Positions 1 through 64,000 of a stretch of 64,000 nt of DNA are shown here, piece after piece. The position numbers were made by a program, and so were the translations under genes. The first letter of the stretch is position 1. Each line of letters begins with the position of its first letter. The DNA comes from Rebecca billardiae RCC1528 (Eukaryota; Protista; Haptophyta). Under the pieces are notes generated by a model. It worked only from the letters and a program-made list of their open reading frames with translations, made no database searches and was not told the DNA's origin. Where the stretch lies: contig OZ251222.1 in NCBI GenBank assembly GCA_965240325.2, positions 1 to 64,000 on the forward strand, given 5' to 3'.

Positions 1-557
1 GCTGTGCGCTCCGTGCATGATCAACCGATGATAATACCGCTAATCATCAATAGACTCGGTGAACTAGCAGCTAGTAGTTATAGGCCTAGTAGTTCCGGGC
101 CCTGATTATATACGATATATATATATATGCGGAATTATTACCCGCGGCCTGTCGTCCGAGTCGCTGGCATCGTGCGCCGCCAGTAATGACTGCATTCAGT
201 GCACTGACTGACTGAGTCGGCGGAGCCATCTGCTCTGAGCTCTCGCGGTCTCGGGATCAGTAGCAGCGTGACGAGTAGTAGACCGCTTGTTCCAAATGTT
301 CGCGCACTGACGGACAGGGGCATCAGGCCGGCATCAGCGGACTGCATATATTGATCATCATGCTTATATTAAGTTATATTTGCGCACTACCGTACAGTAC
401 TCGACGGCCTGCTCGGGCACGGTCAGCATCAGCTCGTAAATAATTATATATATATATATATACGTATAATACTCCCCTCAGTCACTGATGTAGTACTCCG
501 CCATCATCCGAATCATCGTCATGCATATGATGATGATCGTCCTGCCGGACCTGCGCG

Positions 558-1676
558 TCAGCTTTCGCGGGCGGCTGTCAGCGCCTGCTGCGCCTGGTGC
601 TGATGCTGCACGAGTGCGTCGTCCAGGCGCGGACGCCAGCACTGGCGGGGGTCATCGAACAGCTGATCTGCCACGGCGACACTTTGGCTTCCGCCCTCGC
701 CGTCGGCGCCACCCCACGCCGAGGTGCGCAGCGTGCGGAACCAGCCAACTACGCACTGCCTGTCACGCGCGGTGGGGAGCACCTCGTGCTCGATCAGGTC
801 CGAGCGGAAGAGGACGAGCGTGCCGCCCTGCGGCACGACGTCGATGATGTTTGAGGACGTGCCCGATGCGGCGCCAGACAGCCGTTGCTCGATTGCGGCG
901 TCGCGCCCCTGCTGCAGCGCCACGGGTGCGGATGTGGACATGGTGATGCCGCGCGCATGCGCGCCCCCACCGCCGCGCGCTTGGCAGGGGCTCGAGCCGT
1001 CAGCGGATGCGGTGCCGCTACGATCGTCCGCGTTCGACTCATCCGTATAAATACGCAGCTGCCCGCCCCATTCGTCCCGCCAGCCACCGTTGACGTACAG
1101 GAGCATCGACAGCGTGCGCCGGCGCTCGCGGCGGTGCAAGCTGGTGCCATCCGCCGGGTCGCGTCCGATGACTCGCCAGCCCTCGTTGGCGGCGGGCACG
1201 TCGACGTGCCGCGTGTAGTAGCCGCCGGGCGGATAATGCAGATACGCGAGCTCCGTCTCGAACGGTGTGAGCTCCTCCAGGTGCGCGAGGGCGGGCTCGG
1301 TGGCGAGCTGCGCGCGCAACGAGTCGACGGCGCGAGAGAGCGCCAAGCGCGTGTCGAAATCGCCCACGCCGGGAGCAGGGCCAGGCATCAGGCCTAAGAC
1401 GGACGAGCGCCGGATCGCATCGTCCGGCCGAGCCGCGTCGCCCGTGCCAACCGTTGCGCCTTGGAGCAGCCCCTCCTCGCGCAGCGTGCGCACGTCCTGC
1501 GAGATGCGCTCGACGTCGTGCGCGCACGAGATCCACTCCGGAGCGACGCAGAAGCCGCGGATGGCGAGCGAGCACAGCTCGTTTTGCTCGAGCGGGCGCG
1601 TGCGAAGGGTGCTTCGCGCGGCGTTGCACGCGCTGATGGCGAGGGTGATGAAGCAGAGCGCCGAGCGCGCCCCCAT
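558..1676 (-). CDS. 2OG-Fe(II) oxygenase, prolyl-hydroxylase (EGLN/SM-20)-like
   Basis: YYTRHVD (HxD), RRTLSMLLYVN..W..GGQLRIY, and DVVPQGGTLVLFRSDLIEHEVLPTARDRQCVVGWF with the distal His and the 2OG-binding Arg; hydrophobic N-terminus. Confidence 0.85.
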   Translation of the reverse strand: MGARSALCFITLAISACNAARSTLRTRPLEQNELCSLAIRGFCVAPEWISCAHDVERISQDVRTLREEGLLQGATVGTGDAARPDDAIRRSSVLGLMPGPAPGVGDFDTRLALSRAVDSLRAQLATEPALAHLEELTPFETELAYLHYPPGGYYTRHVDVPAANEGWRVIGRDPADGTSLHRRERRRTLSMLLYVNGGWRDEWGGQLRIYTDESNADDRSGTASADGSSPCQARGGGGAHARGITMSTSAPVALQQGRDAAIEQRLSGAASGTSSNIIDVVPQGGTLVLFRSDLIEHEVLPTARDRQCVVGWFRTLRTSAWGGADGEGGSQSVAVADQLFDDPRQCWRPRLDDALVQHQHQAQQALTAARES

Positions 1677-2069
1677 GCGCCTGGCGACAGTGATGAGGAA
1701 GGGGTCGGAGGGCGTGCTCGAGGCTCAACGCGGCAGATTCGGTCCTGTCGATGACTCGATGTGCAGCGGCAGGCGATGTCTGGACGCAAATGGAAAATTG
1801 AAAATGATATGATGCTGCATATATTTAACGACGTGGCAGCATCGGACAAGCGTCAGGCTCAGAGTGCAACAGACACATAGAATGCGTCCGCGCCTTTCTT
1901 CCAGGTCAGACAGTGCGCCACCCGCAGCCCTGGCCCCCTACGGGAGCGGGGCCGGGATGGAGCACCGCCTCGGCCTGGGGCACGCGGCGGCCGGCGACGG
2001 CAGTCGGCAGAGTGCCGCCGCGGCCGAGCGCCTTCCGGAGCGATTTGAGATTTTCATGAAGACATACGC

Positions 2070-2489
2070 CCGACACGAGCGGTCGCGTGGCCCGCATCTG
2101 GCCCAAACTGGCCCGTCTCGAAGGCGCGGCGCAACCCAGCAGCTGAGCGTTCGACGCGCACCGTTGGGTGAGAAGTCGACCTGGCGACGGACCGCGCGGG
2201 CGGCGGAAGCAACGCTGAACGCAGACATATCGCTCAAGGTGTGCACGCACACCGCCGGGGCACCCGAACGATGTGTCCAGCACTACACCTGACATGAGGC
2301 GGCGCAGTCGTCCAGTCGAGCCCCCCCCTGGCCCCCAGCCCCTTCCGACCTTCGTCGCGGCGAGCCGTCGGACGGCCGGTGGCGATTTTTGACGAGCGCG
2401 ACGAGCGACGAGAAAAATCGGGAGAAACGAGGCGCCCAAAATCCGAAAAAGGCTTTTTCAGTGGCGAAAATCGGGATGGACCAAGGATA
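2070..2489 (-). repeat. Decayed, truncated copy of the left end of the TIR element at 61770-63707
   Basis: Reverse complement aligns by eye to ~61770-62170 (e.g. GATTTTCGCCAnTGAAAAAGCCTTTTTCGGATTTTGGGCGCCTC); terminus degenerate (TATCCTTGGTCCA vs TAGCCTGGTCCA); no partner end found. Confidence 0.85.
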
Positions 2490-2634
2490 CTGCTGACACG
2501 GGCGGCCACAGCCGTCATCCCGACTCATCCCCGGCCCTAAGAGATTCGGGGTATTAAAGGTGTCCGTCGCTGCCAACCTCGTCTGAGGCTACAATACATA
2601 TATGCATACGCACGATGACGCGCTGCATGCAGCA

Positions 2635-4047
2635 CTAGTACGCGTGGATCGAGACGCGCCGGCTGCGCGAATCGCTCGGCGTGCAGCCTGCGGCTTCAGA
2701 CTCGGCCGCGGTCGCGCGCGCCGCCTTTGCCGCGCGGAGGAGGCGCTCGCCCTCCTCGGCGTCGCCCTCGGCGCCGACGCCGGCGAGGAGCAGCTCGCCC
2801 AGCCGCGCCTGCGCGAGCGGATGCTCCTGCTCCGCCGCGAGCCGGTAGCACCGCGCCGCCTCGGCCACGTCCTGCCGCACGCCCGAGCCCATCTGGTAGC
2901 ACCAGCCGAGCGCGCACTGCGCGTCCGCATCGCCCACCTCCGCCGCCTGGCGGAAGCAGCGCACCGCCGCGGCGTGGTTGGGCGCGGTGCCGCGGCCGAC
3001 GAGGTGGCACCAGCCCAGGTCGTGCTGCGCGGTCGAGTCGCCCTGCGCGGCCGAGAGCTTGTACCAGCCCACCGCCGCCACGTCGTCGCGGAACACGCCC
3101 TCGGCCAGCAGGCACTTTGCGCCCAGCGAGTATTGGGCGACCGCGTGGCCGCGGCGCGCGGCGCGCTCGTGCCAGCGCACGGCCTCGCACGGGTCACGCG
3201 GCACGCCGAGGCCCTCCTCGTGGCAGCAGCCCAGCTGGAACCACGCGTCCACGTACTCCTGCTCCGCCGCCGCGCGCAGCCAGCGCACCGCCTCGGCCGC
3301 GACCGCGTCGTCGGCGCCGGCCGCGCCCAGCGCCTGCAGCCGCTCGCGCAGCGCAACGCCGAGGGCGCACTGCGCGCCCGCGTGGCCCTGCTCGGCGGCG
3401 AGGCGGAAGAGGCGCTCGGCCTCGGCGTCGTCGACGGGTATGGTGTCGCTCCCTTCGTAGTAAAGCGCGCCGAGCACGAACTGCGCGTGGTCCAGCCCGC
3501 GCCGCGCCGCGCGCTGCAGCCAGCGCGCCGCCTCCGCGTCGTCGCGGCTGTCCACGCCCACGCCGTCGAGCAGCCGCAGGGCGAGCGCGCACTGCGCCTT
3601 GGCGTAGCCCTTCTCCGCGGCGAGGCGGAAGTAGCGCGCGGCCTCGCGGTCGTTCCGGGCCGTGCCCGTGCCCGTGCGCAGGTGCACGCCTAGCGAGTAC
3701 TGCGCGCGCGCGTGGCCACGCCGCGCGGCCTCGCGGAACCAGTGCACGGCCGCCGCCTCGTCGCGCGCCCGCACGCGGCCGCCCCGGGCGTGCATACAGC
3801 CGAGGTTGTAGCACGCACGCGGGTGGCCCTGCTCGGCCGCGGTCTGGAACCAGCGCAGCGCCTCCTCCTCGTCCGGATCCACGCCGTCGCCGCCGTTGGC
3901 GAGCCGGGCGCCACGCAGGAACGCCTCGTCAGCGTCGTCGCACCGCGCCGGGCCGCCGGCGTCCGCGTTGGCGAGCAGCGCGTCGTCCGAGCCGATCGAC
4001 GAGGCAGACGACGACGGAGGCGAGATGGAGCGCAGGTCTATCGACAT
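2635..4047 (-). CDS. Sel1-like repeat (SLR) protein
   Basis: About 10 repeats of A..WF..AAEQG...AQ..LG..Y..G.GV..D. Confidence 0.95.
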   Translation of the reverse strand: MSIDLRSISPPSSSASSIGSDDALLANADAGGPARCDDADEAFLRGARLANGGDGVDPDEEEALRWFQTAAEQGHPRACYNLGCMHARGGRVRARDEAAAVHWFREAARRGHARAQYSLGVHLRTGTGTARNDREAARYFRLAAEKGYAKAQCALALRLLDGVGVDSRDDAEAARWLQRAARRGLDHAQFVLGALYYEGSDTIPVDDAEAERLFRLAAEQGHAGAQCALGVALRERLQALGAAGADDAVAAEAVRWLRAAAEQEYVDAWFQLGCCHEEGLGVPRDPCEAVRWHERAARRGHAVAQYSLGAKCLLAEGVFRDDVAAVGWYKLSAAQGDSTAQHDLGWCHLVGRGTAPNHAAAVRCFRQAAEVGDADAQCALGWCYQMGSGVRQDVAEAARCYRLAAEQEHPLAQARLGELLLAGVGAEGDAEEGERLLRAAKAARATAAESEAAGCTPSDSRSRRVSIHAY

Positions 4048-4404
4048 GGTGGAGTGCAGTGCGTCTGCTCACGCGGTCTGCGATGCGCGCGCGAGGACGT
4101 CGAGGACGATAACGGACCTCGACCTCGTGTGTTACCCAATCAACCTGACGGTTCCGCGTGCTCTTCCGCACAGCGTGCCTGCTTCGCAGGAACGCATCTC
4201 GTGGGGCGAGGAACTTGTCACCCCTCGAAGGCCTTTTGTGGACCGTTCCAGTGGAACTGACTGGCGCGGGTAACAGTCAGGGCGACCGTTGGTCACAGAC
4301 GGCCTGCGGTGAAGTCCGGAGACACGGTATATTCTGTTCATCGGCCTGAGGATTCTCAGCCGAGCCTGTTCACATACTACTACGGTAGTGGAATCAAACC
4401 ACCG

Positions 4405-4452
4405 TACAGTTTACTAAGAATAAGAGACGCACACAGCTCAGGCAGGCGAGAT
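4405..4452 (+). repeat. 48-bp dispersed repeat, copy 1
   Basis: TACAGTTTACTAAGAATAAGAGACGCACACAGCTCAGGCAGGCGAGAT, identical to 41381-41428 (-) and 57530-57577 (+). Confidence 0.97.
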
Positions 4453-4481
4453 ATTGTTGTAGTGCAGAGTACGAGAAATGC

Positions 4482-4680
4482 GTCGTCGCCCCCTCCACCC
4501 TTATCGCCGCCGCCGTCACCGCGGCCGTCACCACCACCGAGTCCACCGCCAAGCTCCCCAACCAGCCAGCCACCATTTCACCAAGGTCGCCACCGAGCCC
4601 GCCGCCGCCATCTCACCGCGATCGTCGCCTCCGAACCCGTGACCCTCGCCGCCACTGCCACCGCCGCTGCCGCTAATCGC
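4482..4680 (+). pseudogene. Decayed Ser-Pro (SPPP, extensin-like) coding fragment
   Basis: Translates SSPPPPLSPPPSPRPSPPPSPPPSSP, then shifts frame; resembles the intact tract at 32920-33380. Confidence 0.45.
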
Positions 4681-7179
4681 GAGCGACGTATCGTTGAACG
4701 CGTGCGCTCGACAGCAACGCTCAATCGACGGCAACCAGACTGACTGGGACAAGGGCACTGAGACTGGACAGCAGCGGCGGGCTAACTTCTCACTAGGCGT
4801 CGCGACTCGCGAGCGCGCTCAAGGTGACCGGAAGCGAGGTTGAGATACTCGCCGTCGTCGACTCGAGCGTAGCCGTCATCTTCGACATCCTCCACCGTGG
4901 GGCGAGTGCTGAGCTGGCTTCGAGGGTCGCCGACCTTGCTGATCTCGTCCAGGCCAGGTGAGCACCGCGCACGGCTGACATCCGCGCCGTGGTGGCGAGC
5001 GCCGCGCCACGGGCACGGCGGTCGTAACTAGCTGTGTCTGGCGGTAAGTAAGCGGCTATCGTGAGCCTTACTTCTGCGCGGGTCTGGTGACGGCGGCGAC
5101 AACGGAGGCAGTGCTGGCTGCTCAAGTGGCAGAGTGCTGGCGGTAGTGGCTGTGGCAGCGGCGGCGATGACGATGAATCCGCGTCAGATTCTGATTATCA
5201 GACTACGTGGGCAACGCTTGGCTTTGGCGACGGTTGTGCCGCGCCGCCGCCGCCGCCGCCGCGGTCCGATGCCGGCGGCGCGGCCCATCCGTGCGCCCGC
5301 GCGCAGAACAGCTCGTTTGCGCGGACTCATGGCGGCCTGAGCGAGCCTGGCTACCTTGACGACCTCATCGAGCGATTGCGCACTCGACGACGTGCCGAGG
5401 TCGCTGTTCTGCGGATGGCAGCGTCTCGTTCGGGCGCACACCACAGCAGTGTGCATCCGAGTCGGATGACGGATGCGAGCAGCTCAGAGAGGCACGACCA
5501 TGCCCAGTCGGGTGCGCTGTGCGGTGCCGCGCGAGTGCGAAGGCCTTGCCTTTCACGATTCAGATCGCTCACGTCACCCTCTCCGCGTCGACCCACTGCC
5601 CACGCGCTTCTCGCGCCGTCGCGCAGATCACTGCTCATCAGCTTGCAGCTCAAAGGAGACGATGCGGTCGCGGCAGTGCGCTGGCTCGTCGAGCTGACGT
5701 GCTGCAGTCGCGGCAGCTGGGCGCCAGCTTGGCAGCTCGTGTGTGCGCTGCTTCCGCGAGCAGCTACCGGCCTCCTTCAGCTTCGTGGGCAAGCGCGCGC
5801 GATGTCTTTCCGCGGGAGTGCGCAGGGCGCAGCTGCAGCAGCAAACGCATCGTGCTCGAACAGCGCGCGAGAAAGCGGCACGGGCGATTCGAGGCTCATT
5901 CGAGTCACGGTGACTCTGTCAGGGTATATACTCTCTACACCTCACCTTCCGAGCTGGCCACCCTGTCTTGAGTCTTCGCTTCCGCCAGCCATCCGCGCGC
6001 GCACATCGGCGGTGTTGACGGCTCGGTCAGCCAGTGCGCTGGAGGACGGGCAGGGCGAGAAGCTGCCGGCTGGCAGGAGAGAACTCTGACGCTTCTGACA
6101 GGGCGCTATATGTGTCTAGCTGTCTGCTGACATGTCCCAGTCGCCGCAGGCCCTCCGTGGGCTCGGCGCCATCGAGCCTCCCGCGAGCGACCCGCGAGGC
6201 GGGCGTCCGCCATGGCATTTTGTTGTCCGCGTCGCGCCGTCGCCGACCTCGGACCTGCTGCCTGCCACGCTGGGGCGTGTCATATTCACTGACGTCATCG
6301 GATGACGCCACCGCCAGGAGGACAGAGGGAGCACGGCCGAACTCGGACTCGTGTGAAGGTCCCTCCCACTGGGACCTTCACACGTCTCGAGGGACCTTCA
6401 CACGTTCGACGAGTGAAGGTCCCTCCGCTGGCGCCGCCCGTTGGCGCTGGATGGGATGGCCGCGTGCGTGCGCGAGCGCCCGCCTCGCGTCGCGCGCCCC
6501 GCGCGCAGAGCGCGCGCTCGGCCGCGCGCGACGCGGCGAAGTCGAGGCTGACATGCCCCTGGCCCACTTCGCGCCGCGCAACGCCGCCCACGCCCATCGC
6601 CGCTCGCACGCGCAGGCCTGCCGCGCACGGCTTGGGCTTTTCAGCACAGGCTGGCGGCGGCGCGCCGGGCCGAGGGCTCGGCCGGTGTTGTGCCCCTCGG
6701 CCAGGCCGAGACTTGGCGGAGGCGCGGGTAGTGCCATCGCCTGCCCAGATCCCGGGCCTCGCCGTCAGAGTGTGCACGCGAGGCGCGCTGTCGTGGTCGA
6801 CAGGTGAGGCGCCGCGTGCTCGCCCTCGAGCGGGCAGCGGACATACCGGCAGGCGCGCGCGCACACAGCGGGGCTGTCGAGCTGCTTCCGGCTGGTTAGA
6901 TCGACGGCGCGTGCCCTGGCCCTGGTCTGGGAGGCGTGCGCGGGTTCGGAGGCCGGTGAACGCTCGGCGCGGACCCACGTGTCTTGCCGGGCACGGTTGC
7001 GCGACAGCTCTGCAGCCAGTCTCGAGGCTGAGTGGCATCAGAGCGCTTGCCGGCGTGCTGGCGGGCTCAGCCGCCGGGCCGATGCCCACGCCTTGGCCGG
7101 GATGCGACCGGCCTCCGCGTCCTCCGCAGCCGCCTGGAGCCGTCGACCCGCTGCCCACGGCCCGCGGCCGGCAGGCCGC

Positions 7180-8120
7180 TTGGCGGATGGCCAGAGGAGC
7201 AGGCGGCCGAGCCGGCTGGGCGGCAGCGAGGGTGGTGGGGATGGAGGCGGGCTCGGCGGCGGAGGCGGCGGAGGCGGGCTTGATAGCGGGCTCGGCGGCG
7301 GCGAGGATAGCAGGTTCAGTGCTGGCGATGACGGTGGGCTTGGCGGTGAGCTCGGCGGTGGCTGACGTGGCAGACTTGGCGGTGGGATCGGCTGCCGGCG
7401 GCTTGGTGGCAGCGGAGGCGGCGGCGACGGGATCGAGCTCGGCGGCGTGGTCGGAGGCGGTGCTGATGGCGGCGATGATGCTAGCGGGCTTGTTGGCGGC
7501 GATGTAGGCAGCGACGGCTGCGGGCTCAGCGGCGGGCTTTGTGGCGGCGATGTAGGCGTTGATGACGGTGGTGGGCTCAGCGGCGGGGTCGGTAGCGGCG
7601 ACGGCAGCGGCAGGCTCGAGGTGGGCTTGGTGGCGGTGATGGCGGCCGGGCTCGGCTATGGACTTTGCGGCGGTGGGCTCGGGGGCGGAGTCGGTGGCGG
7701 CGAAGGTGGCGAACCCAGCGCTAGGCTTGGCGCTGGGGTGGAGGAGACGGGCTTGGTTGTCCGTGGTGGGCTTGGTGGCGGCGATTTGGCGATGATGGCT
7801 GTGAGCGGCGGAGTGGCCGTGAGCTCGGCAGAGGTGACGGTGGCTCGGGAACGGTGGCTGGCTCGGCGGCGGCTTCGGCGGCCGCGACGGAGACGGGCTG
7901 TGAGGCGGCTAGGGCGGTGGTGTGGGATGGGATTACTGCGTCACTGTTGCCCTCGGTCAGAGCTTGGCGGGGACACAGCGCGGCCAAGCTCCGGGCGTTG
8001 GCGCTGCCGCCAGGTCGGCCGCAGGCCACCCACTCGTCGGCAAAGCTTGGGCGGCAGCGATGCCCAGACATGAAGGAGGGCACTGCGGGATCGCTGCGTC
8101 ACCTCGGGAAGGCTGAGTCC
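7180..8120 (-). pseudogene. Decayed SPPP-rich gene fragment inside the long-TIR element
   Basis: Minus strand consists of degenerate CCGAGCCCGCCG repeats with frame disruptions. Confidence 0.55.
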
Positions 8121-8982
8121 ATGAGAGAGATGATCGGCACTGCCCCGTCTGGTGGAGTTCGATGAGCTGACTTAGACTACTTTTGCGACCGTAGGCTGCT
8201 GCTCGGCCTTGTCAGAGTCGACATCCGACCTAGCGCCAGCGCGGCGCAGTACGTATCGATTGAGTCATTGCGCGGACCAGCAGCATGAGACGTCATCGCG
8301 ACTCGGAGTTCGTCACGTGCCACTCAACCGCGTCCGACCCGCCCCACTGCCACCTTGGGCAGGCGCCTGCAGACGATACGGCGGGCCAGCATCATAAGCT
8401 GCGCTCCTGCTGAGTGCTGGCTGATGATGACTGCGTCAGACGACTGCGCATTGCAGCCGCAGCCATACCGTACATACGCTCTCAGCGGGACTACGCGCGA
8501 GTTGTTCTGCCTTCTAGCGGTGCCGGCACGTGGCGCGACGATTCTGGCGTCATTATCACTTGACGACTCGACTGATCACGACGAGTGGCCCTTCTCAAGC
8601 AAGTGCAGCAGCATTAGAAGTATAGCCTACACTCGTCCGTCGTCGTCTGGTTCCCCTGAGAAGTCTTCTGGAATGCATCAGCGACATGCTCCCGCAGCCT
8701 GGTCAGTGGTCCAAGCCAGTCACATCCGGCAGCCTGACATCATCCCACATGCCGCGTGGGCAGAGAGGCGCGCTATGCCCACGCGACTGGCTTCCTAGAA
8801 GCTGCCGTGACGGAACGAGTGTCAGCAGTGGACCGCCGGCCGGTGCCGCGCGCCGCACCGCCGGGCCCAATGGCAACGAACACCCGGTGGCCGGCGGTGC
8901 GGCCCTAGGCTAGTGCGGCGGATCTATCGCGTATAGAACGACCGGCCGTGACGCGCTCTGCACCACGTACATTCAGACGCGG

Positions 8983-10622
8983 CAATGAGCAGCATGCACC
9001 ACCGTCCGGCCGTCTCAGGTCGCTGTCGTCGGCAGCCAGCCGGTGCCGGGCACGGTGGCGCCGGGCGCTCGTAGCTGAAGGACCGCGATCAAGGATTGAT
9101 TGCCAAGTCGTCAGCCGACGACTGGGAAGTTGAGCCTGATGCTGCCCGCTGCCGGTTCGCGGGACGAATGACGAGCAGCCTATGGCCCGTGAACCTGCTT
9201 CAGCTCCTAGAACTCTTCCAGACGTGGTGAGGATATCCCTCACGAACTCAGCCCTCTCGCGCTGACGCAGCGCGTCTTGCGGCCTGCTGCGTGCCGCGAG
9301 CTATCGGACAGCGCGGCCCGCCGGCCGCGGGCCTTGGGCGGCGGGTCGACGGCTCCAGGCGGCTGCGGAGGACGCGGGGGCCGGTCGCATCCCGGCCAAG
9401 GCGTGGGCATCGGCTCGGCGGTTGGGCCCGTCAGCACGCCGGCAAGCGCTCTGATGCCACTCGAGACTGGCTGCCGAGCTGTCGCGCAACCGTGCCCGGC
9501 AAGACACGTGGGTCCGCGCCGAGCGTTCACCGGCCTCCGAACCCGCGCACGCCTCCCAGCCCAGGGCCAGGGCACGCGCCGTCGAGCTGCCCAGCCGCAA
9601 GCAGCTCGACAGCCCCGCTGTGTGCGCGCGCGCCTGCCGGTCCGTCTGCTGCCCGCTCGAGGGCGAGCACGCGGCGCCTCACCTGTCGACCACGACAGCG
9701 CGCCTCGCGTGCACACTCTGATGGCGAGGCCCGGGATCTGGGCAGGCGATGGCACTACCCGCGCCTCCGCCAAGTCTCGGCCTGGCCGAGCCTGCCACAA
9801 CGAGCAGCATGCACCACAGTCCGGCCGTCTCAGGTCACTGTCGTCGGCAGCCAGCATTCGCCGGGCGCGATGGCGCCGGACGCTCGCGCGCGATCAAGGA
9901 TTGATTGCCATCAAGTCGTCAGCCGTCGACTGGGAAGCTGAGCCTGATGCTGCCCGCTGCCGGGTCGCGGGACGAATAACGAGCAGCCTACGGTCCGTGA
10001 ACCTGCGTTAGCTCCTAGAACGCTTTCAGACGTGGTGAGGATCTCCCTCACGACCTCAGCCCTCTCGCGCTGACGCAGCGCGTCCGCTGCCACTCTACGG
10101 CCCTGCTTCCTGCTGCGTGCCGCGAGCTCTCGGACAGCCCGGCCCGCCGGCCGCGGGCCGTGGGCAGCGGGTCGACGGCTCCAGGCGGCTGCGGAGGACG
10201 CGGAGGCCGGTCGCATCCCGGCCAAGGCGTGGGCATCGGCCCGGCGGCTGAGCCCGCCAGCACGCCGGCAAGCGCTCTGATGCCACTCAGCCTCGAGACT
10301 GGCTGCAGAGCTGTCGCGCAACCGTGCCCGGCAAGACACGTGGGTCCGCGCCGAGCGTTCACCGGCCTCCGAACCCGCGCACGCCTCCCAGACCAGGGCC
10401 AGGGCACGCGCCGTCGATCTAACCAGCCGGAAGCAGCTCGACAGCCCCGCTGTGTGCGCGCGCGCCTGCCGGTATGTCCGCTGCCCGCTCGAGGGCGAGC
10501 ACGCGGCGCCTCACCTGTCGACCACGACAGCGCGCCTCGCGTGCACACTCTGACGGCGAGGCCCGGGATCTGGGCAGGCGATGGCACTACCCGCGCCTCC
10601 GCCAAGTCTCGGCCTGGCCGAG
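8983..10622. repeat. Diverged tandem duplication (~810-bp unit) inside the long-TIR element
   Basis: 8983-9790 and 9798-10622 both begin CAAyGAGCAGCATGCACCAC and end AAGTCTCGGCCTGGCCGAG; each unit includes the inner part of the TIR. Confidence 0.9.
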
Positions 10623-11325
10623 GGGCACAACACCGGCCGAGCCCTCGGCCCGGCGCGCCGCCGCCAGCCTGTGCTGAAAAGCCCAAGCCGTGCGCGGCAG
10701 GCCTGCGCGTGCGAGCGGCGATGGGCGTGGGCGGCGTTGCGCGGCGCGAAGTGGGCCAGGGGCATGTCAGCCTCGACTTCGCCGCGTCGCGCGCGGCCGA
10801 GCGCGCGCTCTGCGCGCGGGGCGCGCGACGCGAGGCGGGCGCTCGCGCACGCACGCGGCCATCCCATCCAGCGCCAACGGGCGGCGCCAGCGGAGGGACC
10901 TTCACTCGTCGAACGTGTGAAGGTCCCTCGAGACGTGTGAAGGTCCCAGTGGGAGGGACCTTCACACGAGTCCGAGTTCGGCCGTGCTCCCTCGGACAGC
11001 GCTGCTCAGACTATCAGACGACCTATTGATTAGCCTATTCGATCGACTCGACTCAGGCTTGGACGCATGGTCTGACAGGCCGTCCACTCTGGACGGTACT
11101 TGCGTACGACCCCCATAGCGTCGTATTATAATAATTGTACGACACGCGACGCTGAGACAGCGCCGCTTGGCTGCCGCGGCCCGCCGTCGGGCCGTCGCAC
11201 CGTGACCGTCGGTCAAGCCATACTTGAGAACACGGGGGCACGGGCTGAGTGCCCAGCGTCGCCGTGGGCCGCTCGGTCCGAGGCGCGCGCCGCGGCCGCC
11301 GCGCTGGGCGCCGCGCCGCCGCGCC

Positions 11326-12273
11326 TCACGGCGGGTAGGGCGGCCACGAGCCGGGCTCGGGGATGGCGCGGCAGTCCTGGTCCGGCCCGAGCACCGGCTT
11401 GAAGGCCCACGCGCGCGGCTTCTTGGCGGTGGTGAGCGTGTACGAGGTGATGGGCGAGGCGTCGCCGAGCGGGTTGAGGTAGGCGGTCTGGATCTCGCGC
11501 ATGTTCGCGCGCTCGAGCGCCTCGGTGTACTCGAGCATGTCGACGTTCTTGAAGTAGGAGGACACTTCCGGGAAGCGTCCGCCGAAGAGCGCCTTGAGCA
11601 GCCCGAGCTTGGTGCCGGTGAGCACGACGCCGCGCGGCCGCAGCACGCGCGCGGTCTCGGAGACGGAGAAGTCGAGGTCGGTCCAGAAGTACCAGCAGTT
11701 GAGGTGGTACACCACGTCGAAGTACCCGTCGTCGAACGGGAAGTAGTCCGCCACCGAGCCCGTGCGCAGCTGCACGCAGTCCTGGTCGAGTCCCTCGGCC
11801 TCGAGCGCGGCGCGCGCGGACTCGCACGCGGCGTGCGACATGTCCACGCCGATCACGAGCGCGCCGACCTCGCTGCAGCGCCGTGCCATCGCAGTGATCG
11901 CGCTGCCCCCGCCGAAGCCCAGCTCGAGCACGCGCGAGCCCTTCTTGAGCGGCACGCGGTGCACGAGGTCGGACGAGACGGCCGCGCTGAACGAGTCGGT
12001 CAGCTCCATCATGCGGTTGGCCTGCTCGGAGTCGGAGGTGGGGTAGGCGAGCTGCGAGGCAAACCACTCGAGTACCGGCAGCTCCGCCTCCTGCACGCCG
12101 TTCGCCATCTCCGCCATCCCCTCGCGGTCGGCGAGGTCGAGCAGCTCGCTCACCGCGCCGAGCGTCCCCGCATCCGGCGGCGCGCGCGCGCTCGAGAGCG
12201 CGCGCGCGAGCCGGGGCGGGCGGAGGTGACGGGCGGAGCACAGCGCCGACGCGCCACGCACGCGTGCGAGCAT
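11326..12273 (-). CDS. Class I SAM-dependent methyltransferase
   Basis: RVLELGFGGG (motif I), VIGVDMS, FPFDDGYFDVVY, ETARVLRPRG; Arg/Ala-rich putative organellar transit peptide. Confidence 0.9.
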   Translation of the reverse strand: MLARVRGASALCSARHLRPPRLARALSSARAPPDAGTLGAVSELLDLADREGMAEMANGVQEAELPVLEWFASQLAYPTSDSEQANRMMELTDSFSAAVSSDLVHRVPLKKGSRVLELGFGGGSAITAMARRCSEVGALVIGVDMSHAACESARAALEAEGLDQDCVQLRTGSVADYFPFDDGYFDVVYHLNCWYFWTDLDFSVSETARVLRPRGVVLTGTKLGLLKALFGGRFPEVSSYFKNVDMLEYTEALERANMREIQTAYLNPLGDASPITSYTLTTAKKPRAWAFKPVLGPDQDCRAIPEPGSWPPYPP

Positions 12274-12640
12274 GCAAGCCGCCGCCCTGCGCCCCCCGCG
12301 CCGCGCGCGCGTGCGCTGGCTTGCGGCCGGCGCAGTCGCCCTCGACGGACTTCGGCTGCCGACTGCGCTTGCACACCTTGCCTGCCGCGAGGCGATGAAG
12401 GCTCGTGTCTACCCGGCTCTCCACCATGCGGCCTGACGGAACTGCCGCAGCCAAAGGTTCGTCAGACCTCCATGGCGGACTCCACCTCGGCGGGCGTCGG
12501 CGGCACCCGCGGCCGGCGGGGATGCGGGCGGCCATGGACAGGCGCTCGCGGCAAAGGTGCGACGGGCTTCGGCATGCGCGCGCTCGACGCCCTCCGCCGG
12601 TGCTTCGCCCGTCGCCCGCACGCCGCTCGGGCTCAGCGGC

Positions 12641-15600
12641 TCAGCCGATGGGCGGCAGCGAGTCTGGCACCTGGCCGTTGTTCACGGACGCGCCGTTCGA
12701 CGAGGCGAGCGCCGCGGCGAGGGCGATGCCCCCGCCGTCCGAGGCGGTCGAGCTGTACGTCGCCGCCGAGCGCGCCGTGCGCGCCGTCCAGCCCGTGTCC
12801 GCCTGCTCGGAGCGCTGCGGCGAGCTGCCGTCGTCGCGCGGCGCGCGGCCGGCGCCTGCGCCGGCGCCGCCGTCGTCGCTCGAGCTGAGCTCGTCCGCAA
12901 AGACGTTGGCGGAGGCGGAGGTGGGCCGCGACGGGAACATGTCGCTCCCGCCGTCCGCCGGCCCGCGCGAGCGCCCGCGCGGGCGGCCGCCCTCCGCGCT
13001 CGCGCCGCCGCCCGAGCCGCGGCTCTGCGCGCGCGACGACTCGGCCTCCCACGCGGCGCGCAGCTGCGCGCGCTGCGCGGCCGCGGCGGCCGCGGCGTGG
13101 TAGCTGCTGCCGCCCGAGCGCGCGGCGGCCTCCTGGATCGCGCTCGCCTTGGCGCGCATCTCGCGCAGCTGCCGCGAGCGGAAGCGCACGTAGTCCGCCT
13201 CGTACTGCTCCGCCAGCGTGCGCTCCATCAGCCTCGACGCGAGCGCGCGCCGCTCGGCCGCGAGCGAGCGGCGGCGCGCGTTGAGGTCCTCGCGCTCCGC
13301 CGCCTGCCGGCTGCGCGCGCGCGCGCGGAGAGGGGGGCGGCGGCGGGGCGCGCGGGGGCGGCGTCAGCCTCGGCCGCGCGGCGATGCGGCTTTGGCGCGC
13401 GCGCGCGCACACGCGCGCGCGCCGCAGGGCGCGCGCGCACGTGATGGAGCCGACCGCGCGCTCGGTGCGCACGCGCTCGGCCACGCGGCCGTTGGCCGCG
13501 CGCGCCGCCTCCTTGGCGCGCGCCACGTCGGTCGTGCGCATCTGCTTGGCGACGAGGTTGTGCGACTGCACGAAGGACGACTCGAAGACGCCCTGCGAGC
13601 GCAGCCGCGCGACGCGCCGCCGGCGCGCGCGCACCTTCGCCGCGCGCTCGGCGGCGAGGCTCGCCTCGCGCGCGGCGGCGGCCCTGCGCGCCGCGTCCGC
13701 CTCGTCGCGCTCGACGGCGGCGACCGCGCGCCGCCGCGCCGCCTCCTCGATGTCGTCCTCCGCCGCCTCGAGCCGCGCGCGCTGCGCCGCCTCACGTCGA
13801 TACGCCACTGCGGTGCGCGTTTCGATCTCGCGCTCGAGCGCGCCCAGCTGCGCCATCTCCGCCGCGCCGACGGCCTCCTCGAGCGCGCGCGTCGCGACGA
13901 AGGTGCGCACGCGCGCGAGCAGCCGCACGCCGTGCGAGTGCGCCGGCGTGATCGGCGCCTGCGCCACCGCGCGCCGACGCGCCGCCTGGTGCGCGAGCCG
14001 CGCCTCGCGGATGGCGCGCTCGGCCAGCTCCGAGTCGACGCGCACGCGCGCCGCGATCGCCGCGCGCGCGTGCGCGTCGGCGCCCTCGCCGCGCGCCGCG
14101 CGGTGCGGCGCGAAGCCGCGCAGCCCGAGCGCGCCCGCCTGCGCGCCCAGCAGCCGCACCACCGACGCCACACCCAGGCCGGGCGGCGCGTGCGCGCGGC
14201 CGGCCGCGCGCCGCGCCGCGCCCGGCACGCGCGTGCGCGCGAGCTCGAGCGAGCCCACGCGGAAGAAGGAGCCGGCGAACTCGTCCAGGTCGATGGTGGG
14301 CTCGCCCTCCTCCGCCGCGACCAGCCGCTCGTACCGCCACAGCCCGCGCGACCACTTGGAGCCCGCCGCCTCTGCGAGGTAGCGCCGCCGCAGCAGCCGC
14401 GCGAGGTAGGCGCGCGCCGCGCACTGGATGCGGATGGCGGCGAGCTCGCGCGCCATCTCGGCGCGCGTAAGGAGGAGCGGGCGGCGCGGGCGCAGCACGG
14501 ACGCGCTCGCCACCTCGAGCAGCGCCGCGCGCAGCCGCAGCTCCTGACGACGCGCGCGCGAGCGGCGGCGGGCGGCGCCGTCGGCGCGGGTGGCGCGCGT
14601 CAGCGTCAGCGCGGCGCGCGCGGGCGGCGGGCGGCGGTCGGCGCGCGGTCGGCGCGGCGCGAGCGCGGCGCGGCGCGAGCGCGGCGCACCTCGACGCTGG
14701 GGAACTGCAGCGCGACGATCGTGCCCGCGCCGTACACCATGCTGTCCGCGCCCTCGTCGAGCGGCGGCGCCGCCCCACCCTCGCCCTCCGCGCCTCCCCC
14801 GCCGCCGTCCGCGTCCGCGTCCGCGTCGGCCGCGGCCGCGGGCGGCAGCTGCCTCACGCCTACACGCAGCAGTGCGGACGGCAGCGGCGTGGGCGCGTGC
14901 GCGAGCTCGCCGGCCGCCAGCATCGCGTGCGCCTGGAACGAGTCGATCTCGATGAGCTCGGCGACGCGCGCGTCGCGCAGCACCCAGCCCGGCAGCGCGC
15001 GCGGCGGCCGGCCGAACGCCGGCGTCGCCGCGTCCGCGCCGACCGGGCTGACGAGCGCGCGCGTGCCGCCATCGTCTGTGGCGGCGAGCGTGTACGTCAG
15101 AGGGTGGCGCTCCGGCCACAGCCCGCGGCCCGGGAGGCCGCCGACGACCCACGCGCGGCGCGAGAGGGGCGGCCACTTGACGTGCGCCCAGTCCGCGTCG
15201 CGCACCATGTGCGCGTGCGCGTACGCCACCGCGCCGCCGCCGCCGCCGAGCGCGAGCACGCGGCCGTGCGCCGCGTGGAGCGCGCGCGAGTGCGCGCGCA
15301 GCAGGGCTGCTCGGTAGCGCCGCTGCAGGGCGCGCGCCGCACGCGCCTCGAGCGCGCACGCGGCGAGCGAGGGCGTGCGCCACGAGTGGAAGGGGCGGAG
15401 CAGCGGGCCGCCCTCCTCCGGCGGCGGCGCCTCCGCCGCCCAGCCCGGCGCCGCCTCCACGTGCGCCAGCGGCGTCGCGCCGCGCGGCAGCCGCGCGCGC
15501 GCCAGCAGGCCGCGCGCCGCCCGCTGCAGCTCGAGCGCGGCGGCGGTGCGCTCGACCGACGGCTGCGAGAGCGGGAAGACGAGCGAGTCGAGGAGCTTCT

Positions 15601-16072
15601 GCCGGTGCACGATGGAGGCGAGCGCGGGCGCCGCCGCCACCGCCGCCTCGATCACCATGTGCGCCGAGTCCGCCGACGAGCGCCGCCGCGAGCCGCGCCG
15701 CGCGCCGCCGCCGCCGCCGGCCGCGCCGCCGTCCGCGCTGGGCTCGCGGCTGCCGCGCCGCCGCTCGCTGCGTCGGCGCTCGCTGCCTCGGCGCGAGGCG
15801 GGCGCGGCCGCGGGCGCGGCCGCCGCCTCGCCGGCGTCGGCGCCGGGCGGCGTGCCGCTGGGCGCCTCCTCCTCCTCGCCGCCCTCCTCGTCCTCCTCGT
15901 CCTCCTCGTCCTCCGAGCCCTCCTCCTCCTCCTCCTCCTCCTCCTCCTCCTCCTCCTCCTCCGACCCCTCCGAGCCCTCAGAGCCCTCAGAGCATTGCTC
16001 TGAGCATTGCTCTGAGGGCCCTGAGCCGGAGCGGGCGGAGGCGGAGCCCGAGCGCTCGGCCGGCGCGACGTC

Positions 16073-16103
<31 letters not shown>

Positions 16104-18131
16104 CCCGAGCCGCGCCGGCTGCCGCCCGCCTTCGCCCGCCCAAAGCTGCCGCTGCCCCCCGCCGCCGCCGCCTCCGCCTCCGCCGCCTCCGCCTCGGCCG
16201 CCCCCGCGGTTGAGGTGGCGCCGCCGCCATCCATCTCCGCGACGGCCTCGGCGATCACGGCGGCGCGCAGCGCGCACACCTCGAGCAGCGCGATGGCGTG
16301 GTCGACGGAGGGCAGCCGCACGCGCACCAGCCGGCGCTGCGCGTGCATCGTCCCCAGGTGCGTCAGCGAGCGGTTGGGCAGCTCGCGCGCGAGCGCCGCG
16401 CGCAGCGCGCGGCCGTCGGCGCGCGTGGCGCGCACGCCGCCGCGCGGCCGCAGCGCGCGCAGCGTGTCGGCGTCGGGCGTGGCGAGGCCGCTCGCGCGCT
16501 GGATGGACGAGCGCGCGGCGGCGGGGTCGACCGGCGGCTCCGCGCCCTCGGCCTCCGCCGCCGGCGCCGCCGCCGGCGCCGCCGCCACCGCCGGCGCCGC
16601 GCCGCCCGCCCTGCGCGCGCCCACCAACAGCGCGCGCAGCACCGCGCAGCCGCCAGGCAGCTCGGCGACGCGCGCCTCGGCCGCCACGCGCTCGGCGGGC
16701 GGCATGGCGAGGGCGAAGTAGTCGGAGGCCTGCTCGGCGGGCTCCGCGCCGCCCGCCCCGTCCGCCGGCCGCGCGAACCCCGCCTCGCTCGCCGCCGCCG
16801 CCACCTCGCGCAGCAGCGGCCGCAGCTGGCTCATCTGCGACGCCTGCACAAACAGGAGCGGGTGCGGGCCCAGCCGCGCGCCCAGCGCCTCGCGGCTGGC
16901 GCCGAGGCGCGCGGCGGCGCGCGCGGCGGCGGCGGGCGCGAGCGCGCGCAGCCGCTCCGCCTCCGCGCGCAGCGCGCCCTTGCGCAGCGCCTCGGACCGC
17001 GCCTTGAGCCGCGAGACCGCGTGGCCGCGCGCGCGCCGCCCTCTCCAGACGCGCTGCACGACTGCCGCGCACGCGTGCGCGCGCGCGCGCCACTCGCGCA
17101 GCGCGCGGCGGACGGAGCCGCCCTTGAGGTAGCGCTGCAGCTGCATCACCACCGACTCGCGCGCGTGCAGCCGCTTCACGTGCCGCACCTCGCGCCGCAG
17201 CTGCTCGCGCAGCTCCGTCGCCGTCTGCCCCGGCCCCTGCCGCAGCTGCCACGCGTCCTCGTCCACGCGGCCGCGCGCCGAGAGCCGGCCGTACCGCGCG
17301 CCGAAGCGGACGCCCTCGATGAGCTCCTCGTCGGAGATCACGTGCGCGTCGAGCGCGCGCAGCGGGATGAACGTGTTCACCACGAAGTGCCGGTAGCTCG
17401 GGTGCTCCGCCACGGGGCACGCGTGCAGCGTCAGCCGCAGCAGCGACGGGATCGATTGCTGAGCGCGAGCGCGCACGGCCGCGGTGGAGGCGCGCGCGAG
17501 GGCGCGCGGCGTGAGCGCGCGCGCGCTGCGGCGCGGGCGGCGCGCGCCCAGCCTCCCATCCCCGCGCCGCGCCGCCGCGCCGTGTGCGCGCCCAACGCCG
17601 CGCGCACCAGCGAGGCGACCGTGCGAAGCGCCTTGAGCGGGTTGTGGTGCAGATGCAACACCTGCAGCTGCGTGAGCTGCGCCCACCAGTCGGCGGGCGG
17701 GAGCGTGGCGAGCTTGTTGTGGCTCAGGTCCAGCTTGCGCAGGAACGGGATGCGGAACAGCGACGCTGCGGGGCGCGGCAGGCGGCGGCGAGGGCACACT
17801 CGCGGCTCAGGCGCGGCGGCGCGCACCGCCGCGGCCGCGGCCTCTCGCTCGCTCGGCGCGCGCGCGCGGCGGCGGGCAGCGTACGTGGCAAGCGGTTGAG
17901 CAGGTTGTGCTGCAGGTTGACGATCTCGAGCTTGGGGCACATCGCGCCGAGCGGGTGCCCCATGTCTGTGAGCTGCAGCCGGCTCAGGTCGACCGCCGTC
18001 GCCTCCTCGGGCGCGAGGCCGTACGTGCGCGAGGCGATGAGCTCCTGCGTGAGGTCCTGGCCGGACTCGCTCGCGCGCGAGGCGTGGTCCTTGACGAGCG
18101 TCTCGCGCACATGCGGCGCCGAGGCCTGCAT
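12641..18131 (-). CDS. Leucine-rich repeat and IQ-motif protein, LRRIQ3-like (multi-exon)
   Basis: N-terminal LRRs (VDLSRLQL, VNLQHNLL, LDLSHNKL, LHLHHNPL); LRR cap CPVAEHPSYRHFVVNTFIPLRALDAHVISDEELI resembling LRRIQ3; IQ motifs (VQRVWRG, LQRAARG, LQRRYRA, IQCAARA); C-terminal coiled coil; introns include 17766-17884 and ~17459-17607, others approximate. Confidence 0.75.
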
Positions 18132-18326
18132 CGCCGCGCGCCCCAACCGGGATGCGCCACCCCAACCGCCCGCGTGCGAGCGATGGCGGCTTTCGAAACT
18201 GTCACACTCATTCACAGCCCGGAACGGGCGAATCGGACACTACTGCGGCCGCCATCTTGGCGCGCCCAGGTGACCCGCCCGCATCGTCGCCGCGCACCGC
18301 GCCGCGACGACGCGCGGCGGGCCGGG

Positions 18327-19046
18327 ATGGGCCCGCCGGCGCCGCTCGTGCCGCCGGACAACTTCTCGATGGTGTGGCACGGCGTGTACCGCTCCGGCTT
18401 CCCCACCAAGAAGAACCTCCACTTTCTGCGCACGGTCGGGATCCGCTCGGTGCTGTGCCTCTGCCCGGAGGACTACCCGGAGTCGTCGATGGCCTTCTTC
18501 AGGGAGAACGGGATCTCGCTGATCCAGCACGGGGTGGACGGGAACAAGGCGCCCGACGACCGCGTCGGCGCGTTCATGAGCCACGAGATCGTCGCGGACG
18601 CGCTCGCGTCCGTGATGGACCCGGCCAACCACCCTCTGCTCATCCACTGCAACCAGGGCAAGCACCGCACGGGCACGCTGGTCGGCTGCCTGCGCAAGGT
18701 GCAGCGCTGGTCGCTCGTCGCCATCTTCGAGGAGTACCGACGCTTCGCCGGCGAGAAGAGCCGCGTCGTCGACCTGCAGTTCATCGAGCTCTTCGACACG
18801 TCGACGCTCCCAGTCCGGCCGGCACGCGCGCCCAGCGCCGAGAGCGTTGAGCACGCGGCGGCGGAGGCGGCGGCGACGGCCGCCGGCGCCGACGGCGGCG
18901 GGTCGCTCGCAGAGCAGGGCGACGCCCGGCGGGCTCGGCCCGGCGCGAGCGAGGAGTCGTCGTCGCACGCCCCGCTTGGCGCCGACGGCAGGCGCCAGGC
19001 CCAGATCCCCGCCGCGGCGCGAGAAGCGGTGGCAGCGCAGTTGTAG
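18327..19046 (+). CDS. Siw14/PFA-DSP-type atypical dual-specificity (inositol pyrophosphate) phosphatase
   Basis: PPDNFSMVWHGVYRSGFP, P-loop LIHCNQGKHRTG, EEYRRFAGEKSR..DLQFIELFD. Confidence 0.92.
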   Translation: MGPPAPLVPPDNFSMVWHGVYRSGFPTKKNLHFLRTVGIRSVLCLCPEDYPESSMAFFRENGISLIQHGVDGNKAPDDRVGAFMSHEIVADALASVMDPANHPLLIHCNQGKHRTGTLVGCLRKVQRWSLVAIFEEYRRFAGEKSRVVDLQFIELFDTSTLPVRPARAPSAESVEHAAAEAAATAAGADGGGSLAEQGDARRARPGASEESSSHAPLGADGRRQAQIPAAAREAVAAQL

Positions 19047-19381
19047 TCCAAGCTACTCACTACTCACTAGTCGTGGCAGCGGAGCCCCAAGCATCAAGAG
19101 GCTTCTGCGAGGCGGCCCGGCTGCCCCACGGACCACGGTGGCGAACAAGCTAGCCACAGCCCACAGTGTGCTAGCTAGGTGCCCGTGTGACTGTGCGTTG
19201 GTGGAGATGACCATAGTGGGTGGGAGTCGGGAGACACGAGTCGTACTGTACAAGTACGACTGCTGCTGATTAATTAATGCCTGAGATTCGAAACGGAAAC
19301 CGCGCCGACTTTCTGCAATCCGCAGCGACCTGACGCCGCCCCGAGCCGGCCGGCCGCAACGCCTGCCTGCCGCTACCCGCC

Positions 19382-20501
19382 ATGTTCACGGGCGGTACAA
19401 CCTCCGCGTCGGAGGCGCGGCGGCCCACGATCTCGGACGTCGACCTCAAGAAGCTGGACCTCGACAATGATGGTCAGCTCGACGAGGAGGAGGTGAAGGC
19501 GCTCAAGCACCTCTTCCTTCAGGGCTCGGACGGATCGGACCCTGAGATTGAGTTCTTTGCTAACGAGCGCGCGCGCAAGATGGCGACGTGGCAGAACACG
19601 TCGCTGCTCACGGCGCTCTTCCTCACGTTCACGGTCCCCATGGCGCACGAGGTGCGCGCATGCCCGCGTGTGGCGCCAGCCCTGCGCACCGCTGCGTGCA
19701 GCGGCTGACAACCGTGGCGAGCGTGCGCGCGCCCGGTCACCCCATGCCGTCCAGCCGCCCCAGCTGACGAGCGGCGGCTTTCAGCTGCTCTTCTCGATCT
19801 TCAATGGCGCCGCCATCTTCTTCCAGCTCTTCGGCCTCGCCATGACCGTGCAGCTCATGATCAAGCTGGAGCAGGCGGGCGGCGGTGCGGTCGCCACCGT
19901 CGCGTTCATGCGCTCGCCGATGATGACCGCCGTGGACATGACGGCGTACGCGTGCTCCTACGGTGCGCGCAGCAACGCGCACCGCGCGGCCCGCACGTCC
20001 TTGCGCGCGCATCGGCGGCTGCCTACCTCGCTTCGCCGACGCTCGCCCTCATCCGCCCCGCCCTGGCGCACGTCTGTGCCGCTTTGGTGCGCGCAGGCAT
20101 CCAGCTGTGGGCAACGGCCCTCGCGATCGTGATGCTCGTCCTCGGCTCGGTGGAGTGGGAGACGCGGGACACCGCGTGGCACGCATGTGCGCGCCGAGCC
20201 GTGCGAGCTGTGCCCCGCCGCTATGCCGCCCGGCACGCGCGCGAGAATGCCGCGCGCGCTCGCGCTGACCCACCGTACTGCGCGCGCCCGTCATGGCGTT
20301 TGGGTCTTTGCCGGCCTTGCGCCCACCGCCCTCCCTCCCGCCGGACGGTACGCAGGGATCTCGCCGATGATCGTCTTCGCCATCGGCACGATCACGTACA
20401 TCGGCGTCGTGATCATCACCAACATGGCAAAAAACCGCGCGCAAAAGGTCGAGTCCAAAGCGCTCAAGGCGCTGCGCGAGGCGCAGCGCAAGGGCTCGTA
20501 G
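19382..20501 (+). CDS. Small multi-pass membrane protein with an N-terminal EF-hand (about 4 exons)
   Basis: EF-hand loop DLDNDGQLDEEE; about four hydrophobic segments separated by GC-rich GT..AG introns; last junction unresolved. Confidence 0.6.
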
Positions 20502-22068
20502 GCGTATTAGGCACGCTGGCAGGGCAGCACCACACGCCGGCTAGCGGCTGTGTCCTGCGTGCACCGCCCGCAGCGTTCACAGGCAGCTTCACTGGCCGAT
20601 CGGCCGAGCTGCCCGCGTCGTGGCGGTCGTCGTCCACTGCTGCGCGTTGGCAGCATCATTGCGCGCTCAGCCCTGAACCGTCCCCAACTGCCCTGCCTGT
20701 GGCTGTGACACTCCGACGTCCGCGGAGACATCAGACAGGACTAGGAGTCGCCGGCACATATACTACTAAATTATAATGTCATATTACTGCCTAGTGGGGT
20801 CAGAGCTCCGACCGTTACACTCCCGCGAGTGACACAATCTCCCGAAATCTCGAAATAAGAAATATCTCCTCTATTTATATATATATAGCGATAACTTGTT
20901 TGAGTAGTATGTATCGCGTAATCACGTTTACGAGTTCGTTTAGGCTTAATTCCAGGGTGTAGAATCCGCCTGTGCCAATTTCAGGCTGCGCCAAAATGTG
21001 ATCTAGCCGACGGTGCGATTCTGGTGCAAATAGCGAGATCACCTTGGAGATCTATAGTGTATCTCCCCTACTAATGTTGCCGAGATCGCGTCGAGATTGA
21101 GGTCGTATATCTCCAGTTACCAGTATGTGACATTTTTTCGCAAAACTTATCAGCGTGACCCCAGGTCATTTCAGGCGAATATTGACATCCCGAAGTTTGA
21201 GAGCCTCGTCTCAAGACGACAGAAAGTTGGATTTTGGGCCACACACCCCACAGTGGGGCTCTGACCCCTCTATAATTACATTTACTGCCGGCGTAGCGGT
21301 AGTGCCCAGGTGCACGGGCATGCGCAGCCTGGCCATGGTGCGGATGATGCATCGTCAGCCGGGAGCCAGGAGCCCTGCCGGCGCGCCGCGCGGCGGGGCG
21401 GGTCCGTTTGTCGCAGCGGCATGGCAGTGTGAGTGTCAGTCTGATCAGCCAATGCTGCTGACGACGATCATTCTATGTGACTATCCGGGCATAAAGACTG
21501 GCCGATGTGGCGACACTCCCATAGCTTTTCCTGACGGCCCGAGGTACGAGACACGAGTGGTCGTTGCCCGCAAAACTGCACGAAAATAAACATTTTGCCA
21601 CGTTTGCGGAAATGGCGGGGCTCCCGGCCGCTCTGCCGCTGACTTCGCCCGCTGGCAGGCGCAGTGGGAGCCGACCACTCGTACCTTCGGCCGTCAGACA
21701 GGAGGTCGTGTACCGCCCGCGCGCCGCGGCCTCGCACGGCGCGGAGAGGCCGCTCCAGGGGGCGACATCCGCTTGGGCGCGGTCCATCTTGACGCCCTCA
21801 AGGGGCCCACAGCGCCTAACGCCCTTGTACGTTTGACCTCGCGCGCGAGCGCGTTCAAAACGGCCTCCATCCTGAGGTCCATCCGCGGCCAGTCTTTATT
21901 ATAATACTCCTTTGTCCGGGCACGAACCGACTGCTGAGCAACCCCAAGAGGCAAGCGACCCACCGGCACGGGCGCTGTCGGGCTCAAGATTCACGCCCGC
22001 GACTGCTAAATCGGCGCCAGGCGCGCGCTGGCGACTGCTGGGTGCACGCCTCGCGGCGAGCGCACGCG

Positions 22069-22900
22069 ATGGCTCCCGTTGAGAAGCAGACGACGCTCGT
22101 CAGGTACGTCCACGCTCCATGCCGCTGCCTCTCACCCCCCGCACTCGCGCAGCCCCCGCGCCAGGACTGACCTCGCGCTGCACCGCCCGCCCGGCCGCGG
22201 TGCAACAGGGCTCGCAGCCTGTGCACACTCGACATGCAGACGGCGGATCCTACCGTCCTAGACGTATGCGGCGTGGAGGCGCTCTCGTTGGTCACCGCCT
22301 CCCCCGCCGTGCTCAACGCGACCGGGCTGCAGGCCTTCGTGATGGAGGTGGCCAACCCGTCGCTCACCAACGCCATCCTGATGTCTGCGGGCAACTTCTA
22401 CGTCGCCACGCCGTTCGGCGCGACGGTGTACCCCGTGGACCTAGCAAACGTACGCGGAGTCCGCGCCCCGCGCCGCGTGCCGTCTCGCCCGCCCGCCCAC
22501 GCCGCAGTGCCCCGCGCCCCGCGCGTGCCCTGTCCGCAGGTGTACTTGGGCACACCCTCAGCGCTGGCTGTGGGCGGGGTATACATGGCCGACGCGTTCA
22601 TCGGCTCGCCCACGGCGGGCGACTATGTGGGCGTGCAGGCATATACCGTGAGCTATGGTGCGCGCGCGCGTGTCGCGCATGGCGGGCGCGGGCGCCGCTC
22701 TGAGCGCGTCGCCCTCCCTCTGCCTGACGGTCTCCGCCCATCCCTCACCACCGCGCACCACCACCGTCAGGCTCACCCTCGTACGATTCCGCGCACGGCC
22801 TGGATCATGGCAGCAACATATGAGCAGCCGGGCACGTGGGGCGGTACGTGGCGGCTGCTCAGCGCTCGATCGCCTAGCCGGGGGCCGCTGCTCGAGCTTC
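22069..22900 (+). CDS. Hypothetical multi-exon protein or gene fragment
   Basis: Protein-like blocks (VLDVCGVEALSLV..FYVATPFGATVYPVDLAN; VYLGTPSALAVGGVY..YTVSY) separated by GTACG..CAG introns; both ends uncertain. Confidence 0.35.
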
Positions 22901-24198
22901 TGCGCCCGCTGGACGTGGGCGTGCGAAATGCCGCAGCAGCTGCTCTGCACGGAGTCTGGGGCTGGGCGTCCTCGTTGGATTCCTCCGCCGCTCGTCTCAG
23001 AAGCAGATGGGCCTCATTGCACGGCAGTGGCGTGCGCACGCTGGGGCATTGTGGAGCTGTGGGACGGTCCGGCTGCAGCCGCGTGCTGGTCGTGAGGCCA
23101 GCCAGGGAAGAAGCAGCCAAGCTTGTGATGAGCATGATGCTGGCGTCATGCTGCTTGCTGACTCATATCTGAGTCGGCCTTCGCACAACATCCTGCGCAT
23201 CCGCCGGCTGCAGAAAGAACGGCCGGAGGGCACCGTTGCTGCTCGGCCCGGCTGAGCCGCGGAACTGCCCGAGCCACCGAATCGGCTGGACCGTGAGCAT
23301 CCACTTACGCGCCTGCGGCGCGGGCGGCCGCGCGGGGCGGCGCTGCCATCTGCTCGAGTCGGGTCCCGCCATCATGCAGTGGCCATCATCTCCGGACTAC
23401 TGTAGTCAGTGTCAGTAGCTACTCCTCGGACTGCCCCCGCCGGCTGCGCCGCTGACCCCGCCCGGGCGCGGACTGTGCAGCCAGCAGTTACTCAGCCTCT
23501 GAGGCATGCACTCAATCAATGCAGGCCTGCTAAATGCTAATACGCGTAAGTGCTAGTGTCTGTAGTAATAATAAGTATATATATATATATATAGTATAGA
23601 CTACGACTAGTGTCAGCAGTAGTGAGTAGCCTTGTCGCCCCGTTGTGACCCGTGTCATGATGTCTCATGGCGGCGGTCGCCGTAAGTAGCGTGACGATGT
23701 GAGTTTAGTAGCAGGCCGGCAACATATAGTTAATCATTTACATACAGCGCGCATGATTTTTTGCGACTGCTACATAATAAAGGGTAGCAGCAGCAGAAGA
23801 CCCGCGCTTTGCCGCGCGACTGAGCTAACGGTTCGCGCAACCATCGCTCACAGTCAGCCCGAGGTGAAGGTCCGGCGCGCGTCGCCCAGGCCCCAGGGTC
23901 CGGGCGTCACGACCTCACGACGCGCCGATGAGCCGCGACGGCCGAGAGTGACTAAGCTCGGGCTGACGAGCGATCGTCTGCGCGCCTCTGGGCCCACTGA
24001 CGACGAGCGCGTGCTCCACGACGTGCGATCACATCTCCGCTCGCGTGTGCAACTAGCCGTGTGGCGTCAACCCGCAGCGCAGCCGGGGCGGGGGTGGGGG
24101 GCGGTCGAGACAACGAGTGACGGCCTGACAGCTCACGGCACCTCGACTGGCGCGTGGCGTGGCGCGGCCGACGCGGTGCTGCCGCGCCAAGGCCGCGT

Positions 24199-24697
24199 TC
24201 ACACGTCCTCCTCGCCACCGTCATCCTCGTCCTCGCCTTCTCGCCAGTCGCGGTCCACGCGCTCGTGCACCTCGCGCTCGTACCCGTCGTCATCGTCGTC
24301 GGGCGCGCGCGGCCCCTCTGGCACGTACACGTCCTCCTCGGCGTCGGCGCCGGCGTTGTTCACCGCGTCGCACTCGTCGATCCATTGGGCGTACACGTCG
24401 ACCGGCTGCGTCAGCCTGTGCGTGTTCGCCGAGTGCTTCGCCCCGCAGATGCTGCACTTGATCGTGCCGAAGCTGCGGTCGCGGTCAATCTTCACGTCGC
24501 ACGTCTTCTCGTGGCCGCAGAAGGGGCAGTCGAAGGCGAGGGCCAGCTTGGGCCTCGGCTTCTTGGGTGGCGGCTTGGCGGAGCTCTTGCGCTTGCCCCT
24601 GCCGCGGGGGCGCAAGCGCGGTGGGGCGCGGCGGCCGCGCGAGGTCAAGGCGCGGGCGTCGCGCGGCGGCGGCGCGCCCTCGCACGACGCCATACAT
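24199..24697 (-). CDS. ELF1: Transcription elongation factor Elf1/ELOF1
   Basis: MGKRKSSAKPPPKK..FDCPFCGHEK..CSIC..LTQPVDVYAQWIDEC zinc ribbon; intron 24599-24695. Confidence 0.95.
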
Positions 24698-25119
24698 CGC
24701 GTATTCGCGTTGGCAATAAGCTCATGGCTCATGAACACGCCAGTGCGGGGAAGTCATCCGTAGTCAGTCAGCGACAATTCGGTCATTGACGGGCTGACTG
24801 ACTGAATCTGAACATCCCACACAGATGCACCGCGAATCACGTCAAAGCCAACAGTCAACAGCTGTCCACCGGCCCTTCACAGAAGCGCGCGCGCGCGCGT
24901 GGGGCCAGCCTCGTGTGCTGGTCGTCAACCGCTCCCAGCGCGCGGAGCGGGCGGCGCGGGCAGGGCGCGCGCAGGTGTGCGCCGTGCGAGGCGGCGCGTG
25001 CGAGCGCGCGCGGCGTGATCCGCAGCTCGGGCCGCGCCGCACGCGCGCGCGCCGCGCCCGGCGGCGGGCTCACGGCCGCGCGCGGTGCGCGCGCGCATCG
25101 TCCGCAGGCGGCGGCCATC

Positions 25120-25585
25120 ATGAACGGCAACGGCGCGCCCGCCAAGGGGCTGGAGGGCGCGATCAACCACGCCGAGGAGCTGCGCAACGAGGGCAACGCG
25201 CACTTCAAGCACGGCGACTACGAGAAGGCGCTCGACTCCTTCTCCCGCTCCCTCTTCGCCGAGGAGTCGCACCTGACGTACGCGAACCGCTCGCTCGTGT
25301 TCAACCGGCTGCGCCAGTACGAGGCGGCGCGGAAGGACGCGGAGCGCGCGCTGCAGATCGAGCCGACGGCGAAGGGGTACTACCGCCTCGCCACCGCGCT
25401 CGTCGCGCTCGGCGGCCGGCACCGCGAGGTCGTGCGCGCGTGCGAGCGCGGGCTGCAGTTTGGGCCGTCCGCAGAGCTCGTGCGGATGCGGGACGAGGCG
25501 AGGCGCGCGCTCGGCGGCGCGGCCGAGGCGTCGGACTCGGAGGAGGGCGACTCGGACGACGATGATGAGGACGAGGAGGACGAGG

Positions 25586-25617
<32 letters not shown>

Positions 25618-27616
25618 TCCTCCTCTGAGCCCGACGACGAGGACGAGGAGGCGGAGGCGGAGGCGGAGGCGGCGAGGGCGGAGGAGCGCGCGCGCAGCTT
25701 CGAGGCCAGGCGCGCCAAGCTCGCGAGCGCGCGCGGGGCGGGCGAGACGGGCGGCAGCGCGATGACGGAGGAGGAGGAGGCGGAGGTGCTCGCGGAGCGC
25801 GCGGCCGCGCGCGCCAAGTCCTTCGACAAGCGCGCCCACGCCGCCGCCGCCACGCCCGTGAGCGCGGCGCCCCCGCCCCCGCTCGAGAGCGCGGCCGAGT
25901 GCAAGGAGAAGGGGAACGCGCTCTACAAGGCGCAGGAGTACGCGCTGGCGCTCGAGTGGTACGCGAAGGCGGCGCAGCGCGCGTCGTCGGAGGGCGAGAA
26001 GGCGCTGTACCTGTGCAACCGCGCCGCCGCGCTGCTCATGCTCTCGCGCCCCGCGGACGCGGTGGAGGACGCGGGGCGCGCGCTCAAGCTGGACCAGGGC
26101 CTGGCCAAGGCACACGCGCGCAAGGGCAAGGGGCTGCTGCAGCTCGGGCAGCTGACCGAGGCGAGGCTGGCGCTGAGTGCGCGCGCGCGCGGCGGCGGCG
26201 CGCGCGCGCGCGGCGGGCCTGCGCGCTGCGTGCCGCGCACACCCCGCCATCGCTCACCCGCCCCGCGCGAGCGCGCGCGCGCCCCGCCGCGCCGCCGCAG
26301 CGCGCGCCGCCGAGCTCTCGCCTGGCAACGCTTCGATCGAGGAGGACCTGAGGCTGCTGGGCATGGCGCAGCGGCTCTCGGACGAGGTGAGCGTGCACGC
26401 CGAGCGCGGCGAGCACGAGAAGCTCCTCTCCCTCGTCCGCCTCCTCCGCGGCCGCTACTGCCCGGCCGCCGAGCAGCTGCGCTTTGTGGAGCTCGACGCG
26501 GTCGTGAAGCTTGGCCGGTACGACGAGGTGCTCTCGCAGGCCACGGCGATGCTGCGCGAGTCGCCGGACTCGCCGAACGCGCTGTACCTGCGCGGGCGGT
26601 GCCTCTTCCACAACGGGCAGCTCGACGCCGCGCTGAAGCACGCCACCGAGGCGCTGCGCCTCGACCCGGACCACGGCCCGTCCAAGGGCCTGCGCGTGGC
26701 TGTGAAGGGCCTCAGCGCGGCCAAGGAGGCGGGCAACGACGCCTTCAAGGCGCGCGACTTTGCCAAGGCGGTGGAGCACTACACCACGGCGCTCGGGCTG
26801 GCGGGCGAGCGCGACGCGATCGTCGTCACGCTGCGCACCAACCGCGCCACCGCGCACGCGCGCCTCCGGCAGCACGCCGAGGCGGTGGCGGACTGCACGG
26901 CCGCGCTCGGCCTCGAGCCCAAGTGCGCCAAGGCCATCCTGCGACGCGCCGCGTGCCGCATGGAGCTCGAGCAGTTCGACAAGGCGATGGAGGACTACAA
27001 GCTGGCCGAGCAGCACGCGCCCGACGAAGACTCGGCGCAGCAGGTGCGCCCGCCCGCTCGCGCCGCGCCGCGCCGCGCGGCGCGCGCGCGAGCGCGCACG
27101 CGCTCACGCCCGGCTCGAGCGCGCGCGTGCCCCGCGCGCGCCCCGCGCGCGCCCCGCCCGCAGGCGCGGCAGCTCGGGCGTAAGGCAAAGCTCGAGAAGC
27201 TCAAGTCGGAGCGCGAGGACCTGTACGGCCTGCTCGAGCTGCCCAAGACGGCCTCGTCCGTCGAGATCAAGAAGGCGTACCGCAAGATGGCTCTCAAGTG
27301 GCACCCGGACAAGAACGCGGGCTCGGAGGAGGAGCGGCTCAAGGCGGAGGCGCAGTTCAAAAAGCTCAACGACGCGTACGAGGTGCTCTCCACGCCCGAG
27401 AAGCGAGAGCGGTACGACTCGGGCGCGGACCTGGAGGAGCAGCTCGACGGGCACCGCGGGGGCGGGCACTCGCACGTCGACCCCGAGATGTTCAACATGT
27501 TCCAGTCCTTCATGGGCGGCGGGATGGGCGGCATGCCCAGGGGCGGCCGGCACCGGCACGGCGGCGGCGGCGGCGGCAGATACGGCCGCAACCCGTACGG
27601 CAGCCCGTTCGACTAG
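25120..27616 (+). CDS. DNAJC7: TPR-containing J-domain co-chaperone, DNAJC7/Tpr2-like
   Basis: Multiple TPRs (KEKGNALYK, KEAGNDAFK, NRAAA); J domain IKKAYRKMALKWHPDKN; G/F-rich tail; introns at ~26178-26300 and 27044-27163. Confidence 0.9.
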
Positions 27617-28006
27617 CCGAGTAGCGAGTAGCGCCCGGGGGCCACGCGCGGCGGGGTCGGAGGGGCGATCGGTGCGCGACGGATGAGATGAGACCCGCGT
27701 GGCGGACGGCCACGTCCGGGGCGATCATTGCCGTTGCATTGTATTATTTCGCATCAGCTCATCGGACCGTCGGAGGCGTTCAAAGGCAGCTGCGTAGCGG
27801 CGTGTCCGTGGGCGTGGTCGTGGATGCTTTTACAGCTTCGACTCTGGAACTCACTGTTCATCGCTGACAGTCATTGATAAGTCACGCGCTCGCCATTGTC
27901 ATATCCGGCCCGGTGTGACGCATGGGTCGTGGTGGCCTCCGCGACTCCGCGTGCGGCGGAGAAATTAAGAGCAGCGCGGCCGAGGCGCAGCAGAGGCGGG
28001 CCCTCG

Positions 28007-29650
28007 ATGCGGCCCGTGCCCGCGCTCCTGCTGTGCGCGGCGGCATGGCGCCCCGCCGCGGCGGCGCAGGGCGACTTCTGGAACCCGATCCTGAGCTTCA
28101 TGATGACCAGCGCGCAGCTCGACAACATCACGCTCCCGGCCGGCCAGGTGAGCGACCGGCTGCCGACCGAGCTGGGCGACACGCACCTCACCGCGCTCGA
28201 CCTCGCAGACAACCGGTTCTACGGCTCGGTGCCCACGGAGTTTGGGCGGCTGTCGACGCTGCGCGTGCTCGATCTCGGCGGCAACGCGCTCGCGGGCTCG
28301 CTGCCCACCGAGCTCGGCCGGCTGGGCGCGCTGACCGTGCTCAGCCTGCGCGCGCACGCGGACCGGCCGTACGGCCTCTCCGGCTTCGTGCCGACGGAGC
28401 TCGCGCGGCTGAGCGCGCTGGCCGAGCTCCGGCTGGACCACAACTACCTCCCCGACGCGCTCTTCCGCCCCGCCGCCCTGCTCCGCGGCCTCGCCTCGCT
28501 GCGCACGCTCTCGCTGATCGGGTGCGAGCTGAGCGGCACCGCGCCGACCGAGCTGGGCGTGCTGAGCGCGCTGCGCACGCTGTCGCTCGACCAGAACCAG
28601 CTGGCGGGCGCGGAGGTGATCCCGACGGAGCTTGGCGCGCTGCCCGACCTCGCGTACCTCTCCCTCGACATGAACGCCTTCGACGCGCCCGGCGTGCCCA
28701 CCGCGCTCGGGCTGCTCAGCGGGCTGGAGGCGCTGTCCCTCGGCGAGAACGCGCTGGGCGGCGCCGACGGCACCGGGCTGCCCACGGAGCTGGCGAGGCT
28801 GGGGCGGCTGCGCGAGCTGGGGATGTACAGCACGCGGCTGGCGGGCACGATCCCGCGCGACGTGCTCGGGCCGCTCACCGCGCTCGAGTACCTGCACCTC
28901 GGCCGCAACTCGCTGAGTGGCGGCGTGCCCGAGTGGGCGGGCCGCGCGTGGCCGCGCATGCGCGAGCTGCACCTCGGCGGCAACGCTCTCAGCGGCACCG
29001 TGCCGGCGCAGCTGTCGGGGATGCGCGCGCTCGAGGTGCTCGACCTGAAGGACAACGCGCTGTCGGGCATCATCCCCGCGCAGCTCGTCGCCGCGCTGCC
29101 CGCGCTGCGCACGCTCGACCTGCGCGGCAACCCTCAGCTGTGCGAGGTGTCTCGGCCCGCGTGGCTCACGCCTGGGGTGCTGCTGCCCGAGCAGGTGGAC
29201 GGCTGCCGCCCGCCGAGCCCGCCCTCGCCGCCGCCGAGCCCGCCGCCGCCGCCAAGCCCGCCCTCGCCGCCCTCGCCGCCGCCCACGCCGCCGTGGCCCC
29301 CGAGCCCGCCGCCCAGCCCGCCCTCGCCGCCGGCGCCGCCGGCGCCGCCATTGCCCGGCAGCGGCGACGGCAGCGCGCTCACGGCGATGGCCGCGGAGGG
29401 CGAGGTCAACCAGGGCGCGCGCATCGCGATCGGCCTGCTGCTCGGCACCCTGGTCGTCGTCGTCCTGATCGCGGGCGCCAGGCGGCACCAGCGGGCGCGC
29501 CGGCCCAAGGGCGCGCACGAGCTCGCCACCGCGCCCGACGAGGACGAGGGCGCGCACGGCGTCGAGCTCGGCGAGATGCGCAGCCCGCTCTCCGGCGATG
29601 GGGCGGACGACGACGCCGGCGCTGACGGCTCCGATGAGCGCGAGACCTAG
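28007..29650 (+). CDS. LRR receptor-like membrane protein (signal peptide, plant-type LRRs, SPPP stalk, one TM, no kinase)
   Basis: LxxLxLxxNxLxGxxPTELG repeats; Pro/Ser tract; TM IAIGLLLGTLVVVVLIAGA followed by RRHQR; short acidic tail. Confidence 0.9.
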   Translation: MRPVPALLLCAAAWRPAAAAQGDFWNPILSFMMTSAQLDNITLPAGQVSDRLPTELGDTHLTALDLADNRFYGSVPTEFGRLSTLRVLDLGGNALAGSLPTELGRLGALTVLSLRAHADRPYGLSGFVPTELARLSALAELRLDHNYLPDALFRPAALLRGLASLRTLSLIGCELSGTAPTELGVLSALRTLSLDQNQLAGAEVIPTELGALPDLAYLSLDMNAFDAPGVPTALGLLSGLEALSLGENALGGADGTGLPTELARLGRLRELGMYSTRLAGTIPRDVLGPLTALEYLHLGRNSLSGGVPEWAGRAWPRMRELHLGGNALSGTVPAQLSGMRALEVLDLKDNALSGIIPAQLVAALPALRTLDLRGNPQLCEVSRPAWLTPGVLLPEQVDGCRPPSPPSPPPSPPPPPSPPSPPSPPPTPPWPPSPPPSPPSPPAPPAPPLPGSGDGSALTAMAAEGEVNQGARIAIGLLLGTLVVVVLIAGARRHQRARRPKGAHELATAPDEDEGAHGVELGEMRSPLSGDGADDDAGADGSDERET

Positions 29651-30023
29651 GGCACCGCGCGCGACGGCGACGGGTGAGCGCCGTCGGGTCGGCCAGCCGG
29701 TGTCCGCGACGCTCGCGTCGTCTCGACTCCACGGACGAAGTTGTATCATTTGTCAAGCCGAAGTGTGAACAACCGTTGCACAGGCCAAGGCCCGCCGGCG
29801 CCAAGGGGCAGGGCACTGGCGCCATTGTTTTACCTGCTGTGCCGCGACCGCCGCTTTTTATGCCTTTTTCTTTCGTCATCGATGAAAGGTCTCCAGTCGC
29901 AGCGGCGGGGTACCGGCAATTTTGACGATTATTTTCCGGCTCGCGACGACAGAGTACCGTATCCATACGCTGCTGGCTGGCCCGATCGATACCAAGCCGC
30001 CCGCCATCCGCTGGGCCGTTGGC

Positions 30024-30854
30024 ATGAGCGAGTGCGCGGCCGCCCGCGAGCTCGCGCTCGCAGGGAAGGCCGTCTTCCTGGACCACCGGCTCACGGTGGT
30101 GATCGGCATCATCTGCGTCTTCAACGCCGCGATCCAGCTCATCACGCCGCTCGTGAAGGCGCACCCGGCGTACGAACACGTCGACGAGGAAACAAAGGCG
30201 GCGACGCCCGTGCGGCTCGTGCAGTCACTGATCGGCCCGCTCCAGCTGCTCGCGTTCCCCGTGCTCATCTACGAGGCTGCGAGTGGCTGCGATGTCTCCG
30301 AGCTCTTCATCTACTGGGGCGCCTCGTGGGTCTCCACTTTCGACCTGTACGACTTCATCCGGCGCTGGCCGCTCCGCCCGACGCTCGCCGCGCACCACAT
30401 CGTGACGGTGAGCGTCGGCGTCGCCCTGCTCGACTGGCGGCTATGGCCCGCGAACGGGCACAGCTTCCACCGCGCGTTCGTCGCCTTCTTCGGCTGCCTG
30501 GGCGTGCAGTGGATCACGGACGCGTTCTCGACCGTGTTCCGCTTCTCGCTCAGCCTCGGGACGATCAGGCGCTGGCGGTACGCGTACCTCGCGTCGGGGT
30601 TCGCGCGGCTGGCCGGCGCCGTGCTGCTGCTCGTGTGGGGCATCCACGGCGTGATGGTTGGCGCGAGCGGCGCGGCGACCGTCTCGCTCATCCTGTGCGT
30701 CGCGTACTCGTTTGAGCAGCTGCGCTCGGTGCTGTGGGTGTACAACTTTGACGCGCGCCGCTTCTACGACAAGCACCAGGCGACGTGGGTGGGGGCGGGC
30801 GTGCGCCCCAGCGGCTCGTCACGCAGCAAAACCGGCCCCGAGCAGCACGCGTGA
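30024..30854 (+). CDS. Multi-pass membrane protein, possibly TLC (TRAM/LAG1/CLN8)-like
   Basis: 6-7 hydrophobic segments; FDLYD and AAHH motifs. Confidence 0.55.
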   Translation: MSECAAARELALAGKAVFLDHRLTVVIGIICVFNAAIQLITPLVKAHPAYEHVDEETKAATPVRLVQSLIGPLQLLAFPVLIYEAASGCDVSELFIYWGASWVSTFDLYDFIRRWPLRPTLAAHHIVTVSVGVALLDWRLWPANGHSFHRAFVAFFGCLGVQWITDAFSTVFRFSLSLGTIRRWRYAYLASGFARLAGAVLLLVWGIHGVMVGASGAATVSLILCVAYSFEQLRSVLWVYNFDARRFYDKHQATWVGAGVRPSGSSRSKTGPEQHA

Positions 30855-31399
30855 GCCGACCCGCGGCCAGTGGGCGCCATCGCCACGATGGCGGGAACCC
30901 CGGGCCCACGTACCGTTGCTCGCCCCCGGCAGCAGCGGGGCCGTCCGGGGGCCGTCCGCGCCTCCGCCGGTGGTCGGCAGCGGTGGCGAGCAATGATCAG
31001 AGCTCAGTCAGGCTACTCGACTGAGCTGTCAGCCGTGTGCGGACCGCGCGAATCACAGTTCGCGACGTCGCCGGCGCGGCAGCTCACCGGGACAGTGAGT
31101 CTAAGGGCTCCGGCCGTCGCATTGTCCGACTCGGCGTCGATGATTCCTCGCCGGCTCGCCGCAGACTCGCTCGGCTGCTCAGCCAGCCGCCAGCCGGTGC
31201 AACTCACCGTGCAAGACGAAGTTTCTGATATCTGATGGATTTTACCCCCGTATTGATCGGAGATCACGTCGTATTTCATCTCGCGGCGGCCTCGTCCGCG
31301 CCTTTTCGGCGGGGCGCCAAGTGGGCAGCACTTGTTCAGCAGCGCGGCGCATCGTCCGCGCGACGCGCTACGGGCCACCGGCTACTGGTGAGCGCGACA

Positions 31400-34300
31400 A
31401 TGGCGCTCTCGCCGCTCGGCCCGCGCGGCCCGGCCACCAGCGCGCGCGCGCCTCGGCCGCGGGCGCTCGGCGCGCGCGTGCTGCTGTCGGCCGTTCTGCT
31501 CGCCGCGCGCACCGCGGACGCGCAGATGGGCTTGAGCGCTGGCTTTGAGCACACGTGTGCGCTCCGCACGGCGACGAGCGAGCTGTGGTGCTGGGGCGCG
31601 AATGCGCTGTGGCAGCTTGGTTTGGGTGACGAGGAAGCGCGCGGCGACAGCACCGGCGAGATGAGCGGCAACCTACCGCCGCTGAATCTCGGCAGCGGCC
31701 TTTCGATCCTGATGGTGAGCAGCGGCGGCGGCACCTCGTGCGCGGTCGTCAGCACAGGCTTCAGCAACAGCCTCAAGTGCTGGGGCGCGAACTCGGCCGG
31801 GCAGCTCGGCAAGGGGAGCACGGCGTTCCGCGGGCCGCCGAACGCCACGCTCGGCGACAGCCTGCCCAGCGTCGACCTCGGCGGCGAGGCGGAGCCGCTC
31901 GCTGTCTCGGTCGGACACGACGAGTCGAGCGGCGGCTCTCACGTGCTCGTGCTGCTGCTCGGCGGCGAGGTGAAGGCGTTCGGCGCGAACGCGTTCGGGC
32001 AGCTCGGGTACAACGACGTGGCCGATCGTGGCTCCCAGCCGTCGGACATGGGCGGGGCCAATCTCCCGCCCGTCGTCTTTGCGCCGCCCGAGGGCGGCCA
32101 GTCCCTCCGGCGGCTGCGCGAGCTCGGCGGCGCCGCGCCGGCCGAGCGCGGCGCGCGCGCGCGCCGGCTGCAGCCGACGCTGCTTGTCGAGGGCGTCGCC
32201 GCGGGCGGCGCGACGTCGTGCGCGCTCAACCTTCAGTCGAGCCGCGAGCTCTACTGCTGGGGCCGCAACACGCACGGCCAGCTCGGCCTGGGCGACACCC
32301 TCGCGCGCGGCGCCGCGGACGGCGCGTACGCTGTCGGCTTCCTCAGCCCGATCGCGCTGCCGGCGCCTCCCGTCTCCGTGGCGGTGGGGCAGGCGCACGT
32401 GTGCGCCGTGGTGCAGGGCGCCGGGCTCAACGTCTCCGTCGCGTGCTGGGGCAACGGCGCGAGCGGCCGGCTCGGCTCGGGCGGCGTCGCCAACCTCGGC
32501 GACAACGCGGGCCAGATGGGCGACCAGCTGCCCACCGTGCAGCTGCCCGGGCTGGCGGGCGCGCCGGCCGAGGCGTGCGCGGGCGAGGCGCACACGTGCG
32601 TGCGGTACGCGAGCGGCGAGGTGGTCTGCTTCGGCGCCAACGTGGACGGCCGGCTGGGCTACGGCGACACCGCCGGGCGCGGCGAGACCAGCGCCACGAT
32701 GGGCACGTCCCTCCCGGCGGTCGTGGCGCCCGACGAGCTGCCGGCGACGGCGCTGGCGTGCGGCGACAGCTGGACGTGCGTCGCGCTCAACGGCTCGGCG
32801 GTGTACTGCTGGGGCGCGAACGGGCGGGGCCAGCTCGGGCAGGGCGACGTGGCCTCGCGCGGTGACTCGGACGTGACCAAGGTGAGCACCCTGCCGCAGG
32901 TCGAGCTGGGCGCCTTCTCGCCGCCATCGAGCCCGCCGCCACCGCCACCGCCGACGCCGCCGCCGAGCCCGCCGCCGAGCCCACCGCCGAGCCCGCCGCC
33001 GAGCCCGCCGCCGAGCCCACCGTCGTCGCCCCCGAGCCCGCCGCCACCGCCGCCGCCGACGCCGCCTCCGAGCCCACCTCCGAGCCCGCCGCCGAGCCCG
33101 CCGCCGAGCCCGCCGCCAAGCCCGCCGCCGAGCCCGCCGCCACCGCCACCGCCGACGCCGCCTCCAACCCCGCCACCGAGCCCGCCGCCGAGCCCGCCGC
33201 CGAGCCCGCCCCCGAGCCCGCCGCCGAGCCCACCGCCACCGCCGCCGCCAACCCCGCCGCCGAACCCGCCGCCGAGCCCGCCGCCGAGCCCGCCGCCGAG
33301 CCCGCCGCCGCTCCCGCCGCTGTCGCCGCCGCCGCTGCTGCCGCCGAACCCCTCGCCTCCGTCCACGCCGCCGCCGCCCGACCTGGGCGGCGCGCCCCAG
33401 CTCGTGTCTGTGAGCCTGGGCGAGGGGCTGGACACGATCGGCGCCGTCTTCGACCGGAGCACCAACCGGGGCGGCTTCGAGGTGGGCGAGAGCTTCGAGT
33501 GCGACAAGCTCTTCTCCACCGCCACCAAGCAGCGGCTCAGCTCGGACAGCGGCGGCGGCGACGCGGTGTGCGAGTGGCTGAGCGATTTCGCGCTCGTCGT
33601 CACGCTGCCCTCCGGCGTGGCGGCGCCGACCGACGCGGAGATCGGCGCGAGCGGCGCGGAGTCTCAGTTCTCGCTCGAGTTTGCGGCGGGCAAGATCTGC
33701 TCCGAGGCCTCCGAGGAGGACCAGTACCTTGAGACCGCCCGGGGGGAGAAGGGGCTGGGCGGCCTCGACGGGCTGGGCGGCGGCGGGCTGGGCGGCTGGC
33801 AGCCGGGCTCCAACCCGGCCGCGCTCGCGGGCGGCGGGCGGCGCGTGCGCGCCGTGCGCGCGGCGCGCGCGCTCATGGAGGAGGGCGGAGGCGGCGGCGA
33901 CGAGCCCGACGGCGGCGGGGGCGGCGGGGGCGGCGGCGGCGAGGAGGACTACAGCGCCAGCTCGACCGACCTGGTGTGCCCGGACGGCGTCGGCCAGCGG
34001 CGCAAGGTGGAGGGCCCGTCGGCGATCTCGGAGAGTGCGCAGCCGAGCGTGTCCGCGCTGCTCGCTCCGTCCGCGCACGCCGTCTGCCTGCCGCTCACGG
34101 TGTACGCGCCCTCGAGCGACGGCGGCGGCGCGTTCGGCGCGCTGTACAGCTGGAACGCGTCGGTCTCGCAGCCCGCGGCGTGCGCGCTCTCGCCCGGCTG
34201 CGCCGCCGCCCTGGCCAACCTGCGGCAGGTGGCGGCGAGCGCGCAGAGCCCGGCGCTCACCGTGCCCGCGGCCGCGCTGGACGTCTCGATGGGGGCCCTC

Positions 34301-37214
34301 TCGCTCGAGCTGCTCGTGGGCGTGCCGTACGGGGAGGAGTACGCGGCGCAGGCCGCGGTGGTCGGGCTGACCAGCACGCCGCTGCCCGCCGTCTCGATCA
34401 GCTCCGCCGCCGGCGCGAGCTGGCGCACCTCCACCCAGCTGCGGCTCGAGTCGAGCGCGCGGCTGGCGAGCGGCACCGGCTGCGCCGGGCCGGCGGTCGG
34501 CGGCTCTCTGGGCTACCTGTGGGAGCTCAGCCCGGCGCTGTCGGCGGAGAAGGCGGCGCGGCTCGCGGCGGGCGCGCTGAGCAAGCCGACGCTCGTGCTG
34601 CCCGCGTACACGCTCACCCCCGGCGTGACGTACACCATCACGCTCACGGTGAGCACCGCGACTGAGCTCTCCAACTCGGCGAGCACGACTCTGGTCGTGC
34701 TCGTGCAGGGCGTGCTCGCGACCATCAGCGGCGGCGGCGCGCGCGTGGTGGGCGCGGGCGGGGCGCAGCTGGCGGTGGACGCGAGCGCGTCGCGCGACCG
34801 CGACGCGCAGGGCGCGAGCCTCACCTTCGCGTGGCAGGGCCTCGACGCGCTGCGCTGCGAGCCGCACGACGCCAACAGCACGGGCGCGGGCTCGGACTGC
34901 ATACAGGCGGGCGACGCGAGCAGCGCGCTGCTCGGCCTCCGCCCGCTGGCCAACGGCTCGTACCCGCTGAGCGTGACGGTGGCGGCGGCGGACGGGCGCG
35001 AGGACACGGCGTCGCAGCTGCTCACCGTCGTCGCGGGCGCGCCGCCCGTCGTCACCATCGCCGAGCTCCCCACCGAGAACGCCGAGCCTTCGCAGAAGCT
35101 GCGGCTCTCAGGCTCGGTGTTTGAGCCGATCACGAACGCAGACCTGCGCCGCTCGCGCGACGTGCGGCTGCTGTGGTCGGTGGACGACGGCGGCGACGCC
35201 GGGCTCGAGCTGGGCTCGGCGCAGACGGTCGCCAGCCCGCTCTCCGTCGCCGACCTCGTGCTGCGCGCCAACGTGCTCGCGGCGGGCGAGACGTACTCGC
35301 TGCGGCTGAGCGCGACGTTTGGCGGCGTGACCGGCTTTGCGGTGCTCACGTTCAGCACGAACGCGCCGCCGCGCGGCGGCGTGTTCAGCGTGTCGCCGGA
35401 CTCGGGCGTGGGCCTCGACACGGAGTTCACGCTCGCGATGGTCGGCTGGGACGCGGACAACCTGCCGCTGCGCTACGCCTTCAGCCGGCGCAACGGCCGG
35501 CCGTCGCGCGGCCCGACCGACCAGTTCTCCGTCACGCTGCGCGCGAGCAGCCTCACGCCCATTCACAGCACGACGCTGCCCTCCGGCCGCGGCGGCGGCG
35601 GGGCGCTGACGCTGGTGGGCTCGGCGGTGGACCAGCTCGACGCGACGGTCACGCTCGAGCGCACCGTCACCGTCTCCGCGCCCGACGGCACCGCCTCCGG
35701 CGCGGGCGCGACCGCGTACGTGCGCGGCGTCGTGGACGCGCGGCTGTCGTCGCTGCTCGGCGCCTCGTCCGCGAGCGAGGTGGCCAACCTCGCCTCGTCG
35801 AGCGCGTCGCTGCTGAACGACGAGGAGGACGCGGACGACGGGACGCGGCGCGCGCTGCGCGGCGAGCTGATCAGCGCGCTCGACGTCGTCGCCTCCGCCG
35901 ACACCACCGCCGACTCGGAGAGCCTGGGGCTCGTGCTGGGCGCACTCGAGGAGCTCGTGGGCGCCCCCTCCGAGCTGGACGCGGGCGCGCGCGCGCAGGC
36001 GGCGGGGCTGGCGAGGAGCCTGATGAGCTCGGCGCGGAGCGAGGGGCTGGACGAGGCGGGAGCGAACGCGACGGTGAGCGCGCTCGCCTCGCTGCTTGAC
36101 GGCACCGTCGAGGGCGGCGACTCGGACGAGGACGCGTCCGCCGTCTCGTCGATCGTGCAGGAGGCGCTGGCCGACCTCGGCGCCGCGCTGCTGCTGGACG
36201 CGCTGGCGTGCGAGGAGGCGACGAGCGTCGTGTCCGGCTCGATCTCGATCAGCGCGGCGCGCACGCTGTCCAGCTGCCTCGCCGACTCGACGCAGACCGC
36301 GCCCGAGCTCGAGGAGGACGAGGACGGCGTCGCGGGCCCGTCTGCGCAGTTTGGCGCGGCGCTCGAGTCGGAGGCGCAGATCCCGTCGGAGGAGGAGTTC
36401 GATCTCGAGCTGATCTCGTGGCTGCTCGACCCGCACGAGGCGGCGGCGCGCGAGGCGGGCTCGGAGACGAACCTGAGCGCGCGCGTCTTCTCCGTCCGGC
36501 TGCTCGACTCGAGCGGCGACGAGATCGACGTCGACGGCCTCGCCGAGCCCGTGGCGCTCACGATCCGGCCGGCGGACGGCGGCAGCTTTGGCGACGTGGG
36601 CGGCGCGCGCTGCGACGCGGACGAGGACTGCAGCGGCGGCGAGGGCGCGGGCGAGGCGGGCGGCGCGTGCGTGCGCGGCGCGTGCGTGTGCAACGCCGCC
36701 TTCTCCGGGCGCACGTGCGCGCGCAAGCAGCGCTGCGTCTTCTGGGACGAGCAGGAGCTCGAGTGGAGCGACGACGGGTGCGAGGTCGCCTCGGTCTCGG
36801 CGGGTGCGGTCGTGTGCAAGTGCACGCACCTCACCGACTTTTGCGTGCAGGTGAACACGCTGAGCGCGGCGCAGATCGGCGCGGCGGCGCTGGCGATCTT
36901 CACCGGGCGCGTGTTCGTCGCCTCGCCCCTCGCCGCCGCGCTCGTCCTCGCCGTCCTCGGCATCGCCCTCGGCGGCGCGGCGGTGCTGCACGCGCACGAC
37001 TTGCGCACGCCGCACGCCGGCGCGCCGCTGCGCTGCGTCGCGGCGACGCGGCGCGCGCACCTGCGCGTGCAGGCGCGGACCGACCTGGCGCTGCTGCTCC
37101 GGCGCACGCGCGTGCTGCTCAGCGCCGCCAGGCGCCGCGGCCGGCGCGCCGCCGGCGAGCGCGGCGAGCGCGTCGGCGCCGGCGGCGCGCGCGTCGTCGT
37201 GCGCGCGCGGCGGC

Positions 37215-37253
<39 letters not shown>

Positions 37254-40200
37254 CGGACTCGGCCGCGGGCGCGGGCCGAGCGGGCGCGGGCGCGCGCGCG
37301 CTCTCGCGCGCCGGGCTGAGCTCGTTCGGCCTGCTCTCGCACTGCGCGTGGCGGCACCCGCTGATCGCCTCGCTGCTGCAGGACGACTCGCGCGTGTACC
37401 GCGCCGAGCAGTGGGTCGTCCTGTGGACCGGGCTGATGCTGGAGATGCTGTTTGTTTTCATCTTCTTTGACCTGAGCGAGGCCGGCGCGGGCGCGGACGC
37501 GGACGCGGGCGCGGACGGCGACGCCGATCCCGACGCGGCGGCGTCGTTCTGGCGGCCGCCCAGCGCGTCGGTGTTTGTGGCGTTCCTCATCGTGCTCGCG
37601 CAGAAGCTCTTCTGGGACATCCTCGTCGCGGGGCGGCTGATGGCGTGGGCGCACCACGCGGAGGGCGCGCGATGGCAGGAGCTTGCCGCGCGCCGGCGCG
37701 TGCGCGCGCTCTCGGCGCCCTCGCAGGGCGCGCTGCGCGAGCTGCTCGTGCTCTCCGCCGACCGCAAGCTCGCGGCGGTGCGCGCGCTGCACGCGCTGTG
37801 CGCCGAGCGCGGCCTGCCCTTCGCGCCGTGGCGCGACGCCTTCCGCGCCGCCGACGCGCCGCCGGAGCGCATGCCGCGGCTGCTCCGCACGGTGGGCCGC
37901 GCGATCACGCGCCGCGCGCCGACGTCCGAGCCGCCGCCGCCGCCGCCGCCGGCGCCCGGCGCGTTCCCCGCGGCGCGGCGCGGCGGCGAGCGCGGCTCCG
38001 GCTTTGTCTGCGTCGTCTCCGACGCGCGCGCGTACTCGGGCGTGCTCCGCGCCCACCGCCCCTCGCCCGGCGCGCGCGCCGGCCCCGCGCGCGGCCGCGC
38101 GCGCTCGCTGGTGGTCGAGAGAACCGCCGAGCGCGCGGCGGTGGCGGCGCTGCTGCAGGCGCCGGACGAGGAGCGGGAGGCTGTGCTGCGCGTGCTGCGC
38201 TCGGCGATCCGGCCGATCGAGTGGCAGGCGCTCGCGATCGCCGCGGCCTCGCTCGCCCGCGGCGAGGGCGACGGCCTCTCCTCGCCCTCGCGCGCGCGCG
38301 GCGCGGCGCGCGCGCGCGCTGGCCTGGGCTGGACGCGCGCGCGCACATCCGTGTTCGAGCGCGCGGGCTGGGCGGCCATGCTGGCGGCGTCCGCGCAGAG
38401 CGTGCGCGCGGCGCGCGACGCGCCGCAGAGGATGCCGCTCGGCCGCGCGCTCACCGCCCGCGCGCCCGGCGGCGGCGGCAGCGCCGCCGCCGACGGCGCC
38501 GCCGCGGGCGGCGCGGCCGGCGCGCCGCGCGTGCGCGCCCTGCAGCGCCCGCTGCTCGCGCTCGTTGCCGACGTGCGCCACGCGGCGTTCGAGGCGGGGC
38601 GCGCGGCGGAGGAGGCGCGCGCGCCCGCCGACGCGCGCGCCGCCGCGGCCGAGCGCGCGCGCCACCTGTGGGCGCTGACCACCGCGGCGGTGGCCGCGGT
38701 GCGCGCCCTCGACGAGGCGGCGGCAGCCTCCTCCTCCGCGCGCGCGCCCACCGTCGCGCTGCAGAGCTCAGCCGCGGCGCTCTCGGCGCGCGGCGCGGGC
38801 GCGCCCGGCGCGCCGTCGGCGCGCGAGCGGCGGCGCGCCGCGCTCGACGCGGCGCTGCGCGAGCTCGAGCTCGCGAGCCAGGCCGCGGCGCAGGTGGCCC
38901 TGCTGCCGCCGACGACGGCGGCCTGGGAGCTGCGCGCCGCGGCCGCCGCGGCCGCCGCGGCCGCCGTGCTGCCGAGCCGCAAGCCGTCGCACGCGGCGCG
39001 GAGCGCGGCGCGGCCGTCGGCGGCGGCGGCCTCGGCCTCGGCGGCGGGCGCGGCGTCGGGCCAAGGCGCGGCGCTTCCGCCACCCGCGCCCGCGCCGCCG
39101 CCGACGCCGACGCCGACGCCGCCACCGCCCGCCGCCGACGCCGCCGCGGACGGGACTGGCGGCCCCTGCTGCGCGCTCGGCGCGCTCGGCGCACTCGGCC
39201 GGCCGCGCGGCGTGTCGCGCGCCGCCGAGCTCGCCGAGCTTGCGGTGCACAAGCGCTGGCTGGTCGAGTCTGACGAGGGGCTGCTCGGGCTGTGGGCGCG
39301 CGTGCCGGAGGGGGCGCTGCACGGGCCAGCCGCCGCGCCCGCGCAGCCGCCGCGGCAGCAGCACCACCGCCTCCCCGCCAGCGCGGCCACTCCCAGCGAG
39401 CTCCCCGCGGGCGGCGCGCCGCGCGCCGCTCTCGCCGTGCGCTTTGTGCGCCTGGCGGGCCTAAGGTACAAGCTGGGCGCCCGCGCGCCCATCGAGCTGA
39501 ACGCGGCGTCGTGGCTGCGCGACGAGCTGCAGGCGGTGGACGTGGACCCGCGGCGGCACGCGCTCTCGGCACACCGCTCGAGCACGCGCTACCTCGCCAG
39601 ATACGATCTGGGCGAGGTGCGCGCGTGGCTGGGGCGCGCGCTCGAGCCCGCCGATGTGGTGATGGACGCGGCGTGGGCGACCGCGAGCGTGCTCGCCGCG
39701 ACGCGGCACCGCGCGGAGCGGCGCGCGCTCGCCGAGTTCTCCGCGCTGCACACGTTCGTGCGCCTGCGCCCGCGCCCCGCCTTCGCGCCCGGCACCGCCG
39801 TGCACGCCGCCGTCCTTGCCGAGCTCCGAGACTCGGGCGGGCGCGCGGCGCGGCTCGGCGCGCGCTGGGCGCGCACCGGCCGCGGCGTGCGCATCTCGCT
39901 GCACCGGCGCACGCTGCCCACGCTCACGCCGCACGCGGACGGGGCGGCGGACGCGGGCGGCGGCGGCGCCAAGCCCGCCGCCGCGCCGCGCGCCGCCGGC
40001 GCGCCGGCCGAGGCCGCGCGCGCGCGCGCGCACGCCGGCGGCGCGCGCGAGGCGGAGGCGGACCTCGCGGCCGCGCGCGCGGCCGTGCTCGCGGCCGACG
40101 CGGAGGCGCTGCGCGGCGCGGGCGTGCAGGTGGGGCCGCACGCGCCGCTGCGGCTGCTGCGCGTGCACGTCGCCGGCGCCGCGCCCTCCGCGCGCGAGAC

Positions 40201-41348
40201 GCACGCCCCCGCCCGCAGCCTGCTCGCGAGCGTCGGCCTCGGCCGCCGCGCGCAGCCGCCCGGCCGCGCGCCCGTGCACGTCATCTACGCCGTCGAGGGC
40301 GTGCGCACGGCAGCGGACGTGGGCGGCTCCAGCTACGTGCGGGCGGTGACGCACCTCGGCTCGGTCGCGCTCGCCGCCGACTCGGCGGGCGCGCTCGCGC
40401 TCGGCCGCGCGCTGCAGAGCCGGCCGCTGCTGTGCTACGCGCAGCCGACGCGCGCGCCGCCCGCCGACGCGGCCGCGGCCGAGCGCGCGGACGCGGCGGC
40501 CGACGAGGGCGCTCTCGCCGAGGAGATGGTCGCCCTAGTCCACCTGCCGCCCGACGTGGCGGCCGAGGTCGAGGCGGAGGCGGCGCGCGCGCACCTGCGC
40601 GTGCTCGTGCGCGCGTGGCGGCGCGCGCGCGGCGCGCGGCGGCCCAGCGCGGCCGCAGCCGCCCGCCGCGCCGCCGGCGGCGCGCCGCCCGTTGCGAACG
40701 CGGCCGACGCCGACGCCGAGGCGGAGGCGGAGCTGGCGGCGGAGGAGGGCGGGATCGAGATCGACTCGCGCATGCTGTGGTCGCGCGCGGACGACCTCGC
40801 GCTCTCCGCCCTCGACGCGCACGGCGTGCCCACCGCCGTGCTCTCGACGCTGCAGCCCTACGGTGCGCGCGCGACTGCTCCGCACGCGCGCGCGCGCCGC
40901 CGCCGCGCCGCGCCGCGCCGCGCCCGCCGCCGCACGCCTGACCCCGCGCTCCGTCGGACTCGCGCGCGCATGCACTGCCTGTGCCCGCGGGGCGCGCGCA
41001 GGCAAGGGGCGCGTGGTGATGTGGCGCGTGCGCATCGTCATGCTGTGCGTGTGGGCGGTGCTCGCCGTCTCCGCCTTCTTCGTCCTCGCGTACGCGCTGC
41101 AGCCGTCCTTCTACGGCGACACGTGGGTGTCGGTCTTCCACGCGTGGGCGCTGGACACCGCGTCCGAGTTTGCGCGCGAGCCGCTCGTCGTGGCGGGGAA
41201 GGCGCTGCTGCAGCTGCTCGTCGAGGCGCTCGTCGCGCTGCCCGCGTGCCTCGTCTGCCTCGCCGCGATCGGGTGCGACAAGCTGATCGGCGAGCGCGAC
41301 ACGGTCGACCACGGCGTCACCGTCCTCGACCAGGTCATGGAGCTGTGA
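31400..41348 (+). CDS. Giant polycystin-1/REJ-like receptor with RCC1-like repeats, SPPP stalk, REJ module, EGF and GPS motif
   Basis: Signal peptide; about 7 SAGxxHTC/CWGxNxxGQLG repeats; SPPP tract; NAPPRGGVFSVSPDSGVGLDTEF (REJ); CVRGACVCNAAFSGRTC (EGF); GPS CVFWD..WSDDGC..CKCTHLTDF; several TM helices; intron 40863-41001 leads to a final TM exon ending at 41348. Confidence 0.85.
32920..33380 (+). repeat. Coding minisatellite (CCGAGCCCGCCG)n encoding an SPPP stalk
   Basis: Tandem 12-bp units read directly from the sequence. Confidence 0.95.
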
Positions 41349-41380
41349 CGAGTGTGAAGCTTGTGATGATGCAAGGTGAG

Positions 41381-41428
41381 ATCTCGCCTGCCTGAGCTGT
41401 GTGCGTCTCTTATTCTTAGTAAACTGTA
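41381..41428 (-). repeat. 48-bp dispersed repeat, copy 2
   Basis: Exact reverse complement of 4405-4452. Confidence 0.97.
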
Positions 41429-41568
41429 GGGGTGATTGAGGTTCAAGATCGTCTGATCTCATGATTCTTCGGAACTTGTACCCCATACTGTGATGGGCAT
41501 ACTGTGATCCCTCACCCATCCGCGCATGGACATTCACCGCGAACACCCATCACCTAACTAACCGCCTG

Positions 41569-44135
41569 ATAACAGCGCGCGTCGCGCTCCTTATCACTGC
41601 CCGGTCATTACGGTGGGCAGACGCTGTCAGTCGTCGCGGGGGGGCCGGGCGGCGAGGCAGCGCCCGCCCCGCGGCGCTGACTCAAGCCGCACCCTGCCCC
41701 GGCGCGGCGCTCCAACGCCGAGGGAGGGCGGGCGGGAGGCGGTGGAGTGCAGCTGGCTGACCGTACGGGTAGCTGGCACCGTTGACCGGCCACACGGGGT
41801 CGGCGCCGCGGCACGGACGGGCGGTAGCTGCGGCGACGGTCGGGCAGGACGCGCCGGCGAGGGCAGCGCGGGCTGGAGGCGGAGAGCTGCACGAGTTCAC
41901 GACGTGCGTCCCACCCAAATGATGGTCACCCCGAGCGTACCCGACTGGCACGGCTCCCACAATCCTGCGGCGCCACGCCGCGCCGCAAAGGTGAGCTGCT
42001 CGAGGCACGTCGACCAATAAGCTCATAGGGGGGGGCAGCGAGCGCCGGCACCGAGTCCGGGGAGGCGCGCGCGGGGCAGAGTCCGGGAGGGAGTCCGGGC
42101 CTGTGCGGAGCGGCGCCGGCAGTCATAACGCGATAACCGCCGGACTGCCAAACCCACCACTCCCGTCGCGTCGGCCATCGCCCCATAACAGCGCGCGTCG
42201 CGCTCCTTATCACTGCCCGGTCATTACGGTGGGCAGACGCTGGATTGCCTGGGGCCGTCAGTCGTCGCGGGGGGGCCGGGCGGCGAGGCAGCGCCCGCCC
42301 CAAAGAGGCGCAGCGCCAGGCGCCACGCCGGCATGGACGGCGTCGGCCGGCGCGGACGAGGCCCGGCCCGGCCCCGGCCCCAACGGCGCTGCGTCGTGCC
42401 ACGCTCCGACGCATGCTGCCAACGCCAAGCGTGTGGCGTCGGTAGCGGCAGCACCCGGGAAGTACGTGCGAGGCGCGGGCCCCGCCCAGCGCCCTGCGGC
42501 GTTGATCTCGCCCGCAGGCAGTCCCAAAAACGCCAGCATCGCCACGGCCGAGCGTCGAACCGAGTTGGTGCCCACGCCCTTGGTGGCGAGCCCCAGCGCG
42601 CGGCACTCACCGCGCAGCCACGACAGGTACGCCGCGTACGTGACAGCGCGCCCAGCGTCGTCGACAAACAGCGGCGCCTCGGAAGCGGTGGCCGGGCGGT
42701 GTAAGAGGAAACTTGCCACCGCGCGAACCGGGCAGAGCGGCGAGTCCGGAATGGAAGGGAGCAGCTCCCAAGCTTCCTCCCCGGGGTGGTGCTTCCAGCT
42801 GCGCACGAGGATGTACAGGCCGCGCGGCGAGGAGGAGACGTCGCAGCAGCGCAGCAGCTTCCACGGTGCCCAGCGAGAGGATGATCCGGACGCCACCGTC
42901 TCCGAGCGCACGACCGTGAAGAGCTGTACCAGCAGCATCGCAAAGAAGCGCGCCGTCTCAGGGCGCACGCGGGCCGCGATCGCGAGAAGCACCGCCGGCG
43001 GCAGCGCGACCGCTTGGCCGCGTCCGCGTCCGCTCTCCTGGCGGTAGCGCGTCACCAGGCGGCGGCGGCCGACATCCACAATCGGGGCGGCCAGGTCGCC
43101 GGCGAGCTGCGCAGCAACCTGCACCGCGGAGATGTACTGCTCGATGGAGCCCGCCGCGTAGCCCGCTTCGCCGAGGTGCACCGCGAAACGGCGGAGCGAG
43201 AGCGCGGTCGGCGGCCAGCACGCCCCTTCGCCTGCGCGGCGCGCGAAAGCTCCGTACGCGCGCAGACCTGCCCGGTGCCGGCCGTCGACGGCAGGCAACA
43301 CCACGAGTGACGCGAAGCGACCGTCCAGCCATCGCGCGTAGCCCTGCGTCGACATGATTGTGGCGGGGCCTCCCCCTCGGCTGGTGAGCGGGGGCAGCCG
43401 CTGCCCCGGGCCGGACCCAGGCGCCAGGCGTCGTCCGGCTCGCGCGAGCGGCGCGGGTCGCGCGGGCGGCCGGCCGCGGGGTGGGCGCAGCTGGCGGTAC
43501 CGGCTGGCCGGCCGGCGGAGGAAACGCTTGGTTGCGCCCGACGCGCGGAGCCCCGGCCCCGCGCCCGCGGCCCACGCCCGCCGCGGCCCCGGCGCCGGCC
43601 GAAGAGACGCGCTGCGCTTTTCGAGCCGCCCGTTGGGTCTGCGCCATCGGCATGGCGACGCGCGTAGAGATTGGAGGGGAACGGAGGAGGCGGTGGAGTG
43701 CAGCTGGCTGACCGTACGGGTAGCTGGCACCGTTGACCGGCCACACGGGGTCGGCGCCGCGGCACGGACGGGCGGTAGCTGCGGCGACGGTCGGGCAGGA
43801 CGCGCCGGCGAGGGCAGCGCGGGCTGGAGGCGGAGAGCTGCACGAGTTCACGACGTGCGTCCCACCCAAATGATGGTCACCCCGAGCGTACCCGACTGGC
43901 ACGGCTCCCACAATCCTGCGGCGCCACGCCGCGCCGCAAAGGTGAGCTGCTCGAGGCACGTCGACCAATAAGCTCATAGGGGGGGGCAGCGAGCGCCGGC
44001 ACCGAGTCCGGGGAGGCGCGCGCGGGGCAGAGTCCGGGAGGGAGTCCGGGCCTGTGCGGAGCGGCGCCGGCAGTCATAACGCGATAACCGCCGGACTGCC
44101 AAACCCACCACTCCCGTCGCGTCGGCCATCGCCCC
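41569..44135 (-). mobile_element. Tyrosine-recombinase element with split direct repeats (Ngaro/PAT-like), lacking RT
   Basis: Sense order on the minus strand: A1 (44135-43686), YR ORF, B1 (42301-42185), A2 (42184-41735), 64-bp spacer, B2 (41670-41569); A copies are 450 bp and look identical; B copies differ by a 15-bp indel. Confidence 0.92.
42258..43355 (-). CDS. Tyrosine recombinase of DIRS/Ngaro type
   Basis: N-terminal binding region (LRRFAVHL..GYAAGSIEQYISAV); catalytic R (VVRS), K (SWKH), LCPVRAV, PLF, NSVRR at the HxxR position, GRW and RTY; the frame is open further upstream to 43730. Confidence 0.9.
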   Translation of the reverse strand: MSTQGYARWLDGRFASLVVLPAVDGRHRAGLRAYGAFARRAGEGACWPPTALSLRRFAVHLGEAGYAAGSIEQYISAVQVAAQLAGDLAAPIVDVGRRRLVTRYRQESGRGRGQAVALPPAVLLAIAARVRPETARFFAMLLVQLFTVVRSETVASGSSSRWAPWKLLRCCDVSSSPRGLYILVRSWKHHPGEEAWELLPSIPDSPLCPVRAVASFLLHRPATASEAPLFVDDAGRAVTYAAYLSWLRGECRALGLATKGVGTNSVRRSAVAMLAFLGLPAGEINAAGRWAGPAPRTYFPGAAATDATRLALAACVGAWHDAAPLGPGPGRASSAPADAVHAGVAPGAAPLWGGRCLAARPPRDD

Positions 44136-44202
44136 GAAACCCGCAAAAGGTCGTTGTGTCGTAACACACGCGCACGTCCACACGCCCGACGACGACAGCA
44201 CC

Positions 44203-47017
44203 ATGCCCGCGACGCTCCGCGAACATGACGACGCGCCGGCGCGTGCGCACCGGCCCGCGTGGGGTGACATTGATTGTCGGGCACCCACGCCCGCCGACGA
44301 GGAGCTCGGCACGAGCACCGTCTTCGACCTGACCGACAACCTCGATGGGCAGCGCGTGCTCGTCCACTCGACGGCAGTGCGCGCAGCGGCCATGCGCTTC
44401 TGGAGCGCTGCCGGCCTGGCGGACACCGACATTATGCCCGCGGAGATGGTGTCTCATCTCAGCGCGCTCCTCGCGCGCGAGCTCGGCGCCGGCACGGCAG
44501 CCGAGGTTGGTGGCGGTCACATCTGGGCGACGACAAGCGGTGGCGCCGGGCTAGCAGTCGACGACGCTATGGACGACGCGCGAGCGCTCGGTGAGTCCGA
44601 GGGCCTGCGCGCCATGCACCTGTGCTCGCACCTGATGCAGCTCGCCGCCCAGGCCACGCGCGGCGCGGACGAGCTCGCCTGCATCGCCTACCTCGCAAAG
44701 CTGCACCAGCAGATCACGGTGGTCGTCATCGACGGCGGCAGCGGTGCGGTGCGCACGGCGCTCCGCCGCCTGTCGGCGATCGAGGGCGGTGCGAAGAGCT
44801 GGACAGAGCTGCAGCGCCGGGTACGGATCGTCGCCGTGCTGCGCAACGCCAAGCGCAAATACGTGCAGCTCGCCGACGACGCCCGCTGTGCCGACGACTT
44901 CGACTCGCTGGCGCACGGAGCGCGCCCATGCAGCCACGTCCAGCTGGAGGCGGCGCTCACCCGCGCCCGCGCCGCGGTCGAATGTGCTCAGCGGCTCGCA
45001 CTCGGCGACGACTGCTGCCCCAACGCGGCCGCAGAGTATGACGAGGCCCGCGGGGCGAACGTTGGCCTCGCCGACGCCAGGGCGGCGCTCGCAGACGCGC
45101 TCGCCGGCGCGCTCGAAGTCGACGTCACCGCGCTCGACGTGACGATGTGCTGCGCCTTTGAGCTGCTGCTCGAGGCGGCTTCTCGCGAGAACCTTGCCAA
45201 CGCGCTCGAGCTCGCCGAGGCGTCTACCACGGCACACTCGGGTATCGCTGCGCCAGCCACCGCTGAGCGCGAGGTGGTAAGCGCGCATCGCGCAGCCGGG
45301 AGCTGCAAGCTTGGCGAGAAGCTGCTGAGCACGGTGCCCATGGACGCGGCGGCCGCTGGCGTGCTGCCCAGCGCGAGAGCGCGCGCGCGCACTCCAGCTC
45401 GGACGTCTGTGCAGCGCGGCACGGTGGCGCATGGCAGCGGCCGAGTTGCAGGCGGCGATGGCGGCAGCTGACACCGTGAGTCTAGGCGGCCCCACGCTCG
45501 TTGTCGGGCCGTCGAGTGCGCCACGGAAGCGGCCGTCGCTCGTCGGCTCGCTGAGTGAGCTTCCACCCGCCGGGCTTCCGCGCCGCGCATCGCAAAGGCC
45601 ATCAACGCTCGAGTCTCCCGCCTCAACACGACGCCGGGTGTCGGGTGGTGGGCGCCGGACGCGCAGCGCGCGCTCCTCGCGCTCCTCCGACGAGGAGAGC
45701 GTGTACGAGGAGGGGCAGATCGTTGCCGACCTGGCGGTGAACGTGCGGCCGCGGCTGCGCGAGCTCGCCTCGAGCATGCGGAGCTCGTTTGTCAGCTCGC
45801 GCGCCGTCGCCATGCGCATGTGCAGAACCTACTCCACCAGCTTCTCCCAGGGAGCTCGGTCGAGCGGTGCGAGCTTGGGCGATGAGCCCAGCACAGGCGG
45901 CATGCCACCGCCCTCGGGCGCGGGCGCACGAGAGGAGGCCAGCGGCGGCGGCGGTGCGGCGGCAGCCGAGCACGCACAGCCCGTCGGCCACTCCCTCGGC
46001 AGCGGGGGACAGCCGGGCGACGCGGTGGCTCAGCGACTCGTCTCGGCCGCGCGGCCGGCGATGAGGGCCGTCGACGCCACCGCGGGCACTGCAACGGCGT
46101 TGCCGCCGCTCGTGAACGTGCGCCCTCGGGGCAGGCGTGGGATGCACGCGCATGGCACCATCTCGCCGCCGTCGCCAAAGCGCAGCCCCTCGCCCAAGCG
46201 CGGTGCGCTCGACGCCCTCCGCAGCATCACACCCAAGCTCGGGCGCCGGCCCGGACCGAAGCGCGCGGAGGCGGTGGGGCCCTCGGCGCCGGCTGGGCGC
46301 GAGCGTCCGCTCAGCACATCGCTGAGTGGCTCGAACGCCAGTCTGCAGAGTGCGCATCCCCAGCCGCGACGCACCGTGCCGATCCGGGCGGCGGCCGGCG
46401 GCGACTCTTCGGGCGGCGCAGCTCGTGCTACGACGCGTGAGACGCCGCACGAGGCCGTCTGGCCTCGCGACCGGCAGCAGGCGGCGGGGAGGTCTTCGCC
46501 GGCACCGAGCATGCCCTTCTCGTCTAGCTCTTCACCGGGCATCGCATACAACTTGCTCTGCTCAGCCGCCGAGCAGCCGCCGCGTGCCCCAAGCGCTGAC
46601 GACGTCAGCTTCGGTCCGTACGCGACCTCATATGAGCACGGCTCTTCGGACGGCCGTGCCGACGCGCGCGCGCACGACAAGTCGTCGGCTGCTGCACCGG
46701 CGCTGCAGACGAAGCGGACGGCGGCAGCTCGCACGCCGCTCGCGTTTGCCGGCATGCTCGCCTCAGTCCTCCATCCGTTGTCGACACCCTCCGCCGTCTC
46801 AGACTCGGCGTCCGCGTCGGCGTCTGGAGCTGCGAGTCGGACCGCGCTGCAGGCCCTTGGCACCAAGCTCTCTGCCAAGCTGCCACGGCGATCTGTGGCG
46901 GGCGCAAAGCCCTTGGCGCTGACGCCGATGAGCTTGATGACGACTACGACTGTTGCGACGACCACAGCACCCGCCGCAAATCGTGCATCAGCAGCAGCAA
47001 CGGCGGCAGTGCGGTGA
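44203..47017 (+). CDS. Hypothetical protein (two exons; helical N-half, disordered Ser/Pro-rich C-half)
   Basis: Intron 45277-45397 (GTAAGC..CCAG, phase 0) joins ORF 44203.. in frame to ORF ..47017. Confidence 0.55.
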
Positions 47018-47736
47018 CGACGACAGCAGCAGTCCGCAGCACGGCGGTGCGCCATGCATCACGATGACCGGTGCTGCCGGCGGTCGTCCGCTGGCGGAGC
47101 CCCGCACGCGCGCGTCGTCGCACCGCGCGTGTATACTGTCGTCGAGTGCAGCAGGCGTATTGCCTATTAAGCCAGGTGCATCTAATCTCCCGTAACGGTC
47201 GAGCACCCCTCGTGTCGCAGAGCGACCCGCCGGCCGTTACAGGGCCATTAGAAGGCGGTGCTATTAAGCAGTTACTTACTCAGTTAGCCTGGCCGTCTAC
47301 TATTGTCGTGGCTTACACTGCTACAACGGTCCGACTAAGTCGTAGGGGCAGTTCTGTAATGCGCTAAGAGACTAGCTGCCTAACTAGTAGTAGCTATGAC
47401 AGTCCGACGGGCCGCGCTGAGCCGCTGAGGCCTGAGCGGCTGAGCTGTGTCTGTGAGCAGCTGCTGACTGATCATCATAACGCCGCGAGCGGTAGTCTTA
47501 TACCGCCGAGATGGGCAGCCACTAGCTCAGCATCTCGATCGCCTGCGCGTGCTCATTCAGCTGTAGGGACGGGATGGCCGCCGTCGTGCCCCTGACCGGC
47601 AGTGGCACCACGTAGTGCAGTTCGAGGACGGTGGCACAGACGGTCGCCGCGCATGCACGGTCCGGGGGCGGGGGTGACCCGGTCCCATTGCACAGTGACT
47701 TCAGACTGCTGAACACATTCTTTTTGAAATTCAACG

Positions 47737-50379
47737 ATGGCGGACGAGGACGCGCTCAGCGCGGCGCACGAGCTGAGGAGCCTGCGCGCCGAGCTCCGCG
47801 AGACGCGGGCGGAGCTGCACCGCGCGCACTTCCTGCTCTTCGGCACGTCGCGCCTGCTTCTCGAGCGCCCCTCGCCGTACGCGCCCGTCCGGCACGCCGC
47901 CGCGAAGGAGGATGCCCTGCGGACCGCGGCCGACGCCGCCTCGGAGCGCGTGCGGCAGAGTGACGCAGAGCGCGCCGTGGCGCACGCCACGGGCGCGGGC
48001 GTGCTCGCCCACGCGGTCGGTCCTGGCATGCCGCACGACGAGCAGCCACGCCAGGTCATGAGCGAGGCGGACGTGAGCGCGCAGACGCTGCGCGCAGCTC
48101 TGCGCGACGCGGACGCTGAGATTGGACGCGAGCGCACGCAGGCGGGCTACTTGCGCACGGCGCTGGAGCGCGTGATCCTGCGCCACTCGGCGGGTGCGCA
48201 CGACGAGTACCATGACGATGTGCCGGCCGTGCACACCGCGCGAGCGAGCGCGCACACCGAGCGCGCGCACGCCTCGCCGCGCGCGCGCGAGCACTCGCAC
48301 GCCTCGGCCTCGCAGCGCGCCGCGCTCATGGCAGCGGCGGGGCACGGGGCGGCCGCGTCCGTGGACGAGGGCGGGTGGCACGCGCTCAGCTCGCACAGCG
48401 CGCAGCCCACCGAGCGCGCCGCGCGACCGGACTTTCCCCCGTCCGCGCCGGAGACGCCACGCACAAGCGACCGCGATGGCGCGCTCACGCCCCTCTCGGC
48501 AGCGGCGGCCGCCGCCGTGGGCTCGCCGCCGCCGCGCTCGCCCTCGGCGTCGCGGGAGGAGCGCGTCGCGTTCGGCGTGGGGTACTTGCCGCGCGCGCGG
48601 CTGGCGGGCGCGCGCCCGCGCGCGCCCGCGCCGCGCGCGCCCAGCTCGCGCTGGCTGTGCGTCCTCGACCCGAGCGCGCCGCGTGCGCTCGGCCGCAACG
48701 CCCGGCTCTTCTCGGCCGGCACGGCGGCCGAGGCGGCGGAGGCGGCCGTGCCGACGAGGCTGGTGGCGTCGGCGTTGGCGGACGAGCCGGTGGGCGCGCT
48801 GCGCGAGTGGCGCGGCTCGATGCTCCTCGCCCTCGTCGACGGGCACGGCGAGCGCGCGGACGTGGCCGCGCACGAGGCATCGGCCGCGCTCCGCAGCTGG
48901 TTCAGCGACGCGGAGCGCTTTGCGGCCGCGGCCGCACAGCCGCGCGCAGCCATGCGCGAGGCGTTCGGCGCGGCGCACGAGGCGGTGTGCGCGGGGCTGG
49001 CGCGCGCGCTGCGCGCGAGCCCCGCCGACGGCGCGGGCGGCACGTCCGTCCCGCCGGCCGCGGGGTCGGCGCAGCCGTGGGCGCTGGGCTCGTGCGGCGC
49101 CAGCGCCGCCGTCGTGCTGCTGCTCAGCCCGAGTGCGCACGCGCCGCCCTCTGGCCCGGTGTGTGGGAGTGAGAGTGAGGAGGAGGACGGCGCGCGCGGG
49201 GCCGGCTCGGCACCCGCGCGCGTCGGCGCGGGGAGCGCAGACGGCTCGGCCGCGCGCGGCTGGACGGTGATCACGGCGAGCGTAGGCGATGTGAGCTGCG
49301 CGCTGTGCGAGGCCCCACACGCGCGCGCGCACCCGGCCAGCCCCGCTCTGCAGCCGGCGGCAGGTGGCCGGCTCGGTGCCCGCCCGGCGGGCTGGGAGGC
49401 GGCCGGCACGGCCGGCGCCGAGGGCGTGCGCGTGCTCAGCGCCGACCACACGCCCACCTCCGCCGCCGAGTACGCGCGCCTGCGCCGCGCCGCGCCCCAG
49501 CCGGGCCGGGGCACGCACGGCACGGCCTCTCCCGGCGGCGTCGGCAGCGGTCGCTCCCTTCGGCTGGTCTACCTCACACCTGCCGTGGCCGCGGCCACCG
49601 CCGCCGCGGCAGCAGCGGCCGCGGCCGAGGGCGGCGAGCACGGCGCAGCGGCGAGCGTCGCGCTCGCCGACGCCGCCGCCGACGCCGGCATCATCGACGT
49701 GTTCGCTCCTCCGGACGAGGGCGGCAGCGCGCGCCGCCCGGCGCCGAGCAGCGCCAACAGGCGCCGCGCGCAGGAGCAGCACATCGGTGCGGCCGCGCGG
49801 TGTGCGCCGCCCCTCTGCCACGCGCGCGCGCGCGCCCGCGAGGTTGCGCGGGGCTGCGCACGCGACGCGCCCGCGCCAACGCACCCGCGCCGACGCGCGC
49901 GCGCCGTGCGAGCAGGTGTGCGCGACGTGCGCGGCGCGCTGCCTGCCGTCGTGTTGGCGGCCGATGGCTCACGGCTGCCCGCGACGCGCATGCTAGGTGC
50001 GCCACGGCTGCAGCCAAGCGGCATCACCCACCAGCCATCAGTACGCGTGTGCGTGCTGCCGCGTGCCGACACCGGTGGCACGCGCCCATCACCCGCCGCC
50101 GCAAGGGCTGCGACCGGCCACGCGGCCTCGCCGGGCGCCGGCCCACTGCTCCTGCTCGGCACAGCCTCGCTCTGGCGGCTGTGGACACACGCGGAGCTGG
50201 GCGCAGAGCTCACCGCCGGGGTGCCCCCAGAGCAGCTGGGCACAGCGCCGGGGCTGCAGCAGGTGGTGGAGCGCGTCGCGGGTGCTTCCGCCGAGCGCAC
50301 CCAGGCCATCCTCGGCGCGGGCGGCGCAGCAGAGGCGGCGGGGATGCTGCTTCTGGCCGCGCAGCTGCCACCGCCGTGA
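47737..50379 (+). CDS. PP2C/PPM-fold protein with degenerate active site and N-terminal coiled coil
   Basis: LLALVDGHG, GASAAVVLL, ITASVGD, LSADH, LPATRMLG, LLLGTASLW; probable intron at ~49788-49915. Confidence 0.75.
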   Translation: MADEDALSAAHELRSLRAELRETRAELHRAHFLLFGTSRLLLERPSPYAPVRHAAAKEDALRTAADAASERVRQSDAERAVAHATGAGVLAHAVGPGMPHDEQPRQVMSEADVSAQTLRAALRDADAEIGRERTQAGYLRTALERVILRHSAGAHDEYHDDVPAVHTARASAHTERAHASPRAREHSHASASQRAALMAAAGHGAAASVDEGGWHALSSHSAQPTERAARPDFPPSAPETPRTSDRDGALTPLSAAAAAAVGSPPPRSPSASREERVAFGVGYLPRARLAGARPRAPAPRAPSSRWLCVLDPSAPRALGRNARLFSAGTAAEAAEAAVPTRLVASALADEPVGALREWRGSMLLALVDGHGERADVAAHEASAALRSWFSDAERFAAAAAQPRAAMREAFGAAHEAVCAGLARALRASPADGAGGTSVPPAAGSAQPWALGSCGASAAVVLLLSPSAHAPPSGPVCGSESEEEDGARGAGSAPARVGAGSADGSAARGWTVITASVGDVSCALCEAPHARAHPASPALQPAAGGRLGARPAGWEAAGTAGAEGVRVLSADHTPTSAAEYARLRRAAPQPGRGTHGTASPGGVGSGRSLRLVYLTPAVAAATAAAAAAAAAEGGEHGAAASVALADAAADAGIIDVFAPPDEGGSARRPAPSSANRRRAQEQHIGAAARCAPPLCHARARAREVARGCARDAPAPTHPRRRARAVRAGVRDVRGALPAVVLAADGSRLPATRMLGAPRLQPSGITHQPSVRVCVLPRADTGGTRPSPAAARAATGHAASPGAGPLLLLGTASLWRLWTHAELGAELTAGVPPEQLGTAPGLQQVVERVAGASAERTQAILGAGGAAEAAGMLLLAAQLPPP

Positions 50380-51104
50380 CGGCCGTGGCCACGGACGGGA
50401 GTCGTGCCTCAGTCAGTCATGTGAGTCATGGGCGTGTCGGATGACACTCGTCCGACTCTGAGTCCGACCCGCCGTCACGGCCGTCAGCACCCGTGGCATG
50501 TGACACTCCGGGGGGTGATACTGATACGTGAGTACTGATCAGTCGGCTGCGGGACTCGGACCGTGTTCGGTGTTAGGCGCACGCGGGCGGCGGCGAATAC
50601 TCGGGCACGCCGTCTGACGCGGGCCGGCCCGCGGCACGCGCTGCCACGTCTCAGTCGGAAGCTAGATGATGACGACGATGATGCGGCAACGCGGGACGAA
50701 GCAAGTATGCTGGCGGTCAGCGCGGTCTTAATCTTATATTGCCGTGAGACGAAGTGAGTGCCGCGTGATTGATGCTGCTACTGCTGCTGCTTGCTATAGC
50801 AGCCGTAGCAGTCGTAGTCGGCTGAGTGTAACTGCTGGCGCCGGCGGGCCGGTAGTCTGCTACGGCCATCGTCATCACTTGCTAGTGGACAGAACGACCG
50901 TATATTATTGGTCGTGCTGTCAGACCGTCGTCTGTCCGAGTGAGCGCGCGCGGAGTAGTTCCGAGGCCGACCGTGCGCTGTGCGCCCGCCCAGCGCGTAC
51001 GGTCCGGAGAGTCAGCCTGCCTGCCGCCGCCGAATACATCGTCAATATAAATATCGTCCCTGCGTCGTAGCAGTCGGACATATCGCGTCATCATATATAT
51101 GTAA

Positions 51105-52307
51105 TCAGGACGGAGACCTGCCGCCGTCGTGCCCGTGTGTCTCTAACTCTAAGTGACGGCCCACGGTGCGCCGTGCGGGACGCCTGGGACGGCTCGTCGT
51201 CGATGATGATGACGACGATGTCTGATTGTTCTGCTCATCTGTTGACGATGACGCCGCCTTAAGCATCGCACCGCAGATCTTTTCCAAGGTGTAGAGCCTT
51301 GAGCGCGTCGCTGCGTCAGGCCAGCATTCGCTGCCAGGGCGATCCTGAGGACTGTTAGGGCAGAGCCGGACCGCCTCTTGCACGTACAGATTGATTTTGT
51401 ACGGGAACAAGCGGACGAAAGCCTTCGGGTTGCGGGGGTTTGTCCAGCACGAGCGATCAGCCATGGGCGTGGACAGGTTCTCCGTCGCCACGTTGTTCCA
51501 GTTCAGCACGCTCACCTCGAAGCCCTTGCCTAAAATGTGGACACGCGCGCCACCATCGTGCGCGAAGCACGCGTTGCACGCCTCATTGATGGCCAGCGGC
51601 GGCTCCATGCACATCATGCGGCCAGGCGCGCTCGCGTTCTGCTGCCGGGCGTGCATGTAGTCCACCTGCTGAAGCGCGATCTCCGCGCCCTCTCGATTCA
51701 TCACCGCGACCAGGTCCCACGCGTACAAGGCCCAGGGTGTGCCCGGCCTCAGAGATCGGATGACGGGCCACGGCGGCACGCCGAGGGCACAACTCTGGAA
51801 GACGTCAGGGCGGGCGCGGATGACGAAGCCGTAGGGCTGCCCGCCGCGCTCGGCCTCGCCCCGAACGATCAGCTGCCAGCACATCTTGAACCGGAGGATG
51901 AGCGCGTACTGCGCGGGGCATCGGCTCTGCGTGCACAGCTTCCGCGGCCCGGTGGCTGCAATCAGCTGCTCGTCGGTCGCGACATGCGCGTACACGGCGC
52001 CGATGCCTGCGAGGGCCACGTCGCCCATGGCCTCTGTCACGTTCGGCCTACCATCCCAGTTTCTGTGCCACGTCACGCTCCACGTGAGCGACGTGGCGAC
52101 GTACGGGTCTGCAGGCGCCGGGCGTACGATCGCGTCGACAATGCGCCGCTGCACCTCGGGCAGCACCATCGTGCGCATCTCGCCGGCGAGGCACAGCGCC
52201 GCGCGCGCCTTTGGGCTCGGCCTCGCGTAGCTCCGCACGTGGTCCCCCTCGTCGCCGCGCGCCAGTACGGCGGCACACAAGGCAAGGGTGGCGCCTTGAA
52301 GACGCAT
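51105..52307 (-). CDS. Secreted or Golgi hypothetical protein, possibly glycosyltransferase-like
   Basis: Signal peptide; AALCLAGEMRT and YGFVIRARPDV motifs. Confidence 0.55.
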   Translation of the reverse strand: MRLQGATLALCAAVLARGDEGDHVRSYARPSPKARAALCLAGEMRTMVLPEVQRRIVDAIVRPAPADPYVATSLTWSVTWHRNWDGRPNVTEAMGDVALAGIGAVYAHVATDEQLIAATGPRKLCTQSRCPAQYALILRFKMCWQLIVRGEAERGGQPYGFVIRARPDVFQSCALGVPPWPVIRSLRPGTPWALYAWDLVAVMNREGAEIALQQVDYMHARQQNASAPGRMMCMEPPLAINEACNACFAHDGGARVHILGKGFEVSVLNWNNVATENLSTPMADRSCWTNPRNPKAFVRLFPYKINLYVQEAVRLCPNSPQDRPGSECWPDAATRSRLYTLEKICGAMLKAASSSTDEQNNQTSSSSSSTTSRPRRPARRTVGRHLELETHGHDGGRSPS

Positions 52308-52805
52308 GCCGCATACTTTATGCCCCATGCTGAAATTCGGACGCAATCCCGGCGGACCTGCATGTTCCAGGATTCAAGCCGCAAGAAATCCAAGGCATCA
52401 AGATCCGAAGGGCCGCCGAGGGGCCGAGTGCTCGTCTGTGCTCCGGTTCCTCTGGCGGCCGCTGACATCAGACATGTCAGTCGCTCGGGAGGCCGGGCTC
52501 AGCCGTATTCACGCGGTCTCAGCAGGTGTCTCAGAGCTGTACACGCGGGAGCGTCTATGGCATGCTTCATGAGCTAAGCGGACGGTGGAGTACATGCAGC
52601 ACAGACAGGCAGCGGCCGCTTGCAAGCTCAGCACGGTGCCGCTCCGAGCCGCTGGTGCCACGCGGCGCACGCCCGCTGAGGACTGAGCCGCGCACGCGTG
52701 CACGACCCGGAGACGTGCGCGCTGCGATGGTGCGTGGTGCGCCGTGGCCGCTTGGAGGGGCAGTGCACGGCGCGGCCAGCGAGCGCGGCGTGGTGCGGTG
52801 CGTGC

Positions 52806-54107
52806 TCACTTCATGGCGGCGTCGAGGCCCTGCTCGAACACCGTCAGCGCCCTGTCCACGTTGTTCCACTTGTCCAGCCCGAAGAGGCCGATGCGGAAGG
52901 TGGTGAAGTCGCTCGGCTCGCCAATCATCAGCGGCACGCCCGCGGCGATCTGGAAGGAGGCGTTGTTCTTAAACTTGGCCGCGTACGTGGCGTCGGGCGC
53001 GTACACGACGGCGACGCCGGGCGCCTCGAACCCCTTCTCCGCGACCGAGCGGAAGCCGCGCGCGTACATGATCTCGCGCACGCCGTTGCCCAGCCGCCAG
53101 CACTCCTTCTCGACCGTGTCGAGCCCTACGCCCTCCGTCTCCTTGAGCACCTCGTGGAAGGTGCGCAGGGAGTCGGTGGGCATCGTGGTGTAGTAGGAGA
53201 AGGCGCCGTCGAGGTACGTCTTCATCACCCCGTGCCACTTGCCCAGGTTCGCCACGAACGAGCCGCACTTGCGCCCGGCCTTCTCGTCCGCCTCGAGCAT
53301 CGCGCGCGCGCGCTCGCTCACCATCACGATCGCGCTCGACGCCGGGCCGGTCCAGCCCTTCTGCGGCGCCGTCAGGTAGCAGTCGACGCCGAGCTTGCCC
53401 ATGTCGACCCACGCGGCGCCGGAGGCGATGCCGTCGAGCACGAACACCGCGCCCACCTCGTGCGCCGCCTTCGCCACGCGCGCCACGTACTCGTCCGGCA
53501 GGATGATGCCGGCGGACGTCTCGACGTGCGGAGCGGCCACCATCGCGGGCTTCTCGCGCCGGATCGTCTCCTCGACCTCCTCGATGGGAGGCGGGGCGAT
53601 GGCGGGCTCGGAGCCCTTGGCCCAGCTGATGCCTGGCGCATCCGCCGATGCCGTCCCCACCGGCCGCCCCTTGAGCACCGTCACGTTGCCGTTGCCCAGC
53701 TCGTCAAAGATCTGCGACCACCGGTACGAGAAGTAGCCGTTGCGGATCACGACCGCCTTGCGGTCGTGGCCGGCGAAGGCGCGCGCCGCGGCCTCCATGC
53801 CGTACGTGCCCGAGCCCGGGATCAAGACGCAGTGATCCGTGTTGTACGCCGTGCAGAGGCTCGCGTGCAGATCCTTCATGATCGACTGGAATGGCGCGCT
53901 CATGTGGTTGAGCGCGCGGTCCGTGTACACGACCGAGAACTCCTGCAACCCGCCGTTCGCGTCGATGATCTCGTCCGGGACGACGCCGCGCTGTGTCGCC
54001 GTCGCGACGCGCGTCGCCGCCGCCGAGCTCGCCGCCATCGTCGCCGCCCGCCGCGTGGCGAGCATCCGGCCGGCCGACGCCGCGGGGGGGGCCAAGTGCT
54101 TCAACAT
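52806..54107 (-). CDS. Class-V PLP aminotransferase (alanine-glyoxylate/serine-pyruvate type), probably mitochondrial
   Basis: IPGSGTYGMEA, RNGYFS, HVETSAG, VLDGIAS, PLP lysine in TAPQKGW, FRIGLFG; Arg/Ala-rich presequence. Confidence 0.92.
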   Translation of the reverse strand: MLKHLAPPAASAGRMLATRRAATMAASSAAATRVATATQRGVVPDEIIDANGGLQEFSVVYTDRALNHMSAPFQSIMKDLHASLCTAYNTDHCVLIPGSGTYGMEAAARAFAGHDRKAVVIRNGYFSYRWSQIFDELGNGNVTVLKGRPVGTASADAPGISWAKGSEPAIAPPPIEEVEETIRREKPAMVAAPHVETSAGIILPDEYVARVAKAAHEVGAVFVLDGIASGAAWVDMGKLGVDCYLTAPQKGWTGPASSAIVMVSERARAMLEADEKAGRKCGSFVANLGKWHGVMKTYLDGAFSYYTTMPTDSLRTFHEVLKETEGVGLDTVEKECWRLGNGVREIMYARGFRSVAEKGFEAPGVAVVYAPDATYAAKFKNNASFQIAAGVPLMIGEPSDFTTFRIGLFGLDKWNNVDRALTVFEQGLDAAMK

Positions 54108-55036
54108 CTTGTTCGGGTGGCGTTGCGCAACGCGCTGGGTCGCGGTGTAATTGCGCGCGCAGATTCTCTCGCGCGCACCTGGACGTGACGTCGAGAGCAT
54201 AGATATGGGTGGGTAACCTCCGTGGCTCCGCCAGCCAATCAGGCGAAAGCACCCAGGTCGAGTCAATAGTGAGGAAGCGAGCCGCCGAAGCTTTGTCAGC
54301 GACGAAGGCGAACGGCATCGCTGCACCGAAGCCCCACCAACCTTCGTCGCCCAGTTTTGCCGCCCCCGCCCTGGTCCTTTGATTTGCGACGAGGTTCCCT
54401 CCCCCTCAGGTAGGGTGTCACTTTCCACGGGACGAGGCGGGGCCATCAGGGGGTCGTGCACGGGAAGGGGTCGTCTCTGTGAGCATATCGGGTAGCTTCA
54501 AACGATGCATGCACAGCCCTCGCGGCGGCGCGTCTGCTCAGCTGCCCGCTTCCAGCCGCAAGCTGAGTGCCGTGTCGAGCTGTTAGACCATCGGAATCTG
54601 TGCGCTCTCTCTCGCGCGCAGGCTGACGCCTGTGACGCAGTCGACTTCTCGCACGCACGCAGATTTGCAGCGTTTTATTTGAGGGCAGAGCGATTGGTTA
54701 CCACTGGGCAGGCACGACAGGTCGCCGTTGGCAGCTGCTGGCAGCCGAGCGACCGCAAACGCCGCTACTCGGATCATGGCACGCATCGCCACTCCACTTC
54801 TGCGCGAGTCGACCGCGCGAGTCGCCCGCAGTGCACGCGCTGCGCCCATTCTCCACATGCCGCTCAGCAGAGTGCGCGGTGCGGTGAAACGCGCCGCGCA
54901 CATGGACGCGTCCCGGCTCCCAGGCGTTGATGATGGCGGCGGCCGGCCGGATGAAAGGATGCGATGGGCGTCCGGACCGCGGCGGCTGGCAAGTGTGTTT
55001 AGGCCCAGCGCTTTTGCAAGCGCCGGGTGGCCCGCC

Positions 55037-56786
55037 ATGTCGTCGTCGGCGGATCAGGCGCCGGGCGGGGACCGGCAGCCGCTGGTGCAGCACCACCATC
55101 CGCTGCAGGAGGCCAGCGATGATCTTGAGGTCGGCCCTCCCGCGCGGCCCTCCGAGGAGTCAGCTGCGGGCACCCCTGCTGTGCCTGCGCTGCCTGCCGC
55201 GCCCACTGCCGAGCCGGCTGCGGACGCGGGCGCGATCGTGCCAGCGCAGGGGCGGGACGACGCGGGCGGCGCGGGCGGGCCGACCGCGCCGCCCGCTGCG
55301 GCCCCTGCCGCAGCGCCCGCCGCCGAGCCGCCCACGCCGACGCCGTGCGACGAGCTCGCGGTGCGCGTGCTGATGGGCGCCGCGCTCAAGTCGCTCGGCC
55401 TGACGCACCTCGCCCTGCTCGTGCCGCCGGCGGTGATGGCGCTCATCCTCGTGATGAAGGTGATGGCGTTCGTCGCCGGGCTGCTCGTCTACTTCGCCCC
55501 GGCGACGGCCGCGAGCGCGTGGCTCACCGCCATCCTGTGGCTCGCCAACCGCGCGATGCACCGCGCGGTGGTCGCGCGCAGCGACCGGCGCGGCCTGCGC
55601 GGCCTGTTCGTGTCGCTGCTGGTGCACGTGCCCGCCGCGTGCCTCCTCCCGTCGTTCGGGCCCGCGCTCGCGTTCAAGGACGCCCTGCACGCCCACCGCA
55701 CCGTCTGGCGCGTGGGCTCCCTCGACCTGCTCGTGCGCGTCCTCTCGATGACGGCCAAGGTGCGTACCGTCTGACAGTGTGCTGCGCTGCACTGCCGCAC
55801 AACCGCCACCGCGCGCACCGCCGCGCGCACCCACCCGCGCACGCCGCGCGCCACGCGCCGCACGCGCGCGCGCCCACGCCGCGCGCCGCGCTGCACGCGC
55901 CGCGCCGACGCGCCGCGCCGCGCCCGGCCACAGGTGGGCTTCACCGCGTGCTGCCAGCCGCCCGCGCTGGACGCGCGCCGGCTGGCGCCCCTCTTCCAGC
56001 TGTGGGAGGTGGGCGTGGGCGTGGTGCGCACGCTGCTGCCCGTGGCGTTCTGGCTGCACTGGCTGTGGTTCGGGCTGTGGCAGCTCGACATGTGCGCGGA
56101 GCCGAGCGACCCGGTGGAGTACACGCGGCGCGCGCACGTGCGCATGAGCTCGGTGGAGGAGTGCGCCGCCGCCGACGGCTGGCGCCACTTTGCGCTGTAC
56201 TGGGCAGCCGCCGCCTACCTGCCGTGGAAGCTGGCCAACGTGCTCGCGGCGCTCGGCGCCGTCGCCGCCTGGCTCGGCCGCAGCAAGCGGCCGCAGGTGG
56301 TGCGCGCCGCGCGCGCGGGCCGAGCGCGCGCGCCCTGCTCCCTCCAAGCCGCCGCCGCGCCCCGCCCTCCTCCTGACCACCCCGCTGCCGCGCGTGTGCC
56401 GCGCGTGTGCCACGCGCGTGCCGCGCCCGTGCCGTGGCGCTCGTGCGCGGCAGCCGTGCGGCCGGTATGCGAGCGAGGAGGAGCTGAGCGCGCTGGGCGA
56501 GGACACCACCTGCTCGATCTGCTACGAGGAGCTGAGCCGGCCGGTGGCGCTGACGCCGTGCAAGCACATCTTCTGCGAGCAGTGCCTCGTGCTGTGGGCC
56601 AACCGAGAGCCCGGCGGCTCGCGCACCGCGGGCGCGGGCGCGAGCGGGCGGATGCGCACGTGCCCCCTCTGCCGCTCGCCGATCGACGAGGCGAGCGAGC
56701 AGGGCGCGGTCGGGGACGCGCGCAAGTTCACGCACGACTGGTACCGCGCCGACGGCACCACGCCGCTGCACCCCCAGCTGCTGTGA
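55037..56786 (+). CDS. Transmembrane C3HC4 RING E3 ligase, RNFT1-like
   Basis: Several TM segments, then CSICYEE..PCKHIFCEQC..RTCPLCR; introns 55760-55933 and ~56300-56453. Confidence 0.8.
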
Positions 56787-57153
56787 GCGTCGGCGCGGGC
56801 TGTCAGATGCTGGCGCAGGCCCCAGGCCGCCAACGCCCATCGGCCAACGCCCTGGCAGCGTCATCTGCACCCGCTCATTCGCCGATTCATTCGCGCGCGA
56901 ACCGGAACGGCGGGCGGGACGCCGAACGCACGGTGCGATTATTGCTGCCACAAGGCTGCGTTGACGCAGCCTGCCGGCGCATGCACGAAGACTCGAATGT
57001 ATCGTAGTCCTTGAGAGTCGGGCCGCCGTGCCTTGCGCACTCAGAGTGCCCGGTTCGGGCACTGCAGAGTGGCCACGGGCCGCCACGTTGTCGTTGAGTG
57101 CAGAGTCGGACTAGCTCAACTGCTCTGTCTGCTCGTTTCACTTTCGGATGCTG

Positions 57154-57157
<4 letters not shown>

Positions 57158-57214
<57 letters not shown>
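57158..57214. repeat. (TA)n microsatellite
   Basis: Uninterrupted TA dinucleotide run; shorter runs near 115, 445, 23576 and 57338. Confidence 0.98.
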
Positions 57215-57219
<5 letters not shown>

Positions 57220-57529
57220 ACTGATCAACACGAAACGGTGTCTTATTGCACTAGCAGCACTCAGCGTCTCTGTGTCTGGCGAGTGGCGGGGTCTGTCAGT
57301 GACCGGCAACTACGCTAATAAGTGCTGAGCTCACCGCTATATATATATATATAATTGAAGATTTGAGATTTCCTGGCAAACTTGTCGCGGTGCGATGACC
57401 GTAGTCCTTACTGAGTTACTGCTGATGTAAATCATCTGCTAGTGCTACTATTAGAGTTAACTACGACGACAGCAAGCAGTCGCCAGCTAGTACCGCCGTG
57501 TAACTTTTACGCAGTCAGTCAGTAGTCAG

Positions 57530-57577
57530 TACAGTTTACTAAGAATAAGAGACGCACACAGCTCAGGCAGGCGAGAT
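57530..57577 (+). repeat. 48-bp dispersed repeat, copy 3
   Basis: Identical to 4405-4452. Confidence 0.97.
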
Positions 57578-57652
57578 TACAAAACGCTATATATACCTGC
57601 GCTCGCCAGTGGCTTCCGCGGCTTGAGCTATTTCAAACGGCCGCGGCTGACG

Positions 57653-59815
57653 ATGGCGGCACCGGCGGCGGCGCAGCCACCGCGCTTGCCGGGCGTGGTG
57701 CACGCGCGCGTGTGCACACGCGCACACGACGCCTCGGAGCTGAAGCTCGAGCTCCTCAACGTGCCTGAGGCACGCGGCATGCGCGTCGCGCTGCGCTGCC
57801 ACGACGGCTGGCGCGAGCGCGCGCTCGAGCTCACGCCCGATCTGGCCATCGAGCTGCACGGCGCGCGCGCCGAGCCGTGCCGGAGCCAGCCTCCGCGGCC
57901 GCAGTGGCAGCTCGTGCTGGACGAGGCATGCGATGCGCACGCACTCGTTGCGTTCGACCAGCTCGCGCATCGCGTCGAGCTCACGCTCGACGCCGTCACC
58001 AAGCGCAAGCGGCCGGCGGCCGGCACGAGCCCTTCGGAGGCGCCGCACGCGCCACCGGGCAGCGTGTCGCAAGTGGCGCGGCTGGAGAAGAGCACGAAGT
58101 ACATGGCGCCGTTCTTCGCGGTGGTGCTGGACTACTCGCCGCGCATGCCCACGTACAACCGCAGCGCCGAGCCGAGCAGCACGACCTGGCTGGCGGACGA
58201 GTCGTGCGGCTGCTGGCAGGACGGGCTCGAGCTCAAGCTGTTCCACCCGCACTCGGCGCTGCCGCACGTCGGCGCGGTGGTGCGCGTCGCGGGGGTGAAG
58301 GTGCAGGGGCAGGGCAGGGAGGAGTGCGTGCACGGCGGCGCGCGCATGCAGGCCGTGCGCTACGCCTGCGGCATCAAGCCGCAGCCGCGCGGAGAGCCGG
58401 GCACAACGCTCACGCCGCTGTTTGACAGCGGCGCGCCGGGCGCCGAGCCGTGCGCGCTCGGCGCCGACGGCGCGCTCACGCGGCTGCCGTCGGGCGTGAG
58501 GCTGACGCGCGCGGAGGCGGAGCGCGTGCGCGAGCTGCAGCGCTGGGCGCGCGCGACGCTCGGCGACGAGGCCGCCGCGCCGCCCTTCATCCGCGGCCGC
58601 GCGTACCAGCAGCCGCTGCGCTCGCTCGACTGGGCGGCTGACAGGCCGTCCCGGGTGGTGGATGTGGTGGCGAGGGTGGAGTGGGTGGCGCCCGACGCGC
58701 TGGGGGCGCAGCCGGGGGTGCGGCCGCTCGCGGGGCTGCGCGACGGCACGTGCGTGCGCCTCACGCCCGCCGCCGCCGCGCTCGACACCGTCTCCCTCTG
58801 CGTCAACGGCGCGGACGAGGCGGCGCGCGCGCGGCTGGCCTCAGTCGAGCACATGCGCGCGCAGGCCACCGCGGCTGCGGGCAACGGCGTCGAACTGTGG
58901 GTGCGCGCGCGCTCGGTGCAGCCGGTGGTGGAGGGCGGCGTGCCGCGGCTGCTCATCGGGCGGTACACGTCGCTCGCCGTGCTGCCCGAGTACCACGCCG
59001 ACGTCGCCGTCGCGCGCGAGCGATTCCGGGCCTCCGCCGCGCCGCCGCCGCCGCCGCTGCCGCCGCCCGCCACGGCAGCGGCCGCGAGCCCATCGGCCGC
59101 GGCGCGCGGCGCGGGCGCGCCTCCGCCTCCGCCTCCGCCGTCGGCGCTGGACACGCTGCGCATTCCGCCAGAGTCCGTGACGACGCATGCGTACACGAGC
59201 GTGGCGCCGGTGCGCGAGCTCGCGCTCCTCTCCACCGCGCCGCGCGCCGCGTGCAAGTGGCGCGTGCAGGCGCGCGTGCACGCGGTCGAGCCCGCTCAGC
59301 CTGAGGCGCTGCTGCGCGCCAGCTGCCCTGAGCGCGCGTGCGGCGCCGCGTGCGTGCGCGTGCGCGGCGCGGAGTGGCAGTGCACAGCGTGCGGGGAGTG
59401 CGTCGCAGCGAGCGCGCTGCGGCTCGAGTACCAGGCCGCGCTGGTCCTCACCGACGAAGAGGCGCTCCTCGTCGTGCTCCTCACCGGCGCCGAGGCCGCG
59501 CGGCTGCTCGGCGCGCCACCGGCCGGCTGCAGCGGCACCTCGGCGCTCGACCCGGCCGACCCGGTGCGCGCGGTGGGCGCGCGCTTGCAGGCGCTGCTGG
59601 ACGCCGAGCTGGTGGACTGCTGTGTGTACGCGTACAACGAGGTGGAGGCGGACGTGACGCACGCCCCAGGGGCCGCGCCGCCCAGCCTCGCGCACGCGGA
59701 TGACGACGACGACGACGACGCCACCACCGAGCCCGAGGGTGGCGCCGCCGCGTCGCCGCCAGTGCGACGCTTCCACCTGTGCGACACGCAGCTGCGTGCT
59801 GCCGCCCTCTGCTGA
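57653..59815 (+). CDS. POT1: POT1/TEBP-alpha-like telomere single-strand DNA-binding protein
   Basis: OB1 (FFAVVLDYS..LADES..LKLF..LPHVGAVVRV..VKVQ); VRELQRW helix; OB2 (VVDVVARV); C-terminal OB with zinc ribbon (KWRVQARV..CPERAC..CTAC..LVLTD..VDCCVYAY..RFHLCDT). Confidence 0.75.
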   Translation: MAAPAAAQPPRLPGVVHARVCTRAHDASELKLELLNVPEARGMRVALRCHDGWRERALELTPDLAIELHGARAEPCRSQPPRPQWQLVLDEACDAHALVAFDQLAHRVELTLDAVTKRKRPAAGTSPSEAPHAPPGSVSQVARLEKSTKYMAPFFAVVLDYSPRMPTYNRSAEPSSTTWLADESCGCWQDGLELKLFHPHSALPHVGAVVRVAGVKVQGQGREECVHGGARMQAVRYACGIKPQPRGEPGTTLTPLFDSGAPGAEPCALGADGALTRLPSGVRLTRAEAERVRELQRWARATLGDEAAAPPFIRGRAYQQPLRSLDWAADRPSRVVDVVARVEWVAPDALGAQPGVRPLAGLRDGTCVRLTPAAAALDTVSLCVNGADEAARARLASVEHMRAQATAAAGNGVELWVRARSVQPVVEGGVPRLLIGRYTSLAVLPEYHADVAVARERFRASAAPPPPPLPPPATAAAASPSAAARGAGAPPPPPPPSALDTLRIPPESVTTHAYTSVAPVRELALLSTAPRAACKWRVQARVHAVEPAQPEALLRASCPERACGAACVRVRGAEWQCTACGECVAASALRLEYQAALVLTDEEALLVVLLTGAEAARLLGAPPAGCSGTSALDPADPVRAVGARLQALLDAELVDCCVYAYNEVEADVTHAPGAAPPSLAHADDDDDDDATTEPEGGAAASPPVRRFHLCDTQLRAAALC

Positions 59816-60185
59816 CGCGTGGTGAGTGATGCGTGATGGACACGCCGCTGCGCAATCGACGCATGGCGTGTGCGCCGCGACCGTGGGCCTGATTCATCTG
59901 ATATTGAGACTGCATGCGAGGACAGTCCGACGCCGAGAAGGCGAGAAGCGCGAGGGGAGACTGGAGTGGTGAGCACCGGCGGCTGCTGAAGTGCTGATGA
60001 GCTGACAAATGACGATGGCACATACAATCTGATGCTGCGGCAGCTCAGGCCAGCAGGATCCCGGGAACGCCCTTGGCGCGCACTGTCTTGCGCACTCAAA
60101 AGTCAAAACTGAAAAACTCGCGCCCGGCAGCCGGTCGGCACGTGACGATCAGGCCGCCCACCGCGACGGCGTGACCGGTGCCGAC

Positions 60186-61394
60186 ATGCTGCCGCCGGGC
60201 GTGCCGCAGCTCGACGCGGCATGCTCCGCCGAGGAGTTCGCCGAGGCGTTCGCGCGGAGCCGACTGGTCGTCATCCGCGGCGTCGCCCGCACCTCGGCCG
60301 CGGCCACGTCGAGGGTGCTGCACGCGCTCCGCGCGGCGCATCGCGAGAAGCCGGCACCGCTCGAGGCGACGCACACGCTCGAGAGCGGCGCGCTGGACGA
60401 GCCGACGGCGCGGAAGCGCGCGCGGCGCACGTCGGCGATGGGCGAGACGCTCGGTGCCGCGCTCGCGCCCACCAGCGCCGGCAGCGCCTGGTACGCCTCC
60501 TTCATCGTGCAGGAATTGCCCGCCGCTGCGCATGCGCGCGTAGTCAAGGCTCTGCCCGCGGAGGCGCCGCCCTGCTTCCCGGCGCATCTGCGGCGCGTGG
60601 CGGCAGGGCAGCCCATCTGGGTGTTCATCGGCGCGAACCGCTCCTCGCGCCCGCTCCAAGGCCGGCCGGAGCACACCGACGCGCTGCTCCACGACGGCAC
60701 GTGGCACCTGCAGCTCTCGGGCTCCAAGGTGTGGCGCGTGCGCGCGACAGAGGAGCTGCGCGCCGCCGTGCGCGGGCGGCCCGCGCTGCCCAAGCGGACG
60801 TTCGAGATCGTGTGCGAGGCGGGCGACGCGCTCGTGATCGACACGCGCCTCTGGTGGCACTCGACCGAGCTCCCGCCCGGCGCCGACCTCTCCATCAGCT
60901 ACGCCCTCGACACCAACTTTGCGCCGGGCAGCGCCGCCGCTCGTCCGTCGCCGCCCGATGCCGGCGGGGCGCGCGACGCCGCGCGGCCCTCGCGGCCGGC
61001 TTCGGCGGCGGCGGGGGAGGCTCGCGCGCCGGCGAAGCGCGCACGAGGGGCCTCCTCCGCGCGCTCGGCTGCCACCGCCGATCCCCCATCCCGCGCCGGC
61101 GCCTCCGGCATGACGAACGTGGACGGCCTCTTTGCGAGCTGCCCCGTGCGCGCGGGCACGCCCATCCTCACGCAGGACGAGATGCCCGCGTGCGAGCTGC
61201 CGACGAGCACGGACGAGTTCAACTGCGAGGTGTGCGAGGACGAGGAGTCTGGCACGCTTGTCCTCGTCGCCACGCGCGATCTCGCCTCCGGCGAGTTCTT
61301 CGTCTGCCGAGAGGACGAGGACGAGGACGAGGAGGATGACGACGATGACGACGAGGCAGACGGCGATGGCAGCAGCAACGGATCACGCCGATAA
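60186..61394 (+). CDS. JmjC/cupin 2OG oxygenase with a C-terminal SET-like segment and acidic tail
   Basis: WVFIG..GRPEHTD..TWHLQLSGSKVW..CEAGDALVIDTRLWWHST. Confidence 0.8.
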   Translation: MLPPGVPQLDAACSAEEFAEAFARSRLVVIRGVARTSAAATSRVLHALRAAHREKPAPLEATHTLESGALDEPTARKRARRTSAMGETLGAALAPTSAGSAWYASFIVQELPAAAHARVVKALPAEAPPCFPAHLRRVAAGQPIWVFIGANRSSRPLQGRPEHTDALLHDGTWHLQLSGSKVWRVRATEELRAAVRGRPALPKRTFEIVCEAGDALVIDTRLWWHSTELPPGADLSISYALDTNFAPGSAAARPSPPDAGGARDAARPSRPASAAAGEARAPAKRARGASSARSAATADPPSRAGASGMTNVDGLFASCPVRAGTPILTQDEMPACELPTSTDEFNCEVCEDEESGTLVLVATRDLASGEFFVCREDEDEDEEDDDDDDEADGDGSSNGSRR

Positions 61395-61769
61395 CGGCAC
61401 CTGCCGATGCGGTACGTCGCCACTGCATCCTGTACTCGGGCGGCGGATGGTGACGATGACGACGACGGATTATATTCGTCTGGCGATTATTCATCAGCAG
61501 CATCGTCGTCCGGCCGATCCCGCGGATCCGGCCGGACTGCGCGCGCGCCGCCGCCACGCGCGCCTGATATTCCGCGGCATTCCGCCGTGACGGTGATGAT
61601 ATAACTATTAGTAAATATTATAGTTGGCGAGCACGCGCGGGCACTGGCGCGCAGGGTTCGCGTAGCAGTTTAGGCGAGCTGTTTCAGGCTCTTATCGACT
61701 GATTCATCCGATCCGAGCCTGAGGCATCTTATAATTACTACTACGTATACGCAGCTAGTACGCTATGAC

Positions 61770-63707
61770 TAGCCTGGTCCATCTCGATTTTCGCCAGTGA
61801 AAAAGCCTTTTTCGGATTTTGGGCGCCTCATTTCTCCCGATTTTTCTCGTTGCTAGTCGCGCTCGTCAAAAATCGCCACCGGCCGTCCGACGGCTCGCCG
61901 CGACGAAGGTCGGAAGGGGCTCGAGAGCCTCGACTGGACGACTGCGCCGCCTCATGTCAGGTGTAGTGCTGGACACATCGTTCGGGTGCCCCGGTGGTGT
62001 GCGTGCACACCTTGAGCGACATGTCTGCGTTGCTTCCGCCGCCCGCGGTCCGTCGCCAGGTCGACTTCTCGCCCGACGGCGTGCGTCGAACGCTCACCTG
62101 CTGGGTTGCGCCGCGCCTTCGAGACGGGCCACCTCGGGTAATATGCGGGCCACGCGACGGCTCGTGTCGGCCACCGCCTACCCCTAGCATGTATTCGATG
62201 CCACCACCAGCGTTGGGCGCGCTGCGCATCGCCAACGCTTCATCCGGCCAGTCCCGTCACGTTCGCGCATGGGTCGTCCTGAGCGGCGGCTGTCGATTTG
62301 TGCTCCTCGTGGAGCTGTATGACGGGCTGGTGGCGAGCAGGATGGCTCGCCTTGCGGGGCTGGGTGTGTACAGTCGCAGTGTGGTGGCTGCCGGCTGACT
62401 CCCATCGCCTGGGTGCTGCTTTACCGTCATGGCCTTTGCTGCGAGCACAAGGTCAAGGATCGTACCGCGGTCTGCGAGGCAGAGTCGACGGAGTCGTCGC
62501 TTGAAGATGGTTGAGAGCGCGCATACGTCTTCCTCGGTGTCGTGCAGCTACTCCAGCACGCAAGGCTCGCGCTCTGGCACGTGTTTGGTGTCCATGGGTG
62601 GCACATTGTGCCATTCGGGTGGCTCGGAAGCACGTGCTCGGGTGTCTTTCCCGTTTACGCGCGGTGGGCCAAGTCACCACGCACGGCCAGAGCATGTCAT
62701 GGCACGCAGAGGGTGCCCATGAACGATCCCCACCCCGGTGGTGGCCGTAGGCGCACTCGAAGCGGTCGCATCGTCACCCGCGGATCACATCAGTCCGCCG
62801 TTGAGGCTGTCGGGCGAGCAAAGACGTGCGATCTGACCCTTGGACGGGCAGCTAGAATCGCGATTATGCCTCATGTAAGGACGCACATGTCGTCGTTGTA
62901 GGCAGTACTGATGCCCCAAGTGAAAGGGCGGGCGTGGCACGCGACTTGACAGCTTGAATGACTCGATGCACGCCGCCATGGACACGCGAACCGGATCCGT
63001 TGCGAACCTGCCGTGTGGCTCACGGCGGCGCGCGTTGTGCCGCATATCGGCCAGTCGCCACGCAGGAGATGGTCTCCAGACCAGGTCCAGCACCTGACCG
63101 ACTGCCGCACGCCTGGCCGGGTGGGAGTCCGGCCCTCTTCTTGTCTGCAGGAGTGCGCGGAAGGCCAGGCGGAGCCTCGTCCGACCACTGCACCCCGAGC
63201 GCCGCACTAATCGTGCAGCCTGGGACAGCTACCCACCTATGGCGAATATGTAACGACATAGTGTTATTTTAATTATACAGGTCCAGACTGCATATTTATG
63301 CGGGTACACTGCCCATATTATGCGGGTACAAATGGGTAATATTGTCGATCTTGCAGTAGTTGAGTACGGCCACTTGCGCACAGACCACAGCCCATCCTAA
63401 TGGCCTGTACCAAGGTTCATGCTCGCCTCGACGTACGCCAATAAGTAAGTTCGTGCGTTTGGGCTCATTTCGGGTAAGTACTTACCCACATTCAGACTGA
63501 CGATTCTCTATGTGTCCGTAGTTGTCCGCGGCGCGCGCGCGCACGCTCACGACGGGCCGCGGATGCGATTTTTAGGCCGAAACTTTTGCTCCGCCCGGGC
63601 TGGGCCCATTTGTTACGCTGTTTCCGGGTGTGAGCGCGTGCCTAGGGGCCCGCATTCATTTGGCCATAAAATCCCCGAAAGTGCTCCAGTGCGTTTGGAC
63701 CAGGCTA
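61770..63707. mobile_element. Non-autonomous DNA transposon with 12-bp TIRs and 7-bp TSD
   Basis: TAGCCTGGTCCA ... TGGACCAGGCTA; direct repeat CTATGAC at 61763-61769 and 63708-63714; second family member at ~2070-2489; no transposase seen. Confidence 0.88.
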
Positions 63708-64000
63708 CTATGACGTCGTCGCTGACAGTGACACTGAGCGTGCCGACCGAACTGTTCAAACGAACCGGGCTGGTCAGTTATTAATATATAATAATCGTGT
63801 AGTTCAGACTCTACTTTCGCGACCCGCCTATGCATTCCCCTAATTATTAATAAGTGCATGTTATTCTTACGACTAAATCGTCTACTGCTTAAAATTCATC
63901 ATCAGGGCGGGCAGTAGAAACGCAGCAATAATCAAATTTCATCCAGGGCAATAATAGTAGTTCAATCCACTCATGACTCAAATAATTTATGATGCGTGCG

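Follow-up and report, generated by a model that had tools for sequence, protein, structure and literature searches.

Identical 48-bp intergenic units in Rebecca billardiae are the 3′-terminal bases of a ~10.5-kb LINE

The window analysed here, a 64-kb stretch of Rebecca billardiae RCC1528 DNA, contains three copies of a short unit, each placed beside a gene. A minus-strand ORF with Sel1 repeats (Pfam Sel1, E 2.8e-75) has its ATG at position 4047, and copy 1 is 357 bp upstream of it. Copy 2 begins 32 bp past the TGA (41346–41348) of a large plus-strand gene and sits in the gap separating convergent genes; a minus-strand gene after copy 2 was ruled out, with codon-position GC and the true stop pointing to the plus-strand gene that ends at 41348. 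Beyond the final base of copy 3, at a distance of 75 bp, a plus-strand gene has its ATG (57653). These three distances agree with an earlier note on this DNA, but the POT1-like identity that it gave to the ORF at 57653 received no confirmation from Pfam. The units are listed below with the strand of the LINE sense sequence, in anticipation of the retrotransposon to which they belong.

4405–4452, minus strand: stub made up of the 3′-terminal 48 nt of the LINE; exact match, corresponding to nt 1–48 of the tail of the full-length reference
41381–41428, plus strand: stub made up of the 3′-terminal 48 nt of the LINE; exact match
57530–57578, minus strand: stub made up of the 3′-terminal 48 or 49 nt of the LINE; exact 48-mer, with the BLAST match to the reference reaching nt 49

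When read from the TACAG start, the 48-mer occurs at 4405 on the plus strand, 41381 on the minus strand and 57530 on the plus strand with zero mismatches, as the earlier note had reported, and the 64-kb window holds no further match at up to three mismatches. The triplet is beyond chance, as 100 shuffles returned 0 matches. The G+C content of the unit is 46%, compared to a window average of 72%. All three copies end at GAGAT(T), and their flanks are unlike one another, both of which uphold the earlier description; the right flank of copy 1 (attg) has no relation to the element, and the T at 57578 can be assigned either to the element or to the flank of copy 3. A weak extension of ~14 bp on the TACAG side, previously noted for copies 1 and 2, is attributable to chance because the left flanks of 30 other genomic copies are not related to each other. 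The reported lack of a target-site duplication (TSD) extends to the genome: among 30 genomic copies the best flanking direct repeats had a mean of 3.13 bp, versus 3.15 bp in a mismatched-pair control, the flanks of these copies carry no TA duplication, and no TSD was found at two full-length copies.

The two sides of the unit behave differently across the genome. In the 30 genomic copies the left flanks are dissimilar, while the right sides run into one common sequence for a variable distance. Some genomic copies extend beyond GAGAT by as little as 7 bases and others by up to 10.5 kb, and at hundreds of loci the unit continues into a coding element of 10.5 kb. Most often the unit continues into the antisense strand of this element's 3′ UTR, and the DNA past the truncation points is host sequence without mutual relation. 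Within the 64-kb window, no other portion of the parent element is present. A scan of metagenomes for the 48-mer gave no match.

The parent is a non-LTR retrotransposon of ~10.5 kb with one giant ORF of ~3,370 codons, and one full-length copy retains an unbroken frame of 3,371 codons. On the strand opposite to the unit, the full-length LINE matches Pfam RVT_1 (E 1e-25, 91 bits) and Exo_endo_phos (30–31 bits, cut-off 24.5), the latter domain, a predicted APE endonuclease, lying ~480 residues N-terminal to the reverse transcriptase (RT). The best solved-structure matches of the RT are the R2 and LINE-1 ORF2 (ORF2p) enzymes, and the ESM Atlas neighbours of the protein are APE+RT proteins. Candidate RNase H-like and zinc-finger-like motifs were recognised by eye C-terminal to the RT. 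The sense strand of the LINE ends in ...AGTAAACTGTA-3′, which is invariant and corresponds to the TACAG end of the unit. The 48-bp unit is the reverse complement of the last 48 bases of a LINE, an ordinary kind of repeat. The LINE has no poly(A) or simple-repeat (microsatellite) tail, and Rfam returned nothing meaningful on the tail or the 5′ end, with no ribozyme, tRNA or other known RNA among the results.

At least 1,000 insertions of this family are present in the genome of this GC-rich alga, and the great majority of copies are far shorter than the coding element. Observed lengths include 33, 39, 42, 46, 47, 48/49, 55–57, 59, 62, 65, 94, 541, ~6,000 and 10,530 bp, among others, with 17 copies of the sampled set in the 48/49 class. 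Long copies are 94.5–100% identical to each other, and identical 48-mers are therefore to be expected. The TACAG end is constant, the opposite one lies anywhere between 33 nt and the complete element, and each 48-bp unit is very probably a dead-on-arrival, extremely 5′-truncated insertion of one young LINE family. The earlier note correctly anticipated an element of high copy number that had spread recently (749 genomic matches at up to three mismatches), and the longer RT-encoding parents that it proposed to look for exist in the form of the ~10.5-kb APE+RT element. From its list of candidates, the heavily truncated retroelement, represented by its 3′ end, stands, while the Tc1/mariner end, Helitron end, recombination site and regulatory or RNA motif lack support; the unit is not a self-contained micro-element and is, in substance, simply the end of a transposable element, an outcome close to the one by which the note would have itself refuted.

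The same truncation series bears on the idea that the unit is an independent dispersed sequence, beside whose GAGAT end the LINE inserts site-specifically, such that solo units are empty targets. Approximately half of the units are solo and all longer copies adjoin the unit at one base, as that idea would have it, but there are copies of less than 48 nt that keep the TACAG end (33, 39, 42, 46 and 47 nt), and the genome contains 931 matches to a 28-mer versus 749 to the 48-mer. Furthermore, tail variants with indels accompany the LINE body (L035, L046), the tail recurs in a distinct version in a second LINE family, a hairpin described below pairs bases inside the unit with bases outside of it, and there is no other account of how 48 bp could spread. 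A dispersed unit of this kind is therefore considered very improbable.

The TACAG start on one strand of the unit and the ATC start on the other had invited comparison with DNA transposons (a solo end or a MITE), either a Tc1/mariner end (TA|CAG) or, on the other strand, a Helitron 5′ end, and inverted pairs of units do occur (L028/L029, L056). The coding content of the parent, APE and RT instead of a DDE transposase or Rep/helicase, together with the one-sided truncation series, refutes this reading, which retains almost no credibility. Partner ends are lacking, with host DNA beyond the truncation points, and the two ends of full-length copies are dissimilar, being neither inverted nor terminal repeats, and there is no TA duplication. 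For a Helitron specifically, the parent has no Rep/helicase match and the variable end marks where copies were truncated, so that it is no true terminus.

The location of the insertions addresses a further set of possibilities, namely a spliced-leader relic on retroposed genes, a constrained promoter or RNA motif, or a leftover sequencing adapter. Insertions occupy low-GC non-coding gaps (54–55% GC within 60 bp on either side, versus 72% for the window), and coding sequence is free of copies. Some copies, including copy 3, precede a gene of like orientation by 30–540 bp, and the copies are identical, as would suit a leader, motif or adapter. Nevertheless, on the side to which the unit points, 9 genes share its orientation and 8 are opposite, giving no orientation bias, and copy 2 follows a stop codon. 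A spliced leader is ruled out by this lack of bias and by the commonest continuation, the antisense LINE 3′ UTR. A 9-base resemblance of the unit to the Tn5 mosaic end is due to chance, and an adapter is rejected: the sequence runs on at hundreds of loci into the 10.5-kb coding element, as neither an adapter nor a leader would. No Rfam match supports an RNA motif, and any explanation of this group is exceedingly unlikely. A SINE is likewise rejected, in that the stubs contain nothing but the terminal 48 nt of the LINE itself, with no match to a tRNA or other Rfam family.

It should be noted that the missing TSD and the absence of a poly(A) or simple-repeat tail count against the LINE reading, though both features are common and not universal in LINEs. 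Based on how LINEs work, the endonuclease would nick low-GC DNA and the nick would prime reverse transcription from the 3′ end of the RNA, with most events stopping early. A cut in a hairpin loop of the RNA template or of the single-stranded cDNA, or an enzyme stuck on its binding hairpin, could account for the stop, after which the 48-nt product would be joined to the far side of the break without target duplication.

The stops are concentrated at one point. An estimated 450–470 insertions (~45% of copies), and about half of the copies that reach nt 48, end at nt 48–50. Four exact 24-mer counts, together with some 65 individual copies, underlie this distribution of truncation points, and exact 24-mer depth along the tail is 1042 at nt 19–42, 925 at nt 25–48 and 454 at nt 28–51. 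This boundary lies midway along the 7-nt loop that caps a predicted 14-bp hairpin in the LINE 3′ UTR (nt 29–65), in which nt 29–44, within the unit, pair with nt 52–65, outside of it. The hairpin is recovered in predicted folds of both 120 and 360 nt and includes a G-U pair possible only in the LINE sense RNA. As the total fold energy of the 3′ UTR is not better than shuffles (z −0.4), support for the hairpin comes not from statistics but from its local base pairing and from its being conserved in a second tail family, TACAGTTTACTATG..., which has the last 12 nt and a GATTG loop in common with the first. The second family loses 20% of its copies across the same 3-nt step (293 to 233), which, judged without a baseline, is suggestive of a hotspot there also. 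Microhomology was rejected as the cause, as at most one T is ambiguous, and so was stalling on structure alone, given a fold no better than shuffles and a hotspot in the loop instead of at the stem base; the loop position is unlike simple stalling on structure and to that extent weighs against a hotspot mechanism of this type.

We tentatively propose, as a possibility short of probable, that the 48/49-nt class arises as a discrete product instead of by random truncation, with the LINE RNA or cDNA cut in the apical loop of a putative recognition hairpin and the tail still integrated; the cutter may be a host nuclease or small-RNA-guided slicing. A related explanation would make the 48-nt tail itself a discrete RNA, released for instance by loop cleavage through a host nuclease or small-RNA-guided slicing, and the stubs ‘micro-SINE’-like run-off copies that the LINE enzyme makes of this 48/49-nt template, not aborted copies of full-length RNA. 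In its favour, the number of copies drops abruptly from 925 to 454 within 3 nt, and this boundary falls on a CA/AA step within a single-stranded loop. R2 reverse transcriptase is reported to copy through stable structures, and structure does not readily stop LINE reverse transcriptases (PMC11194090). Head-to-tail stubs with a one-base overlap (C1:5016676-5016770; L036, L056) are what end-to-end template jumps predict, but tandem stubs could equally arise if a later insertion used the TAC(AG) start of an existing copy as its target, as right flanks often start with (T)AC. With classes of 33–47 and 55–65 nt also present, and a tail without a known ribozyme or RNA family, a discrete RNA appears rather unlikely. 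Extreme 5′ truncation of a LINE remains the preferred origin of the units.

The finding is chiefly one of annotation clean-up: about a thousand short identical motifs beside genes should be masked as LINE stubs; no leader or promoter role, and no origin as a transposon end or assembly artefact, should be read into them. The wider interest is in the loop truncation hotspot, for which a literature search found nothing relevant reported, and its cause, if found, would bear on how this class of RT leaves its recognition structure or how the host cuts the template. Should the discrete product be real, nearly half of the insertion attempts of this family, and perhaps of its sister family, would be recorded as 48-nt scars, a genome-wide natural read-out of a step in target-primed reverse transcription or of host restriction. 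With identical 48-bp tags present by the hundreds in their untranslated regions, the genes concerned may be tied to any LINE-directed small-RNA silencing.

Compared with known systems, this family resembles other 5′-truncated LINEs in its constant 3′ end, variable 5′ end, APE+RT parent and copies outside coding sequence, and departs from them in the extremity of truncation (~45% at 48–50 nt) focused on one hairpin-loop point, in having no poly(A) or microsatellite tail and in having no detectable TSD. In ‘stringent’ LINEs, such as eel UnaL2 of the L2 clade, the RT recognises a stem-loop of the 3′ UTR. The R2 RT also recognises its 3′ UTR (PMC11194090). Like UnaL2 and R2, the present LINE has a conserved hairpin located some tens of nt before its 3′ end, which is specific and not poly(A), and by analogy its enzyme may bind this hairpin. 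We know of no loop truncation hotspot in elements of the UnaL2/R2 type. A further parallel is with the L1Tc/ingi elements of trypanosomes, LINEs that carry 2A-like peptides. Judging from sequence, the single long ORF of the present LINE has a comparable 2A-like ...NPGP motif (GEAKNPGP) directly ahead of the APE domain; unlike L1Tc/ingi, this LINE is far larger and its ORF has a long C-terminal extension.

The 48-bp AT-rich unit, which ends in TACAG on one side and GAGAT on the other, is matched exactly at three places in the window, and shuffled windows contain no match to the 48-mer.

Exact copies of the unit in the window
4405-4452, plus strand: copy 1, 357 bp away from the start codon (ATG) of a Sel1-repeat protein encoded by a minus-strand ORF
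41381-41428, minus strand: copy 2, 32 bp past the stop codon (41346-41348) of a large plus-strand gene
57530-57577, plus strand: copy 3, 75 bp ahead of an ATG at 57653

Re-reading the window sequence bore out the flanks described in the earlier note, with copy 1 upstream of the Sel1 gene and copy 2 behind a genuine stop codon; the distance from copy 3 to its ATG also held, but Pfam did not bear out a POT1 identity for that gene. A mechanical ORF of 3,386 codons (31235-41395) enters copy 2 by 15 bases; its final ~100 codons are Arg/Ala-rich and off-frame, and the true frame of the large gene terminates in ...LDQVMEL* at 41348.

Across the genome (72 Mb, 41 contigs) the 48-mer has 749 matches at three or fewer mismatches, 30 of which were placed in one orientation for comparison of their flanks. 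The TACAG-side flanks of these copies are mutually unrelated and many share a continuation on the GAGAT side (TGACGCCCGCCAACTG...) over varying distances, such that TACAG is the true terminus and GAGAT one stopping point among many. Stepwise outward extension of longer copies traced end points at 541, 556, 586 ... 2,000, 3,300, 4,600, and 6,000 bp, with two copies, 99.8% identical to one another, reaching 10,530 bp. On the strand opposite the unit, long copies carry a single giant reading frame with the Pfam domains Exo_endo_phos and RVT_1. Combined with the truncation series, this frame indicates that the unit corresponds, in reverse complement, to the 3'-terminal 48 nt of a ~10.5-kb non-LTR retrotransposon (LINE). 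The three window copies are LINE insertions with extreme 5' truncation (stubs), and the window holds no other LINE pieces. The proposed high-copy micro-element is therefore high-copy but is a LINE tail and not a discrete element; of the origins listed in the earlier note, the 3' end of a heavily truncated retroelement proved correct, and the longer coding parents it suggested seeking exist. The LINE shows the textbook pattern in which copies are mostly dead-on-arrival.

One copy has an uninterrupted frame of 3,371 codons, with a 5' leader of ~90 nt and a 3' UTR of ~360 nt. The nearest solved proteins are the R2 and LINE-1 ORF2 reverse transcriptases, and neighbours in the ESM Atlas are proteins that combine APE with a reverse transcriptase. 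The family looks unusual in combining a 10.5-kb length and single ORF with GEAKNPGP before the APE domain and a long C-terminal extension.

Location of the LINE protein motifs
Contig C12 of the assembly (G000:C12), about 1140162-1150698, fetched loci L071 and L069: motifs at ORF residues about 806-818 and 2538

In this copy, the 2A-like GEAKNPGP lies immediately N-terminal of the APE domain, a second NPGP-type motif (DPNPGP) occurs within a Cys/His motif beyond the reverse transcriptase, and a GDCLLLAAMG-type Cys motif is found in the long C-terminal part. Both full-length copies also contain a 127-bp tandem duplication within the reading frame (L065, about 8196-8442).

As a 48-mer query is blind to shorter copies, exact 24-mers were counted along the tail, numbered from the LINE 3' end (TACAG side).

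Exact genomic copies of tail 24-mers
nt 1-24: 763 copies
nt 19-42: 1042 copies
nt 25-48: 925 copies
nt 28-51: 454 copies

The count for nt 1-24 is lower because the terminal few bases differ among copies. A 3-nt shift across GAGAT/TGA lowers the count by 471, or about half of the copies reaching nt 48, compared to 117 over the preceding 6 nt. A C at nt 49 occurs in 2 of ~45 longer copies sampled, so sequence variants rather than truncations may account for some 20 of the 471. A 36-mer over nt 41-76 has 355 genomic copies at two or fewer mismatches. Among the fetched copies, tail lengths are 33, 39, 42, 46, 47, 48 (seven copies), 49 (ten), 55, 55, 56, 56, 57, 59, 62, 62, and 65, then scattered. 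The sharp end at GAGAT is thus a real truncation hotspot (nt 48-50), but it sits in a continuous series rather than marking where a discrete element ends.

A second LINE tail family (TACAGTTTACTATGTTTTAACGTGCACACTTGGTTAAGGCGTGATTGACGCC...; L066:-1409, L004:221, L046:-983, and L020:1548 among the fetched loci) shares with the first the terminal 12 nt and GGCG-GATTG-CGCC, the core around the loop of the hairpin predicted below. It has at least 293 genomic copies, short stubs among them, and its sub-variants GATTGA and GATTAA are both frequent. At the same 3-nt step, the one step counted, 60 of 293 copies are lost with the TTAA variant allowed, which is only suggestive of a hotspot in this family.

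The ±60-bp flanks of the 30 oriented copies average 54-55% GC versus 72% for the window, and none of these copies lies within coding-type GC periodicity. Their orientation shows no bias relative to the nearest genes (of those that the unit points towards, nine have the same orientation and eight the opposite), and target-site duplication is not above chance, in agreement with its reported absence in the window. In 17 of the 30, an A directly follows the truncated end, frequently as (T)AC. Some stubs are clustered: in head-to-tail pairs the two copies share a single T, and in head-to-head pairs the TACAG ends either share TA or are separated by 1 bp.

Clustered stubs
G000:C1:4189487-4189583 (L028/L029)
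G000:C1:5016676-5016770
L056
L036/L037

This arrangement suggests, and fits, either template jumping or re-insertion into the terminal sequence of the element itself. At L070 (about 4800-5110; G000:C5:119349-119650) one truncated copy of about 200 bp abuts another of about 94 bp, truncated end to truncated end and in opposite orientation; a full-length copy lies 4 kb away. Identity among long copies is 94.5-100%, such that most 48-bp pieces would be expected to be identical without selective constraint.

In pattern and BLAST listings the LINE family has no matches on contigs C2, C4, and C6 and nearly none on C9, versus dozens each on C1, C3, C5, and C7, which are adjacent in numbering. Contigs lacking the family may differ in origin or status (e.g., another organism, an alternate haplotype, or withheld sequence). 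L036 (G000:C9:3531-6670) and L037 (G000:C8:3345440-3348579) are 99.9% identical across their full 3.1 kb, including the flanks; the beginning of C9 is thus a duplicate of part of C8.

Folding of the sense tail RNA at 120 nt and 360 nt predicts an identical local hairpin in the 3' UTR.

Predicted hairpin in the LINE tail
Inner stem: nt 37-44 with nt 52-59
Outer stem: nt 29-34 with nt 60-65
Loop: nt 45-51, 7 nt, sense UCAAUCU

The sense RNA forms one G-U stem pair, for which the antisense strand would have an A-C mismatch. Overall folding energy of the tail is not better than that of shuffles (z about -0.4), and support for the putative hairpin comes from its local pairing and from the second tail family. 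Rfam identified no known ribozyme or other RNA family in the LINE tail or 5' end. The hotspot (48/49) falls mid-loop in the predicted hairpin and the minor length classes (55-57, 59, 62, and 65) in its distal arm. Three options could account for the hotspot: cutting of the RNA template in the hairpin loop, cutting of a single-stranded cDNA hairpin, or binding of the enzyme to a hairpin from which it fails to detach. Of the possible explanations, plain stalling on structure appeals least, as the stop falls in the loop instead of at the stem base and the related enzyme R2 reportedly copies through stable structures, with its short products attributed to other causes (PMC11194090).

Follow-up and report, generated by a model that had tools for sequence, protein, structure and literature searches.

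The window analysed here comprises 64,000 nucleotides of contig OZ251222.1 from the haptophyte Rebecca billardiae RCC1528. On its minus strand, read from 44135 to 41569, lies a 2,567-bp element in which a 5' terminal repeat (A1) is followed by the open reading frame (ORF) of a predicted tyrosine recombinase (YR), the abutting internal repeats B1 and A2, a 64-bp spacer, and a 3' terminal repeat (B2). Its features are listed below.

43686–44135, minus strand: A1, 5' terminal repeat, 450 bp, 100% identical to A2
43356–43685, minus strand: leader from A1 to the YR start codon, 330 bp
42258–43355, minus strand: predicted YR gene, 365 codons plus stop (profile comparison with Cre, AlphaFold, Foldseek)
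42185–42301, minus strand: B1, internal copy of the 3' terminal repeat, 117 bp, ending ..GTTAT and matching B2
42090–42206, minus strand: B1/A2 junction core, comprising ~22 nt from the end of B and ~95 nt from the start of A (three-way alignment)
41735–42184, minus strand: A2, internal copy of the 5' terminal repeat, 450 bp (repeat search, self-BLAST)
41671–41734, minus strand: spacer between A2 and B2, 64 bp (self-BLAST); 62–83 bp at the equivalent place in related families
41569–41670, minus strand: B2, 3' terminal repeat, 102 bp, ending ..GTTAT and lacking 15 nt found in B1

The repeat coordinates were obtained by self-BLAST and a repeat search, both of which gave 450 of 450 identical positions for A1 and A2. 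In self-BLAST, B1 and B2 were 86% identical across their alignment, the differences being 2 mismatches and a single 15-nt indel, and no base separated B1 from A2. The junction core also takes in the first ~95 nt of A1 (44135 down to 44041). Comparison of the flanks (5' flank ..gggtttc, 3' flank caggcgg..) gave no target-site duplication (TSD) at the element. The ORF occupies an open minus-strand frame that runs from 43730 to 42258; its first in-frame ATG, at 43355, aligns with the YR start codon of a related family, and its stop codon (42260–42258) is located 44 nt into B1, so that the final 14 codons and the stop lie within the repeat. An earlier sequence-only reading of this DNA had described the A1-YR-B1-A2-spacer-B2 layout, the identical A repeats, the exact abutment of B1 and A2, the open YR frame running into B1, and the missing TSD, and all of these were confirmed. 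The B1/A2 junction is a stored copy of the junction that the two outer ends would form, and presumably the site of the recombinase.

The repeats are direct, not inverted; the inverted terminal repeats and internal complementary region of DIRS1-like elements were not found. No reverse transcriptase (RT), RNase H, or gag domain was detected inside 41569–44135. The G+C content was about 74% at the element against roughly 72% on average in the window, and at ~74% G+C long open frames carry little weight by themselves. The 28-nt start of A occurred 111 times in the 72-Mb assembly, against 0 for the reversed control pattern. An assembly artefact was considered and judged very unlikely because the A..B/A..B layout was seen again at more than 40 other loci.

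Two other features lie near the element. A 48–59-bp repeat at 41381–41439, 130 bp from the 3' end of the element, was also present at 4394–4452 and 57530–57577 of the window (93–100% identity), and contigs of run X1 covered it at a very high depth of about 110x. On the plus strand, a 3,386-codon open frame (31235–41395) with RCC1-like repeats and long (S/T)PPP-rich tracts stops 170 bp from the element; it is probably in part a real gene and in part a G+C-driven open frame.

We then characterized the YR frame. A word-based homologue search with the window YR gave no match, and Pfam with this sequence alone returned just a weak, sub-threshold match to an N-terminal SAM-like domain. A five-sequence YR profile did not reach the recombinases in the PDB, and its AlphaFold model had a pLDDT of 46.6. 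An exhaustive profile search seeded with in-genome homologues found 7,478 YR relatives. The match to Cre in the PDB and the good model came from a 60-sequence alignment that replaced the five-sequence one and that bears the signature of eukaryotic Cre-like recombinases. The family profile built on it matched Cre over its whole length (E 5e-25), and 40 of its 60 members matched PF00589. The AlphaFold model on the same alignment reached a pLDDT of 83.8 and a pTM of 0.80, and its best Foldseek matches were Cre and Cre-DNA complexes (TM 0.6–0.7 over about 310 residues). These results show that the window ORF encodes a genuine Cre-like tyrosine recombinase, and the tyrosine-recombinase call of the sequence-only reading is borne out by this profile, model, and fold match.

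Of the catalytic set R..K..HxxR..W/H..Y, the YR has R150, K188, R267, W290, and Y298, with N264 at the usual position of His-I. R150 and K188 were invariant in the 60-sequence alignment and R267, W290, and Y298 nearly so; the spacing of the last three parallels that of R292, W315, and Y324 in Cre. His occupied the position of N264 in 55 of the 60 sequences. With Asn there in a multi-copy family of the same genome as well (F2, described below) and Thr in the nearest environmental relative, Asn264 looks like a clade trait instead of a lesion. The dN/dS of the YR, estimated over 163 codons against a pseudogenised fragment on contig 33 (C33), was 0.38.

The translation context of the gene is awkward. 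The YR start codon sits downstream of a long ORF in another frame, and YR expression is uncertain because the region 5' of the YR in full-length relatives is deleted here. The leader has an ATG 32 nt past A1, followed by an Arg/Gly-rich frame of ~95 codons. This ATG is colinear in position with the gag start of the full-length relatives, which lies 15 nt past A1, and the similarity of the frame to their gag was not significant once corrected for composition. The frame is possibly what survives of the first ~95 gag codons after an internal deletion.

When the whole assembly was searched at the DNA level with the 2,567-bp unit, only the element's own locus was returned, and no other locus exceeded 86% identity. 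The A1-A2 spacing of 1,951 bp was likewise found only in the window element among about 50 A pairs. The 2.57-kb form is therefore a single copy in the 72-Mb assembly, not a multi-copy family. The sequence-only reading had proposed a recombinase-only family with split direct repeats (SDRs). No such family exists here, since there is one copy of the unit and its relatives are of two kinds, those encoding gag and RT/RNase H and those that are gene-less. That reading had also named a one-off deletion, seen as one copy among RT-bearing relatives, as the finding that would speak against it, and this is essentially what we found. Its description of the element as young is reasonable, as A1 and A2 are 100% identical. 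With a single copy, deletion in situ after insertion is indistinguishable from transposition of an already deleted element. In the contigs of one sequencing study, with small fragments, no empty site, circle junction, or RNA evidence was found.

The 3' 1.07 kb of the element (YR end, B1, A2, spacer, and B2) showed 74–86% identity to many loci. One full-length (FL) copy, fetched whole (L061, 6.67 kb), has the order A1, gag-like ORF, RT/RNase H ORF, tandem repeats, YR remnant, B1/A2, spacer, and B2. Its gag-like ORF (775 aa) has a zinc-knuckle-like motif. Its RT/RNase H ORF (576 aa) has PF00078, an F-V-D-D motif, and the D-E-D-D pattern of RNase H, and about 0.8 kb of tandem repeats separates it from the YR remnant. 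The window element is colinear with this copy from the YR start through B2, and over the first 80 nt of A the two share 95% identity. The second family, F2, has gag, RT/RNase H, and an intact YR; its RT is 49% identical to that of FL and its YR 47% identical to that of the window. The sequence-only reading had pointed to a PAT/Ngaro split-direct-repeat layout and had suggested looking for a longer copy with RT and RNase H. The layout A1..B1/A2..B2 proved correct, and the longer copy was found both as FL and as F2. Donors of RT and gag, which that reading had invoked, are present in the same genome, with matching ends, in the form of FL.

A methyltransferase was found in neither FL nor F2, whose RT/RNase H ORFs, of 576 and 585 aa, respectively, stop shortly past RNase H. 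In FL, some 35 residues separate the RNase H motif from the end of the ORF, beyond which there are only tandem repeats; Pfam on FL returned RVT_1 only. The lack of a methyltransferase was judged on FL and F2, and the window copy does not contain that region. The FL layout is that of Ngaro, with SDRs, the order gag-RT/RNase H-YR, and no methyltransferase (PMC13465315, PMC7192593).

Outside this genome, the closest YR (42% identical) is encoded on a metagenome contig downstream of an RT ORF; the protein clusters of the nearest relatives bear no family name. The placement of the YR clade rests on such linkage to RT in relatives: because FL, F2, and the environmental YR are all linked to RT, the RT-bearing state is taken as ancestral, and given this ancestry the window element would be a deletion derivative.

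Several copies of these and other families were seen along the way. One F2 copy (G000:C5:422836-428410; L034 and L066) has A1, gag, RT/RNase H, YR, and B1 and is missing the A2-B2 tail; another (L036) has the complete tail, and in a third (L035) an A precedes a second A in inverted orientation. Nested inverted repeats surround GTTAT in the F2 junction, which in this respect resembles a lox-type site. In a relative of the closest environmental YR (L063), an F2-like A start comes directly after a GTTAT end. Elsewhere in the genome, YRs near an RT match point to at least two more families of YR retroelements (G000:C3:2452618, C17:948643, C23:377820, C17:806221, and C17:440272; C19:150370 and five others). 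One has its YR in open frames of ~1,166 aa, about 1.2–1.3 kb from the RT match. In the other, the YR is 364 aa long and lies downstream of the RT match, about 0.9 kb away, and an MMETSP transcript falls in the protein cluster of this 364-aa YR.

The junction core was delimited by aligning the B/A junctions of three families, those of the window element, FL, and L020 (gene-less elements described below). Over ~22 nt at the end of B and ~95 nt at the start of A, the three were 90–100% identical, against 25–45% for the rest of A; all three end in GTTAT and begin with the same 28-mer. The junction of F2 is different in sequence. We compared 14 insertions of the clade, including that of the window. 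Their 5' ends lie precisely at the A start and none has a TSD. The 5' flanks mostly end in T-T followed by C, G, or T and preceded by G or A, and so resemble the B end, GGTTAT. Exact 5' ends, look-alike flanks, and the lack of a TSD are what site-selective recombination at the B/A junction would give, and short junction sequences have been proposed to define the integration sites of DIRS elements (PMC7192593). Two independent FL insertions (L070, G000:C18:224160-224280; L071, G000:C11:2491400-2491520) occupy the identical position in a palindromic repeat (..cctcgctcaga..tctgagcgagg..ccgattc/, the slash marking the position), which suggests strong target selectivity.

Considering these results together, we propose that the window element is, in all likelihood, a single-copy, internally deleted derivative of an Ngaro-type SDR tyrosine-recombinase retrotransposon. 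It is neither a self-propagating recombinase-only family nor a Crypton-like DNA transposon, and it is a derivative and not an autonomous Ngaro member because RT/RNase H are absent within it. The ancestral order would be A1, gag, RT/RNase H, YR, B1A2, spacer, and B2, which is still found in FL and F2. A deletion would have taken most of gag and all of RT/RNase H, leaving both complete ends, the internal copy of the B/A junction, and an intact YR gene. If the element is mobile, an A1-to-B2 RNA would be copied by gag and RT supplied in trans, and its ends would be joined with the internal B1/A2 copy as a guide. The YR would then recombine the joined junction with a B-end-like site in the genome (G-R-T-T-T-C), without generating a TSD. 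For DIRS-1, it has been demonstrated experimentally that the RT acts in trans on an RT-less construct (PMC7192593).

What such a derivative does in the genome depends on the population that shares its ends. A whole-genome profile search found 25 YR-like places. The window YR is the sole intact one of its clade, the others being fragments or members of families with other ends, and is thus the sole intact recombinase among about 50 elements with the same ends. The 15 FL-type loci were 99.8–100% identical across 1.35 kb including the YR remnant, and all 15 shared one set of YR lesions, with a 1-nt frameshift after codon 11, the loss of 600 bp of the catalytic core, and a further frameshift. Hence, the FL copies multiplied after their YR had broken. 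Their RT frames were open in 8 copies, and gag was in frame from its ATG across the 368 codons fetched in at least one copy. The 5' 1.5 kb of four FL copies differed only by indels, with 0 substitutions, chiefly in the copy number of a 110-bp gag repeat; as 110 is not a multiple of 3, this number turns the FL gag frame on or off. The 110-bp unit, near the gag start, was seen to vary among L076–L078 and L061. The L020-type elements, of about 4.8 kb, have an A-A spacing of 3.5–4.8 kb and number at least 35 pairs. Their A and B pairs were 100% identical and no gag, RT, or YR was detectable in them. The population also includes L003, a miniature of 1.86 kb, and L018, a solo A-B unit.

This population may be explained by a division of labour, in which the window YR acts in trans on the FL and gene-less elements and FL provides gag and RT, so that two defective elements make up one autonomous system. 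We hold this reading tentatively, judging its chance to be somewhat short of even. It accounts for the sole intact YR of the clade among 25 YR-like places, for 15 nearly identical FL loci that spread after losing their YR while RT, and gag in at least one copy, stayed open, and for the many gene-less elements with identical repeat pairs. The junction core, 90–100% conserved in three families in which the remaining A has diverged, would be the shared site, and F2, the other family with an intact YR, has an unlike junction. The dN/dS of 0.38 is also in its favour. Several points weigh against it, namely the out-of-frame ORF upstream of the YR, the possibility that the F2 YR cross-acts, the possible recent loss of a master copy with an intact YR, and the variable 3' ends of FL. 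In its wider form, about 50 elements, the majority gene-less, would be mobilised by a two-component system that acts at the shared junction site of ~115 nt; this too is plausible without being the side on which we would wager.

The variable 3' ends concern 8 of the 15 FL copies, which are truncated at differing points within B2 or the spacer and have exact 5' ends. This may mean that a part of integration needs neither a complete junction nor a precise YR reaction. Alternatively, the A side of the junction may determine the cut, or imperfectly closed cDNA may have been integrated. The truncated copies, seen among FL copies on other contigs (L008–L014, L016, and L017), each have unique flanks. 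Circular permutation of the 3'-truncated copies, in which the missing B end would have shifted to the 5' side, was rejected because nine of nine 5' ends (L067–L075) begin at the A start; a further five 5' ends likewise begin exactly there.

The window element may also be an inert relic, a recent insertion that was deleted in place, whose YR is open merely from youth and which neither moves nor supplies a recombinase. It is found in a single copy, its A1 and A2 are 100% identical and have had little time to decay, the deletion took the sequence upstream of the YR gene, and B2 is already 15 nt shorter than B1. Such a relic would, however, leave about 50 recently spread YR-less elements, with their precise 5' ends and common target motif, without a matching recombinase, and on balance we lean against it while taking it as a serious possibility. 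In the least likely reading, which we consider very improbable, the element is a Crypton-like DNA element that leaves as a DNA circle (e.g., by A1 x A2 recombination, 1,951 bp with the B/A junction) and integrates again through its own YR, with no reverse transcription involved: the YR is its sole coding content, its direct repeats could, from their layout, free a circle with the junction, and it has no TSD, but neither a second copy nor a simple A, YR, B insertion of the subfamily was found, all close relatives are retroelements or derivatives of them, Cryptons have no long terminal repeats (PMC3212892), and related families carry the whole A2-spacer-B2 tail to new sites as RNA copying predicts. 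The sequence-only reading had offered this DNA circle as an alternative, and it gained no support, as an RT lies upstream of the YR in the closest relatives both in the genome and in the environment.

To our knowledge, no study has dissected how elements of the DIRS order carry out their integration step. The genome-wide pattern could matter in this respect, as the recombinase gene is physically apart from its presumed substrate. Both parts, one gene copy and a conserved junction of ~115 nt, are easily handled, so that a single knockout could test whether SDR retroelements need a YR for integration and, at the same time, whether two elements that are each defective can be maintained by one another.

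Among known systems, the window element is closest to the Ngaro-like elements of the DIRS order. It shares with them the SDRs in the order A1...B1A2...B2, a YR on the 3' side, and the lack of a TSD, and its FL relatives share the order gag, RT/RNase H, and YR without a methyltransferase. The window copy differs from Ngaro-like elements in having no RT/RNase H and a gag stub at most, in being a single copy, and in its Asn at the His-I position of the YR. The SDR layout and the YR type are also those of PAT-like elements (PAT and kangaroo). However, PAT-like and DIRS1-like elements have a methyltransferase domain after RNase H (PMC7192593, PMC13465315), whereas the relatives here do not. Cryptons resemble the window element in coding only for a YR and in having no DDE-type TSD. 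They have only 4–6-bp direct repeats instead of long terminal repeats and no RT-bearing sister copies (PMC3212892), in contrast to the 450-bp and ~110-bp split repeats and the RT-encoding sisters seen here.

Protein-poor derivatives that keep the ends of their family and are mobilised in trans are known as TOC1, a non-autonomous DIRS retrotransposon of Chlamydomonas, and as SIRE/VIPER (PMC9940879, PMC7192593). These lack the recombinase as well, whereas the window element retains it as its one gene; the gene-less L020-type elements are thus nearer analogues of TOC1. INT1, in the 16-kb repeats of the Chlamydomonas MT+, is derived from a DIRS element that lost its RT domain and kept its tyrosine recombinase (PMC9940879), as in the window element. 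Unlike the latter, INT1 keeps RNase H and a methyltransferase, forms a tandem array, and has no related transposable-element family in its genome; the window element has intact SDR ends and about 50 relatives with the same ends. Both non-autonomous DIRS-order elements, such as TOC1, and an RT-less DIRS remnant that keeps its YR, such as INT1, are therefore already known. By itself, the window element is an ordinary deletion derivative, and its interest, which is moderate, lies in its being a possible sole source of recombinase for a split system.
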